This document shows positions 1-64,000 of a stretch of 64,000 nt of DNA, piece by piece. Both the position numbers and the translations under genes were made by a program. Positions within the stretch are counted from its first letter, which is position 1. The number at the start of each line of letters is the position of its first letter. The DNA lies in the NCBI RefSeq assembly GCF_001447785.1, contig NW_015165238.1, positions 66,539-130,538 on the forward strand, in the 5' to 3' direction. Origin of the DNA: Gekko japonicus (taxonomy: Eukaryota). The notes beneath the pieces were generated by a model. That model made no database searches and was not told the DNA's origin. It worked only from the letters and a program-made list of their open reading frames with translations.

Positions 1-7
1 GACTACT

Positions 8-640
8 TTTCCTCCTGGGAAACCATTGTTGCCAATCTCCAGGCAAGGAGTGGAGTTCACTCAAAATTACAATTGCTCCCCAGATGGCAGAGATCAGCTC
101 CCCTGGAGAAAATAGTGGACTCTGTGTCATTATACCCTGCTGAGGAAGCTATGGAAGCTGATTGGGTGATTTAGGACCACTCACAGACTTTCAGCCAAAC
201 CTACCTCACAGGGTTGTTGTACAGATCAAAAGGGGGAGAGGAGAATGATGTCCCCACTGTGGAGAAAGACTGTACTCTTCCTAGGTAGAGGCTGCAGGGA
301 GATGAGTGGAGATGGAAAGCTGAAGTCAAAGGGGCGGATAAAGGTAGGTTGATGGTTGGCTGGGAAGGAGATAGTGTTGCCGCCTCCATGTTGAGAAATT
401 CATGGAGATTTGAGGGGTCAAGCCTGGAGAGGGTTGGGTTTGAGGAGTGGTGGGACCTTAGACAGGTACAATGTCATAAATTCCACCCTCCAAACCAACC
501 ATTTCCTCCTGGGGAACCATTGTTGTTAATCTCCAAGTGAGGGCTGGAGATCACTCAGAATTACAACTGCTCTTCAGATGGCAGAGATCAGTTCCCCTGG
601 AGAAAATGGTTGACTCTGTGTCATTATAGCCAGCTGAGGT
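8..640. repeat. Fragments of a common DNA-transposon-derived repeat in direct and inverted arrangement
   Basis: 8-147 is repeated at ~502-640 (tttcctcctggg..accattgttg..aattacaa..gatggcagagatcag..cccctggagaaaat..gactctgtgtcattata); 380-520 resembles its reverse complement. Confidence 0.55.
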
Positions 641-1204
641 TGCCACAGTAAATTGACACTGAGTGCCCAAGGCTGGGGCACCCATCCAGAGCCTCTTTCT
701 AGAGCTTGTTGTATTTATTTCCACAATGGGCCTTATTCCTATTGATATATAAAAGCCAAGCCATGCTGGTGATGACTCATCTACTCTCCCATTGGCCACT
801 GGGGAAGCTGCCGTGGCACTCATTGGCTTATCCCACCAGCTGTTCCATTCTTATACCCCACTTTTGCTACATTGCATCTTGGGAGTTATAGTGCTCAGCT
901 GTGGAGCTGGGGCATGCAAAAGCCTTCCTTAATGAGGAGGCAGTGGATGAGGGTGGCCCATGTTTACAACCAGCAAAGGGCAACTTGGTGGAGAAGGTGG
1001 CTCTTTCGATAAGGTGATCTTCAGCCCCAGGCAAGCATAGCACTTTTGCAGCCTCAGGGTTTGGGACCTGTAGTGGAGTGCCTGCAGCAGTCAGCTGTTT
1101 GGCAGGACCACCTTCCTCTCTCCCCCTCCCTTTCACCCTTCTCCTGCTGCCTCTGGAGGGGGGAGAGGTTTTTTTTTAAGAAAAATTGTCTTAAAATTCT
1201 GGGC

Positions 1205-1403
1205 AGTGACTTGGATGTCATCAGATCTTGGAAGGTAAGCAGGGTTAGTATTTGGATGGGAGCCAACCAAAGAAGTCCAGGATTACTACACAGAGGCGGG
1301 CAATGGCAACCCCCGTCTGAATGTCTCTTGCCTTGAAAACTCTACAGGGTTGTCATAAGTTGGTTGTGACTTGATGGCACTTTCCACTACCACCACCACC
1401 ACC
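1205..1403 (+). mobile_element. 5S rRNA-derived SINE (degenerate)
   Basis: 5S-like gatcttggaaggtaagcagggttagtatttggatgggag, shared body and (CAC)n tail as in other copies. Confidence 0.7.
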
Positions 1404-1981
1404 AAATTTGGGGACAAGAAAGAACTAATTCCCAAAAAGATGGTCCAGAAAGTTCAGGATAACTAAAAGCTTGACCTCCCAGAAATCTTGATCCAAAATT
1501 AACACAATTCTTAATTGAGTACCTACCCCTAATAGATTTGCACTCCTTGCAAACAGAGAACTGGCACAGCAGGGAGAAAGCTTTGATACCCCCCCCCCAT
1601 GGGATTTGCAGGGATTTTTAGTTTTTTTTAAAAAAATTAATATAAAAGCCTTCAGCATCCTTTGGTGTTGTGGTGCATTCCAGAAAACTAGAATTCTATC
1701 ATCTTACCATTTGGCATGTGTAAATGAGGAACTGGTTGAAAGCTTCCAAAATGTGATTCTCCACCTACCACTTGCCATGGTTCAGTCCATTCTACATCCT
1801 CAGTATTTGGCCACCTCATCCCTAACTCTGGCATGACAGAGAGAGAGTGGATAAGGATATATAAGCATGTGGACATAAGATCAAAGGGAATACCACACTA
1901 CATTCCCATAGTCAGTAAAGGCTGTGGTCATTTCTCCAACTGTCTACAAAATATGGTTAAGAAGCTAGGTACCCTCTCCTG

Positions 1982-2182
1982 CAGTGTTCCCTCTAAGCTG
2001 AGTTAGTGTGAGCTAGCTTTTTTAGCCTCCAGCTCACACATTTTTTGCCATAGCTCAGGAAGGATGTCTCCAGAGCAAACTAATTTATGCAGTAGCCAAA
2101 TTGTTCACTCAGAACTTTTATGCCAGTAGCTCACAAAGTAGAATTTTGGCTCACCAGAATCCACAGCTTAGAGGGAGCATTG
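1982..2182. mobile_element. hAT-type MITE
   Basis: TIR cagtgttccctctaagct / agcttagagggagcattg; 8-bp TSD ctctcctg / ctcccctg; second copy at 62638-62843. Confidence 0.85.
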
Positions 2183-2224
2183 CTCCCCTGCTACTTCTAG
2201 CCCCCTTTCCCATGTGATTGTTCC

Positions 2225-2619
2225 TGTTATGTATTCAAAGCTACTTGAATGCATGGGATAACTTATGTGAAACATCTCATAAGAATGCAATGTTAAGCTT
2301 CACCCTGGGCTAGGATCCTAATGTAACCAATAGGAGCACTAGCCCAGGAAGTGTCATCCAATCACTTCACAGAGCGGGAACGCTTGTGATTGGTCCTTAT
2401 GTCTTCAACCTTATTGGTTGGTTATGTGTACAGTGGGCATGGCTACATTAGCCGGGAATGTTTAAAAGCAGGACAGCTGCAATGTAAAGCTGCGTTTGCT
2501 TTTGATGGGTTCTGGCTATCTGATGTTGTACCGTGTTGGAGTTTTGTGCGTTCTGAAGAATAAAGCCGTGTTCTTGCTGAATCACTCTCCGACTGCTTTG
2601 TTAAGTGAGCGACTTAACA
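2225..2619 (+). mobile_element. Solo LTR (Gypsy/ERV-like)
   Basis: tgtta...taaca termini; perfect 5-bp TSD gttcc (2220-2224, 2620-2624); TATA-like tttaaaag at 2461; AATAAA at 2559-2564. Confidence 0.85.
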
Positions 2620-3858
2620 GTTCCATACTGCAATGTTGGTTCCAACAGCCACTACACTTACGTCATATCAAAATTAGTCGACCAAATACAAAATGACATC
2701 AAATTCCCTGTGCAGATCATTATGCAGTCCTCACATAACTTGGCAAGGGTTCCCCCTCACTGAGGTAGCTTGTTCAAGTTAGCTGGGAAAAGAGTCAGAT
2801 AAATTAACACAGAGGGAACACATTATACAGGAGCAGCAGTTCCCTTTGGATATTGCTTCTTTAACCCCCGCCCTGATTCATGTGGGTCCAGGCAGATATC
2901 TGCCTGCTCATTAAAGCATGCACTCATGGGTTTTTCTTAGAAATAAAAAGTATCTACCACTGCATCATTTGTGTAGAGAATGAGAAAGGTAACTTATACT
3001 TCTGCTATATGCAGCATGAAATAATTGCATAATTATATAGATATCTTAACGGGTAAAGGACTAATTAAGAGCAGAAGCTACCCTTGGCCCATCATTGATT
3101 CCAGTACCTCTTAAAAGTAAGTTGAGCATTTATCAGTTTTCTTAAATCCATAGATGCTATAGCTGAGTGCACAACGGTCTACCTGTGTACGTAAGTTCAT
3201 TTATAAATAGCTATAGCTAGATGATGAACCTTTTATTTAGAAAATGTACTCAGTTTGGGTGTTTGTTGTGTGCTTGTTAAGTGTCAGCAAGTTGCTTCTG
3301 ACCTCCAAAACATTATATTTGTTAAAAGTCTTGCTCAGGTCTCACAAACTGAGTTTAGGGTTAAGGCTAGAGTATATTAAATCAACCTACGACTTCATGA
3401 TGCATTCCCATTTTATTTTTAATGGGATTTCCCGGTCCTTGATAAATATAAAATATGATGCTTATACTTGTTTGTAAATTGTGGAACAAAAGGAAAATGA
3501 AGAAGCCAATCTTCATAAAATGTACTTCCTCACCCTTAAATGCTTACTGGGGTGGGGGTTTCTAGCATTCTTTTTCTTTTAAAGGAGCCCGAAGCCTTAA
3601 CTAAAGGCTTTCGAGCTGGATTCTGAGAGCTGACAATAGAGATCCACTTTTGCCACAGAAGCTTTTTTGGCAAGTTCTTCTACAGAAGCTCTCTCACTCA
3701 TACAGACAAACTGCTCCTGAGGATTGACAATCCTCCCTGGTGGAATGGCTTAGTGGTACAGGAAAAGCTGAAAGAAATCACACAAGATACCTGGATTCCA
3801 GCCATTTATTGTTTATTCACATTTCAAACAAAACATTGCAAGGCACTATAGCACCGAA

Positions 3859-4075
3859 TGCCCTGACCTGGATGGCTCAGGCTAGCCTGATCTCATCGGA
3901 ATGCAAAAGCTGAGCAGGATCAGCCCTGGTTAGTACTTGGATGGGAGACCACCTAGGAAGTTTAGGGTTGCTACACAGAGGCAGGCAATGGCAAACCACC
4001 TGTGATCGTCTCTTTCCTAGAAAAACCTATGAGGTCTCCATATGTTGGCTATGATTTGATGGCACTTTCCACCAC
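3859..4075 (+). mobile_element. 5S rRNA-derived SINE
   Basis: ctggttagtacttggatgggagacc (3926-3950) matches the 5S internal control region; non-5S body; tail ggcactttccaccac. Confidence 0.8.
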
Positions 4076-4436
4076 AATAGCACCGATTGCAAACATGCCA
4101 CCTATGGAATTAGAGTCAACTAGATTTCCCTTGGAAGAAAAAGGAAGGTAGCCGTTCCCTTTGACCTTCAAAATAAAGCAATGCTGTGAATCATGGGTCC
4201 TGCAAAAGTCGTGAAAGGTGGGATCTGAAGTATGAAGGGGAATTGGACAAGACAGGGTGAAAAAGCTAGCTAGATCCCACCCATGATATCCAGAGGTCAC
4301 TTCTGGTTTAATTTCTCTAAGTTCTCTAATTTCTCTAAGTTCTCTAAGATATCTTTAAATGTTTGGCATCTTTCCCCTCTTCTGTTATCGATGTACACTT
4401 GCCTGTTGTGGAATAACTGCACAGTCAGGAGAGGCA

Positions 4437-4528
4437 GAAGGTAGGAGATACATGAAAATATATGTACAGCATGATCCTATATGAAGGTAGGAGATACATG
4501 AAAATATATGTGCAGCATGATCCTATAT
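4437..4528. repeat. 46-bp tandem duplication (2 copies)
   Basis: gaaggtaggagatacatgaaaatatatgt[a/g]cagcatgatcctatat starts at 4437 and 4483. Confidence 0.9.
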
Positions 4529-4839
4529 ATGTTTACCCAAAATTAAGTCCCTTTAATGGTACTTGTTATCAAGTAACTATTTTTGTATGTTTATAACCCT
4601 AGTTCCTCAGTCAAGCAAGTTATGTAGGCTGAGTTTGGGGAAAGCATGCTAGAAGAAACCTGGTTACAGCACTGAGAGCACAGGCTGTGGGAGCAGGATG
4701 CAGGATCAGTGTGAGGTATGTGCATGGACATACATCAGGGACTCAATAAGTAAAATAATAACAGCAGTACTGTGTATTTCAGACACACTGGCTGCCAAAG
4801 TAGGTATGCAGGGATTTGCTTTGCAGCTTAAGGAAAACC

Positions 4840-5190
4840 CAAAAGCTTTGAGGAACTAGATAATTTTAGCTTGAAATGCAGAAGACTGAGAGGGCACACA
4901 ATTTCACTCTTGGTGAATTGGAAGGGTTGCACATGGAAGAGGGCAAGGAAGTGCTCTTATCTGCTCCTGAGGGCAAGAATAAATGGCATGGACTGAAATT
5001 AACAAGAGGGTGGATTTCAGTTGACATTTAGGAGAAACTTCCTAATGATAACAGGAGCTCAGCAATGGAACCAGTGACCTGGAGTCGGGGCTCGCCAGAG
5101 GTCTTAAAACAGTAGCCTGACAATTCATCTCTTAGGGGTGTGCTAGCTTTGGATTGCTTATATTAGGCATAGGCTTGGAATATAGACTTC
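4840..5190 (+). mobile_element. Old CR1 LINE 3' fragment
   Basis: tttagcttg..agaagactgagaggg and aggagaaacttcctaa..caatggaac are typical of the CR1 ORF2 C-terminus. Confidence 0.65.
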
Positions 5191-5615
5191 CCACTCAAGA
5201 ATCTTATAATGGTATATGCCCTTTTCTTGTTGCTCTCTCACAGCTTTTACCCCACTCATAAATATGGGGGGGGAGGATCACATACTTAAGTTAACCTACA
5301 TCTAAACAAGAATCTGATTCTCTTTTTTAAAAAAGAAAAGTTTCGAGCCTTAATTGATTGTCCAAACTGAGTAATGTGTATGTTTTGGAACATCATAAGG
5401 GTTGCTATCTAATTGATAAATCTTGTCATTTGAATCTAAATTCATGGGCACACTCCATCCCGAATTGGGTATTTTTAGGCTGATTTAAAGGCATGGGATT
5501 TGTCAATATCCTCCTTTAATTTTAGTGACTTCATATTTTTACAAAATTTTCCAATTGTGTTCTGCAGGTATAGGATCCTGTCACTGACATATATACAGAT
5601 AAGGACTATCTGGCA

Positions 5616-6548
5616 ATGGAGAATCAAACAATCATCTCTGAATTCATCCTCCTTGGGTTCCCCACTGGATTTGAGATCCAGCTTTTTCTTTTTGTGCTCT
5701 TCTCCCTCACTTACATACTAACAGTCCTGGAGAATCTCATCATTATCTCAGCAGTTAAAGGTAACCAAAACCTTCACAAGCCAATGTATTTCTTCTTGGG
5801 AAACCTGTCTTTCTTGGAAATCTGGTATATCAGTGTCACACTTCCCAAACTGCTGGTAGACTTCTGGTCACAGGGCAAAACAATCTCCTTCCAGTGTTGC
5901 ATGGCACAGCTTTACTTCTTCATCTCCCTTATGTGTACTGAATGTGTCCTCCTGGCTGTCATGGCGTATGACCGCTATGTAGCCATATGTAACCCACTTC
6001 GTTATCCAGTCATCATGACCCATCGATTGTGCTTCCAGCTAGGTTTGCTCTCCTGGTTGTGTGGCTTTTCTATCTCTTTAGTCAAGGTTACCTTTATCTC
6101 TAGACTCAGCTTCTGTGGTCCTGGAGTCATCAATCACTTTTTTTGTGACATCTCTCCTGTACTTAACCTCTCCTGCACCGATATGTCAGTGGCTGAGCTG
6201 GTGGATTTCATTTTGGCTTTGGTCATCCTGTTAATCCCTCTCTCCGTCACAGTCCTGTCCTACCTGTTCATCATTATTTCAATTTTTCGTATCCCCACAA
6301 CTCACGGAAAGAAGAAAGCCTTCTCAACCTGTGCCTCACATCTTACTGTGGTCATCATCTTCTTCTCAACAACAGTCTTCATGTATGCTCGGCCCAGAAA
6401 AATTCACCCCTTTAATCTCAACAAAATAGTGTCCATCTTCTATGCTGTGATCACTCCAGCTCTCAATCCCCTCATCTATTGCTTAAGAAATAAAGAAGTG
6501 AAAGAAGCATTAAGGAGAAATTTAGGCAGGAAAGACCAAGTTAGATAA
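5616..6548 (+). CDS. Olfactory receptor, class II, OR6B1-like (intact, 310 aa, single coding exon)
   Basis: OR motifs [38 protein letters not shown] and [12 protein letters not shown]; N-terminal NQT sequon; [24 protein letters not shown] resembles OR6B1 from memory. Splice acceptor ttctgcag at 5560-5567. Confidence 0.95.
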
Positions 6549-6761
6549 GCCACTGAAGGCTGGTTTCCAGATGGCAGGTGACAAAGTAGAGGAGAGTCAG
6601 AATCAGAAGCTGTTGTTTTCGTCAGAGACCTTGGTCTATGTATACTAGGGTGGATCTTGGTAGGGGTACCCCACAATAAAATTATGAAGAAAGAGAGTGA
6701 GAGTGGTTTTAGACACATTCGAGTAGCTTTATTGTATACAAAATAAAATAAAAGTTGTAAA

Positions 6762-7036
6762 AGAAGAAGAAGAGATTGGATTTATACCCCACCCTTCACT
6801 TGGAGTCTCAGAGCGGCTTACAAACTCCTTTCCCTTCCCCTCCCCTCAACAGACACCCTGTGAGGTAGGTGAGGCTGAGAGAGCTCTGACAGAAACTGCT
6901 CTTTTTCAAGGACAGCTGTGCCAGAGCTTGTGACTGACCCAAGGTCACATCAGCAGGTGCAAGTTGAGGAGTGGGGAATCAAACCCAGTTCTCCCAGATT
7001 AGAGTCCGCACATTTAACCACTACACCAAACTGGCT
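6762..7036 (-). mobile_element. tRNA-derived SINE, Squam3-like
   Basis: Head gccagtttggtgtagtggttaa (A box), gggtttgattccc (B box), (TTC)n tail; near-identical copies elsewhere in the window. Confidence 0.85.
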
Positions 7037-7212
7037 GTAAAGAACCTACACTAAGCACCTGAGAACTGATTCCCTAAAACACACACAAACCCCACAGCAA
7101 CAGTTGCTTACCAGATATGCACTTAATGGTAGTAGCTATTTACTATTGGAAAAGGTTCCTATAACGAACTTGTTTCTGTCAGTTCCCCATAAATAATATT
7201 TCCACCATTGTC

Positions 7213-7400
7213 CTGACCTGTATTGCTCAGGAAAGCCTGATCTCAGAAGCTAAGCAGGGCCAACCCCGACAAGTAATTGGATGGGAGACCTCCAAAGAAT
7301 ACCAGGGTCAGGATGCAGAGGCAGGCTTTCAAACCACCTATTTGAATGTCCTCCATGCCCCAGTAGGAGTTGTCAGAAATTGCCATGACTTCCAGGCACA
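7213..7400 (+). mobile_element. 5S rRNA-derived SINE
   Basis: tgatctcagaagctaagcagggc...ttggatgggagacc...gaataccagg is 5S-like. Confidence 0.75.
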
Positions 7401-7794
7401 GGGACAAACACATGCACACACAGAGAGAGACTAAGATTTCCACCATCGTTCTACATTGGTTATGTTTTCCAGATGAGGAGTTCATTTGTTGTTGCTGTTG
7501 TTGTTGTACATGCCATCATAAAATGACATATGCCAGTTAGGCCTGTCCATGAAAATATCTGTCAGTTTCTGATGTTCTACTTACCATTACAATCACAGAA
7601 GTTTTCCACATGTACAGTTTCTACAGGGATGGTACCTGCCAATGGAAGCCACACTGAACAACACTATCATTTCATAAATTCAGCTCAAAACGTAAGATAG
7701 TGAAAGTGCAAAGAGAAATCTGAGATTTAGAACTAGACCCCCTGTGTATGCCCAAATGATGAACTGATTAGCATAAATAATTTACTTGCTGGAT

Positions 7795-8967
7795 TGTCAG
7801 GACCAAAGGAAGATACTCAAGCTTGGCCCAAAGAAAGAGAAATTAGCTTTAAAAGGGTTCCAGAAAAGAATAACACAGGCCCTTGGTCTATGTATACCAG
7901 GTTGGATCGTGGTAGAGGTACCCTACAATAAAATTATGAAGAGAGTGGGAGTGATTTTAAACATAAACAAATAGATTTATTGTATACAAAATAAAATAAA
8001 AGATGTAAAAATGTAAAGAACCTACACTAAACTCCTGAGAGCTGATTCCCTAACACAGACATGCGCACACACTAACAAGAGGGTGCACGTTATAAAAGGG
8101 AAACTTTTAGGGAAGGGGCATGCAAGCTGAAGCCCTGGGCTTGAGGTCTATAAAGGTCCAGAGTCAAATGCAGCTGAGGTCTAAGGAGTAGAGTGAGGAG
8201 GAATTAGGGTTCCCAAATCCCCCGGGGGGCGGAATTCCCCCCGGTTTCGAGCCCCGATTCCCGCTCCCACGGAATTGGGGCCCGGGGGAAACCCCACCCC
8301 CACGTGTGTGTCACCCGGAAGTGACATCGCACGCTGGGGGTGGGCGACGCCATTTGAGGGGAAAACTATTTGTTTTCCCCTCAAATGGCATGGCCCCGCC
8401 CCAGCATGTGACGTCACTTCCAGTGACGCTCTGGAAGCGTGCGCTTTGCTCGCGCGTACACATATCCCCAGCCGGCTCCCGGAGTGACAGGATGCTCCCC
8501 CGCCGGTAAGATTTTTCTATTGGGCAACCCTAGGAGGAATAAAAGGAGCTTGCAACACAGTCGCAGGGGTGTTCAGGAAACCTGGCACACTTTCTACTGA
8601 GTTAAGGTGATCTTTCATGGGGAAGGGTCCCATAGGTAGACATGAGAACCCACTTTCCCAAGAACATGGTTGGTCCAAGATATGAAGTTTGAATTTGACT
8701 GGGCCATTTAAAGGTAACTGCTGTCAAAATCAGGTTGGAAAATTGGTAGGGAAATACCTGACATTCCAAGGTGGGGTGATGGTTGGGAAAATACCTGACA
8801 TTTCAAGGTTGGGTGATCATCTGGAGGTCTGTAGTAATCCTGGAAGAATTCCAGACTTAACCAAGAAGTTTGCAACTCTGTGGCTGCTGCAGGGTACTAG
8901 GTTAGGGCTCACAGGAGGACCACACAGTCATCAGTAGGGTCTCCTGGGCCCCACCAGTGGCCTGACA
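7795..8967 (-). mobile_element. Probable LTR-like element; partial second copy at ~6629-7085
   Basis: tgtcagg...cctgaca termini; AATAAA on the - strand near 7980; 7881-8060 is repeated at 6629-7085. No clear TSD. Confidence 0.45.
8205..8532. mobile_element. hAT-type MITE (tagggttgcc family), CpG-rich, with internal hairpin
   Basis: TIR tagggttccca / tgggcaacccta; perfect 8-bp TSD ggaggaat; inner palindrome gccatttgaggggaaaac / gttttcccctcaaatggc. Confidence 0.9.
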
Positions 8968-10053
8968 GTAGCCACTCCTTATGCTAGCCTGTTTTCTTTT
9001 ATTTACTCTGCAGCACCAACGAGGCACAGTAAAAAGAAATGGGACAAACACCCCATCATGTTTGAAAGACAGTTAGTTTTGCAGAATTGTTAGTTGTTGG
9101 GAACAATAATATATAAAATTGAGAATTATGGGCTATAGGGTGTCAAGGATCTTTTTGTTTGTTTGTCTTTTTATATCAGACTTCTCATACATAATGGCTC
9201 ACATCAGTCAGACAAGTCAAATCCCTAAGATGGAGCCATAAGCTACGTAATGAACTGAAGAAGACTGAAAACAAAAATGTAACATCCACTTTGGGGGGGG
9301 GGTTTCAAATATGACCCCACGTTCTATCTGAGGGTTGCTTTGTTTCCTTAAAATATAATCTGCCTAACTGACTTCTATGGTTTGGGGATTTTTTGGACAA
9401 TTAAACCTAACTTGTTGGCCGGCTCCCAAAAGAATCCTAGGCCCCAGTAGTTTTGTTTACATATGGAACTAGAAAGGCACCGAAATGACCAAACCAGTTT
9501 CAAATATCAAGTAGTTCATAAAAAGGACAATTAAGGATTTCAGTGTAATTCAATTACAGTCTTTAATCACATATGCACAGTACACCTTCAACAGAAGCTG
9601 ATCTCTGAAATGATAACTATAGGGGGTATCGAATGTCAGATTAATAGAAAGGACACACAACATTTTGCCTGCAGAACACCCAAGGGCCTGGAACAGGCAA
9701 GTTAGATGAAAAAAAAGCCCTAATGGATTGCTAATATGTCACAATTCTTTATCAGACAATTAGCAGAATGTGGTTAATATATCCCTTTAGGAACATGCAC
9801 TGCAAACAGGACCTTTTGTAAGTTTAATCTAGATGTGTGGGTGTTTGGTGTGGGGGTGGGAGTGAAAGAGAAAGGGGAGACAGCAGAGGGTAAAATGGAA
9901 TTTAAAAAAAGCACAACAATCCGCTGTCAATCAAAGTATAACAACATGAAAGATAAACACCAACACCAAATGCCAACAACATAGCATTAACTTTAGTATT
10001 GTGTCGGAACAATGCAGGGCTGAACCCTCTGCCTTCCTGCACCACTGACAGAT

Positions 10054-10344
10054 GAAGAAGAAGAAGAAGAGATTGGATTTATACCCCGCCCTTCACTACC
10101 CAAGGGTGTCTCAGAGCGGCTTACAAACTCCTTTCCCTTCCCCTCCCCACAACAGACACCCTGTGAGGTAGGTAGGGCTGAGAGAGCTCTTGACAGAAAC
10201 TGCTCTTTTTTTCAAGAACAGCTGTGTCAGAACTATGGCTTGCAGGTGCAAGTCGGAACTATGGCCAGCAGGTGCAAGTGGGGAATCAAACCCGGTTCTC
10301 CCAGATTAGAGTCCATGCACTTAACCACTACACCAAACTGGCTC
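10054..10344 (-). mobile_element. Squam3-like SINE (a further 3' fragment at ~10426-10510)
   Basis: Same head, body and (TTC)n tail as 6762-7036. Confidence 0.85.
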
Positions 10345-10510
10345 ACTAGGAGACAGATTACTAGCTTCCCTCCCACCCAGTGATGAGCAGTCAGATAACC
10401 ACTATTATAATAGGTTCAGAAGGTAGAAGAAGAAGAGATTGGATTTATATCCCACCTTCACTACCCAAAGGAGTCTCAGAGCAGCTTACAAACTCCTTTT
10501 CCTTCCCCAC

Positions 10511-10945
10511 AAGGGGCCATACAGACCATCTAGACCATTACATAACATTATAAAACAGATGGCAAGTAGTAATCTTTATAATTAATTATTCCCCTATTAC
10601 AGACTGCTGGCCATTTCACTGGCAGGGGGGAAGAGGTCAAAGTGAGCATGGAAAACTGAGGAGGTTGCCAGCTGAGGTAAAAATCATCTCTGTCCTCAGT
10701 CAAAAGCCTGGTGGAACATCTCTGCCTTGCAGGCCCTGCAGAATTGCATAAAGTCCTGCAGGGCCCTGATGGAATTTGGCAGAGAGTTCCACCAGGTTGG
10801 GACCAGGACTGAAAAGACCCTGGTTGAGGATAGCCGGATATCCCGGGGTTCAACAGCATGTTGTTATCCAAGAAGTGCAATGCCCTTCCGGGGAAGTAAC
10901 AGAGGAGGCAGTCCAATAGATAGGTTGGACCCTGACTGCTCATGA
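10511..10945 (-). mobile_element. L2-like LINE 3' fragment
   Basis: gcagagagttccaccaggttgggaccaggactgaaaagaccctgg and ttgcaggccctg are shared with the LINE tail at 50289-50705. Confidence 0.55.
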
Positions 10946-11509
10946 AAGAGGAAGAAAGGTAGAATCTTCTTTAACCACTCATATAGACCATGATGGTGAT
11001 AACAGGACCCACGTGGACAAAAGCTATGTGTTATCGAGGGGACTTGGGCAATGCTGAGTGAAAATGCTGGTTGGAGTCATTCCTCTGTGTTTGTTTATTC
11101 ATTAAAGAACCCACCATTCAGCCTGGAAAGTAGCTCCTAATTCAGCTGAAGTTTAGAGGGACAACTTTGGGATTGTGGGTATTCTGGGTCAAGAAGCGAT
11201 TAGCCCTTGAAGTAGTGAGGGTGGAGTTCCTACAATGTGATAACTGAGGGGATATGTCAGAGTACTCTGCCTGGATGACTCATGGCCTACACAGTAATCC
11301 ACATGCCTTCAAATATAATTCTTTAGAGTGTTTATACAAAATGTTTTAATGTCAGCAGCAGTAACAAGTTACCTGTAGGGTCCGCAAAGACCAAATGACA
11401 CCTTTACTTGAAGGATTTCTCCTGCTTCTTATAACCTCTTCAGTAGTTCCTCTCTCCTGACCTCAATTACTGCATCTCCTTTTTGAACTCTGGAATCAAG
11501 CATGGAGGT

Positions 11510-11730
11510 ATTGATTGATTGACTTACTTTTTTAACACTCCGCCTTTCTCCCCAAAGTGGCTTACATCATTCTCCTCCATTTATTCTCATAACAGCACTG
11601 TGAGGTAGGTTAGGCTTAGCATGTGTGACTGGCCCAAGGTCACCCAGCAAATTCCATGGCAGAGTGGAGATTCAAACCTGAATCTCCTAGATCCTGGTTG
11701 TACATTCTGACCATGACACCACCCTGGCTG
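11510..11730 (-). mobile_element. Older MIR/Squam3-related SINE
   Basis: ctgtgaggtaggttaggct..tgtgactggcccaaggtcacccagc..ggattcaaacc core. Confidence 0.65.
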
Positions 11731-11779
11731 TCAAAACCATGCTGGTATTGTTCTATGTGTGCAAAGTATAAGGTAGAAC

Positions 11780-12640
11780 AAAATGCCCAGTGATAGAAGG
11801 GTCGAATAAACTGTTAAATTTATCATTAAATCTAATTTTGGAGTATGATTTTTTAAAATCTACATAAAGAGGCCATGAAAAGATGGGAGATGTTTCTACA
11901 AACCCAAGCAAAACTCTAGGGTTTATAGAAAAATCTGAAATCTAAAATAAACAAGCAATAGTATCGGGTGTTAAACTTCCCCAAATAGTAGACACAGCAT
12001 TTGAAGTTTTAAGAGATGAATAGCCACTGAGGTATTGCAAGACTATCTTCTGAGATCTTGGTGGCCATTTGTGGAGTTGATAGACAAGAAGGACAATATT
12101 TTTAAGTGTATCAAGCTTTAATTTCTCTCAGTAAGGAGATTGAAAAGGGTAAAAGCTGGGAGGGAAGGATGGAAAAGAGACAAAAGGAGGACAAGCAGTC
12201 AACCACCCATTTCTATTAGCCCCATGTCACTATGCTTGCTGAAATTCAGGAAGGTGAGAGCAGAAGTTGCTAATACTGCAGTACAGCCCTCCTTTCCTAT
12301 TTATACAGATATACTACTGATCAATACTATCTAGAAATGAGAGTAAGTAAAGAGTGGACATTTAAAAAAACATGGAAAAAGTTTTATGATTGGTATAATG
12401 CAAATGTAATAGAAGACTAGGCAAGGACAGCGCAATGGAGCTGAGAACACAGAAGATAGAAGAATGGAAAGTATTTGATATAGAGTTTTTATTAATTAAG
12501 TAATTGCATATAAGCATATAATGTAACTGCACTCTTGGTATATATGTTATGTGTAGTAGAGTGTTTGTTTGTAGTGTGTAGATTTGTTTGTTGTAGATTA
12601 AAAAATTAATAAAAGTGTACCTATGGGTACTTAAAAAAAT
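11780..12640 (+). mobile_element. Degenerate L1-like LINE 3' end
   Basis: A-rich strand bias, Trp-containing remnants (KTWKKFYDWY), AATAAA near 12608. Confidence 0.4.
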
Positions 12641-13796
12641 ACTATCATTGTGTGCTTTGGCCCATGAATAAATGACAATTAATTGTCTTGCAGCTGTTAC
12701 TATACAAATATGGATATCAAGGAGTTGCAGAATTAACTGATTTCCCTGGAGCCTGAGCAGTCTAAACCCATTAATGAACCTACAGTTATCAATAAAAGGC
12801 CCCAGGACTATCTAGTACAAATAATGTTGCCAGATCATTTCTCTCCAGTTCTCTCTGACAAAATAATTTTTATGGTTTTGTCTTTCTTGTTGTGAAAAGG
12901 AATTTCAGAAATTTCATCCAAACTTTATGATGTAGATATTACAACTTTGTTTTCTCGCTTGAGACCAACATGGTTACCCACATGAATCCATTTTTTCCAA
13001 GAGATGTTTAGTTGATGTAATTAAGTGGAATACAAAGATTTCAATGGAATATTATTTCAAATAATATTTCTCATCCTTGGAAGAAAAACTGAACAGAAGA
13101 TATGACAGCAAACTTTCAATACCTTGTTTTACTTCCTTTTTTGGAACATCCCAGGATTCAGTATTTTATTCAACCAGCTCAAGGACTTCATTTCTGATCT
13201 GGCTGCAAACAACTGGCATTGAGCACCTGTGGGGTAATTCTCTGATCCGGTTTTAGATAAGATAGTAGATTTATTCTTGGTATTTTCTATTTTACTGTGT
13301 CATGGTATAGACATTATTGTTTGTTTGCTACCCATCAAAGGCCCTAGAAAAGGGGCAAGTTAAACAATAAGTAAATATATTTACTATCCTTAATGTTGTG
13401 TTTCCTTACCATTTATTTTGATACCCAGTTGTACGTGTCACATTTAAGATGATCTCTCTCCCATGTTTCAGACTACGTATGAATATTCAGTGCCAGCCCC
13501 CGGTCATGGGCTCAAGAGCAAAGAGTGGGATGTCACAGGATACTCACAGGCAAAAGATAATTAAATACAAGCCATTCACCATTGCCCACAGATTAGAGGA
13601 TCCTGATCAATGCAAAAAAACAAAGGTGAACATTAAAACTCTCCATTATTCCCTCTGCTAATCCATTTTGCTGATAGACTCACGAAGTTTGTGAAACCCT
13701 GATGTCTGTATTCCCATTTCCCCCCCCCTCCATTTCTTTCTCCTTTGGTGATTTATTATGCTTTGCAGATAGAACACATGTCCGTTTGGCAGGGAA

Positions 13797-14733
13797 ATGA
13801 ATTCAGAAAATCAGACATTGGTCACTGAATTCATAATTCTTGGCTTCCCAAATACACGTGAAATAGAGTTGGTGTTTTTCTCTCTCTTTCTTTTGATGTA
13901 CTTGCTGATGTTTGTTGAGAATATGATCATCATCCTGGTGATTCATCTGGACTATCGACTTTACACCCCTTATGTATTTTTTCATTGTTAACCTTTCTTC
14001 TTTGGACATTGGATTTACCACTGTCACCGTGCCTAAAATGCTGGCCAACATTGCAATGGAGAAACGAACAATATCCATCTCTGGCTGCTTTACCCAGCAA
14101 TACATCTTCTACTTCCTGGATTCAGCAGAATGCTTTTTGCTGGCATCCATGTCCTATGACCGATACCTGGCTATTTGCAATCCACTACACTACACTGCTT
14201 TGATGAATAAAGACATGTGTTCCCGGCTGGCCTTTGGCTCTTGGTTGGGTGGCTTCCTGGCTCCAGTATTGCCCTCATGGTTCCTTTTCCAGATGCCATT
14301 CTGTGGTCCAAACATTATCAACCATTTCTTCTGTGATGCTTCACCTCTTTTGAAGCTTTCTTGCAAGGACATCTTTGAGGCTGAAATAGTCAATTTCATT
14401 GTGGGTTCACTAGTGTTGCTAACCTCTTTCACCTTCACCCTTGTGACCTACTTCTTCATTGTAACCACCATCTTACGCATCCCTAGCAGTGAGGGAAGGA
14501 GGAAGGCATTTTCCACTTGCGGTCTACACCTTACCATTGTCACCATCTTCTTTGGCAGCACCATCTTCATGTACATCCGCATTAAGACAATCAGTATCTT
14601 CAACTTCAACAAAGTAGTATCAGTGTTCTACTGTGTTGTGACACCTGTCCTCAACCCCATCATCTACAGCCTGAGAAACAATGACATTAAGCAGGGAATG
14701 AAAAAGATGTTCCACGAGAAAGGACCTAAGTGA
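13797..14733 (+). pseudogene. Olfactory receptor (OR6/OR11-type) with a single +1 frameshift
   Basis: ORF from 13797 (MNSENQTLVTEFIILGF...RLYTP) joins ORF 13972-14733 (MYFF...MSYDRYLAICNPLHY...KAFSTCGLHL...PVLNPIIYSLRN) if the extra T at 13970/13971 is removed, restoring LYTPMYFF. Confidence 0.85.
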
Positions 14734-14809
14734 CAACGTAAAACTCTTGGAGCTAAAGAATTACAAGGTTTTTGGGTGTACTTACTATATGCAGCAATGC
14801 TTTAGATGA

Positions 14810-15000
14810 GTAGCAGTGTTTGTTTGCAGTACAAGCGCAAGGTTTGAGTGCAGTAGAACCTTAAAAATCAACAAGATTTCCAAGGTACAAGTTTTCAAGA
14901 GTCAAAACTTCCTTCATCAGATATGATGAAGGAAGCTTTGAGTCTCGAAACCTTGTACTTTGGAAATCTTGAAGGAGCTACTGAACTCTAACCTTGCTCT
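14810..15000. mobile_element. Penelope-type palindromic repeat with hammerhead-like motifs
   Basis: Inverted arms 14872-14971; CTGATGA..GAAA on the - strand (14914-14920); ATGATGA..GAAA on + (14923-14950). Confidence 0.6.
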
Positions 15001-15786
15001 CATATGTTGCAATATATCTGTTAATTACATAATTTGTATTACCATCACAACATTAAAATTAGGCCTACTGACATACAAATAGGTCTCTAGGACTTTAGAA
15101 AAGGATAAGATTATCTATAGAAGAGGTTACAAGAAAGGATGACCAGAACACACTATTACGGTTAAGTGGGACAGAATGGACTGAAAGGAGATAACATGGC
15201 TGCTCAAGGATGAAATGATGAGCGATTATGAGATCATGATCTCAATTAGTTTGAAGCACTTGCATGGGCTTTGGTAGAGCTGTAAAGATGGAAGGAGGTA
15301 CTAGAGGAAATGACTTAAGATTGTTCAAAAAGGGATGACTGAATAAAAGGGGATGGGACTGCTTTACCTTTGTACAGATTGGATGAAAAGTCACACATGT
15401 GTGACATGACATCCAAATCATCATGTGATGCAGAGGTGAAATCTAAGCCAGTATAGATGGTTGGGACTTCTGGTAAGAAGGTGGTGCCTTCTGTTCTCTG
15501 CTTCAAGTTCTCAGAAAAAACACACACACACCAGTACAAGTAAGAAATGTAAGTTACTTTTATTCATGATGCATGACCTTACATGCCATCACAGATCACA
15601 GGCATTCCCTATCACCTAAAATACACTACTTTTCAAAGGAGACTGTTCCTACATTTAGTTACAAGTGACATGTATCATGAATCTCTGTTTGTCTGTAAAA
15701 GGCAAACTGCTCAAGAAAGCAGCTCCAATTTAAATGAGTGTCATGCGGAGAAGGGAAAGGGGATATAATATTTAAATCCACACACA

Positions 15787-16316
15787 GGCCCCGGTCACAC
15801 GGGCAGGAAACTGCAGAGGAGAAGCGTGGCTGTTTGCCCTGGGGCAAACTACTGCGCAGTTACGCGATCAGACCTCCTGTGGAGGTCCTGTGGAGGTACC
15901 GTGGAGGTTCCATGGCAAGGGAGAGGTGCCGATCACAGGACAAGCCGGCGCGCGACGAAGAAGCGCGCGCCACGGCAAACTGTTTTTTATTTTTGTGTAC
16001 ATGACAAATGCGCATGCTCCGTTGGGTGCGCATGCACATCCACAGAGACTTGGACAAAAAAACACACCTTATTTGCGGGGGACATGGGCGGGCGCCGGAT
16101 GCCACCGGAAACCCGATCAGACGCTCGCCCTTGCCCCGCAGTTTCCGGAAACTAGTACCTCCAAGGTACTAGTTTTTTGCCACGCAGTTTCGGCTGGAAG
16201 CCTCGGTTGAGCCACGGGAGTGCTACGCTTCCCAGATGTGCTGGTGAGATCGCACCCGGAAACTCCGCCTGTTTTCCGTCTCACCTGTGTGGCTTCTGTT
16301 ACGTGTGACCGCAGCC
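15787..16316. mobile_element. PIF/Harbinger-type MITE
   Basis: TIR ggccccggtcacacg / cgtgtgaccgcagcc; 3-bp TSD aca; CpG-rich. Confidence 0.8.
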
Positions 16317-17384
16317 ACAGTTTTGCTAATCAAAACTGTACTATCCTCACTATTCTTAGTGGTTCAATGGGAAAAGGTGGGTTTTCAAATGACAAGTGGG
16401 GGGTGAAGGATTAAATCCCTTCCCACACTGCAAGGCCCTGAAATCAGGGCTACACACACACACACATACATAATTTGTGTTTTTACTAATGTATATAGGT
16501 CCATAGTCTTCACTTGCTTTTCTGCTCCAAGTAGTGGACAGGTGGGCATATACCAGCCCTATGCCTTCTCCTTTTTTCTTGTATGTTCCAATTGATATAG
16601 GGCAACCAAGGACAGATAAAACATGAAGGCTGTTGCTTCTTCTCATGCTTCATTACCAATATGCATATATCTCCCTACAGCAAGATGCATCACAGTGTCC
16701 CAATTCCCTCAGGGTTTACACAGAAACCCTAAAAAAAATTGTTCACCAACTGGAGTTTTAACTTTATTTATTGGTGTATTTTAACTATAGAGTATTTATG
16801 TTTTATCCATTGTTGTACATTGCTTGAAGCCCTGCAGTAGCATGGATGGGTGATTCAAAAACCAAATAAATAAATAAAATTAGAACAAGGAATCCACTAA
16901 AATGCATGGAAAGGCTTGTTTCTGCTCTGAAATTTCATGAGATGAGGAATCGACCCATCATCCCTACCTGCAAAGTGTGAACTGGTACATATTCTGAAAA
17001 CCAAGACTTTGCTCTGTTCATCTACAACAAAATTATGTAAAAAATAAATCTACCCTACAACTTAAATTCTCAAACTTTCATTTATTATATAGCTATGTTT
17101 GCCAGATGTGTACTAAGCCTTGAGGTTCATGGTACAGGTCTGGATCACATTTAATAGTAGTATGATAGTACTTTCACACTCCCCCTAGGAATGTTATCAC
17201 ATGGTATCAATAAATGTGTGTAGTCATAATTATGTGTATTTGAAGAGATGGACTATTTATCTCATAAGAAAGAAACTACATCATGAAATTTAAAATGTAG
17301 TGGCACTATTAGTGCCAGATTATTGGTTTATCACCAACCTACATGTGCAATAGTCACCACAAGTATAGATATCTTTCAAGTTTT

Positions 17385-18490
17385 TGAACAAGTCATCAAA
17401 TGTCGACCTACATGTTTTCATTTCCCTCATGCTTTCCTTTCCTTGCTCTTTTCTATTCAATATAAGACCCAGAATGGTGACCTGTCTTATTCAGCAAGCT
17501 GCTTTGGGTATCAGCTTTGCTTTTGTAGTGTCATGTGTGCTGGCCAAAACCATCACAGTTGTTCTGGCTTTCATGGACACCATGCCAGGCAGCCAAGAAG
17601 AAAATGGATGGGAAAGACACTATCAAATGTCATTGACTGATTTCGCACTAGAGCTGCCTTGCTGTTGCGCTGCCATTTGCCCCGGTCCTATTGGTCAATT
17701 TCACACCCGAAGTCGCGCGGCTGATTTTGACCCACGGCTATGCCCGATTTCCTCCGCATTTTCGTTGATCCTAAAAAAACAGGATCACAAAACTGCGGGG
17801 GAAATTGGGGGAAGCCACGGGTCAAAATCAGCTGTGCGGCTTCGGGTGTGAAATTGACCAATAGGACCGGGGCAAATGGCAGTGCAACAGCGAGAGGCAG
17901 CTCTAGTGCGTTATCACTCATTGTCTTTTTCTGCACTTGCATTCAAGTGGGTATCTCTGCTGTTTGACTGGGAACGTTTTGCCATTTCCATCATACAGTA
18001 TAATGAAGGGTGGGTCCCCATGTTTAGCACTCTCCTGTCCTTCATGGGCTTTTTGGGTCTCATTCACTCATTCACTCATTCACTCAGTCAGTCATATTTA
18101 CCACCCACCCTTCCCATGAGTGGGCTCAGGGTTGGTAACAAAATGTTATCAATACAAAGCAACATTTCATTAATAGAATAAATAATTAAAATATTAAAAA
18201 CTATTACATATATTAAAATGGTGGTCACAGTCTTACAGTAAAGATTTTTAATGGTTGTGAGAGGTTCTGGCCTATAATGATATATATATATATATAAAGG
18301 CTAGTAGTTGTTAAAATGGGTGGCAAAAACTTTCCAGCCTATCTCAGCACAAAGGGCAAATACATGGTGGCCATGGAGGTTTTATCTAGGCTCCAGTGTT
18401 GGGTTACTGGGTTTTATCTTTTCCCCCAAATGTGATATTATTCTGAGAGCCAGCTTGAACACCAAGGAACATTTATGAAGGAAAATGAAA
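17385..18490 (+). pseudogene. Vomeronasal type-2 receptor (V2R, class C GPCR) 7TM-exon remnant, interrupted by a MITE and a LINE tail
   Basis: Translated pieces: [44 protein letters not shown]; [11 protein letters not shown]|IVFFCTCIQVGISAV*; IIQYNEGWVPMFSTLLSFMGFLGLI; PAYLSTKGKYMVAMEV (~18334-18381); GLLGFIFSPKCDIILR. These are V2R 7TM signatures. Contains stops and frameshifts. Confidence 0.88.
17635..17919. mobile_element. Fully palindromic MITE (Harbinger-like) inserted in the V2R remnant
   Basis: ~140-bp inverted arms around the loop at 17773-17780; att duplicated on both sides; removal restores AAT GTC ATT GTC TTT TTC TGC. Confidence 0.9.
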
Positions 18491-19049
18491 TGCTGGAGGT
18501 GATCTTTCAGTTGCTTTCAATTATTCACTGGTGTCACTAAATGGAGGCCAGCAGTGTTGATATTCTATGTATCCAATGTACTTTCTTGTAAATACGTTTC
18601 ATGTATATGTCTCAGACAAAAAGTATGTATTGAACCATGACAAAGAGAAGTGACTTCACATTAACTGGGGGGAAGGAGGGAAGAGGAGGAAGGGAGGAGA
18701 AACACACATGCTACAACTGAGTTGGGATGAAACAAGCCACAACAGCATTGGTGTGGCATAGGGTGCATCCAGGGATCAGGTGACCTACGTGCCATCCAAT
18801 GAAGCCCATCCCCATACTGCATGATAGGAGTAGACCTGGAATGGCAAGACCAGTAGTCCAAAATGGGCGTAACCCAGTGCAAGATACCATTACCACCTGT
18901 GGGTAAGACAGGTGACAGCCCCCAAGCTGACCATAATGGTACCTGGCTCCACCCCCAAGACCTCTTAAGGGGTCCCCACCTGAGAGAGGCATGCATGGAT
19001 CTGGCCCAATGTCTAAAGTCACCCAAATAAAGAAATAATTAAAAATACA

Positions 19050-19676
19050 ACCATGCTATGCAGCCAGAAAAGTGAGGGAAGGAGGGATGGCCAAAGCCAA
19101 AACTGAGATGGCCTGGCAGCCATGTGGCCTTAAAAGAGGGAGGGGTGGTGCCAGGCCAGCAAAGTCTCTAAAACCCTGCTTTCTGTTTCCCCTCAAAGCC
19201 TCAAAAACAGTTGAAGTTAAAGGGGCTGCAGAAGGCAGCCCGAAACTGCTAATGGATGGGGAGGTGCTCCCCGCCCATGAGCTGTTTCATGCTGTCTTCT
19301 TCAGTCCCTTTAAAGTTTAAAGGTTGTTCCCAGCCATGCAGCTCTTTTTGCAGTGTCTTCTGCAGTCCCTTTAAACTTCAGAAGACAGCCCCAAATAGCT
19401 ATGTGGCAGGGAGGCACTCCCCACTGCACAGTTTTTTCATGCTGTCTTCTGCAGTCCCTTTAAAGTAAAGAGACTGCAGAAGACATCCCAAAACAGCTTA
19501 TGTTTTTTGGGCTTTCTGCAAATCCCATTGAAAAGGACTGTGGTCCCTTTCAATGGGGTTTGCAGGGCCACAAACCAAACAAACTAGTTCTGTTCATGAA
19601 TGGGAAGTCTGGTTTGTGGTTTGGTTCATGGCGAGCTGAACTTAACCTCATTTTCACAGTTTGTGCTCATCCCTAC
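19050..19676. mobile_element. Old DNA-transposon remnant with internal repeats
   Basis: gtcttctgcagtccctttaaa-like motif three times (~19295, ~19355, ~19444) and once inverted; ends in gtgctcatcccta. Confidence 0.45.
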
Positions 19677-20519
19677 ACTACACATTATATGAGTTTATTG
19701 GGTATGTTAACATTGCTTTTTGCAATAAAAAGTAGCACAAGGAGGAGTGTTTGGGTTAGAAACATGACACCAGTGATGTAGTGGGGCTCCTTCCACACCA
19801 CTTCTCTTAGAGAAAGTCTCTGCCCATCATTATTCTCAACCTTGATGAGAGGACAGTACAAGTATCAATTCAGGATACTTTTTGGGTATTATTGAGGACA
19901 GTGTAGAGAGAAACCTTTCCTCTCTCTACAGTATGATCCCAATCCAAATCATGTCCCCAGTTGTATTTCACAGTTAGTCAATGTTGAGATATCCAATTAC
20001 ACATTGGTAAACAGAGAACTATCCAGTAACACATCTTGGATCTAACATGTAATCATGCCCTTACTCTCAGCAATGTCAGTTTGTGACCCTCCTTGTTTGT
20101 TTGTTTTTTCCAGAGAGGAGAGTCATGGAATGGTGTTTCATCAGAAATTCACTGTAGATTACAATGTTATTATGCTTAAGCAGCACTGCCTTGTGTGACT
20201 GCTTAGTTACAAAAATATAAGATTGTACCTACTTACAAGTAAAAGTTTTGAGGATAATGAAGTAACACAATGAGATTAATTACTGTTGTGCTGCCTTTCT
20301 CCCATGTGTGCATTGTTATCATGCTCTGGGCCATTTTTCAAGGATAAGTTTTGAAGAGATATTATTGTTAACAATACCTGGGAGGAAAATATTCCTTTTA
20401 ATATACAAATGTGGCAAAACCCTGGCTTCAAATTCATTTTAGAACTGATCCTGAAAGCCTTCTTGATTATCTAAAAAGAGATCTCTATACCTCAAGTTGG
20501 TCAGTGGCTCTTAACATCC

Positions 20520-21060
20520 AAACTCAACCGATTTGGGATAGTAGTTGATTACTTTTCTACATCTAATATGTCATATATTTTTAGTTGTATTAAACAGGGA
20601 CTGTTAGACTGGGAGAAGCTTTCCAGCCTCATTGGGTCTTGATATTTGCTGCGATAAGATGCCCCAATATTTATCAGACTCTGATACCACCGTAGGGCAT
20701 TTGTGCTGGGCAGATTAAATGCATTCCCCTCTAAAGTCTTACAGGGGAGATATCATTGAGTAACCCTGAAAGACTCTGCTCCTGTGGAGTGAATACCCCC
20801 GACTCAATTCAGCATATATTGCTCCACTGTTCTTGGTATGACGATCTTTCTGTCAGCATTTGTTGAAGGGGAGGGTATAACTGTCCACAGGAAGGAATAA
20901 GTCCCTGACTCTCATCATATTTTTTTTGGTAACTATACATTTTACTTTCTCTGTTCATCTTTTCTTGCCATGATTATGACATTTGAAGATTTATCTAACT
21001 TATAAGTGGTCTAACAAGGAAGAGATTACTCCGAATTCTATGATCCTGAGATGGGAAGAT
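20520..21060 (+). mobile_element. Non-LTR retrotransposon ORF2 C-terminal fragment (CCHC region)
   Basis: Translates as RRAFVLGRLNAFPSKVLQGRY..RLCSCG..SIQHILLHCSWY. Confidence 0.6.
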
Positions 21061-21319
21061 AAGATTTGTTATGTAATATTCCAAAGTAATATCTCAGATG
21101 TATAACAAACCTTTCACATGTGTGGTTACTCCCCTTCCCTTCTCAAAGGGAAGTTTTTTGTTACTTAGGAAGGATAAAGAATCTGGCAAGGAGGGCTGAG
21201 GAGGAATGGTTTGGAGATGATCAGCATTTCAAGTTGAGCCCAGATCTGAGGAGATTTGGACCTGATTCAAGGGCTTTACAAATAGAGGGGATTACATTAA
21301 CAGCCCTCCAAAAGTATGT

Positions 21320-23532
21320 GTTGTTGTTGTTCAGTTGCACAGTTGAGACCGACTCTTTGTGACCCCATGGACCACATCATACCAGGCCCTCCTGCCTTCC
21401 ATCGTGCTCCAAGGGTTGCATAATTTCATGTTCATTGCATCGATAACACTGTCTAGCCATCTCATCCTTTGCCATCCCCTTCTTCTTTGACCTTCAATCT
21501 TTCCCAGCATCAGGGCCTTCTCCAGTGAGTGCTCCTTTCTCATTTGGTGGCCAAAATATTTGAGCTTCATCTTCATTATCTGGCCTTCCAGGGAACGGTC
21601 AGGGTTGATTTCTTTTAGGATTGACTGATTTGATCTCCTTGCAGTCCAAGGGACTCTCAAGAGTCTTCTCCAGCACCATAATTCAAAATAATCTATTCTT
21701 CAGTGCTCGTCCTTCCGTATGGTCCAACTCTCACAGACATCAAGGCCGGCAATCCCATATAGGTGAACTAGGCAAATGCCTAGAGCACCAGGCTTTAGTT
21801 GAATGCTGGCCTGTGAGTGACAACAGGTCCCACACCCTCACCCCCCACTCCCTCCTCCCTGCCCCAAAACTTGGTGGTGTTGCCACTACTGCACAGGGAT
21901 CCCCAAAGTGGAGCGGGCAGGGCTGAGCAGCGTGTTCATCCCCAGGCACTGGAGCTAGACCAGGAAAGCTGTGGAGAGTTCCAGCCCGGCAGGGAATTTG
22001 CGTCGTGCCATCCACTGGTCCCTGTTGCTGCTGCCCACTCTCTTTCTCTCCCCTCCCTCGTCAGGCACCAGGGCTGCTCTCACTGGAGTCGGACTCCCTC
22101 GCCTTTCCTGCCAGCTGGCCAGGAGGTGCCTCCTGCTGCATGCGCCCCTCCCCTGGTGGGTCTCTGGTGGCAGGACTCACCCAGCCCCTGCAACCCAGCA
22201 GGCCCTGCTGGGGAGATGCAGGCGGGTGGACTGGCTGACTCTCCCAGGGTCCGGAACCACTGGTGAAGTGGCTGGGTGAGGGGGCTGGGCAGCCCCGTGG
22301 AGGGGAGGCCATCTGTCCGGCTGCTTGCCTGGCCCGGCCTCCTGTGGCTGGTCCAGCTCTTGGTGGGCAGGCTGCTGGGCTGGGCATGCTCCCTGCTCTT
22401 GCTCTCTCTCCCGCTGCTAGCCCCACTCCAATTGTGCCATCGCCATTCTACCCCCATGATAGGCTGTGCAGACAGGTGAGTGGGGCAGTTGGGAGGGAGT
22501 CACTTGGAGCCAGTCCTCAGTTGGTGGGGCCTGAGTGAAGCCAGAGCAGTATGGGACAGTTGTGAAGGCAGGAGAAGGGGGAGCAGCACTGCCCCAGTGG
22601 GAAAGCAGAGGCATCGGCATGACCCCCCCTTCAGGACAAGGGCTGTGCAGCTACAGAAGGGGCCTCCTGTCCTAAAGAAGTGCTGGGCAGTTGGAGAAGC
22701 CCTGAGGGGCCAGAAAAACCAGCCATCCTGCTGGACCTCTGGAGCAAAGGAATCTGGGGACATATCCATGCCTTCTTTATTTAGAAACCTTCTGTATATG
22801 CTGTCTCTCCAGTTTCCTGCTCCAGGTGCAAACAGTAAAATAATCCATTCTCAACTTGCACATCTTGTATCTGTGGTGGATGGCAAGTCTACGACATCCC
22901 CTTTCCCCCAGGGAGGGACACAGTCAACAGCATCAGCACCATATAAACAAACAAACAAAACAAAACACTAGCCCCAACAGGTTTTCCCACCACATCCCAA
23001 GGGAACTTTGATCCCCAGTCCCAGCATATAGTAATCCGCACACACTGTACAGCCTGAAAGGTGCCCCCCCGCCGCCCATGGTACTGTGGGGAGGAAAACA
23101 GCACTCCACAAGTGTTTTTCTGCTTGAGAGAGAAAATCAGAGATTATATTAATTGTTCTCACAATAATAATAAAAAAAAATTAGCAATTTCAAATTTTGT
23201 TTTTTTATTCTTCCTAATGTGTTTATGTTTGAAAATTGGTGGGTGCACGGGGTTTGTGTGCAGAAGGTAGCCTCACCTAGTGTGCAAAAAAACCTGGCAC
23301 TGGCCATACATTACAATACCATCGCTTTGACCCTATGGACTTTTGTTGGCAGGGTGATGTCTCTACTTTTTATTATGCTGTCTAGGTTTGCCATCGCTTT
23401 CCTCCCAAGGAGCAGGCGTCTTTTAATTTCATGGCTGCAGTCACCATCTGCAGTGATCTTGGATCCCGGGAATGTGAAGTCTGTCACTGCTTCCCTGACT
23501 TCCCCTTCTATTTGCCAAGGATTGATGGGGCC
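21320..23532 (-). mobile_element. BovB (RTE-clade) LINE, 5'-truncated, split by a nested insertion
   Basis: RTE ORF pieces KITADGDCSHEIKRRLLLGRKAMANLDSIIKSRDITLPTKV and RVPWTARRSNQSILKEINP..KLKYFGH..LMLGKIEG..RWLD; (CAA)n tail; candidate TSD aaagtatgt / aaagtacgt. Confidence 0.92.
21741..23302. mobile_element. GC-rich non-autonomous DNA transposon (hAT-like) nested in BovB
   Basis: Interrupts BovB between ctctcacag and ccatacattac; imperfect TIR caaggccggc / cctggcactg. Confidence 0.6.
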
Positions 23533-23699
23533 AAAGTACGTATCACCAATCTTATCTAGTATCACAGAGCAATAACTGATGTTTATTTCTAGTATACCAA
23601 CTTCTTGTCTTCCTGTAATATTGATCATAATGAAATTTGTAGTTCTTCCTCCAATGACTGCATGGTTTTGCAGAGAATCTGACAAAGATCTTTTGATCA

Positions 23700-24668
23700 C
23701 TATTTTTCAGTGAAGAAGGGGCCTCTTGTCCTAAAGAGGCCGTCTGGCTTTCTACACAGGATCTTTTGTAAGGCCTTTTTAACCTCCTGATTCCTCAGTG
23801 TGTATATAAGTGGGTTCAAAACTGGGGTAACCGCACTATATATGATAGTTACCATCATTTCCCTTTGATCCACAGTGCCCACAGAGGGAAGCATGTAGTT
23901 GAACAACACCGGTACGTAGAGCAAAGCCACCACCATCAGGTGGGACCCACAGGTGGAGAAGGCCTTTTGTCGCCCCTTTTGTGAATGAACTTTGAAAAGG
24001 AGGAAAGTAATAATGTAGAAATAGGAGAGCAGTGTGACAACAAAGGGGGCCATGGCAATGCAGCTGGTGACAGTGTTGAGAAGCATGAGATTGAGACGAG
24101 TGCTGCCACAGGCCAGTTTCAGCAGTGGTTTGATTTCACAGAAGTAGTGCTCAACGTGGTTCGGTCCACAGAAGGGAAGACGAGCAGTCATCACTGTATG
24201 CATCAGGGCATGAAAAAAACCAGTGGTCCACGTGGCTGTGGCCAAGATCAGACAGATCTGCTTTCGCATAATGATGGTGTAACGCAACGGGTTGCATATA
24301 GCAACGTAGCGGTCATATGCCATGACTCCAAGAAGGAGGACCTCGCTGCTGCCCAAGAAGTGGAAAAAGTGGAGCTGAGTCATGCAACCACTAAAGGAAA
24401 TGGTTTGCAGCTCTGATAGAAAGCCAGCTAGCATCTTTGGAACTGTTACGGTGGAAAAGAATATATCCAGGCAGGAAAGATTCCCAAGGAAAAAATACAT
24501 AGGAGTGTGTAGTTGTGGTTCAGTTACTGCTACAGCCACAATGGCACCATTCCCCAGTAGAATGATTAAGTACAACAGCAGAAAGAGAGGGAAGAGTATC
24601 TTCTGAAGCTCCCAGAGGTTGGTCAGGCCTATCAAGATGAACTCACCCACCTCTGTTTGGTTCTCCAT
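23700..24668 (-). CDS. Olfactory receptor, OR12D-like (intact, 322 aa)
   Basis: [75 protein letters not shown]. The HFFHFLGS and IKPLLKLAC motifs typify OR12D. Confidence 0.95.
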   Translation of the reverse strand: MENQTEVGEFILIGLTNLWELQKILFPLFLLLYLIILLGNGAIVAVAVTEPQLHTPMYFFLGNLSCLDIFFSTVTVPKMLAGFLSELQTISFSGCMTQLHFFHFLGSSEVLLLGVMAYDRYVAICNPLRYTIIMRKQICLILATATWTTGFFHALMHTVMTARLPFCGPNHVEHYFCEIKPLLKLACGSTRLNLMLLNTVTSCIAMAPFVVTLLSYFYIITFLLFKVHSQKGRQKAFSTCGSHLMVVALLYVPVLFNYMLPSVGTVDQREMMVTIIYSAVTPVLNPLIYTLRNQEVKKALQKILCRKPDGLFRTRGPFFTEK

Positions 24669-25035
24669 TGCTGACAGTGTGAAAAAAAAGAAAGGCGGTC
24701 AGATCACTATGTGGTATATCTGTATCAGAAGACTATAAGAACAGAAGAGGCTAAAATGTTGCAAGGCAGGAGGAACTTTACGTAACAAGATTTAAGGGAA
24801 ACATACACATTACAAAAGGTGATTTAAATGTTCTCAGTCTAAATCCAAACCCAGTTCCAATGCTATTTAGGTTTTTGAGACATTCCTTGTGTTTATTGAT
24901 TACTGTTTCTTTTTAAATATGGAGAACTACATTCAGGACAGACAAAAGGAAATACTTCTTTACACAGCTGGGTCCAAGCCATAGAATGCAGTTGTGCAAG
25001 TTTAGCATCTATGCTGTCTTATATATAAAACTACC

Positions 25036-25230
25036 ATGACCTGGATGGCCTAGGCTAGCCCAGTCTCAGCAGATCTTGCCTGCTAAAAAGGGTTGGCCCC
25101 GGTTAGTACTTGGATGGGAGATCACCAAGGAAGTGCAGGTGAAACCAAGCCACCTCTGCTCATCTGTTGCCTTGAAAACCCAATAGCTCATCGTTAGTGG
25201 GCTGAGTCCTGATGGCACTTTCCACCACCA
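25036..25230 (+). mobile_element. 5S rRNA-derived SINE
   Basis: ggttagtacttggatgggagatc and tail ggcactttccaccacc. Confidence 0.75.
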
Positions 25231-25583
25231 TATTAAAAACATCACTATGACTGAGTGAATTCTCTATTTTAAACATCTAAATGTCCTTGTGGTCCACCAT
25301 GATGCATCTTTAAAGGGGAAAAAAAAAACCAGCAACCCAAATGCTCTGTTCAGGAAAGGAGAGGGGGGGGGGGAAACAACAACAACCACAGCACACAATA
25401 CGATTTGGCCAGACTCTGTGTGTAGGCTGTGTATGTTTCATTCCACTAACACTGGAGCTTTTTTTCTTCTTGTAATGGAAAAGGCATGTTTCACCAGACC
25501 CAACATTGTGTTCTCAAATCAGAGCTTTCTGTTTGGCTCATCAGTTTAATGACTTGTACCTATTAAACACCAAGGGAACACTG

Positions 25584-25680
25584 ATGTTTACCCCCTGCTC
25601 ATCCCTTTCAATCACCAGAAAGATTATGATAAATTATGTTTTCTCCCTGCTCATCCCTTTCAATCACCAGAAAGATTATT
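25584..25680. repeat. 52-bp-period tandem duplication
   Basis: atgttt..ccctgctcatccctttcaatcaccagaaagattat at 25584 and 25636. Confidence 0.85.
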
Positions 25681-26620
25681 CCTGGGGTCTCAGAACCTGT
25701 GTGGATGAACATCCATGCAAGTGAGGGAGATAAGCAAGGAGAAAACAGAAAAACCATCCTTAGACTTCCCTCTTCTGTCAACACAGGGAACCTGATGTAT
25801 TGGTCAGTCTCTGTTTCAGATCCAAATGTTCCATTCCATGAATCTTCCTACAGTATAAACTACCTTGCCCCAATCTTAACTGTGCTGAAGGAAGGGGGGG
25901 GGGGAGAGAATGATTTTGTCTACTCTCACCTCTTCCCTGCTTCCCCTTTCCCCTCCACAAAATTCAAGAATTTTTTTTTCTGGTGGATGGTGGACAAGAG
26001 GTATTTTAGGGGAAGAGAGAAATGCAGGGAAATCATAGACTTTCTCCCAGCCTTTTCACAAGACACAGGCCTGTATTTCAATGTTTCTACCTATTTCTAG
26101 AAAGGCTAGTCAGCTGACCTAAGGCATATGGAAAAGACATTTATCACATCTCTAAAGATTTTCTAGTCTAGCACTCCACAGCGATGTATCATTCAGCACC
26201 CCTGACATCCCAGAGAATTCAGATTAAAGTGGAGCGCATAGGAACAATAAGGGGTAAATGGAATCCATCCTGAATCTATTTATTTTATTTTATTACCCTT
26301 TTTGGCCCCCCCGAAGGGGATTTTTAAAATTGGTTTTCTATAAACTACAAAGAAAAATAGGGTAGGGAATCTAACATCTACGGGTGAAAGAACAGTTAAC
26401 CACTAAAAACCCAAGTAGTGAAGATCATTATATAAGCTTATAAAATGTTCGTCTAATCTAGTAATAATACAATGAACTTGAATCCATCCTGAATCTAAAT
26501 TTTTTTTAACCATTTTGTCTTCCTATAAGGAGGGAAAAGGGAGAAAAATAGCCGCTCAGACTTTTGCAAATGTTTTGGCAACATGGTAAAATATCCCACA
26601 ATATTTAGATTCCAGTTCAT

Positions 26621-26860
26621 ACCTTGATGAGGCTACTTTTCCAACAAGATAAATGAACAAAGAACATTGTACAGGGTATATGCTTCATATGTTTATGAAG
26701 AAACCTTCATTGCTGGGTGAATCCTGAATTACTTTGCAGTCTAGAAACCTCTGTTTCATTTGCCCTGTTTATGAGGTGCTGTGGGTTGTCATTAAGGGGA
26801 CTGTCCATATGGGAATAATATCTATGAACCTCTGGAGAGTGTTTAGTCCTTGGGGGGGAA
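26621..26860 (-). promoter_or_regulatory. Candidate promoter + non-coding exon 1 for OR 23700-24668
   Basis: TAATGA on - at 26789-26794; O/E-like cctctggag 26829 and tccttgggg 26847; donor AAG|GTATGA at 26621-26623. Layout matches four paralogous modules. Confidence 0.5.
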
Positions 26861-27656
26861 ACAAAGAGTTTGTACAACCCATTTCTACCGATGAAACTTA
26901 TTTTTAATTACCAAGATTATAAATAACAAGAAAAATGTATTAGAATACTATACCAAATCTTTGCTGTTGTAAAAGATGAACATTGCAACTTTAAAGAGTT
27001 TGTTGCAGTTCACTGTCTTCTGGCACTTAATGTCATTGATTGAACTTAGCATGTAAAAAAAAATAGATTGGTCTTTTGCCAGCTTGCTTCCATTTTAGTT
27101 CATATAGCTTTCCTCCCTCCTCCATCTTGGTGCAGGGACCAGCTTTGCCTCTTTCGGTCTCTGATTCAAATGATCAGTTTCTGTCTAACTCCACCACAAG
27201 AAAGCCAGTGGAGGAACAGGATCATGCTTAATCTCATTACTTTCACTGCACTGGAATATGTTGTCAAGACCTTTGCCAGAGGAAGAAACAAGACAATGGG
27301 AGATACCTGACTGGGTCTTCCACTGTTTTAAAAAGCTTGCCAGCAGATGCAGAGCTCTCCAAATTAGATGGAGGCTATGGCTTTAGAATGTGTTTATGGG
27401 TGTTAACCTTATCACACATTGCTTTCCCAGGTTAATAATGTGGTTATCTGCAGCTTTCCTTCTATTGTACAAACAGTTGGAAATATCGTAAATTTTCCCT
27501 CAAGGGCACATTGGGGAAAGCGTAACTTAAATAAGGAAAATAGCACGGGTGGAAAAGTTAACCCACCTCCCCTTGTGACTCTTACACAGGTGAAGCCCCC
27601 CAAACACTTTTAAGGTTTTTTTGGGTTTTTTTTTAAATGGGAGGACTTTAACCAAC

Positions 27657-28297
27657 TGGGGCAGCGGTGGCTCAGTGTTTAAGATGCTGAACTGCAGACT
27701 GGATGGTCAGTAGTTTGGCAGTTCGAGACTGCCACAGGAAGTGGTGGGTGCTACAAGCATGGACGGCTTCAAAAGGGAATTAGATAAGCATATGGAGCAG
27801 AGGTCCATCAGTGGCTATTAGCCACAAGGTATAGCTAGGGGCTCTGGGGCAAGTGATGCTCTGTCTTCTTGGTGCTTGGGGGGGGTCAACAGTGGGAGGG
27901 CTTCTAATGTCCTGGCCCCACTGATGGACCTCCTGATGGCACTGGTATTTCTGGCCACTGTGTGACACAGAGTGTTGGACTGGATGGGCCTTTGGCCTGA
28001 TCCAACATTGGCGTCTCTTATGTTCTTATGAGACCCGAGTGCCGCATGACAGAGTGAGCTCCCGTCTTTGGTCCCAGCTCCTGCCAACCTAGCAGTTTGA
28101 AAGCAAAACATTGCAATTAGATAAATAGTGGGAAGGTTACCTTCAGTGGGAAGGTAACTGTGCACCTCGCTGTCTAGTCATGCCAGCCACATGATACGTC
28201 TTCGGACTGTGCTGGCTCTTCGGCTTGGAACCAGAGATGACCACCGTCCCCTAGACTCAGCGGACTGTGGCTGTCGAGCAAGGGAAACCTTTACCTT
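27657..28297 (+). mobile_element. Sauria SINE containing a nested CR1 3' end
   Basis: Head gcggtggctcagtgtttaagatgctg; body ctcctgccaacctagcagtttgaaagc; (ACCTTT)n tail. Confidence 0.85.
27730..28029 (+). mobile_element. CR1 LINE 3' end nested in a Sauria SINE
   Basis: Ends ctcttatgttcttat; flanked by a gagac duplication; near-identical to 63430-63747. Confidence 0.85.
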
Positions 28298-29190
28298 TAA
28301 CCACATACCTCCCATCATCTCATCTAGTTTGATCTGGAGAGAAAAAGGTACTGAACTGACAAGGCAATACTGATAGGGAAAATCTGGGTTCTTTGTGTTC
28401 TTATGTAACTTTGATCCCTGAAAGCCTGTAGGTCCTTGCCAGATCCATCATGGAATCTCCATTGTCCCGCTGCTAAAATGGAGAGAAGTAGAAAGAAATG
28501 ATGGCACTCAAATGCCAACTTCTTGACTGTTTATTATCCTTCTAGTTTGAGGAAGAGGAGAGTCATTTTGACTTTTTCATGCAAACTATATAAATATCTA
28601 AGGCTGATATATTAAGGCTGCTAGTGGGAGGAAGGATATGAAACTACTCTTTCCTCTCCTCCAAGACAAATATTTTTAAAAAATATTCCACTATACTCTG
28701 AAATTTCCCAGCCATCTTTGGAAGTGCTGACAGCTGGCAATACTTTCTTTTTTGTTGTTGTTGAATGAGGAACGGTGATATATTTAGCTCTGCCCACTGA
28801 TATTGTGGATGTCAGTATTGGCAGTAAAACACTTTTATGCTTCCATTCCACCTTGTTAAGGATCCCAAAGGTGGCAAACAGCCAAAACATGAAAACATTT
28901 TTAAATACATTGTATCCATCTGTTTGTCCGTGGGATTCATAATTCATCAGGAAATTTGGCCACTGGCTTCAAGGAGTTACAGTGCCAAACATGACAGGAA
29001 TCATTCTGGCCCCCCTAATCTCCAGAAATCCCCTTCCCCACTTTTTGCACTAGCTGTCTCTGACAGGTATAACTCATCAGAAAATACATTTTTTAAAAAA
29101 ATGGCCACCAGATACAGAATAATAACAGGAGTCACAGAGACAAAAAATGAAAGGAATTGAGGCATCTTGGCCTGGGTGGCACCGATCCTC

Positions 29191-29595
29191 TTTGAAATGG
29201 AAGCTAATGTTATTTTTGGCAGGCATAACTCAGGTAGGATTTTCAAAATCGGCAACAAGCTTCAGGATGATCGTAGGAGTTGCAATGCCAAAAATGAATG
29301 GGATTGGAACATCTGAACCTAAGTTACCTGCAAAAGCCCCCTCTACCCACTATTTGCAATGGAAGCTAAAGTTGTTTGTGGCAGGCATAATTACGCAAAA
29401 ATTAAGCTGGGAGGCTTCAAATCAGATACCAACTTCAGAATGACTGTGGGAGCTGCAGAAGCACCCCTCACCCCCAGTTTGAAATGGAAGCTATGTTTGT
29501 CTATGGCAGGCATACCAGAAAATGAAGCTGGGGATTCAAAAGTGACCACCAGCTTCAAGACCATCATGGAAGCTGCAGTGCCCCCACCCCCATGA
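29191..29595. repeat. Degenerate 3-unit tandem repeat
   Basis: tttg[a/c]aatggaagcta..tggcaggcata..cttca..gctgca starts at 29191, 29353 and 29478. Confidence 0.75.
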
Positions 29596-29899
29596 AGGGA
29601 ATTGGAGTGTCCTTGCCGAGGATGTCCTGGTACCAACTGAAATGACTATTTTCTGTATGATCTCAGCTGCAAGATCTGATGCTATTGAAGGTTTAAAAAC
29701 AATGCAACCAGCAAACTGTCTGAAATGCATTATACTATAAATGGTGCAGAAAGTTGAATCACAAACGTAGACAATCCTGTAAAATCAAAATGATAGTTTT
29801 AATACAGGACTACAAGCCTGTTTTGATATAAGGGCACCCCCTTAAACTGTTCGATTCTATTGTAGCTCTAATCCCTTTATAAAAATTTCCTCCTGGGCA

Positions 29900-30210
29900 T
29901 TTAAAGTTTTGCATGTTCTGCTGAATGACAGAGGAGTGGAGATCTTCTCGAACATCTCAGGCAGGGCATGCCACAAGTTTGGAGACAACACACAGAATGA
30001 ACATGAATACACAGTAGCTAACCTTACCCACCATCAAAGTGACATTTTCAGAAGGCTTCACTCACATGAGCAATGCTATTGTGGTGGAGCTTAGCAGAAG
30101 AGGAAACCCTATAGGTATCTGCGACCAAGGGCATTAATTAATTTGTAGATTATAACCAACACCTTGAACTGGATCCAGTAACTGATTGGTGACATTATTC
30201 AGGTGTGTTA
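29900..30210 (-). mobile_element. Old L2-like LINE fragment
   Basis: ggcagggcatgccacaagtttggag..accaacaccttgaactggatccagtaactgattgg is an L2-type antisense signature. Confidence 0.5.
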
Positions 30211-30471
30211 TTCTTATCAGCCTAGAAATTATGGAAGAACAGACAGATGGGCATTCAGACATGACTAGCTTTTGGTTAAACTTGTTTCTTGGTCTTGGTT
30301 ACTGTAGTTTTGTGTCAGGTTTTTCCACCAGTAACTGTGCTCTGGATTGCAGTCTACTTTGCTCTATAGACCTTGGGCAAGGTCATGACAATTCATACCT
30401 GCAAATCATTCATCATGCAAGAATGCAACCATCTTGGGAACTGATTTTATTTATCCACCTATATGAGTTTA

Positions 30472-30820
30472 GTGGCCACGGTGGCTCAAAGGTTAAGATG
30501 CTGAAACTGCAGACCAGAAGATCTGTAGGTCAGTAGCTCAAGACTTGAGTGCCGCATGACAGAGTGAGCTCCCGTCTCTGGCCCTAGCTCCTGCCAACCT
30601 AGCAGTTTGAAAGCAAGAAATTGCAAGTAGATAAATAGGTACGACTTCGGTGGGAAGGTAACAGCATTCCCTGCGCCTCGATGTCTAGTTATGCTCGCCA
30701 CATGACCATGGAAATGTCTTTGGACAGCGCTGGCTCTTCAGCTTGGAAACGAGATGAACACCGCCCCCTAGAGTTGTATTCAACTAGCTTTCAAGCAAGG
30801 GAATCCTTTACCTTTACCTT
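30472..30820 (+). mobile_element. Sauria SINE, full length, ~37 bp beyond the OR stop codon
   Basis: TSD tatatgagttta / tatatgcgttta; (ACCTTT)n tail. Confidence 0.9.
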
Positions 30821-30856
30821 TATATGCGTTTACTCAGTATACTCAAAGTTATCCAT

Positions 30857-31798
30857 CTATATCTGTCCAGAGAAGAGTTTTCTGCTTAGAATTTTTTTGA
30901 GAGCTGATTTTACCTCCTGATTCCTCAGAGTGTAGATTAGAGGATTTAAAACTGGAGTGACTACACTGTACAATAGAGTAATGATCATGTCTCTTTCAGA
31001 AGATGCACCAGCGGAGGTGAGCATGTAGTTGGAAAGAACTGGAATATAGAAAGCAGTCACGACTGTCAGGTGGGAAGCACAGGTGGAGACAGCTTTCCAA
31101 TGGCTTAGTGAAGACTTGACTTTAAAGAAGAAGAAGGAGAAAACGTAGATGTAGGAGAGAAGAATGAAGAAGAAGGGACCCAGAGCAATAGAACCAGTGA
31201 CAGTATTAAGAAGGGTGATATTAAGGGTGATACTACTACAGGCCAATTCTAGCAGGGGCTTGATGTCACAGAAAAAGTGGTGGACATGATTGGGACCACA
31301 AAACCATAGCTGTGAAGTCACCACTGTGTGCATCAGAGCATGAAAGAACCCAATACACCATGTAGCCCCAACTAGCAGGAAGCAAGTCCTTTTATTCATT
31401 ATGGCAGTGTAACGTAGAGGGTTGCATATAGCCACACAGCGGTCAAAAGCCATGACACCTAGAAGCAGAGCCTCACTACTTCCCAGGAAGTGGAAGAAGT
31501 GAAGTTGAGGGAGGCACCCAATAAATGAAATTGCTTGGTTCTCTATTAATAAGCCATTCAGCATTTTTGGCATGGTAACAGTGGAATAAAATATGTCCAG
31601 ACAGGAGAGATTGCTTAGGAAAAAATACATGGGAGTATGAAGCCGAGGCTCGACCAGTGCTACAGCCAAAATGACTCCATTGCCCAGCAAACTGGCCATA
31701 TAGAGCAGCAGGAAAAGTATGAAGAGAATGAGTTGCTTTTGGTGGTCTTTTGTCAGTCCCAGAAGAATAAACTGATGCACCTGTGTATGGTTCTCCAT
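30857..31798 (-). CDS. Olfactory receptor, OR12D-like (intact; probable start MENHTQ; in-frame upstream ATG at 31846 is probably intronic)
   Basis: Full OR motif set, MAFDRC variant; start aligned to paralogues; polypyrimidine + cacag acceptor just upstream of the ATG. Confidence 0.93.
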   Translation of the reverse strand: MENHTQVHQFILLGLTKDHQKQLILFILFLLLYMASLLGNGVILAVALVEPRLHTPMYFFLSNLSCLDIFYSTVTMPKMLNGLLIENQAISFIGCLPQLHFFHFLGSSEALLLGVMAFDRCVAICNPLRYTAIMNKRTCFLLVGATWCIGFFHALMHTVVTSQLWFCGPNHVHHFFCDIKPLLELACSSITLNITLLNTVTGSIALGPFFFILLSYIYVFSFFFFKVKSSLSHWKAVSTCASHLTVVTAFYIPVLSNYMLTSAGASSERDMIITLLYSVVTPVLNPLIYTLRNQEVKSALKKILSRKLFSGQI

Positions 31799-32049
31799 TG
31801 CTCTGTGGATAGACAACAAAAACGAAACCTTGGTCACTGGCTTCATAATGCATTGGAGGACTTTAAAAGAGAAACTGTTGTGATGACAATTGTTGCCATT
31901 CCTACAAGACTTTTAGGTATTGGTATGAATTCCTGAGTACAAAATATCTGAGTTCCACAACCAATATGGAACGTGTCTATGTACATTGTTAAATTCCATT
32001 CCTACTTACATCTTAATTTGTACAGTAACTCTGAAGGGAGCTGGGTGTG

Positions 32050-34248
32050 TAGCTCTGACTTTCCCCAAAGAAACTACTACAAATACCCCCACATCTGGCA
32101 GAGCAAATGGCAGCCCCAGCTCTGTGAGGGAGCATGAGGGTCGAGAGGAAACAGAGCACCGTGCTGAGGATAAGGGGAATGCGCCCTCAGAAGGGACCTC
32201 TTCTTCTGTTGGTGAATGGGTGTCCTTTTGCAACAAGGAACCATCCCTGGGCAGGGAGGGAGGGGGGCTTATGGTAGTTGGTGATTCAATCGTTAGGCAG
32301 GTAGACAGCTGGGTGGAAAACCCACGTACTGACTGAATGGTAACTTGCCTGCCTGCCTGGTGTGAAGGTAGCGAACATTATGCATGTTCTAGATAGGCTG
32401 GTAGACAGTGCTGGGGAGGAGCCAGTGGTCACGGTTCATGTTGGCACCAGCAATGTGGGGAAATGCAGTTGTGAGATCCTGGAGGAAAAAGGCTGCTAGG
32501 CAGGAAACTCAAGGCCAGGACCTCCAAGGTAGCCTTCTCAGAAGTGTTAGCTGTTCCACAATCAGGGCCAGAGAGACAGGCACTAATCAGGAGTCTCAAT
32601 GCATGGATGAGATGATGGTGTAGGGGGGAAGGGTTTAAGTTTGTTAGGCACTGGGATGCTTTTTGGAACAAGAGGGAGCTGTACAAAAGTCTCCACTTGT
32701 CCCAAGAAGGAACCAGGCTGCTGGCGCTTAAAATCAAAAAGGTGGCAGACCAGTTTTTCAACTGAATATTGGGGGAAAGCCAACAGGAGATGAAAAGTCT
32801 CTGGTTTGCTATGGCTCATTTCAAAGTGATGAAGGGGTAACTGTTACTTTTATACAGGGGAATAGATTAGAATGTCCACTGAGACTGTAACAAATAATAT
32901 GGACTGCCTGTCAAGGTCTCAAGGCAGCAGGAGGAAGGTTGTGGGCCTAACAAGCCTGGGAAATCATAGATGATTATATACAATTGCTAGAAGTGTCCAA
33001 GGTTGAATTGGGGATTTGGAATGCTTGGTGTTGGGGGAAAACATAGACACTGTGGGTATTTCAGAAACTTGGTGGGATGAGAAAAATCAGTGGGATGTGG
33101 TGATTCCTGGTTATAAATTATATCAGAAGGATGGTGTGGGGAAGGGTTGGAGGTGGGATGGCTCTGTATGTCAGAGAGGGTATACAGTCCAGCAAGACTA
33201 AGAAGGTAAGAGAATTAAATTCACTTCTGGAAATGCTATGGGTTGAAATAGTGGGCCCAAAAGGAAGCTTAACACTGGGAGTTTGTTATGGCCAACCAGA
33301 TCAAAAGTTAGAGGGGGATTATAAAATGATGAATTAATTAAAGATAGCAGCTAGACAAAATAATTGTGTGGTAATAGGTGATTTTAACTACCCACACATT
33401 GATTGGGTCAATATGTGTTCAAGTCAGGAAAAAGAGATTGCATTTCTAGGCACTGTCAATTACTTTGCTATGGAGCAGATGGTCACAGAAACTACCAGGG
33501 GAGGAGTGATCCTGGATTTGGTCCTAAGTAACACCCAAGATCTGATGAGAGATGCAAAAGTGATTGCACCACTTGGGAACAGTGACCATAATGTTATTGA
33601 GTTCAACATTTGTATAAAAAGGGTTGGAACACTTTCTCTATGAAGAAAGGTTAAGGCGCTTGGGGTTCTTTAGTTTGGAGAAATGACGACTGAGGNNNNN
33701 NNNNNNNNNNNNNNNNNNNNNNNNNNNNNNNNNNNNNNNNNNNNNNNNNNNNNNNNNNNNNNNNNNNNNNNNNNNNNNNNNNNNNNNNNNNNNNNNNNNN
33801 NNNNNNNNNNNNNNNNNNNNNNNNNNNNNNNNNNNNNNNNNNNNNNNNNNNNNNNNNNNNNNNNNNNNNNNNNNNNNNNNNNNNNNNNNNNNNNNNNNNN
33901 NNNNNNNNNNNNNNNNNNNNNNNNNNNNNNNNNNNNNNNNNNNNNNNNNNNNNNNNNNNNNNNNNNNNNNNNNNNNNNNNNNNNNNNNNNNNNNNNNNNN
34001 NNNNNNNNNNNNNNNNNNNNNNNNNNNNNNNNNNNNNNNNNNNNNNNNNNNNNNNNNNNNNNNNNNNNNNNNNNNNNNNNNNNNNNNNNNNNNNNNNNNN
34101 NNNNNNNNNNNNNNNNNNNNNNNNNNNNNNNNNNNNNNNNNNNNNNNNNNNNNCCTGATGGCACCTGGTATTTTTGGCCACTGTGTGATAGAGTATTGGA
34201 CTAGATGGGCCATTGGCCTGATTCAACATTCGCTTCTCTTATGTTCTT
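32050..34248 (+). mobile_element. CR1 LINE: ORF1 esterase, ORF2 endonuclease, RT apparently deleted, 3' end beyond the gap
   Basis: VVGDSIVR..VHVGTSNV..LHLS (ORF1 SGNH-type esterase); GISETWW, GGGMALYV, IGDFNYP, LDLVL, GNSDHNVIEF (APE endonuclease); then directly GLEHFLYEERLRRLGFFSLEK; tail cttatgttctt at ~34240. Confidence 0.9.
33696..34153. other. Assembly gap (N run)
   Basis: Run of n. Confidence 1.
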
Positions 34249-34717
34249 AAGAAAGGTTTGTCTCGCTCTGGTTGACTTTCAACTGGTCACTGTGGCTTTA
34301 ACAGCATTATGATATAAAAGAATAATCAGGCGAGGCTTTAAATGGAAGTGAGGGTTGTGTTTTAATTTGCTACTTGCTGCTGATTAAGTTGCTGTTAAAG
34401 GAACAAAATAGTGGGTTAGCTGAAAAATGTCAATTGTTCTATGGCTGACAATGGAAATGTCTGTAAAAATTCAAGCTGCATTCGTTATTTCCTTAATTGG
34501 AAGAAATAAAGAAAGCTTCGTGAAACTAGCATCAATACAAGATGATACAGAAACTCATTTGTATTACCTTTATGGTGATAAATGTCTTCATCTGCTAATA
34601 CCTCATGCTATTAAATATAGAGCAGTGGAATAGTGCTTTGGCAAATCAAATGCATGCAAAATTACCACAGAGTATGAAAATGATTTCAAGACAAACTTAT
34701 TTTCAACTACAGATCAT

Positions 34718-34970
34718 ACCTGGATGGTTTTTCTTATTCTTTCTGTCATGATATGAAACTTCACAAAAAATCAACAAAGCCCCAATAAGGTTGGATCTTC
34801 AGCTCTCCATTGTTCAGGCAAAAATAGAAGAGTCATTGAAATTTCTCTTTATATTATGAATTCACATTTGTTGCATTTACTCTTATAAAGCCTTCAGCAT
34901 CTCATTAGGGGAGAGAAATTCATTTGTGGTGATTTAATCCTTGGGATATCCAAATCCCAGGAGCAAAAAC
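34718..34970 (-). promoter_or_regulatory. Candidate promoter + non-coding exon 1 for OR 30857-31798
   Basis: TAATGA on - at 34902-34907; O/E-like tccttggga 34938 and tcccaggag 34955; TATA-like at 34881-34890; donor CAG|GTATGA at 34718-34720. Confidence 0.6.
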
Positions 34971-35669
34971 AGAGCTCCTTGGTGCATGGGAGGCACAGGT
35001 GAAGAAGGATTTCCACCAGCTCTGTTAGGACTGGATGTTTTTGGGGAAAGGAAGGAATCAATGTAGGGGATGTATGTAAGGGAAAAGATACCAAGACTTG
35101 TGTAACAAGTGATAGTGCTAAGAAGGCTGGAGTTAAGGGCCAATCTGAGGAAGGGCTTGACATAACAAAAGAGGTGCTGAATATTATTTTTAACTAGTAG
35201 TGAATCCATTTGTATTCAACCCTATGAGTTGTATATATCTCAAAATTCCTCTTTCTCTGCAGTGAAACCATTAAGAAGAAAACCATGAAGAAGAAAATGC
35301 AAGACTGAGTTTAGGAGACATATGGCTGATCATGATTGTTTCCACTGACTAAACACATAGAAATGCCCTATGGAAAGTGGGGGGGGGGTTTAAGTGTTTG
35401 ACCTTACAACTCATACCTGCAGGGCTTGCATTTTTCTTTCAGTCAAGATATTTAAAAATGTTTTGTAAATTGAAACTCACAGAGACGTAGCTCAGCAGAA
35501 TTAAATGATTTCATTATATTGCAAAACTAGAAAAGCCAAATGTAGCTGATTTGTGTATTCATCATAGCTACCAGCTGATCTGTGTATTTATAATATCTAA
35601 CCAGTTTAAGCTGCCTTGAGCCTGCTTTACAGGGAGGGTGGGGTACAAATTCAATAAATAAATAAATAA

Positions 35670-35881
35670 NNNNNNNNNNNNNNNNNNNNNNNNNNNNNNN
35701 NNNNNNNNNNNNNNNNNNNNNNNNNNNNNNNNNNNNNNNNNNNNNNNNNNNNNNNNNNNNNNNNNNNNNNNNNNNNNNNNNNNNNNNNNNNNNNNNNNNN
35801 NNNNNNNNNNNNNNNNNNNNNNNNNNNNNNNNNNNNNNNNNNNNNNNNNNNNNNNNNNNNNNNNNNNNNNNNNNNNNNNNN
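35670..35881. other. Assembly gap (N run)
   Basis: Run of n, preceded by a LINE tail (aaat)n. Confidence 1.
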
Positions 35882-35989
35882 TGGCACCTTTAAGACCAAG
35901 TTTTATTCAGGTACAAGCTCTCCCTCCTCTGCGAGGACAGATCTTCACGTTCCCCCCCCCCCAATAGCTAGCAATCCAAAACAGTCCAG

Positions 35990-36123
35990 TGGAGCCTGAG
36001 TGGTGGGTGTTGCCTTCTGACACACTCCTGGTGATGTCAGGGTGTGTGGCATATGCAAATAAGTTATGCTAATGAGTTATGCTAATGAGCTCCTGCACCT
36101 CTTTTTCTACAAAATGACCCCTG
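35990..36123. mobile_element. hAT-type MITE end
   Basis: Terminates ctttttctacaaaatgacccctg; internal atgcaaat and 2x atgctaatgag. Confidence 0.5.
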
Positions 36124-36219
36124 TGTATGTCTATGTATTATGTTTTGAAGTGATAACCCATTCTGATGGGTAGCTTAAGCTTTTGATTATGCTATCAAGA
36201 TGGCCAAAGCCAATTTTCC

Positions 36220-36400
36220 ATGGTATGAGGCATGAAAAAATCCAGCACCCTAAGTGGACCTAGCTAGCAAAAGGTTAGTCCATTTATTCATGATGACAGT
36301 TGCATATAGCCATGAAGTGATTGAATGCCATGACCGCCAGAAGTATGCCCTCACCACTGCTCAGGAAGTAAAAGAAATGCAACAGCACAAGAGTCCCAAC
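36220..36400 (-). pseudogene. OR12D-like gene fragment (TM3-TM4)
   Basis: Minus strand reads LLHFFYFLSSGEGILLAVMAFNHFMAICN, then after a deletion MNKWTNLLLARST*GAGFFHA; clearly similar in DNA to 49400-49590. Confidence 0.8.
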
Positions 36401-37718
36401 AGTGCTCCTCCTTGGAGCCCTGTGCATTGATCCTAGAAGGCAAAAGTTCCTGCGCACCATTTCAGGACAGGGATGGGCCTTATTAATTTAATAAATATAT
36501 TTGTATCTTGTCATTTTCATTTGTGGGTGCACAGAATATGGTATACAGTTGGCTTTTGAATCCTCGACTATTACTATGGTATTTTTGTCTCCAGGCTTAG
36601 TCCAGAGTTTTATTGTTTATAACACAATAATAATCATCACAGTTTTTTACCTCATCTTGTGCCATTTTGTGACTGTGCTTGTTCTTTATCATGTTATGCA
36701 TTAGAATTTACAACAATTAACCTCGGCAGCTGTTACACAAATTTGTTTTTAATTGGTGCTTCTAAGAAGACCCACTTGGAATCTTGGTGATTTAAAAACT
36801 GAAGCACTGAAAAGTAATATTGGTTCAAAATTTTGCTGGCTGAAAATCTGGTTTCAAATCTTAAAGAGGGACAGAAGCATTTTGTTGTTTGTGTCTGATG
36901 GCTGTGATCACTTGTGCACCAATTGTCCAATCCATTTGGTTTTCTATGATCATCATTGCATGGCAGCTGAACAGCTTAATGACTATGGTGTCTTGATTCT
37001 ATTCCCTTCTGCCTTGGAAAAAAATTATTTCATCTACACAGTCAGTGGAATATATTCTCTCAGGAAGTTATGAATGGTTGGGTCAAGTAATTCAATAGCA
37101 TGGGAGTAATATGGTTCTCAGAAGGCTGCATGAAAATACCGTAGTGGTAGGTAATGGAAATTAATCTTGGACAGTAGCACTGAATGAATAGGATGCAACC
37201 TCCTTCCAAAAATGCTCACTATTTTATGGAAGCTTCATCTGACAACAAGGTTCATCAAAAGATCAGAAATTGATAACACTTTTTAATTTTAAAAAATCTG
37301 ACTTCTCCAACTTATATGACAATGGAAGTCAACTTCACATCCACCAGCAACCCCAGTGGAACTTTTCTCCATGTTGTAGAATTCCCAACAAACAGGAAAC
37401 AAATATGTATATCATACAAATATACATATCGTATATATATCACACTTTGTGGTTTACTTAATTTGCCCTAAGAGACTTAAGAAGACCACTAGCAATTATG
37501 CCTTCCCATTCTGGGTTGTGCTTCATGGTCATATATGTAATATAATGTTGGTGAGAGAAGACAGTTCTTAGTTCTGTCTTAGTTCTTAACTTACTTTTCA
37601 TTTGACCCAAAAGACTTGAACAAATCAAAATCCAGGTCTCTTAGAGGCAATCACTGCAGCTAAGGAGAAGATAGAAAGACAGATAGAATTATAGAGAACA
37701 GAGAAACACATGATAGGT

Positions 37719-38660
37719 TCATGTCCTTCCAGACATCAGTTTCCTGGTCAACATTTTTTTCAGAGCAGATTTTACCTCTTGATTCCTAAGAGTATAAATT
37801 AGAGGATTCAAAACTGGAGTGATTGCACTATACAATATAGTGACAATCATCTCCCTTTCAGCCGATTCACCCGTAGATGCAAGCATGTAGTTGGAAAGAA
37901 CTGGAACGTACAAGAGAGCTACAACCGTCAGATGGGAGGCACAAGTTGAGAAGGCTTTCCAACGGCTCTTCCAGGACTGGACTTTGAAGAAGAGGAAGAA
38001 TATGATGTAAAAGTAGGAAAGAAGGGTGAGGAAGAAGGCACCCAGAGCAATTGAACCAGTGACAATATTAAGAAGGCTGAGGTTGAGAGTGGTACTACTG
38101 CAGGCCAATTTTAGGAGGGGCTTGATGTCGCAAAAGAAATGCTGGACATGATTGGAGCCACAGAACCATAGACGGGAGGTCAGAACTGTGTGCATAAGGG
38201 CATGGAAGAAACCAGCAGCCCAGGTCGCCCCAGCTAGCAGGAGACAAGTCAATTTATTCATGATGACCGTGTAACGCAGAGGGTTGCAAATAGCCACACA
38301 GCGATCAAATGCCATAACACCCAGAAGGATGCCTTCACTGCTTCCCAAGAAGTGGAAAAAGTGCAGCTGAGTCAGGCACCCAGTAAAAGAAATTGCCTGA
38401 GGCTCCACTAGGAACCCACTCAGCATTTTTGGCACAGTAACAGTACAACTACATATGTCCAGCCAGGACAGATTGCCTAGAAAAAAGTACATAGGGGTGT
38501 GAAGGCGTGGTTCTACTACCACTACAGCCAAAATAGCTCCATTCCCCAATAAGCTGGCTATGTAGATCAGCAGAAAAAATATAAAGAGAATGTGTTGGTT
38601 TTGGTGGTCTTTTGTTAGTCCAGTGAAAACAAACTCATGCATCTCTGTCTGGTTTTCCAT
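37719..38660 (-). CDS. Olfactory receptor, OR12D-like (intact; start MENQTE)
   Basis: Full OR motif set, MAFDRC variant, NQT sequon; acceptor ttccacag 2 nt before the ATG. Confidence 0.94.
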   Translation of the reverse strand: MENQTEMHEFVFTGLTKDHQNQHILFIFFLLIYIASLLGNGAILAVVVVEPRLHTPMYFFLGNLSWLDICSCTVTVPKMLSGFLVEPQAISFTGCLTQLHFFHFLGSSEGILLGVMAFDRCVAICNPLRYTVIMNKLTCLLLAGATWAAGFFHALMHTVLTSRLWFCGSNHVQHFFCDIKPLLKLACSSTTLNLSLLNIVTGSIALGAFFLTLLSYFYIIFFLFFKVQSWKSRWKAFSTCASHLTVVALLYVPVLSNYMLASTGESAEREMIVTILYSAITPVLNPLIYTLRNQEVKSALKKMLTRKLMSGRT

Positions 38661-38963
38661 TGCTGTGGAAATAGAAGACAAAAATTAACAACTGGTCAGT
38701 TGTTCCATAACAAAATGAAAAGTCGGCAAGAAAAGACAGCATTGTTGTGATGGATAGGAAGCTTTAAGGCTGACTCCTATGAGGCTCTATTTTAAAGTGT
38801 GGCTATCCAAATAAAAAGCACATGTGTACTGTGTTAAATTTGGAATGTTCATTAGTGCATCAATAGGCATATTTCTCATTTTAGGAAAAATGCATGACAG
38901 TGGTGCCCATGTGTAGATTATTTCCTAGAAGTAGTATACATGCAGTATGAAAGGTCATCTTCA

Positions 38964-39370
38964 TCTGGTATTTGATAACAACAGCAAAAATGATATATGC
39001 CCAATACTGGAAACAAGAAAAAATACCAGATCTGGAGGAGTGGATACAAAAAGTTCTGTTCATGGCTGAAATGGACAAAATAACCAGAAAATTGAACAAT
39101 GAAAAGGACCAAGAATTTTATGAAGAATGGAAGGACTTCAAAATATATCTGGAAAAGAACTGGGACGTGAAACAAAATTTACTTTGTCTAGAACTATATT
39201 AATTACTTGATGTTATCTTAAATCTATCTATCTATGTGGGACATGAGGGAAACGCATTGCGGGAAGCCTTTTGGGGGAGGGAGGGAAAATGGGATATATA
39301 ACCGATTGATAAAAAGATGTAAAAGGTGAGAACAATGAAAATAAAAAACTTTTTGAACAACAAAAAAAAA
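38964..39370 (+). mobile_element. L1-clade LINE 3' end
   Basis: ITTAKMIYAQYWKQEKIPDLEEWIQKV..EEWKDF (L1 ORF2 C-terminus); AATAAA and poly-A; 15-bp TSD gaaaggtcatcttca / gaaaagtcatcttca. Confidence 0.88.
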
Positions 39371-39577
39371 GAAAAGTCATCTTCAGGCTAGATGGGCAGT
39401 GACCTAAGAAAGGACCTTCTGAATTCTGGCACCAAAACTAAGGCATTCCCTCCCCAGGGAGATTTGTCTGTCCCCTTCTATCGTTATCTTCGACCAGTAG
39501 GTGAAATCCTTTCTCTTTTGTTTGATATTCTTTCACTAACCCTGCATCCCATTTATGTGTTCTAATAGGTTTATGCA

Positions 39578-40102
39578 GGCCCCGGTCACATGGGCCAGAT
39601 AACGCAGGGGAGGGGGAGGCATGGCAGCCCAGAGCAAAATAAAGTGCAGTAGCCCGATCACACGGTCCCCCGAGTCTCCGTGCTTCAGCTGTTAGCTGGC
39701 GATCACACGGCGATGCTGCAGCCTGGCAAAGAAGTGGCGTGGCGCGATCACACAAGCGTTTTGCATTTGTGCGCATGCGCAGTTCCACGGAGCAGCACTG
39801 CTTTCAGTTTCATGTTTGTGCACACGCACTTATGAAAAACATCTGGCTTGTGACGGGACGTGGACGGGCACTGGATGCCATGGGATACTAGCACTCCCGT
39901 GATCAGATGCCCACCTGTGCCGTGCGTTTTCCAGATACTAGTGCACTTTCCTTGGTACTTTTTAACTCCACATCGTCGGCGGGATGCCACAGGTTGGCCA
40001 CGGGTGTGCTACGCTTCACAGATGTTGCGGTGTGATCATGCCCTGAAAATCCGCCCAACATTCGTGCCTTTCGCGCAGCAAATTCTCCATGTGACTGGGG
40101 CC
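39578..40102. mobile_element. PIF/Harbinger-type MITE
   Basis: TIR ggccccggtcacatgg / ccatgtgactggggcc, same type as 15787-16316; repeated gatcacac subterminal motifs. Confidence 0.8.
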
Positions 40103-40513
40103 ATATATAAGTTAAAGTTTGGGTTTTTTTATTGTTTGTCACTTTGGATACCCTAAGTTGAGTGGAAAGATGGCATAAAATTAAATCAGTAAACAATGTC
40201 ATATTCACACCTACTAGCTTCGTTATCCTTATCCACACCGAGTTAAAAGAAAAAAGAATAAAAAAAGAAATCTCTTGTAGAATGAGCCATATAGGAATTA
40301 CTCCAGTCAAAGCAAAAACATAAGACTAGCTGGTGGTTCCAGGCCAAAGTAGCTTTTCCAGGGCAGGGTCAAATAAACTAACACTTTGTATGTTAACTTC
40401 AGAGAGCAGCCATGTTGTTCTGTGGAAGAACACCTAGATTTGAGTTCAGTTGATGAGCTGATAAAATCCAAAGCTTTGCAAGCTCATACCTTGAAAATCT
40501 TGATGATCTCTAT

Positions 40514-41097
40514 GAAGAAGAAGAAGAAGAGATTGGATTTATACCCCGCCCTTCACTACCCAAAGGAGTCTCAGAGCGGCTTACAAACTCCTTCCCCTTC
40601 CCCTCCCCACAACAGACACCCTGTGAGGTAGGTGGGGCTGAGAGAACTCTGACTCAAACTGCTCTTTTTCAAGGACAGCTATGCCAGAGCTTGTGACTGA
40701 CCCAAGGTCACATCAGCAGGTGCAAGTGGAGGAGTGGGGAATCAAACCCAGTTCTCCCAGATTAGAGTCCGCACACTTAACCACTACACCAAACTGGCTC
40801 TACACCAAACTTAACCACTACACAAAATATACACATTATGCAGACATGTGTATTAAAATCATATCCCACATTTATGTAATACAAAACTCCTTTCCCTTCC
40901 CCTCCCCACAACAGACACCCTGTGAGGTAGGTGGGGCTGAGAGAACTCTGACTCAAACTGCTCTTTTTCAAGGACAGCTATGCCAGAGCTTGTGACTGAC
41001 CCAAGGTCACATCAGCAGGTGCAAGTGGAGGAGTGGGGAATCAAACCCAGTTCTCCCAGATTAGAGTCCGCACACTTAACCACTACACCAAACTGGC
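40514..41097 (-). mobile_element. Two tandem, near-identical Squam3-like SINE copies (40514-40800, 40881-41097)
   Basis: About 215 bp repeated almost exactly, with an ~80-bp spacer. Confidence 0.88.
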
Positions 41098-41825
41098 TAC
41101 TAGACTTGAATCTACCTTGTATTTTATCACTGTATTCATCCCATTTTGAAACCTTTCTCTAGTCTTAGGAGCTTCTTCAACAAGAGAGCCTCTTCCAGTA
41201 AAGACCTCATTCATTATTTCCTAATCATATCTCAAGTTCTAGGGTTTTTTTTAAAAAAGGCAATCTTATTCCCTTGTTAATTCCCATTTACTTTAGCATT
41301 GTAGTTTGCTCTTTCTTGGTAGCATCCATCTCTGTGGGGCTTCTTCAATGTTTTTCATGACTGGAATGCTAAACTCAGCTGATAGACAGAAGATATCAAT
41401 GGCCCCATTTCCTCTTAAACACCTGGTGTTTGTCTCATTCCCTTCCCAGTGTTCTTGTATTAGTGTTTTTAATTCAAATAATTCAGGCCAATCTATATCC
41501 TTTGTTTAAAAATTGGCTGGTTAGTGTTGCTGGTTGGGGAATTAAGTAGCCCAAGACTATTAGAAAAGGAGATTTTTTTTCAATAAATCAAAGTGAACTT
41601 TAATTTGCATATGACTAGTTTTCAGAATGCATGCAGAATTTGTGGAAGGGCCCTTGAGAATAAGTTGGAATTACTTGTAAGTATATATGAAGTAACCATA
41701 GCTGCAAGTTTTTAAAATGCTCCAGGATCTACTTATTATGATCTACTTTTTTTCTGAATGACTGCAAGGGAGGGCATCGCTAAAACAGCCATCTCAGCTA
41801 TTAGTCTGGACATAAAGTTGTCATT

Positions 41826-42089
41826 GAGAGCCAGTTTTGTGTTTTGGTTAAGTGCACGGACTCTAATCTGGGAGAACCAGGTTTGATTCCCCACTCCTCC
41901 ACTTGCATTGTTCTGATAAGAGCTGTTCTTGAAAAAGAGTAGTTTCTGTCAAGAGCTCTCTCAGCCCCACCTACCTCACAGGGTGTCTGTTGTGGGGAGG
42001 GGAAGGGAAAGGAGTTTGTAAGCCACTCTGAGACACCTTTGGGTAGTGAAGGGCGGGGTATAAATCCAATCTCCTCCTCCTCCTCCTCC
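41826..42089 (+). mobile_element. Squam3-like SINE with (TCC)n tail
   Basis: Head gagagccagttttgtgttttggttaag..ggtttgattcccc; same body as the other copies. Confidence 0.85.
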
Positions 42090-43139
42090 ATTAGAGAAGT
42101 AAGGATCTAAACTCTCTTTTTTGTTTCATATGTCAATAAGAAAATTTTGATTCATCCATATGCTTTGCTTATGTCCCTGTTTTGTTTCTTTTCTGCCATT
42201 TTAAACCAGTTTTATTCCATTTTGTGGCATGTATATGTTAGACACTATTTATATGCCTTTATATGCAGTTGACACATAGAGAATGTCAATATCAAGTGAC
42301 TGTAATGGAGGGAAATCTGACAGGAGAAAACAGAAAATGTCATGAAAATAAAAACTTATAATTTTGACTTGCACAAAGGAGTATTTTGAGTTACAAAGAA
42401 TATTCAAGATGGTGGGCCTGTAACCTTTGATAGAATCCCGGGATTGGATACAGATTTTTCCTTCACTCTTGCCCTATTCCCCTTTTTATAGCCCCTGTCC
42501 AACATGGCTTTTGTCCATGTAGGTCTTATGATCCCTGGCATAGTCTTTTTGGATGGCCAAAGAAAATTATTCTCTCGCGCTCTCTCTCTCTTTTTTACAC
42601 CAGCAGAAAAGTTGGTTGGATCCAACCCCTCATTCTGCTGAAGTGGAGGGCATGTCCTCTGATATAATAAAGTCATATTTCCTGCATAGCAAACCATTTT
42701 GTAAACTTCCTTACACCTCAATGTCAAAAGTTTCTTTAATTGCAGATAAATCTCTACTAGGGTATTGAATGTAGAGGTCCTGGAATTCAAGGTTTCGTTC
42801 TGAAAATGTTGACATTGTTCAAATATTAAAATGAACAAAACCAAACAGTATGTTTAAATTAGAATAATACAATTTGAATTACATTTTAACTCAGTTCAGT
42901 TTTCTTCATTGACAAGACTTCTCCTTTGATCTTAATAAATTGCATACATGAGCACTGAAAGATTTCCCACAAATTCTAGTATACCCCTTCATACAACTGA
43001 ACAGATAAACTGGCTTGTAGGGTAGATTGTGGCTGCCCACTTTTCAGCTGGCACCTGCAGCTGCATTTTGAGATGAGCAGTTATCAGATGGAACAATGAC
43101 ATGGAGAAAAACATTATTACCTGCTTCTAAAGGTACAGA

Positions 43140-43369
43140 TCCTGCCAACCTAGCAGTTCGAAAGCAAGAAATTGCAAGTAGATAAATAGGGACCACTTCG
43201 GTGGGAAGGTAACAGCGTTCCGTGTGCCGTGGTGTTTAGTCATGCTGGCCACCTGACCACGGAAACGTCTTCGGACAGCGCTGGCTCTTCAGCTTTGAAA
43301 CGGAGATGAGCACTGCAACCCTAGAGTCGGATTCGACTGGCTTTCAAGCAAGGGAACCTTTACCTTTAC
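43140..43369 (+). mobile_element. 5'-truncated Sauria SINE (unit A only)
   Basis: 13-bp TSD ctaaaggtacaga; empty site at ~52858. Confidence 0.9.
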
Positions 43370-43782
43370 CTAAAGGTACAGAATAAGGAGGCAGTGCTTT
43401 AGTACTCAATGGGAAATGCAGAAAGACATTCCAGACACTTAAAAACTACATTTTTGCTTGTTTTCTCAAACCTACCTCACTTCTTCCACAGGATAGGATC
43501 CAATTGCCTTTTACTCTCATGTAAAAGAAGGAAGAGAGGTCTCCGTTAACCACCCAAAATGGCTAAGCTGACAGTCATGGTTGTCTGCATGGACAAAAGC
43601 TGTGTGATGACAGCTGTAGTAAGGAGGAGAATTGGATGAGATTGAATTAAAAAGCTGGCTGATTTCCACCCACTGTCACTGGAGGCATTCATACGTCATA
43701 CTTTCCCCCTTTCTGCTGCTCAACTAGGTAAGAGAGGACATGTGATGGAGTATGAGAGCCTTGCAGCTGATAATGTTTGTAC

Positions 43783-44073
43783 CAGGCTTCCCAAGTACTT
43801 ACCGTGATTCGGCGGGGGACACAGACGTCCTCCCAGGATCATTCCTGCGGGGACAACAAACGCGCAGCACCATGCCATCGCCAGGAAGTGACGCCGGGTG
43901 ACGCTCTGGCAATGGGGCTGGAAACTCGATGGTATCATTGAGTTTTCAGTCCTATTGCCAGAGCGTCGCCCAGCATCACTTCCTGGGGTTGGAATGGTGT
44001 GTTACAGGGAGGAATGGTCCAGCCGGGGAGCATGTTTCTCCCGCCGGATCACGGTAAGTACTTAGGAACCCTA
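43783..44073. mobile_element. hAT-type MITE (unit A only)
   Basis: Long TIR ..aagtacttaccgtgat..; TSD gtttgtac / gtttatac; empty site gtttatac at ~53264. Confidence 0.9.
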
Positions 44074-44087
44074 GTTTATACCCATAG

Positions 44088-44305
44088 TTGTGGTGAAAAG
44101 TGCTGTCAAGTCACAGCTGACTTACAGTGACCCCGTAGGATTTTCAAGGAAAGCGACATTCAGGGGTGCTTTGCCATTGCCTGCCTCTGCATAGCAACCC
44201 TGGACTTCTTTGGTGGTCTCCCATTGAAGTACGAACCAGGGCTGACCCTTCTGAGTTTGGAGATGAGATGAGATGACGTTAGCCTGGATAATCCAGAGCA
44301 GGGCA
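44088..44305 (-). mobile_element. 5S rRNA-derived SINE (paralogous copy at 53277-53493)
   Basis: ggtctcccattgaagtacgaaccagggctgaccc is the reverse complement of the 5S ICR. Confidence 0.8.
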
Positions 44306-44378
44306 ATATGCACAGACTCAACACTAATAACAATTCAATGGAGGATATCCAAAGGAAACTATTTGCTCCATGGATCGT

Positions 44379-44655
44379 ACCTGGATAGGTTGTGTTTTTG
44401 TTTTCTGAAGAGATGTTAAATCTGTACCTGAGAAGGTGAGGTGGTATAAGCAATTTTCAACTCCTGGGGAAGATGAAGAAGAGTGAGTTTAGGATGATGG
44501 GAGAACATTGCTTTATCATGTTTATCTGTGTCAGCATCTCATTAAAAGTTAGATGGGGTTTTTAGCGGAGATTTGACTCCTGGGACACACAAAGCCAGAA
44601 GAGAGTTCTTTTGGTTTTGAAAACATGAATGATTGATTAAATCTCAGGAGAGAGA
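44379..44655 (-). promoter_or_regulatory. Candidate promoter + non-coding exon 1 for OR 37719-38660
   Basis: AACTTTTAATGA on - at 44539-44550; O/E-like ctcctggga 44577 and tctcaggag 44642; donor CAG|GTACGA at 44379-44381. Confidence 0.6.
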
Positions 44656-44693
44656 ACTATTAAAATTATTTACAATGAAAAGTACTGCACAAA

Positions 44694-45066
44694 TTTAAAA
44701 TGGACCGTTTTTGATCAGGATATACAAATATGCTATGCCAGCCCCCCGTATCTCCCCAACCGATGGCAGATTTTCCCCGCCAAATCTTCAGTTCCCCTCA
44801 GATCACTGAGTTGCCCTACAGTAGCATGTATATCTTCTCCATTCCTTTTATATAAACTTGAAACTGCCCTACCCTTTGTTTAAAATGGACCGTTTTTGAT
44901 CAGGATATACAAATATGCTATGCCAGCCCCCCATATCTCCCCAACCGATGGCAGATTTTCCCCGCCAAATCTTCAGTTCCCCTCAGATCACTGAGTTGCC
45001 CTACAGTAGCATGTATATCTTCTCCATTCCTTTTATATAAACTTGAAAGTGCCCTACTCTTTGTTT
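44694..45066. repeat. 185-bp tandem duplication (2 copies, about 3 substitutions)
   Basis: tggaccgtttttgatcagg starts at 44701 and 44886. Confidence 0.92.
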
Positions 45067-45619
45067 AGGTATTGGCTTGGGTTTTAGACCGAGTACAGGA
45101 ACTTGAGGGAAAGATAGGAACTGTCCTGTTTGATAAACCCTTGTGAAATGGTACTTGAGGCAAATTAAGTTGCAAAAACAGAATAAACATTTTATTAAAA
45201 AGGCAGGAAATATAGGTATGTTAAAAATAGTCAAGGTGTTGAGATTGCTGAGGTAAAAACTTATATATACAGAGTTGAATTCTTAGAACATTCAAGAGAG
45301 TGTATTCATAGTTTTGTTTCAAGGTTTTCTAGTTCTTTCTTTGAGTGGTTCTTTGTTTAGTATATTCTCCTTGTCCCTATGAAGCAATAACTCATTTTAC
45401 TATTTGGCTTGTATGGGAGTTCACTCTAACTACCCAGAGCTTCTGTCAAATCCTTCTCCAGTATCCTTTGTCTGTATATGGTTGTTCTGAATTCTCCCTC
45501 AGAGCATTTTTAATATATTTAAGAAAAGGGGATTTCTCTTCTCTGTAGAAGTACATTTCTGACTATTGCCTGTCAGAAAACACTGACTCCCAAATGTCTC
45601 TTCCCTCAGAAGCCAAACC

Positions 45620-45846
45620 ATCAGTGGCTATTAGCCACAAGGTATAGATAGGAACTCTCAGTCTGGGGCAAGGGATGCTCTGTATTCTTGGTGCTTGGGG
45701 GGGGGAGTGGGAGGGCTTCTAGTGTTCTGGCCCCACTGCTGGACCTGATGGCACCTGGTTTTTTTTGCCACTGTGTGACAGAGTGTTGGACTGGATGGGC
45801 CTTTGGCCTGATCCAACATTGGCTTCTCATATGTTCTTATGTTCTT
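45620..45846 (+). mobile_element. CR1 3' end
   Basis: catcagtggctattagccacaagg..ctggatgggcc..tatgttcttatgttctt. Confidence 0.85.
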
Positions 45847-47459
45847 CGGCTGCTGATGCAGACCATAGATTTCAGACAAAGACCAAAAGCAAAAGACATA
45901 TTTTCTCTCCAGATCAGCTGTTTTATTTATCTCTCTTCTGAGGTTGGCCAATCAGAGAGTGAGCAGAGCAGCCAATCATATAAGCTCTTCTCTCGAGAAA
46001 AGATTAACTCATGAACTCCCTGACTCTCTGACACAAGCAGTTTTACTTGTTTATTTTTAGCTGAATGTTGTCATTATTTTACACAATTTCATAGCCATAG
46101 GTCCTTTTTTTTGTTTTCTTCCATTTTATATCCTGTGAGATCCATCAGTAGAGCTGAGCTTACCTAGAAGGAATTTCCTACCCCCCACCCCCAGCTGCAT
46201 CTCAAAAAAATATTTCCGGAGATCGGGTACCTTCATGGACAACACAGCAAGAAGAAAGAGCCTAGAGGACACAAATCACCATTTTAATCTCATATATCAT
46301 TTTATACCATTTTTATGCTGAGGCATCCAGTTCTATTACATTTCATAAGTGAAATTTCATCCTGATTGGGGTTTGTGTGCTCACAACATTTATTACGATA
46401 TCTAATTTGGGATGGGCCCTGCTCATATCTTTCACAGCAACACAACGTAGAAAATTAATAAGTGACATTTTTCACAGATGGGGCAATTGTGTGTGTGTGT
46501 AGGGGGGGATTCACCAATGAAATTGCTCAATCAGGCTACAGTAGGGAGCCGAGCCACAGCTGCCTTTTGTTTGCCTTTGTTTGGCGAATCCACCCTGGCT
46601 CCAAATTTGACCAGTGGCCCTGCTTAACCTTGCCTGCATGTGATGTGCTGCAAGGTTCCAAGCCCCATTCCCCTTCCCTGTTGCACCATAAAGCCAGTAC
46701 CAGGTTTGAAAAGACGTTGCTCAGGACCAAGCACACTCCTCCCCAAGCCCCATCTCACCATAAAGCCAGTGATGGTCAGTTCCAATCATGCCCTCCATCA
46801 CCAGGCCTAATTACTGGCTAATCCTACAGTATCCCACAGGAGAGTGGGTGGGTCAGCAGCAGACACCAAATGCCTGCATGAAGGGGTGTAGCTTATCTAA
46901 GCTCCAGCCCTGGCCAATTATCGTCTTGTGTCTCATTTGGCAGAAAGGAGCTAGGATAAACATGTCCATGGCTGCTAATGCTATGTATGCCACTTTAACC
47001 ATCAAAAAAGATTGTTCTCATCTAATCTGAGATGTGCATAGGCAAAAGCCATGTGGGCCAAAGGCATAAATAAGGAGGAAAATTAGGTGAGATTGAGAGG
47101 AAAAGCAGACTAGATCCAAGCTGCTGATGTATGTGGAACCCTGGAAATTAGACAAGGAGTCACCTTGTCATCCAGGGTTAAAGCATAATTAAAGCGCTTC
47201 TATTTTGCCACATCAGAAATTTTTCAGACTCAGGTCTGCTTCATCAGATGGATGAAATGTTATGTTCAGTTGACAGTATCTCCAATTATTTGTAAACCTT
47301 TCTTCTCTTTAGAGGAACTATAAGGACTTTTCCCATCTTTCTTAGCTCTAGCCATTGCTAAGACAGTTTTGGTGGCCAAAATGTCAATGACATAATTAGT
47401 ATTAACAAATAAGAAAAATCATGAAGCCTTCTAGATTTCCTCTGCTTTCTCATAAAAAC

Positions 47460-47632
47460 TTAAGAGAACATAAGGGAAGTCAATGGCTCATCCAGTCCAA
47501 CACACTGTTTCACCCAGTGGCCAACACCAAGGTGCCATCAAGAGGTCCACCAGTAGAGCCAGAACTCCAGAAGCCCTCCCACTGCTGCTCCCCAAGCATC
47601 AAGAATACTGTGCCCCAGACACAGTGTTCTCA
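47460..47632 (-). mobile_element. CR1 3' end (degenerate)
   Basis: Reverse complement of the same CR1 3' UTR. Confidence 0.7.
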
Positions 47633-47919
47633 GTCCCTAGGAAATGTAGAAATGGGACCAGATTTCTCAAACAAAGATGATGCTGTGATTTTCTTGATCA
47701 CTGTCTCTTTGGTTGTGCACAAGGCTATCCCTGTACTTCTGACATTAGCCACCATGTCATGAGAGAGCATGTGGACATGACTGAGCACAATATTGACCTT
47801 TCTAGGAATATTTTCCTTTATGCATATTGACATGTGTAAATGGGAACATCTCCTACTACATTCCCAGTCTTTGTTAGGGACTCTTGCGTAGGATAGATCA
47901 TAATGGAATGTTGTGGATG

Positions 47920-48284
47920 TAGGGTTGCCACGTCTGAATGCAACACCGGTGGGGTGTGGAAGGGAACTTTCCAGGAGTGGGGGGAACACCGAGACATGCT
48001 GACATCACATGAAAGTGGCATCATCGCATCAGGGATGTTGCACAGTGATGCTCTGGTTTTTGGTAAAAACTTTACAGTATAATCAGCCTCAAATCATACA
48101 GTTTTCCCCAAATACAAGATCATCAATGTACAGCATCCCTAACATGCTGACATCACTTCCATGTGATGTCAGTGCATTGCTGTTTCTGGGTGGGACTTCC
48201 TTCTGCTCGCCAGGTGGCCAGTGGTGGGCAGAAGCCCAAAAAACTGAAGGTCCCCCTCCTCCCCATTGGGGAATGGCAGCCTTC
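47920..48284. mobile_element. Old hAT-type MITE (tagggttgcc family)
   Basis: tagggttgcca ... tggcagccttc; flanks tgtggatg / tgtgaatc. Confidence 0.6.
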
Positions 48285-48923
48285 TGTGAATCATCACTTA
48301 CAACATGTTATTCTGTTCTTTCTTCATGTGTCACCTGTACATCATGAGGTTCATTGTGTCTACCCTGACAAGCAAGCTGCCAAAGTGGTTAATAAAGTCA
48401 GGTTTATCTCATGAAGGGTAATAGAAATCTATCAGGAAATCTGTCCCAGTTTCTGGCTATGGATTACATGGATGCACTCATCTCCTCAAAATTTTTATTA
48501 TTTTTACTGAATATGACTTGAACAAGAAGAAGAAAATATCATCAAGTTGTAACCAACTCATGACAACCCCATCTATGGTGTGTTCGGGGGAAGAGACGAG
48601 CAAAAGTAGTTTTCCATTGCCTTCCTTTGCATAGCAATCCCATTCTTCTTTGGCAATCTCCCAACCAAGTGATATATTGGACAACTCTGCTTAGCTCCCA
48701 AGTGCTGATGAGCTCAGATTAAGCTGGGCTATCCAAACTGCTTGAGTTGAACAAAGATATAGGTAATGGGGGCAGAGGGGAGAACATTAAAGGATCATCT
48801 TAGATACACTTCAACAGGGATGCAGCCAGTGCAGTGACTCTACAAATCTTAATGAATGCATCTTGGTCAATCAAGAGTATGAAAGAAATGTGGGGACAGG
48901 AAACCAAGAGGGGGAAAATAAAT

Positions 48924-49865
48924 TCATATCCTTCCAAACAAATGTTTTCGGCTGAAGATTTTTTTCAGAGCAGATTTTACCTCTTGATTTCTCAATGTGT
49001 AGATCAGAGGGTTCAAAACTGGAGTGACCACACTGTACAATATAGTGATGATCATCTCTCTTTTAGAAGATTCCCCAACGGATGCAAGCAAGTAGTTGGA
49101 AAGAACTGGAACATACAAGAGAGCCACAACCGTCAGGTGGGAGGCACAAGTCGAGAAGGCTTTCCAACGGCTCTTCCAGGACTGGACTTTGAAGAAGAGG
49201 AAGGAAATGATGTACAAGTAGGAGAAAAGAGTGAGGAAGAAACCACCCATAGCAATGCAGCCAGTCACAATATTAAGGAGGCTGAGGTTGAGGGTGGTGC
49301 TACTGCAGGCCAATTTTAGCAGAGGTTTGATATCACAGAGGAAGTGCTGAACATGATTGGGGCCACAGAACCGTAACAGAGAGGTCGCCATAGTATGCAT
49401 CAAGGCATGAAAAAAGCCAGCAGTCCAGGTGGCCGCAGCTAGCAGCAGGCAAGTCAATTTATTCATGATGACTGTGTAACGCAGAGGGTTGCAGATAGCC
49501 ACGTAGCGATCAAATGCCATAACCCCCAGAAGGATGCCCTCACCACTGCCCAGGAAGTAAAAGAAATGCAACTGAACCAGGCATCCAATGAAAGAAATTG
49601 CTTGGTGTTCTGTTAAGAAGCCATTCAGCATTTTGGGCACCGTAACAGTGGAGTAGCAGATGTCCAGGCAGGACAGATTGCCTAGAAAAAAATACATAGG
49701 TGTATGGAGTCGAGGCTCAGCTATAGCGACAGCCAGAATGGCTCCATTTCCCAGCAAACCACCCAAGTAGAGCAGCAGGAACATCACAAAGAGAGTGTAC
49801 CGCTCCCTGTGGTCATCTGTAAGACCCAGGAGAATGAACTCATGCACTTCAGTCCGGTTCTCCAT
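48924..49865 (-). CDS. Olfactory receptor, OR12D-like (intact; probable start MENRTE; upstream ATG at 49913 probably intronic)
   Basis: Full OR motif set ([32 protein letters not shown]); acceptor tttccacag 2 nt before the ATG. Confidence 0.94.
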   Translation of the reverse strand: MENRTEVHEFILLGLTDDHRERYTLFVMFLLLYLGGLLGNGAILAVAIAEPRLHTPMYFFLGNLSCLDICYSTVTVPKMLNGFLTEHQAISFIGCLVQLHFFYFLGSGEGILLGVMAFDRYVAICNPLRYTVIMNKLTCLLLAAATWTAGFFHALMHTMATSLLRFCGPNHVQHFLCDIKPLLKLACSSTTLNLSLLNIVTGCIAMGGFFLTLFSYLYIISFLFFKVQSWKSRWKAFSTCASHLTVVALLYVPVLSNYLLASVGESSKREMIITILYSVVTPVLNPLIYTLRNQEVKSALKKIFSRKHLFGRI

Positions 49866-50288
49866 TGCTGTGGAAAGAAAACAACAACAGCAAAGCCAGT
49901 TACTCTGTTCCAAATGGAATGGAAGTCTTTGAAAAAGAAACCAGAACAGGGATAGCTACGGACCTATTGAGTTAGTTGTTTTGTGGTTCTCCAGTAAAAA
50001 AAAAAAAGAGTGTCATACAAACATAACACATGCTTGCTTGTTTTAGTTCCCCAGTTACATTTACATTTGACACATTCATAATGCAGCATTCACACTAGCA
50101 TAGAAAAAAGTTTTGCATTGATAGCCCCTGGATAGCTGGCTTTCCAGAATAATGATGGAACTGTAATGATCAATTGCTGTGGAAATACCTTTTTAACAAA
50201 GCAGAGTTAAATCAAATCAACATTGACTGATCTCCAAGAAAGTATTTAGTGGAACATTACGAATTTTAAATTTCATGTTCGAATGTTA

Positions 50289-50705
50289 TTTATTTATTTA
50301 TTTATTTAATTAATATTTAGATTTCTATCCCGCCCTCCCCACAGGCTCAGGGCGGCTAACAGGGCATAATGCCAGATAAAACAATAAAACAATATAAAAT
50401 GTTAAATTACACATAGACAATCAACAAACAGTTAAATAACATCCTAAAACAATTTTCGTGCTCCTCTATTCAGTTCCAGATGTTAAGATTATATTTAAGA
50501 GCAAGATGGCATTCTCAGTAACATAGCTAGACAACTACGGCAGTGCCTATCCCACTGCCCTGCCGTCCCCTAAAAGACGTCCCATTCCCTCCAATGATGC
50601 CCACATCAGGATGGCAATATGCAGAAATCATAGGGCGTTGGTGGAACAATGATGGTGGCAGTTCCTATCCGAAAGCCTGGCGGAAGAGCTCCATCTTGCA
50701 GGCCC
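50289..50705 (-). mobile_element. L2-like LINE 3' end (unit A only)
   Basis: (ttta)n tail, tatcccgccctccc..ggctcagggcgg; tgtta duplicated; empty site ~59210. Confidence 0.8.
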
Positions 50706-50965
50706 TGTTAAAATGTTAGGTTTAAAAAACGCACCATAAGAATGACTGAGAAAGAATCTCTGAATGCTACAAAGGGTGGTTGCATGTGAAACAAAGAAAA
50801 GTGTTGATTAACATGCTACACTCTTCAGATGAAAAGTTTGTAGTTGAATTCCCCTTTGCAATCATTAAGAAGGAAGTAGGCATCCTTTTTCCAGTATATA
50901 CAAGAAAATGAGGAAGAGGAGCATTTTTAAGGGAAGACAAGCTATCCTGGAGGTGATTATGGAAA

Positions 50966-51314
50966 TAAAGGTAAAGGTTTCCCTTGCTTGAAAGCTAGTC
51001 GAATCCAACTATAGGGGGCGGTGCTCATCTCCATTTCCAAGTCGAAGAGCCAGTGCTGTCCGAAGACTTCTTCATTGCCATGTGACTGGCATGACTAAAT
51101 GCCAAGGCATACAGAATGCTGTTACCTTCCCACCAAAGTGGTACCTATTTACCTACTTGCAATTTCTTGCTTTTGAACTGCTAGGTTGGCAGGAGCTGGG
51201 ACCAGAGACAGGAGCTCACTCCATCACATGGCACTACATTCTCGAACTGCCGAACTGCAGACCTTTCAGTCTGCAGCTCAACGTCTTAACCTTTAAGTCA
51301 CCGTGGCCACTTCA
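50966..51314 (-). mobile_element. Sauria SINE, full length
   Basis: TSD attatggaaa; tail aaaggtaaagg. Confidence 0.88.
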
Positions 51315-52509
51315 ATTATGGAAACAGGGACAATTAAATTGGCAGTCGTGAGAATCCTGCAAATATTGAGGTCAATTCTTTCTTTCTTGGCTGTAATGGG
51401 AAGATACCAAATTATTTAAATAAGTAGATAAATAAGTATCTAGATATTTATATCCCACCTGATGTAAATCAGGCAGCTTCCAACATCATCCTCTCCTCCA
51501 TGTTATTTTTACACTAACCTCATGAAGTAGGTAAGACTGAGAAAAAAGAACTGGTCCAAGGTCACCCAGTATGTTTTCATGGCATTGTAGGGATTTGAAT
51601 GGGGTCCTCTCAGATGCTTGTCTGATGCTCTAAGCAGTTCCAAGCCAGGTTTTACTTTTGTCTCTGTCTCCCCACCCCCAGCCAGAATCTAGGGAAGCTA
51701 CCATAAAGACTGTGGTGGGCCTCCTCTTATTTTCTTTCTTGACACTGTTTTGTTCCAAATAGTCATATTCTGTTTACCTGAGAAGATTGTCAGCATATTG
51801 TGGAATGGCTCCTGCATTTTACCAGATTACCCCACTGATGCTGAAAAACCAATCGACAAGGGAATTGATCTTCTTATCTTATCTGCACATTCACACTTAC
51901 TTGCCTTTTCAGAATTCACAAAATAGTCGTAGTCTATGCAATATCTGAGAGGGTTGTTTTTTTTAAAAAAAGCAACCCAAATCTCTTCTTATTTCCTATT
52001 CTAACTGCTATTCATTTTTCTCTGTTGCCTCCAACCACCATTGGCCTCTCCAGTCTTTCCATGATAGGCATATCAAAATCAGGCAACAGAAGGAAGACGG
52101 CAATGTGTCCCCCCTTTCCTACGGAAACATTTGATGCCATGACTGTCATCTCTTATAATTTCTCATTTACCAACTGTAGCCAAGCTATTGTTGGAGATGT
52201 CAGCCCAGAAGTGAGCCATTATATTGATATATACATTCAAAGCATGTTTATGCCACTCCACGTCTTGTAATGTATGTCTTCTACTGTTCAGAGCTTGTTG
52301 AATGTTTCTCTTCTTTCTGTCGTGTTTCTCGTCTTCCTGTAAATTCTTATATCCTGAAAGGCTCTCTGCTACTTAAGAACAAAGTTTTCATTTATTTTTT
52401 GTTTTTGCACTTCAATTGTTTAAGAGAACTTAGAGACTGTAACTCTACATGGCTGGAACTGGTGTATTTTCTTAGTTCTGCTAATATCTGTAACCTTTTT
52501 TAGAAACGA

Positions 52510-52635
52510 TAGGGTAGACATGTTGGTCTAAAGCAGAATAACAAAGTTTGAGTCCAATGGCACCTTTGAGACCAACAAAGTTTTATTCAAGATAGAAGCT
52601 TTCATGTGCAAGTACACTTCTTCAGATATAGAAGA
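52510..52635 (-). ncRNA. Penelope-type repeat half with a minimal hammerhead-ribozyme motif
   Basis: Minus strand: tat CTGAAGA a gtgt actt gcac at GAAA gcttc tat (core 52600-52625). Confidence 0.45.
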
Positions 52636-53578
52636 AGTAATACATTGCAGGCATGAGCACTGAGAAATTCTCCACAGATTCTATTATATCTATTATATTA
52701 TACAACTGAACAGATAAACTGGCTTGTATGGTAGGTTATGGCTGTCCACTTTTCACCTGGCAACTGCACCTATGTCTTGACATGGGCAGTTATCAGGCAG
52801 AAGAATGACATGGAGAAAAGCATTATTACCTGCTAAATGGTGCAAATTTAGCTGCTTCTAAGGATACAGAATAGGGAACCGTGTTTTAGTACTCAATGGG
52901 AAATGCAGGAAGACATTCCAGACATGTAAAAACTACATTTTGCTTGTTTTCTTATACCTACCTCACTTCTGTCACAGGGTAGGATCCTACTGGCTTATAC
53001 CCCATGTAAATGAAGGAAAAGAGGCCTTTGTTAACCCCCCCAAAAAGGCTTTGCTTAGGGTCATGGGGCCTGCATGGACAAAAGTCATGGGATGACAGCT
53101 GTAGTAAGAGGGAGAATTGGATGAGATTGAATGAAAAACCTTGCTGATTTCCACCCACTATGTAATTGGAGGCATTTATACTTCATACTTTCCCCCTTTC
53201 TGCTACTCAACTAGGCAAGAGAGGACATGGGATGGAGTATGAGAGAGCCTTGAAGCTGACAATGTTTATACCCACAGTGGTGGTGGATAGTGCTGTCAAG
53301 CCACAGCTGACTTATGGCAACCCCGTAGGGTTTTCAAGGCAAGGAACATTCGCAGGTGCTTTGCCATTCCCTGCCTCTGCATCACAACCCTAGACTTCAT
53401 TGGTGGTCTCCCATTCAAGTACAAACCAGAGCTGACACTCCTTAGTTTTGGGAACTGATGAGATCAGGCTAGCCTGGGCTATCCAGGGCAGGGCAATACA
53501 CAGAGATTCAACACTAATAACAGTTCAATGGAATATGAAAAGAAATATCCAAAGGCAACTATTTGCTCCCTGTCTCAT

Positions 53579-53865
53579 ACCTGGATTGGTTATGTTTTTT
53601 GTCTTCTGAAGAGGTTAAACCTGTACCTGAGAAGGTGAAGTGGTATGAGTAATTTTCAACTTCTGGAGAAGATGAAGATGAAGAAGAGTGGGTTTAGGAT
53701 GATAGAACATTGCTTTATTATGTTTATCTGTGTCGACATCTCATTAAGGGGGAGAAGTTTTTTTGTTTTTTTTTAAGAGGAGGTTTGACTCCTGGGACAC
53801 ACAAAGCCAGAAGAGAGTTCCTTTGGTTTTGAAAGCATGAATGATTGCTTAAATCTCAGGAGAGA
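53579..53865 (-). promoter_or_regulatory. Candidate promoter + non-coding exon 1 for OR 48924-49865 (duplicate of the 44.5 kb module)
   Basis: TAATGA on - at 53741-53746; ctcctggga 53789; tctcaggag ~53854; donor CAG|GTATGA at 53579-53581. Confidence 0.6.
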
Positions 53866-55285
53866 AAACGATTAAAACTATTTAAAATGAAAAGTGCTGC
53901 ACAAATATATTTGAGGTGGACATTCTCTTTTTACCAGGATATACAAATAGGCCCTTACTTGTTTATTTTTGGCTAGGTGTGTTGTCATTGCTTTATCCAT
54001 TTTCAGATCCAATTTCAATTGTTTTCTTCCATTTTATATCCTAAGAGATCCATCAGTGGAGCTGAGCATACCTCGTAGGAATTTCCTACCCCAACCCCCC
54101 GGAGATAGGGCACTCTCATGGACAACACAGCAGACCAAAAAATAAAATGGTTTGGAGGACAAAAATCACCACTTTAATATCATTTTGTACCATTGCTATG
54201 CCGAGGCATCCCATTCTATTACATTTCATCAGTGAAATTTCATTCTGATCTGGAAGAACCCATTTCAGAAACTGGGGTTTGCAAATGAAAACATTGTGCT
54301 CACAATATTTGTTAACATCTCTAATTTGAGAAGGGCCCTGCTTGTATCTTTCACAACAATACAACATAGGAAATTATGAAGTGACCTTTTTCCTGAATGG
54401 GGAAATTGCGGGGGAAACTTTCACCTGGCTGAATCAGGCTACAGTAGGGAGCCTAGCCACAACTGCCTTTTGTTTGTCTTTGTTTGGGAAAATCCATCCT
54501 GGCTCCATCCTGACCAGTGGCCTTGCTTATGCTTTCCTGTGCACAATGTGCAACAAGCTTCCAAGCCCCATTCCCCTTCCCTGTTACACGGTAAAACCAC
54601 TACCAGGTTTGAAAATGTCACTCAGCGCCAAGAGCATTCCTTTCCAAGCCCCATTTTGTCATAAAGCCAATGATGGTCAGTTCCAATCATGCCCACTATC
54701 ACCAGGCCTCATTACTGGCTAATCCTACAGTGGTTAACCCTATAGTATCCCATGGGAAGGTGGGTCGGTCTGCAGCACACAGCAAATGCCTGCTTGGAGG
54801 GGTGTCGTTTGTCTAAGTAGCTGCACTGCTGCCCTTTGACTGGAACACTTCCAGTCCTGATCAATTATTGCCTTGTGCATTTGGCAGAAAGAAGCTAGGG
54901 GAAACATGTCCATGGCTGCTAATGCCATGAATGCCACTCACCTAATTTGGAACATGCATAGACAAAAGCCATGTGGGGCAAAGGCAAGAATAAGGAGGAA
55001 AATTAGGTGAGATTGAGAGGAAAAGCTGACTAGATCCAAGGCACTGGTGTGTGTATGTTTCTTAGCTAGTATGTATTCACAGTAATAGTTTTTAGGGATA
55101 ACTTTGATAATTAGTCCATGGAGTCACACTGTCATCCAGGGTTAAAGCATAATTACAGCTTTTGTATTTTGCCATATCAAAATTTTTTCAGGCTCAGGTT
55201 TGCTTCATCAGATGGATGAAATTATATGATCAGCTGACAATATCTCCATTTATTTCTAAATCTTCTTTCTCTTTGGAGGAACTAT

Positions 55286-55750
55286 GGCCAAGTTCAGACT
55301 GGCAGTTTTCCCCGATATAGACACGTTTCAGAAACGTTCCATAACTGGATTAAAAGGGCCGCTCACACAGGCACATCTGTCAGGCGTTCTCCACCCGTAC
55401 TCAACCCGTCTTGTAACACTTCGCTCCCGAGTTTAAAAGATACCTAGTGAAAGTGGTAGCAAACCTTGGAAAGTGCGATTATCCCATGTCCATCCCGCAC
55501 CAAAAAAGTGTGAACGCCAAGAGCCACATTTTTCTTATGTGCATATGTGCATAAACGCATATCTCCAGATTACCAAAAAAGCTGCGCCTTACAGCGGTGC
55601 CTCTGGGCCAACAGTGTGAACGCTCCCTTGTGCCTCCTCCTGCTTTTGCTCCCGCATCAGTCGCTGCAGTGTGAACAGGAGAACCCGGAACAGTTCTCTT
55701 TTTTTTGCCAGGACTCCCTCCCGCTTCAAACTGCCAGTCTGAACTCAGCC
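55286..55750. mobile_element. PIF/Harbinger-type MITE (unit B only)
   Basis: TIR ggccaagttcagactggcagttt / aaactgccagtctgaactcagcc; TSD tat; empty site gaactataagg at ~47316. Confidence 0.9.
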
Positions 55751-55949
55751 TATAAGGGAGTTATAGATATATTTGCTTTTTTGTTAAGAGTCAGGCATCA
55801 AGGCTTGTCTGCTTCAAAACAGAACAGTACTTTATTTTCTGAAAACATGTACATTTTCAGAGATCATGTACATTAAGGGAAAGTCTTACTCTTCCACAGC
55901 CAGTGAAGTAACTCCACAAAACTTATTCACATGATATCACAATGAAACT

Positions 55950-57700
55950 CTTTCTTTTTTAATTAATAAGACATTCATTATGTTCACAAAAGAAGAGCAA
56001 TCTAAATGTAGAACTATTATAACATTATCGACTGGTAGATATGCCAAGAAAACCTAGGCTAAACCTATACTTTTTGTACGATTTTTGAACACTCACATAA
56101 CAATTCATATTGATACATGTTCACAATAACCTTACAGGTTTAACCAGATTCTATCATTGTTTCTACATGGAAGAACTTCATTCTGTCTCAGAAACCCAAT
56201 AACTGGCTTCCAGATTTCATCATAATTGCAGGGTGAAACAGACAACTGGGAACCAAGAAAGAAAGAATTGTTCTCTGTTTTCCCCATGATATAGACATCC
56301 CAAATTTTGTCAAACCAGGCATCTATGGAAGGCCCATTTTGGTTTTTCCAATTGGCTGCAATTACCTGCCATGGAGCTGCAATCAATATCAAGACCAAGG
56401 AATGTAGGTACCCTTTTATTATGGGGATGGAAGATGGCCAAGTGGTTGGCAAACATTGGTTTAGGATGCATTACAGATTGATGTTAAGCTGTTTTTGAAG
56501 TTTACATGAAGTTGATAAGCTGTAATTTTTCAATTAGATCCTTCTACTCTACACTTGATTCTTGCTTAAATTAAGGTAAATTAAGATTGTTATTTACTGG
56601 ATTGCATAGTTAGTTTGTATTTTTTTCTTTTTCTAACAAATTTGAACTGTAGTTGTATTTTCCACAAAACTAATTGTACCACTGGTAAAAAACAACAACC
56701 AGATTTATCTTTTTTTCTCTTTTTTACTATTGTAATAGTACTATAGAAGTTTAATAAAATGTTTTTTTTAAGGCCAAAGAATGTTGACTCTTTTCCATTG
56801 AATAATCTGGCCAGAAATTAAAAACAAAAAGGTCTGAAGACATAGTGAGAGAAATGTCTAAGATTTGTGAGATCTTATCAGCAACTGTGCCCCAAAAGGA
56901 TTGGATCACTGGACAAGCCCATCATAGATATAAGGGAGGGGGGGCTCATTGATTACACCCTTTCCAGCAAAGTAGGATTCAATTTTATTAAGTTTGGTTG
57001 GTCACAGATACCAGTTAGAGATTGTCTTATAAAATCGGAGCTTTAAAGGAACTATAGATGATTTGTTAGAAGGGGAGTTTCACATTTTCTGCCATTCTTT
57101 AGGAGTTAATGTCCATTTTAATTCTTTCTCCCAAATCTTAGTGTATGTAGGGGGTTTGTTGTTGATTGTATGTTGGAGGTTCTTATAAATTTTAGTCAGT
57201 GAATGTTTGGTTTTCTTTTCTGTGTTTCTGAGAATTTCTTCAAATTCTGTTAATGTCAGAAGAAGATGACCATCTTTTATTAATTGCATTATTAAATATT
57301 GCATTTGAGAGCACTGAAACCAGTTAATTTGATGACCTAATTTGTCCTCTGCCATAATTTTAGAAATAATAGTGCCATTCAACATCCAGGCACAAAGCCT
57401 ACCTAAACCAGTCCTCATCCATTCCTGGTATCTGAAGGGTTCCCAGCTAGGGGAAAACCACTATTTAAAATAGTTGATACTGGAGAGGGATAAGGAGCTC
57501 AGATTTTTCTGTAATTATCACAAATTGTTAAAGTATTATAGAGGAAGGGATTCACCAGGATTAAATGAGATCTAAACTTCCGTGCTGTCCCCATAGTTTC
57601 TATGAAACTATTTCCATGTTTCAGGATTCCCAACAATCTGGAACCAATATATATGGGAGAAAATCAAGGCCAGCGTAACTGGGGCAGGCAAAACCCTGTT
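55950..57700 (-). mobile_element. L1/Tx1-clade LINE ORF2 3' portion, degenerate
   Basis: TKIWEKEL..EWQKM; CWKGC..WWACPVIQSFW; IAANWKNQNGPSIDAWFDKIW..EIWKPV. Confidence 0.75.
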
Positions 57701-57845
57701 CACTTTGATTAGCATGCTTTACAGCCCAGTTTAGTTTGCCCTGTAGTCACTTAACAAGGGCCACCAACAATCATGCATACCTATTTTAGATAATAAATAC
57801 ATGATAGAGATGTGGGTACAGGAAACAGAGAGTCAGAAAATAAAT

Positions 57846-58787
57846 TCATATTCTTCCCAACAAATGTTTCCGGCTGAAGGTTTTTCTCAGAGCAGACTTT
57901 ACTTCTTGATTTCTCAGTGTGTAGATCAGAGGGTTCAAAACTGGAGTGACCGCACTGTACAATATAGTGATGATCATCTCTCTTTTAGCAGATTCCCCAG
58001 CGGACGCAAGTAAGTAGTTGGAAATAACTGGAACATACAAGATAGCCACAACTGTCAGATGGGAGGCACAAGTTGAGAAGGCTTTCCAGCAGCTTTGCCA
58101 AGACTGGACTTTGAGGAAGAGGAAGGATATGATATAAAAGTAGGAGAGAAGGGTGAGGAAGAAGGCACCCAGAGCAATTGAACCAGTGACAACATTAAGA
58201 AGACTGAGATTGAGAGTGGTACTACTGCAGGCCAATTTTAGGAGGGGCTTGATGTCACAAAAGAAATGCTGGACATGATTGGGGCCACAGAACCATAGGC
58301 GGGAGGTCAGAACTGTGTGCATAAGGGCATGAAAGAAACCAGCAACCCATGTGGCCCCAGTTAGCAGAAGGCAAGTCAATTTATTCATGATGACCATGTA
58401 ACGCAGAGGGTTGCAGATAGCCACGTAGCGATCGAATGCCATAACCCCCAGAAGGATGCCCTCACCACTGCCCAGGAAGTAAAAGAAATGCAACTGAACC
58501 AGGCATCCAATGAAAGAAATTGCTTGGTGCTCTGTTAAGAAGCCACTCAGCATTTTGGGCACCGTAACAGTGGAGTAGCAGATGTCCAGGCAGGAGAGAT
58601 TGCCTAGAAAAAAGTACATGGGGGTATGCAGTCGAGGCTCAGCTATAGCAACAGCCAGAATGGCTCCATTTCCCAGCAAACCGGCCAAGTAGAGCAGCAG
58701 GAACATCACAAAGAGAGTGTACCGCTCTCTGTGGTCATCTGTAAGACCCAGGAGAATGAACTCATGCACTTCAGTCCGGTTCTCCAT
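57846..58787 (-). CDS. Olfactory receptor, OR12D-like (intact; probable start MENRTE; upstream ATG at 58835 probably intronic)
   Basis: Full OR motif set; N-terminal half nearly identical to the 48924-49865 gene. Confidence 0.94.
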   Translation of the reverse strand: MENRTEVHEFILLGLTDDHRERYTLFVMFLLLYLAGLLGNGAILAVAIAEPRLHTPMYFFLGNLSCLDICYSTVTVPKMLSGFLTEHQAISFIGCLVQLHFFYFLGSGEGILLGVMAFDRYVAICNPLRYMVIMNKLTCLLLTGATWVAGFFHALMHTVLTSRLWFCGPNHVQHFFCDIKPLLKLACSSTTLNLSLLNVVTGSIALGAFFLTLLSYFYIISFLFLKVQSWQSCWKAFSTCASHLTVVAILYVPVISNYLLASAGESAKREMIITILYSAVTPVLNPLIYTLRNQEVKSALRKTFSRKHLLGRI

Positions 58788-60354
58788 TGCTGTGGAAAGA
58801 AAACAACAACAGCAATGCCAGTTATTCTGTTCCAAATGGAATGGAAGTCTTTGAAAAAGAAACTATAATAGCTATGGACCTTTTGAGTTAGTTGTTTTGT
58901 GGTGGTTCAGTCAAAAAACATGAGTGTCATAGAAACATAACACATGCTTGCTTGTTTTAGTTCCCCAGTTACATTTACTTTTGACATATTCATAATACAG
59001 TATGCAGTCAGGTGTTCACACTGGAGTACAATTTTTTTTTGCATTGACAAGGTCCCAGATAGCTGGCTGTCCAGAATAACAATGGAATTGTATAATGATC
59101 AATTGCTGCAGAAATACCATTACCAAAACGCAGTTAAATAAAGTCAATATTGACTGGTCATCAAGAAAGTATTTAGTGGAACATTATGAATGTTTAATTT
59201 CATGGTTGAATGTTAAAATGTTAGGTTAAAAAAAAACATAAATATGACTGAGAAAGAATCTCTGATTTGTAAGGCCGGGGATAATACAAGTCATATCCCA
59301 CCTGATGTAAATCAGGAAGGTTACAACATCATTCTCTCCTCCATGTTATTCTCACACTACCCCCTTGAGGTAGGTTAGACTGAGAGAGAAGAACTGGCCC
59401 AAGGTCACCCAGAATGTTTCCATGGCACTGTAGGGATTGAACTGGGGCCTCTCAGATGCTAATGTGATGCTCTAACCACTACAGCACACAACAGTTCCAA
59501 GCCAGGTTTTACTTATGTCTCTCCCCAGTCAGAATCTAGGGGTGCTACTATGAAGACTGTGGTGGACCACCTTCTCTTTCCTTTCTTGACACTATTTTGT
59601 TCCAAATAAAGTCATATTCTGTTTACCTGAGAAGACTGTCAGCATATTGTGGAAGGGCTCCTGCATTTTGCCACATTACCCCACCGATGCTGGAAAACCA
59701 ATCAACAAATGAATGACTCTTCCCATCTTCTTTGCACGTTCATACTTGCTTGCCTTTTTAGAATTCACAAAAATAATCACAGTCTGTGCAATATCTGTGA
59801 GGGATTTTAAAAAAAAGCAAACCTAATTCCATGGCAAATCACTTCTTATTTCCTATTTCAATTCCTGTTCCATTTTCTGTGTTGCCTCCCAGCACTATTG
59901 GCCTCTCCAGTTTTTCCGTGACAGAAATATAAAAACCAGGCAACACAGAAGGAAGACAGCAATGTGTTGCCCCTCTCCTACCTAAACATTGATGCCATGA
60001 GTGTCACCCCTTATCATTTCTCATTTACCAGCTGTAGCCAAGCTATTGCTGGAGTTGTCAGATTACTGTACATCCAGATTCAGAGCATGTTTATGCCATT
60101 GTAATGTATGCCTTCTACCGTTGAGAGCTTGTTGAATGTTTCTCTTGTTTCCCTTCTTTCTGTCATGTTTCTCATCTGCCTGTAAATTCTTATATCCTGA
60201 AAGGCTCTCTGCTACTTAAGAATGAAGTTTGTGTGTGTTTGTTTTGTTTTTGCATTTCAGTTGTTCAAGAGACCTTATCGAATGTAACTGCATGCCTGGA
60301 ACTGGTGTATTTTCTTAGTTCTTCTAGCATCTGTAACCTTTGTGAGAAACGGGT

Positions 60355-60580
60355 GGGTAGCTGTGTTGGTCTGAAGCAGCAGAACAAAGTTGGAATCCAG
60401 TGGCACCTTTAAGAGCAACAACCTTTTATTCAAGGTGTAAGCTGTCGTGTGCACACACATTTCTTCAGATACAGAAGTATCTACAGGTATATGAAGAAGC
60501 GTGCTTGCAGACGAAAGCTTATACCTTGAATAAAACTTTGTTGCTCTTAAAGGTGCCCCTGAACTCCAACTTTATTCTTT
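60355..60580. mobile_element. Penelope-type palindromic repeat with two hammerhead-like motifs
   Basis: Inverted arms ggcacctttaagagcaacaa..ttttattcaagg / ccttgaataaaac..ttgttgctcttaaaggtgcc; + strand aggtat-ATGAAGA-stem-GAAA-gctt-atacct at 60485-60526. Confidence 0.7.
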
Positions 60581-62020
60581 GATAGAAAGTGGGTGTTATT
60601 GCCTAGGGACATAAGTGGATCCATCTTACGCAGAGCAGAGTTGGGGTCGTTTCCATCCACTGATCTCAATATGACTATGTGCAAGTAAGTTTGTAAATGG
60701 CTGGGTTTTTTGTAAGCTTATGTACTGTTCTGGGGAGTAAATGTCATTGAATAGTAAGGATTGTGTTATAAGTAAACATGCATAACATCTGGCTGCAGCC
60801 TTTTAAAGAATGGCAGCACTACCTGTGATCCAGAATCTGCTTTTTCCCAGACAGAGGACAATGATATACATGTTTCTAAAAATCCATTTCAGTGTTTGAT
60901 TTGAAAGTAAATGTTCTGAATTTACTTATATTTCATTACCAGTTTCTTATCTTAATAGCAAACTTTATTAAAATATGAAACCACTGCAATTCAACTTCCA
61001 TTAGGAAAATATCAGTGCTGCTGAAATGTTAACAATAAAAAACAAATGATATTAAATGATTTTGTTAATTTGAATATTTGTCTCTCTTGCATACATTACC
61101 AGGTCTCTTGCCTTCGGTAATATTTACCTTTTGAATGGACTAAGATGAGAGTTTCTCCTCAGATTTTGCTACAGATGTTCCTACAATTGAAGAGGCAAGA
61201 CGCTTAACTAAGCCATACTTTGCCTTTTGGTCTATGGCTGTCATATCTGTGCCTCGTTCCTGTTGCAGTTCCTTCAACAGTGACATGATAATCAAAAATT
61301 ATTAGGCAGCCCTCGTAAGTACACGGAGAAAAAGTGTTCATTTACTAATCTCTGCAAATCAAGCTGCTGTTAAAGATACAAAGCAGTGATGAAATGATTC
61401 AGCATTATATAAAATTTGGGGAGACATTTTTCAATGCAATTCTGAGCAGAGTTTTACCTTTCTGTGTTTATTGATGTCACATCAATATTGGCACAATTGG
61501 CACAATATTGGCACATCAATATATGCACAATGGCATGACTCTGCTTAGGACTGCACTGCTGTGCTCCGTTAAAAACATGTAGGTGGCATTTTTTTAATAA
61601 AAGAAAGATTTTTCAAATAAAATAAAACACAGAAATAATTTACAGTATATCATGATAAACCCATAGCAACTCAGCATACATGTTTATAAGTAATTTATTA
61701 ATCCAATGGCTAATGATCCAGAGTAGACCAATTAACCTGCAGGTCAACCACATATACCTCAAATAGGTCTCACCTTCATCTTTATGCTGGTAGCAACAAA
61801 CCTTGCTTTTCAAAGAGAGATAAATGTATCCCCATTTCCCATAGTTATCCTGATCAGACAGTGCAGTCTGTACTTAGCTCATAATTCTTCCTTTTCTGCA
61901 AACACCGCCGTGTATGGGAGAACACAGGACCTAGGAATCATATTGCTGGCAATGATTGCACCCACAGACTGAACACTTAATAATATATCAAAACATATTG
62001 CCCCACCCCCAATGAGTTAT

Positions 62021-62300
62021 ACCTGTGCGGATTATCTTTCTTTTTTTCCAGATATGTTAAATTAGTATGTAAAATAAAAGTCACCAAGAGAGACAATACC
62101 AGCCACAACAAAAGTAGACAACTAAACTTATCCAGGGAATATGAGAACACTCATCAATCATTTTGATCTATTATAAAAGGTTCATCATATGATTAGGGGG
62201 AGAAAATCTTTTCAGGTGATTTAAGCCCTGGGATATGCAATACCAAAAGAGAGTTTGTTTGGTTTTGAAAACATGAAGAATTGATTATGTCTCTGGAGAA
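62021..62300 (-). promoter_or_regulatory. Candidate promoter + non-coding exon 1 for OR 57846-58787
   Basis: TAATCA on - at 62190-62195 followed by ggggagaaa...gatttaagccctgggata...gagagtttgtttggttttgaaaacatgaa...tctctggag, homologous to the other modules; donor CAG|GTATAA at 62021-62023. Confidence 0.55.
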
Positions 62301-62637
62301 ATAGTAATTGTTAAAATCCTAAGCACTATCACAACAATTCTACGGTACTTTTGTGAAGCAGCTCAAATAAACCACTTAAAAAGCACATCCATTTGTCTCA
62401 GGATGAAATCTGGGAATGGGGGAATTGGTTTCAAGCCACAGAGTCTTGAATTAGAGAGCAGAAAAGATCAATAGAATTGACTAGATTTTTCTCCATCCAC
62501 TTCTTCATCCCTAAGGGCCATAAACACTAGAACTTCATGATTTGGGGCACTGAGAAGATCATGAAAAAATTATGCTAAAAGCCATAACATCAAAGAAAGC
62601 ATTTAATTTTGTTTTGCAGTGTCAGGAAGGTCATGAT

Positions 62638-62843
62638 CAATGTTCCCTCTAAGCTATGGAGTCCTTTGACCAAAAAATCTACTTCGTGAGTGACTGGTAT
62701 TAAAGTTGTGAGCAGGTGATTTAGCTGCTGCATACCTTAGTTCACTCTGGAGCCCTCCTTCCTGAGCTAAGGCAAAAATGTGTGAGCCGGAGGCTAAAAA
62801 ACTGTGAGCTGGCTCACACTAACTCCACTTAGAGGGAACACTG
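62638..62843. mobile_element. hAT-type MITE (same family as 1982-2182, opposite orientation)
   Basis: TIR caatgttccctctaag / cttagagggaacactg; TSD gtcatgat / gtcataat. Confidence 0.85.
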
Positions 62844-62870
62844 GTCATAATTATCATTTTCATTAAATTT

Positions 62871-63860
62871 CAGGCTACCCCTGTCTTGTCAGATCTCAGA
62901 AGCTAAGCAGGGTCAGCACTGATTGGTACTTCTATGGAAGACCACAAAGGAAGTCCAGGGTTGGTACACAGAGGCAATAGCAAACCACTTCTGTTTTAAG
63001 GTTACCAATCCCTAGTTGTGGATGGGAGATCCCCCAGTTTGGAGCCCCTCTCTCCATTTCAGGGGGAAATGGTCGCTGAGCACTCTATTATACCCAATGA
63101 AGACCAGTCCCCATAGGGTATAATGGAGAATCAATATGTGGTTATCTGGGGCTATGGGCAGTTGTTTATTTAGGTAGAGGCAACAAAATTTCAGCATAGC
63201 TGGTGGTGCCTGTCCTCAAAGAAAAACCCGTTTCAAAAAGATTAGACCAGGGAGTCCAATTCTATGAGCCCCGAAATAAGGTGCCCCCATCCTCCATTAT
63301 TTCCAATGGAAGGAAGGAATAACACAATCCCTTTAAATGTGATGGCCAGCTCACCTGAAACTAGCTTTGGAGTTCAATTGCACTTCTTCCCTCCCCTCTC
63401 CCAGAGCCTGCTAATAAGTCACATGGAATTCACTGCCATAGGAAGTGGTGGCGGCTACAAGCATGGATGGCTTCAAAAGGGAATTAGATAAGCATATGGA
63501 GCAGAGGTCCATCAGTGGCTATTAGCCACAAGGTATAGATAGGGGCTCTGGGGCAAGTGATGCTCTGTCTTCTTGGTGCTTGGGGGTGGGTCAACAGTGG
63601 GAGGGCTTCTAATGCCTTGGCCCCACTGGTGGACCTCCTGATGGCACTGGTATTTCTGGCCACTGTGTGACACAGAGTGTTGGACTGGATGGGCCTTTGG
63701 CCTGATCCAACATTGGTGTCTCTTATGTTCTTATGTTATGTTCTTAAGTCCTTTACCAGCTTGTCAGCCTCACCAGGCAACCATACTCTGTTTGTGTCTT
63801 GTCTTGAAAACTGTACAGGTAAACCATAAGTTGGCCATGACTTAATGGCACTTTCCACCC
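62871..63860 (+). mobile_element. 5S-derived SINE split by a hAT element (62997-63785), which itself contains a CR1 3' end (63430-63747)
   Basis: agatctcagaagctaagcagggtc head; hAT ends taaggttacca / ggcaaccata with TSD ttctgttt / ctctgttt; SINE resumes at gtgtcttgtcttgaaaac..ggcactttccacc. Confidence 0.8.
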
Positions 63861-64000
63861 CCAGATACTGTTTCAGAAATTCATTTTGGAAATACTGTTA
63901 ATACTATTTTGATTTCAGGAATATCAGTAATCAGTAGGGGATAGACCTGGCTTCCAAACATGAATCAATGGGACAATGTGTCTACTGCCTATTGGAATCA

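What the first reader, a model, noticed from the sequence alone, without database searches (positions are those of the whole stretch)
26621..62300. One conserved promoter/exon-1 module per OR12D-like gene (five copies)
Seen: 2-6 kb upstream of each - strand OR is a ~250-bp module with the same order: O/E-like site(s), then TAATGA/TAATCA, then 160-185 bp, then AG|GTA donor (26621-26860, 34718-34970, 44379-44655, 53579-53865, 62021-62300). Intervening DNA is mostly unalignable outside the duplication. Established: Lhx2 homeodomain and Ebf sites drive mammalian OR choice. Inference: this is the reptilian OR promoter grammar, showing deep amniote conservation; it is unannotated by the ORF track.
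Basis: partly seen in the sequence, partly recalled or inferred. Interest (0 to 1): 0.7.

Follow-up and report, generated by a model that had tools for sequence, protein, structure and literature searches.

The report
Gecko odorant-receptor promoters, one swapped
Five neighbouring gecko smell-receptor genes each carry a short upstream DNA block that is likely a mammal-style promoter plus first exon, likely handed down by gene duplication rather than shared by all of the lizard's receptor genes, and one gene has its coding part from one neighbour and its upstream block from the other, so it would be switched on like one neighbour while sensing odours like the other.

Summary
Each of five intact OR12D-like genes (a gecko, by orthologues) has one ~250-bp block 2.0-5.7 kb upstream: weak O/E-like sites, TAATGA/TAATCA, a TATA-like box 18-21 bp later (new) and AG|GTA 163-187 bp on. 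The pattern hits 5 times on the window's minus strand, 0 on plus, once in 392 kb of control. It is not a dispersed repeat. The best reading is a mammal-type OR promoter plus non-coding exon 1; no transcript evidence was found. It is not a general 'reptilian grammar': M2-M5 are alignable paralogues, M3/M4 come from one duplication, and upstream of 54 other ORs the pattern hit 1 sense site (LINE-like) against 5 antisense. Cross-species conservation was not tested. A second OR family shows similar block/coding discordance. A sixth, orphan copy in another OR cluster recalls the mouse P enhancer. The scan noted comparable receptor-promoter motifs on other DNA (V2R, shark), not this one. New member of a known kind; interest 0.38.

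The parts
26621..26860 (-). M1: candidate promoter/exon 1 of OR1. O/E-like 26847-26856, TAATGA 26789-26794, TATA-like word at 26773, donor 26623|26622. Not alignable to M2-M5; same order and spacing.
34718..34985 (-). M2: candidate promoter/exon 1 of OR2. O/E-like 34955-34964 and 34937-34946, TAATGA 34902-34907, TATAA at 34887, donor 34720|34719. Its distal part is replaced by an OR coding relic.
44379..44655 (-). M3: candidate promoter/exon 1 of OR3. Distal O/E 44642-44651 with TAATCA 2 bp later, proximal O/E 44576-44585, extended homeodomain 12-mer 44539-44550, TATA-like word at 44526, donor 44381 (second AG|GTA at 44428).
53579..53865 (-). M4: duplicate of M3 that now lies upstream of OR4. 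O/E-like sites at 53863 and 53797, TAATGA at 53746, TATA-like word at 53728, donor 53581 (second at 53627).
62021..62310 (-). M5: candidate promoter/exon 1 of OR5. Distal O/E 62290-62299 with TAATCA 2 bp later, proximal O/E 62224-62233, TAATCA 62190-62195, TATAA at 62175, donor 62023.
23700..24668 (-). OR1 coding exon, 322 aa, intact; AG acceptor 2 nt before the ATG
30857..31798 (-). OR2 coding exon, 313 aa, intact; AG acceptor candidates at 31800 and 31802
37719..38660 (-). OR3 coding exon, 313 aa, intact; acceptor 2 nt before the ATG
48924..49865 (-). OR4 coding exon, 313 aa, intact, 91% aa to OR5; chimeric gene (OR5-type coding exon under the OR3-type block M4)
57846..58787 (-). OR5 coding exon, 313 aa, intact; acceptor 2 nt before the ATG
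42933..52634 (.). Duplication unit 1 (distal OR3 intron, M3, intergenic DNA, OR4 and its proximal intron); colinear with unit 2 at 72-88% except for 47322-48878
52638..60477 (.). Duplication unit 2 (M4, intergenic DNA, OR5 and its proximal intron); sharp junction with unit 1 at 52634|52638
60352..60577 (.). Palindromic dispersed repeat (81% self-complementary). The duplication end 60477 lies near its centre, and only its left half (52511-52633) is at the OR4 junction.
35312..35485 (-). Partial seventh copy: 3' half of the candidate exon, donor near 35417 and intron start, between two OR coding relics (36211-36532 and 34986-35188)

Best explanation
Each block is likely the core promoter and non-coding first exon of the OR gene below it, likely inherited from one ancestral OR12D-like promoter by tandem duplication, and OR4 sits under a copy of OR3's block while its coding exon is OR5-like. 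Shown: the sites, their order and spacing, homology of M2-M5, the duplication and its junction, intact ORFs under purifying selection. Inferred from mouse: Ebf dimers would bind the O/E-like sites and Lhx2/Emx2-type proteins the TAAT sites. The TATA-like word would set a start about 30 bp further on (near 26743, 34857, 44496, 53698, 62145), giving a 116-138 nt exon spliced from AG|GTA to the AG just before the ATG. A duplication that broke inside the OR3 and OR5 5' introns likely made OR4, which would then be chosen in OR3's zone or frequency while binding OR5-like odorants. The fixed layout is a signature of this subfamily, not a genome-wide grammar.
For: One block per gene, same strand, 5 vs 0 hits. 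Blocks are almost the only non-repeat, non-coding DNA that still aligns between old paralogues: M5 core vs the sixth copy 76%, vs M3 64-68%, proximal core vs M2 78-81%, while flanks give 35-45% against a random baseline of 30-39%. M5-M2 proximal core is 59 of 73 identical against 53% expected from dS 0.73 (p 8e-7; sub-region chosen after seeing it); whole cores give p 0.03-0.04. Conserved islands are the O/E, TAAT, TATA-like and donor positions. Mouse OR promoters carry O/E within 200 bp of the start (78%), homeodomain sites, and TATA at -60 to -10 in a subset (PMC3247239); both motif types are needed for M71 (PMC12547500). M3's AACTTTTAATGA matches 12 of 13 letters of J-element HD1 (PMC7804114) and occurs twice in all DNA fetched. 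Not a dispersed repeat: core 19-mer has 8 exact genome hits (3 window blocks, the sixth copy, one haplotig, 3 stray) against 2 for the reversed control. All ORs have dN/dS 0.07-0.20 where measurable, OR4-OR5 0.17 at dS 0.28, so OR4 stayed under selection with M4 as its only visible block. A second OR family also has a block upstream of most of its genes, ending in a donor, on OR contigs.
Against: No start site or junction was observed. One low-depth contig of run X2 (96% alike) reads 22 nt through the predicted OR4 acceptor; it may be unspliced RNA, DNA, a paralogue or another acceptor. All O/E-like sites are 2-mismatch, and M1 and M2 are not enriched over shuffles. M1 shows no sequence homology to the others. 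M3 vs M4 core is 87% against 84-87% in their introns, so no extra constraint on M4 is visible. The three sister OR12D-like genes have no such block. Only 2 of 31 other paralogue pairs keep an alignable upstream block. Candidate exons of M1 and M2 hold 3 upstream ATGs each. A sixth copy has no minus-strand OR within 25 kb.
Confidence: 0.72

Rival explanations
1. The blocks are functional but are local enhancers (P-element-like) or internal non-coding exons, and transcription starts further upstream.
For: M3, M5 and the sixth copy carry an O/E site with a homeodomain hexamer 2 bp away, close to the enhancer composite motif. The sixth copy persists at 76% core identity with no gene below it. The mouse P enhancer was found by similarity to an OR promoter (PMC12547500 section 3.2).
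Against: Strict orientation, a TATA-like word at fixed distance and a donor at the end in all five. Spacing is 1 bp wider than the Sfaktiria composite probe and the TAAT core faces the other way in M3 and M5. The 2-bp composite is not enriched in the genome: 135 hits vs 116 control.
Confidence: 0.13
2. The blocks are neutral left-overs of duplication whose motifs are chance; M1 is a chance match.
For: M3/M4 show no excess conservation; motifs are short and degenerate; the pattern was fitted to these five and fails on 54 held-out ORs; whole-core excess over dS is only p 0.03-0.04.
Against: Flanks have decayed to near baseline while cores and donors stay aligned in three separate comparisons. 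M1 repeats four features at the same spacing without homology. A deletion next to M2 stops at the block's edge.
Confidence: 0.1
3. The layout is a genome-wide reptilian OR promoter grammar conserved with mammals.
For: Motif classes match mouse OR promoters. A distant OR pair on C16856 keeps a block with TGATTA, 2 bp, O/E. A second family has O/E-like sites and a donor.
Against: 54 held-out ORs: 1 sense hit (in LINE-like DNA, label recalled) vs 5 antisense; looser homeodomain+TATA+O/E pattern 2 sense vs 4 antisense, control rate equal; O/E and TAAT densities in 484 kb of OR-cluster DNA are not above control. The second family's blocks mostly lack TAAT sites.
Confidence: 0.04
4. The blocks are copies of a dispersed transposable element.
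For: One copy lies away from any cognate gene. The genome DNA search skips very common words, so absence is not proof.
Against: M5 and the sixth copy each find only 4 places, M1 only itself and a haplotig; the exact pattern gives 8 hits vs 2 control; at most 1 hit per block in the other fetched contigs and control stretches.
Confidence: 0.01

Closest known systems
Mouse class II odorant-receptor promoters (O/E + homeodomain, TATA in a subset; Young et al. 2011, PMC3247239: abstract, passages, sections 6 and 10 read; review PMC12547500: passages and section 3.2 read)
   Same: Compact AT-rich (GC 33-40%), CpG-poor block; O/E-like and TAAT sites within 150 bp upstream of a TATA-like word; one per gene, kilobases upstream of an intronless coding exon.
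   Different: Squamate, not mammal; no mapped start, binding or reporter data; O/E sites all 2-mismatch; fixed spacing is inherited within one subfamily.
Extended homeodomain motif of the H, P and J elements and the P3 promoter (PMC7804114, passages read)
   Same: M3 carries AACTTTTAATGA, 12 of the 13 letters of J-element HD1.
   Different: Only M3 has it; M1, M2 and M5 have a C-rich run before TAAT; the 13-mer of H, P and P3 is absent from all DNA fetched.
Greek Island Lhx2/Ebf composite motif (Monahan et al. 2017, PMC5608512: passages and supplementary files 2 and 7 read; logos not seen)
   Same: An O/E-like 10-mer abuts a homeodomain hexamer in M3, M5, the sixth copy and a distant OR pair.
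   Different: Gap is 2 bp, not the 1 bp of the Sfaktiria probe; not enriched genome-wide; it sits in putative promoters, where mouse composites are rare.
Mouse P element (enhancer found by similarity to an OR promoter; PMC12547500 section 3.2)
   Same: The sixth copy (G000:C13562:69483-69856) is a promoter-like copy with O/E and homeodomain sites inside another OR cluster and has no gene of its own.
   Different: It keeps TATA and donor, has lost the proximal TAAT, and has no functional data; it may be a relic.

Membership tests
Mammal-type OR promoter | Lies upstream of an OR coding exon, same strand, one per gene | tested here: met
   5 of 5 minus-strand ORs of the window, 2.0-5.7 kb
Mammal-type OR promoter | O/E (Ebf) site within 200 bp upstream of the start | tested here: inconclusive
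   Present in 5 of 5 at 2 mismatches; above shuffles in 2 of 4 tested; start site only predicted
Mammal-type OR promoter | Homeodomain (TAAT) site near the O/E site | tested here: met
   TAATGA or TAATCA 38-62 bp after the proximal O/E-like site in 5 of 5
Mammal-type OR promoter | AT-rich, no CpG island | tested here: met
   GC 0.33-0.40, 0-1 CpG per block
Mammal-type OR promoter | Transcription starts in the block and exon 1 splices to the coding exon | tested here: inconclusive
   4 runs laid on 43201-53740 gave no listed piece on the blocks and no listed joint at the donors; tables were cut and depth was 0-6
Mammal-type OR promoter | Bound by Ebf and Lhx2/Emx2; drives sparse olfactory-neuron expression | not testable with these tools
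   needs EMSA, CUT&Tag or transgenes
Mammal-type OR promoter | Conserved in orthologous position across species | not testable with these tools
   no other reptile genome held; 26 metagenome loci were distant ORs, 35-48% identical
Greek Island composite-motif enhancer | Lhx2 and Ebf sites at the stereotyped 1-bp gap | tested here: not met
   gap is 2 bp in M3, M5 and the sixth copy against 1 bp in the probe; compared with one probe, not the matrix
Dispersed transposable element | Many copies unrelated to OR genes | tested here: not met
OR12D-like receptors | Close homology to annotated OR12D1/12D2-like proteins | tested here: met
   OR4 is 91-92% identical to four proteins so annotated in three geckos; OR1-OR5 and three neighbours form one 100/100 clade; orthology to human OR12D not tested

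The most novel reading that the evidence does not exclude
Gecko OR promoters are portable cassettes. Because the promoter and first exon sit kilobases from an intronless coding exon, rearrangements that break in the 5' intron re-pair promoters and receptors. OR4 is one such chimera, kept under selection since dS 0.28; a second family carries one 85-89% identical block over receptors only 60-69% identical; and an orphan copy may have become a P-like enhancer. Promoter swapping would then be a recurrent way to move a receptor to a new zone or choice frequency without changing its ligand, run by a mammal-like Ebf/Lhx2 code in squamates.
Probability: 0.35. Interest if true: 0.62.

Novelty: new member of a known kind. 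Interest (0 to 1): 0.38.

Why it matters
Everything I could read on OR promoters is mammalian; three searches for reptile, bird or gecko OR promoters returned nothing on the subject (open-access library only). These blocks give exact, cheap targets (predicted starts, junctions, sites) to ask whether squamates use the Ebf/homeodomain code for receptor choice. The OR3/OR4/OR5 trio is a natural swap experiment: OR4 shares its block with OR3 and its coding exon with OR5, so in situ patterns would separate promoter from coding sequence and position as determinants of zone and frequency. The basic kind of element is well known, so surprise is modest.

Tried and rejected
RNA: no listed holder is on record as RNA. 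This is no evidence either way. Profile HMM of the five blocks over all fetched DNA: only the five, the sixth copy, a haplotig of M1/M2 and the partial relic. Contig C13648 was dropped from all counts as a haplotig. A genome-wide 2-bp composite motif: rejected (135 vs 116; 3 hits in 484 kb, two of them paralogous). Bulk O/E and TAAT density in OR clusters: not above control. O/E-pair-plus-homeodomain clusters: 11 in 322 kb upstream vs 12 in 169 kb control. Blocks shared by the sister genes at C5528:132593 and 150994: GC-rich, hardly any O/E, not promoter-like. Metagenome scan: 26 distant OR loci, not analysed. Plessy 2012, Michaloski 2006 and Vassalli 2011 were not held, so nothing is taken from them directly. 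Searches for OR promoter-swap chimeras gave one general review and nothing.
Full report
Setting. The window lies on contig C5528 of G000 and holds an olfactory-receptor cluster. Five intact minus-strand ORs (ATG 24668, 31798, 38660, 49865, 58787; OR1-OR5) are Pfam 7tm_4. Three more members of the clade lie just beyond the window.

Observation. All five blocks are where stated. On the minus strand each has O/E-like site(s), a pyrimidine run plus TAATGA or TAATCA, and AG|GTA 163-187 bp later, 2.0-5.7 kb above the ATG. Each coding exon has a pyrimidine-rich AG acceptor just before the ATG. The formal pattern hits 5 times on minus and 0 on plus, against 0.58 per strand in 12 shuffles and 1 in 392 kb of control; it was fitted on these five. 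The O/E consensus used is recalled and agrees with the OMP Ebf probe of PMC5608512 (supplementary file 7). All sites have 2 mismatches; counts beat shuffles in M3 and M5, not in M1 and M2.

Not independent, not a repeat. M2-M5 align with each other; M1 does not. Genome searches with M5, M1 and the sixth copy return only these places and a haplotig. An exact core 19-mer has 8 hits (M2, M3, M5, the sixth copy, the haplotig, 3 stray) against 2 for its reversed control.

Constraint. Between old paralogues the blocks are almost the only non-repeat, non-coding DNA that still aligns (two short intron pieces and one 3' piece also do). M5's core is 76% identical to the sixth copy and 64-68% to M3, and its proximal core 78-81% to M2, while flanks give 35-45% and random DNA 30-39%. 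Against neutral identity from dS, M5-M2 proximal core gives p 8e-7 (region chosen after inspection) and whole cores p 0.03-0.04. M3 vs M4 shows no excess over their introns (87% vs 84-87%). dN/dS is 0.07-0.20 for the 8 of 10 OR pairs that were not saturated.

Generality. I fetched five other OR-rich contig stretches and the flanks of the window, giving 54 held-out intact ORs (from 127 scored matches and 1082 candidates) with 407 kb of upstream DNA. The pattern hit 1 sense site, in LINE-like DNA (label recalled), and 5 antisense. A looser pattern gave 2 sense and 4 antisense at the control rate. The three sister OR12D-like genes have no block. Of 31 paralogue pairs at 55-90% identity outside the second family, 2 keep an alignable upstream block; one holds TGATTA, 2 bp, O/E. 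That spacing is not enriched genome-wide (135 vs 116). A second family on C3485/C4053 does have a 550-650 bp block upstream of most of its genes, with O/E-like sites and an AG|GTGAG donor but few TAAT sites; its 19 genome matches fall on 7 contigs, 5 of which hold ORs. So 'one upstream block per OR' recurs, but the layout is subfamily-specific.

The chimera. 42933-47321 aligns with 52638-55285 (M3 with M4) and 48879-52634 with 57801-60477 (OR4 with OR5), meeting at a sharp junction 52634|52638. The middle (47322-48878 vs 55286-57800) does not align beyond 29 bp and is partly repeats. The unit's ends lie inside the putative introns of OR3 and OR5. A palindromic repeat is whole in the OR5 intron (60352-60577) and cut near its centre at the OR4 junction, which marks OR4 as the new copy. 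A tandem duplication, or a two-gene duplication followed by deletion, gives the same product: an OR5-type coding exon (91% aa, dS 0.28, dN/dS 0.17) under a copy of OR3's block. In the second family five blocks are 85-89% identical while most of their receptors are 60-69% identical, and two C3485 genes carry the C4053-type block, which suggests more swaps or conversion.

The orphan. A sixth copy at G000:C13562:69483-69856 keeps both O/E-like sites, the distal homeodomain site, TATA and donor but not the proximal TAAT, has no minus-strand OR within 25 kb and no gap that could hide one. The mouse P enhancer was found by similarity to an OR promoter (PMC12547500, section 3.2).

Mechanism. By analogy with mouse, where O/E sites lie within 200 bp of 78% of 314 starts and TATA in a subset (PMC3247239 section 6) and both motif types are needed for M71 (PMC12547500 passages), Ebf and Lhx2/Emx2-type factors would bind these sites, transcription would start about 30 bp after the TATA-like word, and a 116-138 nt exon would splice to the acceptor. 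Every step here is inferred. RNA contigs gave no test: one 96%-alike contig reads 22 nt through the OR4 acceptor and none of the listed pieces covers a block.

Literature seen. PMC3247239: abstract, passages, sections 6 and 10. PMC3247230, PMC11643329, PMC1995454: passages. PMC7804114: passages and section 7. PMC5608512: passages, supplementary files 2 and 7; figures not seen, so the composite matrix was not applied. PMC12547500: passages and section 3.2. Searches found no reptile OR promoter study; 49 and 69 none on OR promoter swaps; the library lacks most subscription papers.

Verdict. Observation confirmed; interpretation partly supported. New member of a known kind, confidence 0.72 for promoter plus exon 1, interest 0.38. 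The promoter-swap reading has probability 0.35 and would merit 0.62.

Noticed in passing
G000:C13562:69483-69856 (L002), minus strand: Sixth copy of the block in another OR cluster, 76% core identity to M5, proximal TAAT lost, no cognate OR within 25 kb; relic or P-element-like enhancer.
   Followed up: partly
G000:C3485, C4053, C11369, C3597, C17517 (e.g. L038:6900-7351): Second OR family with a 550-650 bp upstream block ending in AG|GTGAG; five blocks 85-89% identical over receptors mostly 60-69% identical, suggesting promoter swaps or conversion.
   Followed up: partly
G000:C16856:104943 and 97256: Only conserved upstream block of a distant OR pair holds TGATTA, 2 bp, O/E-like, the same spacing as in M3 and M5 but in the opposite orientation to the gene.
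   Followed up: partly
window 34986-36532: Scrambled relics: OR 5' part (36211-36532), palindromic repeat, gap, partial block with donor (35312-35485), OR 3' part (34986-35188) that abuts M2 and replaced its distal sites.
   Followed up: partly
window 60352-60577, 52511-52633, 35882-36127: Palindromic repeat family; the duplication end lies about 11 bp from the centre of one copy, which would fit a hairpin-induced break.
   Followed up: partly
window 44694-45067: Two 185-bp tandem copies (98%) begin 40 bp upstream of M3; not aligned in the M4 unit beyond 44733.
   Followed up: no
window 48879: OR4's homology to OR5 ends 45 bp after the stop; its only poly(A)-like signal within 2 kb lies 424 nt downstream in unrelated DNA.
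   Followed up: partly
G000:C13648: Contig duplicates M2, M1 and OR1 at 100% where compared; likely an unmerged haplotig.
   Followed up: yes
window 5616-6548, 13806-14733, 17369-17851: An intact plus-strand OR with a 99% aa duplicate at C5528:29590, a broken plus-strand OR, and a fragment that looks like V2R-type transmembrane sequence (recalled).
   Followed up: no

What the first reader, a model, noticed from the sequence alone, without database searches (positions are those of the whole stretch)
42948..60475. Tandem duplication produced a chimeric OR with a borrowed promoter
Seen: each unit contains a promoter module and then an OR coding exon. Because the genes are on the - strand, the module in a unit serves the gene to its left. 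So gene 48924-49865 has coding exon and proximal intron homologous to gene 57846-58787, but distal intron, exon 1 and promoter (52652-53865) copied from those of gene 37719-38660 (42948-44655). The 58-kb gene keeps a more diverged module at 62 kb. Inference: promoter shuffling at gene birth could decouple receptor sequence from expression zone or choice frequency.
Basis: partly seen in the sequence, partly recalled or inferred. Interest (0 to 1): 0.7.

Follow-up and report, generated by a model that had tools for sequence, protein, structure and literature searches.

The report
Gecko odor receptor with borrowed promoter
An old tandem duplication in a gecko smell-receptor cluster joined a copy of one gene's coding part to a copy of its neighbour's upstream region, which likely holds the promoter and first exon, so the new gene would be switched on like its neighbour, a known way of making new genes whose effect here is untested.

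Summary
Observation confirmed. Blocks 42933-47321 / 52638-55285 and 48879-52634 / 57801-60477 are collinear copies of equal age (15.0% vs 14.2% non-coding difference, P=0.54). They join at the tip of a palindromic repeat inside the 5' intron. The 49-kb OR12D-like gene thus has the coding exon and proximal intron of the 58-kb gene but the upstream module of the 38-kb gene (88% vs 60% identity; AU p=1e-6). Contigs of the same species and two relatives also show two module copies. That the module is promoter plus exon 1 is inferred from O/E-like and homeodomain motifs and a conserved splice donor; no transcript was seen. Precedents: human OR51A2/OR51A4, Drosophila chimeric duplicates; this scan noted a similar duplication in a shark receptor cluster (e1-9834801). 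New member of a known kind; effect on expression untested.

The parts
30857..31798 (-). OR12D-like gene g31 (outgroup paralogue)
   Evidence: ORF; trees
34720..35056 (-). module m31: predicted promoter and exon 1 of g31
   Evidence: profile hit and donor
37719..38660 (-). OR gene g38 (type X; donor of the upstream module)
37878..37994 (-). codons 223-261 of g38, closer to g49 than elsewhere (likely conversion tract)
   Evidence: third positions 4 of 39 vs 101 of 267 elsewhere, P=5e-4
41241..41428 (-). remnant of old homology between the g38 intron and the proximal intron of g49/g58
   Evidence: nhmmer E=1.3e-9
42933..47321 (.). upstream block M, copy 1 (distal intron, module m44, upstream DNA)
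44381..44700 (-). module m44: predicted promoter and exon 1 of g38; O/E-like sites near 44651 and 44585, splice donor after 44381
44539..44550 (-). extended homeodomain-like site AACTTTTAATGA, only in m44
   Evidence: 1 match in 270 kb scanned; motif from PMC7804114
48924..49865 (-). OR gene g49, the promoter chimera; splice acceptor 2 nt before the ATG
49866..52634 (-). proximal intron of g49, copied from g58's (three aligned pieces, with later repeat insertions)
51778..51840 (-). candidate non-coding exon 2 of g49 (pyrimidine tract-AG and CAG|GTAAAC conserved in both copies)
   Evidence: not shown by RNA
52501..52634 (.). half of a palindromic repeat, cut at its centre
52634..52638 (.). duplication junction (homologue of 60477 joined to homologue of 42933)
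52638..55285 (.). upstream block M, copy 2
53581..53915 (-). module m53: predicted promoter and exon 1 now upstream of g49; splice donor after 53581
57846..58787 (-). OR gene g58 (type Y promoter; coding mosaic)
58148..58346 (-). conversion tract in g58 received from g38 (CDS nt 442-640, within codons 147-222)
   Evidence: permutation p=1e-4; fourfold sites 2 of 36 vs 24 of 67
59627..59689 (-). candidate non-coding exon 2 of g58
60340..60590 (.). complete palindromic repeat; its hairpin tip lies near 60480
   Evidence: DNA fold -71.9 kcal/mol; 4124 candidates in the genome, 40 scored
62023..62340 (-). module m62: predicted promoter and exon 1 of g58

Best explanation
The 49-kb olfactory receptor gene is a chimera whose coding exon and proximal intron are copies of the 58-kb gene's and whose upstream module is a copy of the 38-kb gene's, likely made by one tandem duplication with both breakpoints in 5' introns, so that it would be transcribed from the borrowed module, which is predicted to be a promoter and first exon. 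Steps. (1) Shown: two homology blocks, head to tail, of equal age, with the junction at the tip of a palindromic repeat. (2) Inferred: the ancestor was X - M - Y - M'; a segment from X's distal intron through Y's proximal intron was duplicated, giving X - M1 - Y1 - M2 - Y2 - M'; the hairpin likely supplied the break. (3) Inferred: M2's exon 1 donor splices to a Y-type exon 2 and on to the acceptor before the ATG, giving an intact receptor under X-type control. (4) Shown as sequence mosaics, inferred as gene conversion: Y2 (g58) later took codons ~147-222 from X, X took codons ~223-261 from Y1, and Y1/Y2 homogenised their ends. Net result: the ancestral Y receptor sequence now sits behind the X-type module, and the Y module sits in front of a receptor with an X-type middle. 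(5) Untested: whether this changes zone or choice frequency.
For: Block structure and junction. Equal divergence of the two halves, 317 of 2109 vs 164 of 1154 sites, P=0.54. Module tree m44+m53 99/99, coding tree g49+g58 100/99 for codons 1-138, AU tests. One module 3-6 kb upstream of each of g31, g38, g49, g58, same strand, each ending in CAG|GTA; a one-mismatch O/E consensus site in m44, m53 and m62 and none in 49867-52640 (consensus from PMC3247239). The module is what stays alignable among old paralogues while most intron DNA does not. Runs X1 (same species label), X3 and X5 (two relatives) each lay two contigs at 43020-43088 and at most one left of 42984, so a second module copy without X intron to its left exists in reads; X1 record 4 would by collinearity span 52599-53306, across the junction. 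Euleptes and Eublepharis Y proteins group with g49 over residues 147-222 (96/92), g58 with g38 (95/89). In mice ~300 bp of promoter with O/E and HD sites drives OR-like expression (PMC12547500).
Against: No transcript: RNA run X12 had zero depth over the part of exon 1 laid (tissue unknown, so uninformative). The promoter core is not significantly more conserved between m44 and m53 than neutral DNA (15 of 140 vs 481 of 3263, P=0.22). A fifth, well-preserved module on contig C13562 has no same-strand OR within 25 kb, so a module need not serve an adjacent gene; g24, g65, g75 and g84 have no such module. The central TCCCAGG site does not pass the O/E consensus at one mismatch, and the composite pattern was written after seeing the alignment. 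47321-48879 and 55285-57801 do not align, so the unit is not seamless. The junction letters were not read directly in any run, and X1 may not be independent of the assembly.
Confidence: 0.72

Rival explanations
1. Same chimera, two steps: unequal crossing-over between the old homologous introns of X and Y (or duplication of a two-gene unit), then a deletion from the palindrome tip that erased the crossover site (or the second X copy).
For: X and Y introns are old collinear homologues (41241-41428 E=1.3e-9; 52660-52946 vs g58 distal intron E=3.7e-6; weaker 42697-43064 E=0.015). The junction skips about 0.67 kb relative to a homologous crossover. Palindromes favour deletions (general knowledge).
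Against: Needs two events; global identity of the old intron homology (63-69%) is near shuffled controls (up to 63%); no remnant of a second X gene between 52634 and 52638.
Confidence: 0.14
2. Y was duplicated with its own promoter, and the promoter region of the left copy was later overwritten from M by a long ectopic conversion.
For: The two blocks are separated by non-alignable DNA; conversion is frequent among these genes.
Against: Equal age of both blocks (P=0.54); the tract would be 2.6-4.4 kb and its far end has no homology with DNA upstream of m62.
Confidence: 0.05
3. The structure is real but the borrowed module does not drive g49: it is an enhancer-like or idle copy, and g49 starts in its proximal region or is rarely expressed.
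For: No RNA support; no significant constraint on the core; an orphan module exists on C13562; unique DNA at 51750-52260 is unassigned.
Against: m53 keeps both O/E-like sites, TAATGA and the donor; the proximal region has no module homologue or O/E-consensus match and carries an internal-exon-like acceptor and donor; the ORF is intact with orthologue-like proteins in other geckos.
Confidence: 0.07
4. The junction is a mis-join of a short-read assembly at a palindromic repeat, hiding a promoter and another gene.
For: The junction sits in a high-copy repeat, and a similar element at 35882 abuts an N gap.
Against: No second copy of X intron left of the breakpoint in three runs; X1 record 4 extends about 37 letters past the junction by its geometry; no N at the junction.
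Confidence: 0.02

Closest known systems
Human OR51A2/OR51A4 fusion allele (and OR8U1 from OR8U8/OR8U9); Hasin et al. 2008, PMC2570968, passages read
   Same: An OR coding region placed under the upstream region of a neighbouring paralogue; the authors already propose that such events create ORs with new regulation.
   Different: That case is a polymorphic deletion by NAHR with loss of a gene; here it is a gene gain, the breakpoint lies in a 5' intron at a palindrome tip without long homology, both parents are kept, and the product is old and shared with relatives.
Chimeric tandem duplicates with shuffled regulatory elements (Rogers, Shao, Thornton 2017, PMC5460883, abstract read; Katju 2012, PMC3449122, passages read)
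   Same: One duplication partly covering two adjacent genes creates a chimera with the 5' end of one and the body of the other.
   Different: Those are young Drosophila or nematode variants with RNA data; here both parents are paralogues in a one-receptor-per-neuron family and only non-coding exons are swapped.
Mammalian class II OR promoters with O/E and homeodomain sites (PMC3247239, PMC12547500, PMC7804114; passages and one section read)
   Same: Short AT-rich module with O/E-like and TAAT sites upstream of a non-coding first exon.
   Different: Here no start site or factor binding is mapped; the organism is a gecko.
Gene conversion among tandem OR paralogues (recalled; not confirmed by a paper read here, search listed none on vertebrate ORs)
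   Same: Patchwork identity along single-exon coding regions.
   Different: Here the tracts run opposite to the promoter swap, giving two complementary chimeras.

Membership tests
Chimeric tandem duplicate (promoter capture) | Head-to-tail duplicated segment whose ends lie in two adjacent genes | tested here: met
   ends at 42933 (g38 intron) and 60477 (g58 intron), junction 52634/52638
Chimeric tandem duplicate (promoter capture) | Both parts have the same age | tested here: met
   15.0% vs 14.2%, P=0.54
Chimeric tandem duplicate (promoter capture) | 5' part and gene body have different closest relatives | tested here: met
   AU p=1.4e-6 and 3.4e-4
Chimeric tandem duplicate (promoter capture) | A chimeric transcript is made | tested here: inconclusive
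   no RNA holder listed; zero depth in one RNA run of unknown tissue
Chimeric tandem duplicate (promoter capture) | Expression follows the donor promoter | not testable with these tools
   needs nasal in situ or single-cell data
Class II OR promoter | O/E-like site | tested here: met
   one-mismatch consensus match in m44, m53, m62 but not m31; second looser site in all five modules
Class II OR promoter | Homeodomain (TAAT) site nearby | tested here: met
   TAATGA in m31, m44, m53; TAATCA in m62; lost in the C13562 copy
Class II OR promoter | Followed by a non-coding exon with a splice donor | tested here: inconclusive
   CAG|GTA conserved in 5 of 5 modules; splicing not observed
Class II OR promoter | Mapped transcription start and Lhx2/Ebf binding | not testable with these tools
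   no CAGE or ChIP data
Olfactory receptor, OR12D-like | Intact single-exon 7tm_4 ORF with nearest named relatives OR12D-like | tested here: met
NAHR fusion allele (OR51A2/A4 type) | Breakpoint inside a long near-identical tract | tested here: not met
   junction flanks share at most a couple of bases and lie about 0.67 kb out of register
Penelope-like repeat remnant (junction element) | Minimal hammerhead motif in a pLTR | tested here: inconclusive
   a CTGAAGA...GAAA core is visible by eye in each arm, Rfam gave no hammerhead hit; family name recalled, motif background from PMC4209133 passages

The most novel reading that the evidence does not exclude
The trio is a natural reciprocal swap kept across gekkonid geckos: the ancestral Y receptor moved under a copy of the X promoter, the Y promoter now drives a receptor with an X-type TM4-TM5 segment, and the donor X promoter afterwards gained an extended homeodomain site of the kind that raises gene choice in mice. 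Promoter and binding pocket would then be reshuffled as independent modules, with palindromic repeats in 5' introns acting as the breakpoints that create such genes.
Probability: 0.2. Interest if true: 0.62.

Novelty: new member of a known kind. Interest (0 to 1): 0.4.

Why it matters
Where and how often an OR is chosen depends largely on cis elements near the gene (PMC12547500), and engineered coding swaps move glomeruli (PMC8394594, passages). A fixed natural chimera with both parents next to it lets one ask directly whether expression follows promoter ancestry or coding ancestry in a reptile, where OR promoters are barely described. It also warns that OR trees built on coding sequence alone misstate regulatory ancestry. 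The mechanism itself is known, so the value is as a clean test case rather than a new principle.

Tried and rejected
RNA: no RNA holder listed for 48900-53950; run X12 (about 3 in 100 of it read) had no depth outside repeats in 42600-44500; neither is evidence on expression. Alternative promoter in the proximal intron: the only cross-match (52266-52484 vs g65 upstream) is an old repeat with 19 other hits in the genome; rejected. Crossover inside the coding exons as the origin of g49: rejected, it predicts an X-type 5' coding half and proximal intron. Recent or allelic duplication (haplotig): rejected at 15% divergence with independent insertions. g58 3' flank copied from g38 at duplication time: only a faint 160-190 bp match; read as old homology. 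Constraint test on the promoter core: not significant. Rfam on the palindrome: only sub-threshold microRNA hairpin hits. Earlier notes near this place: none. Literature searches (open-access library only, listings read) showed no report of this locus or of a reptile OR promoter chimera; supplements were not read and could list such cases. Protein comparison used 23 of the 120 listed homologues, chosen as the top squamate hits; 90% clustering hides close copies and gives no gene order.
Full report
Setting. The window holds a cluster of olfactory receptor genes; five minus-strand OR12D-like genes lie at 23.7, 30.9, 37.7, 48.9 and 57.8 kb and three more follow beyond the window. The nearest named proteins are from geckos (Heteronotia 91%, Euleptes 90%, Eublepharis 89%), so the organism is taken to be a gecko. 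I call the genes g31, g38 (type X), g49 and g58 (type Y).

The duplication. Self-BLAST shows two blocks in tandem: 42933-47321 matches 52638-55285 (block M), and 48879-52634 matches 57801-60477 (block Y). Non-coding difference is 317 of 2109 sites in M and 164 of 1154 in Y (P=0.54), so both were copied at about the same time. Between the blocks, 47321-48879 and 55285-57801 do not align; much of each is repeats, and g49's 3' flank loses homology about 50 bp after the stop. I read this as later deletion and insertion, but it leaves room for a two-event history. The junction at 52634/52638 joins the homologue of 60477 to the homologue of 42933 with at most a couple of shared bases. Position 60477-60480 is the tip of a 250-bp palindromic repeat (fold -71.9 kcal/mol); the family has thousands of candidates in the genome and the scored ones are mostly whole palindromes, while g49's intron keeps one arm only. 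A hairpin-induced break is the likely cause (inference). The X and Y introns are themselves old homologues, and the junction is about 0.67 kb out of register with them, so an unequal crossover followed by deletion would give the same product.

Is it real? Contigs of run X1 (same species label) and of two relatives (X3, X5), laid on 42600-44500, show two copies from about 42990 onward and at most one to the left. In X5 one contig continues into X's intron at 6-9% difference and another differs by 16%, so the duplication predates that split. X1's second-copy contig (708 letters, aligned from its position 472) would span window 52599-53306, across the junction, if collinear; its letters there were not shown, and X1 may not be independent of the assembly.

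The module. One copy of a ~340-bp module lies 3-6 kb upstream of each of g31, g38, g49 and g58 on the coding strand. It has two O/E-like sites, a TAAT site and, about 160-220 bp further on, CAG|GTA in all copies. These are the features of mouse OR promoters (PMC3247239 passages; PMC12547500 section 3, first part). m53 is 87.7% identical to m44 and 59.6% to m62; holding m53 with m62 is rejected (AU p=1.4e-6), while codons 1-138 place g49 with g58 (100/99; the alternative is rejected at p=3.4e-4). The proximal intron of g49 has no module homologue and no one-mismatch O/E match, but carries a conserved candidate internal exon (51840-51778) and an acceptor 2 nt before the ATG. The predicted transcript is X-type exon 1, Y-type exon 2, coding exon. 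Against: no RNA was seen; the core is not significantly constrained between m44 and m53 (P=0.22); four other genes of the clade lack the module; and a fifth copy on contig C13562 has no same-strand OR within 25 kb.

Coding mosaics. g49 and g58 differ at 6 of 83 fourfold sites in codons 1-138 plus 262-314 but at 11 of 29 in codons 147-222, where g38 and g58 differ at only 2 of 36 (24 of 67 elsewhere). Permutation tests give p=1e-4 for a g38-g58 tract at nt 442-640 and p=1e-4 for a g49-g58 tract at nt 6-342; the g38-g49 tract is weaker (p=1e-3). Because g49 and g58 are more different in the middle than the duplication age allows (P=0.002), g58 was the recipient. Proteins from Euleptes and Eublepharis have the g49-type middle; Heteronotia has an X protein, a g49-type and a g58-type protein, whose N-terminal halves group by species (85/78) as they do here (98/86); the one Paroedura Y hit is g58-type (23 of 120 listed homologues, no gene order). 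Whether the X-type middle is one old event or recurrent conversion is open; its low synonymous divergence suggests renewal.

Promoter divergence. m44 alone has AACTTTTAATGA (1 match in 270 kb), matching 12 of 13 letters of the J-element HD1 site, which the authors liken to the extended homeodomain site of H, P and the P3 promoter (PMC7804114 passages). m53, m62 and m31 have a C-rich run there, so m44 is likely the derived state, and m62 has TAATCA. The borrowed copy therefore need not behave exactly like today's g38 promoter. This is a post hoc observation.

Comparison. A human deletion gives a gene with the OR51A4 coding region and OR51A2 upstream region, and the authors already suggest that such events create ORs with new regulation (PMC2570968 passages). 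Chimeras from duplications spanning two adjacent genes are common and often change expression (PMC3449122 passages; PMC5460883 abstract). Eight searches of the open library listed no report of this locus.

Verdict. The structure is confirmed and well polarised; the promoter role is a strong inference; the effect on zone or choice frequency is untested. New member of a known kind, interest 0.4.

Noticed in passing
G000:C13562:69483-69867 (L003, L012): A fifth, well-preserved copy of the promoter/exon 1 module (68% to m62) in a cluster of unrelated ORs, facing away from its neighbours; nearest same-strand OR is 25 kb off with an opposite-strand gene between. Orphan promoter, long-range first exon or enhancer.
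   Followed up: partly
window 44539-44550: Extended homeodomain-like site in m44 only, apparently four changes within five bases relative to m53; convergence on the mouse choice-enhancing motif or a small rearrangement.
   Followed up: partly
window 35312-35555 and 36229-36406: A second, partial exon 1 module upstream of m31, next to an N gap, a half palindrome and a broken OR fragment: traces of another duplication and deletion upstream of g31.
   Followed up: partly
window 60340-60590; also ext 80345-80570 (L007) and 35882-35947: Palindromic repeat family with a hammerhead-like core in each arm, likely a Penelope-type remnant (name recalled); it recurs in introns of this cluster.
   Followed up: partly
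window 44694-45067 and 40585-41098: Young local tandem copies (189 bp at 98%, 215 bp at 99.5%) directly upstream of m44 and inside the g38 intron; could be real or assembly doubles.
   Followed up: no
window 43136-43368: SINE with a target-site duplication, absent from m53's block and from relative X5's contig; it sits at an AG of a possible micro-exon that is 28 nt in copy 2 and 6 nt in copy 1.
   Followed up: partly
G000:C5528:29590-30510 and window 5616-6548: Two ORs 42 kb apart with the same first 45 residues and the same identity to the query; probably a recent duplicate or an assembly double.
   Followed up: no
L009-L010 (ext 101387-106689): Exons of a class C GPCR (V2R-like) begin about 17 kb beyond the last OR12D-like gene.
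   Followed up: no
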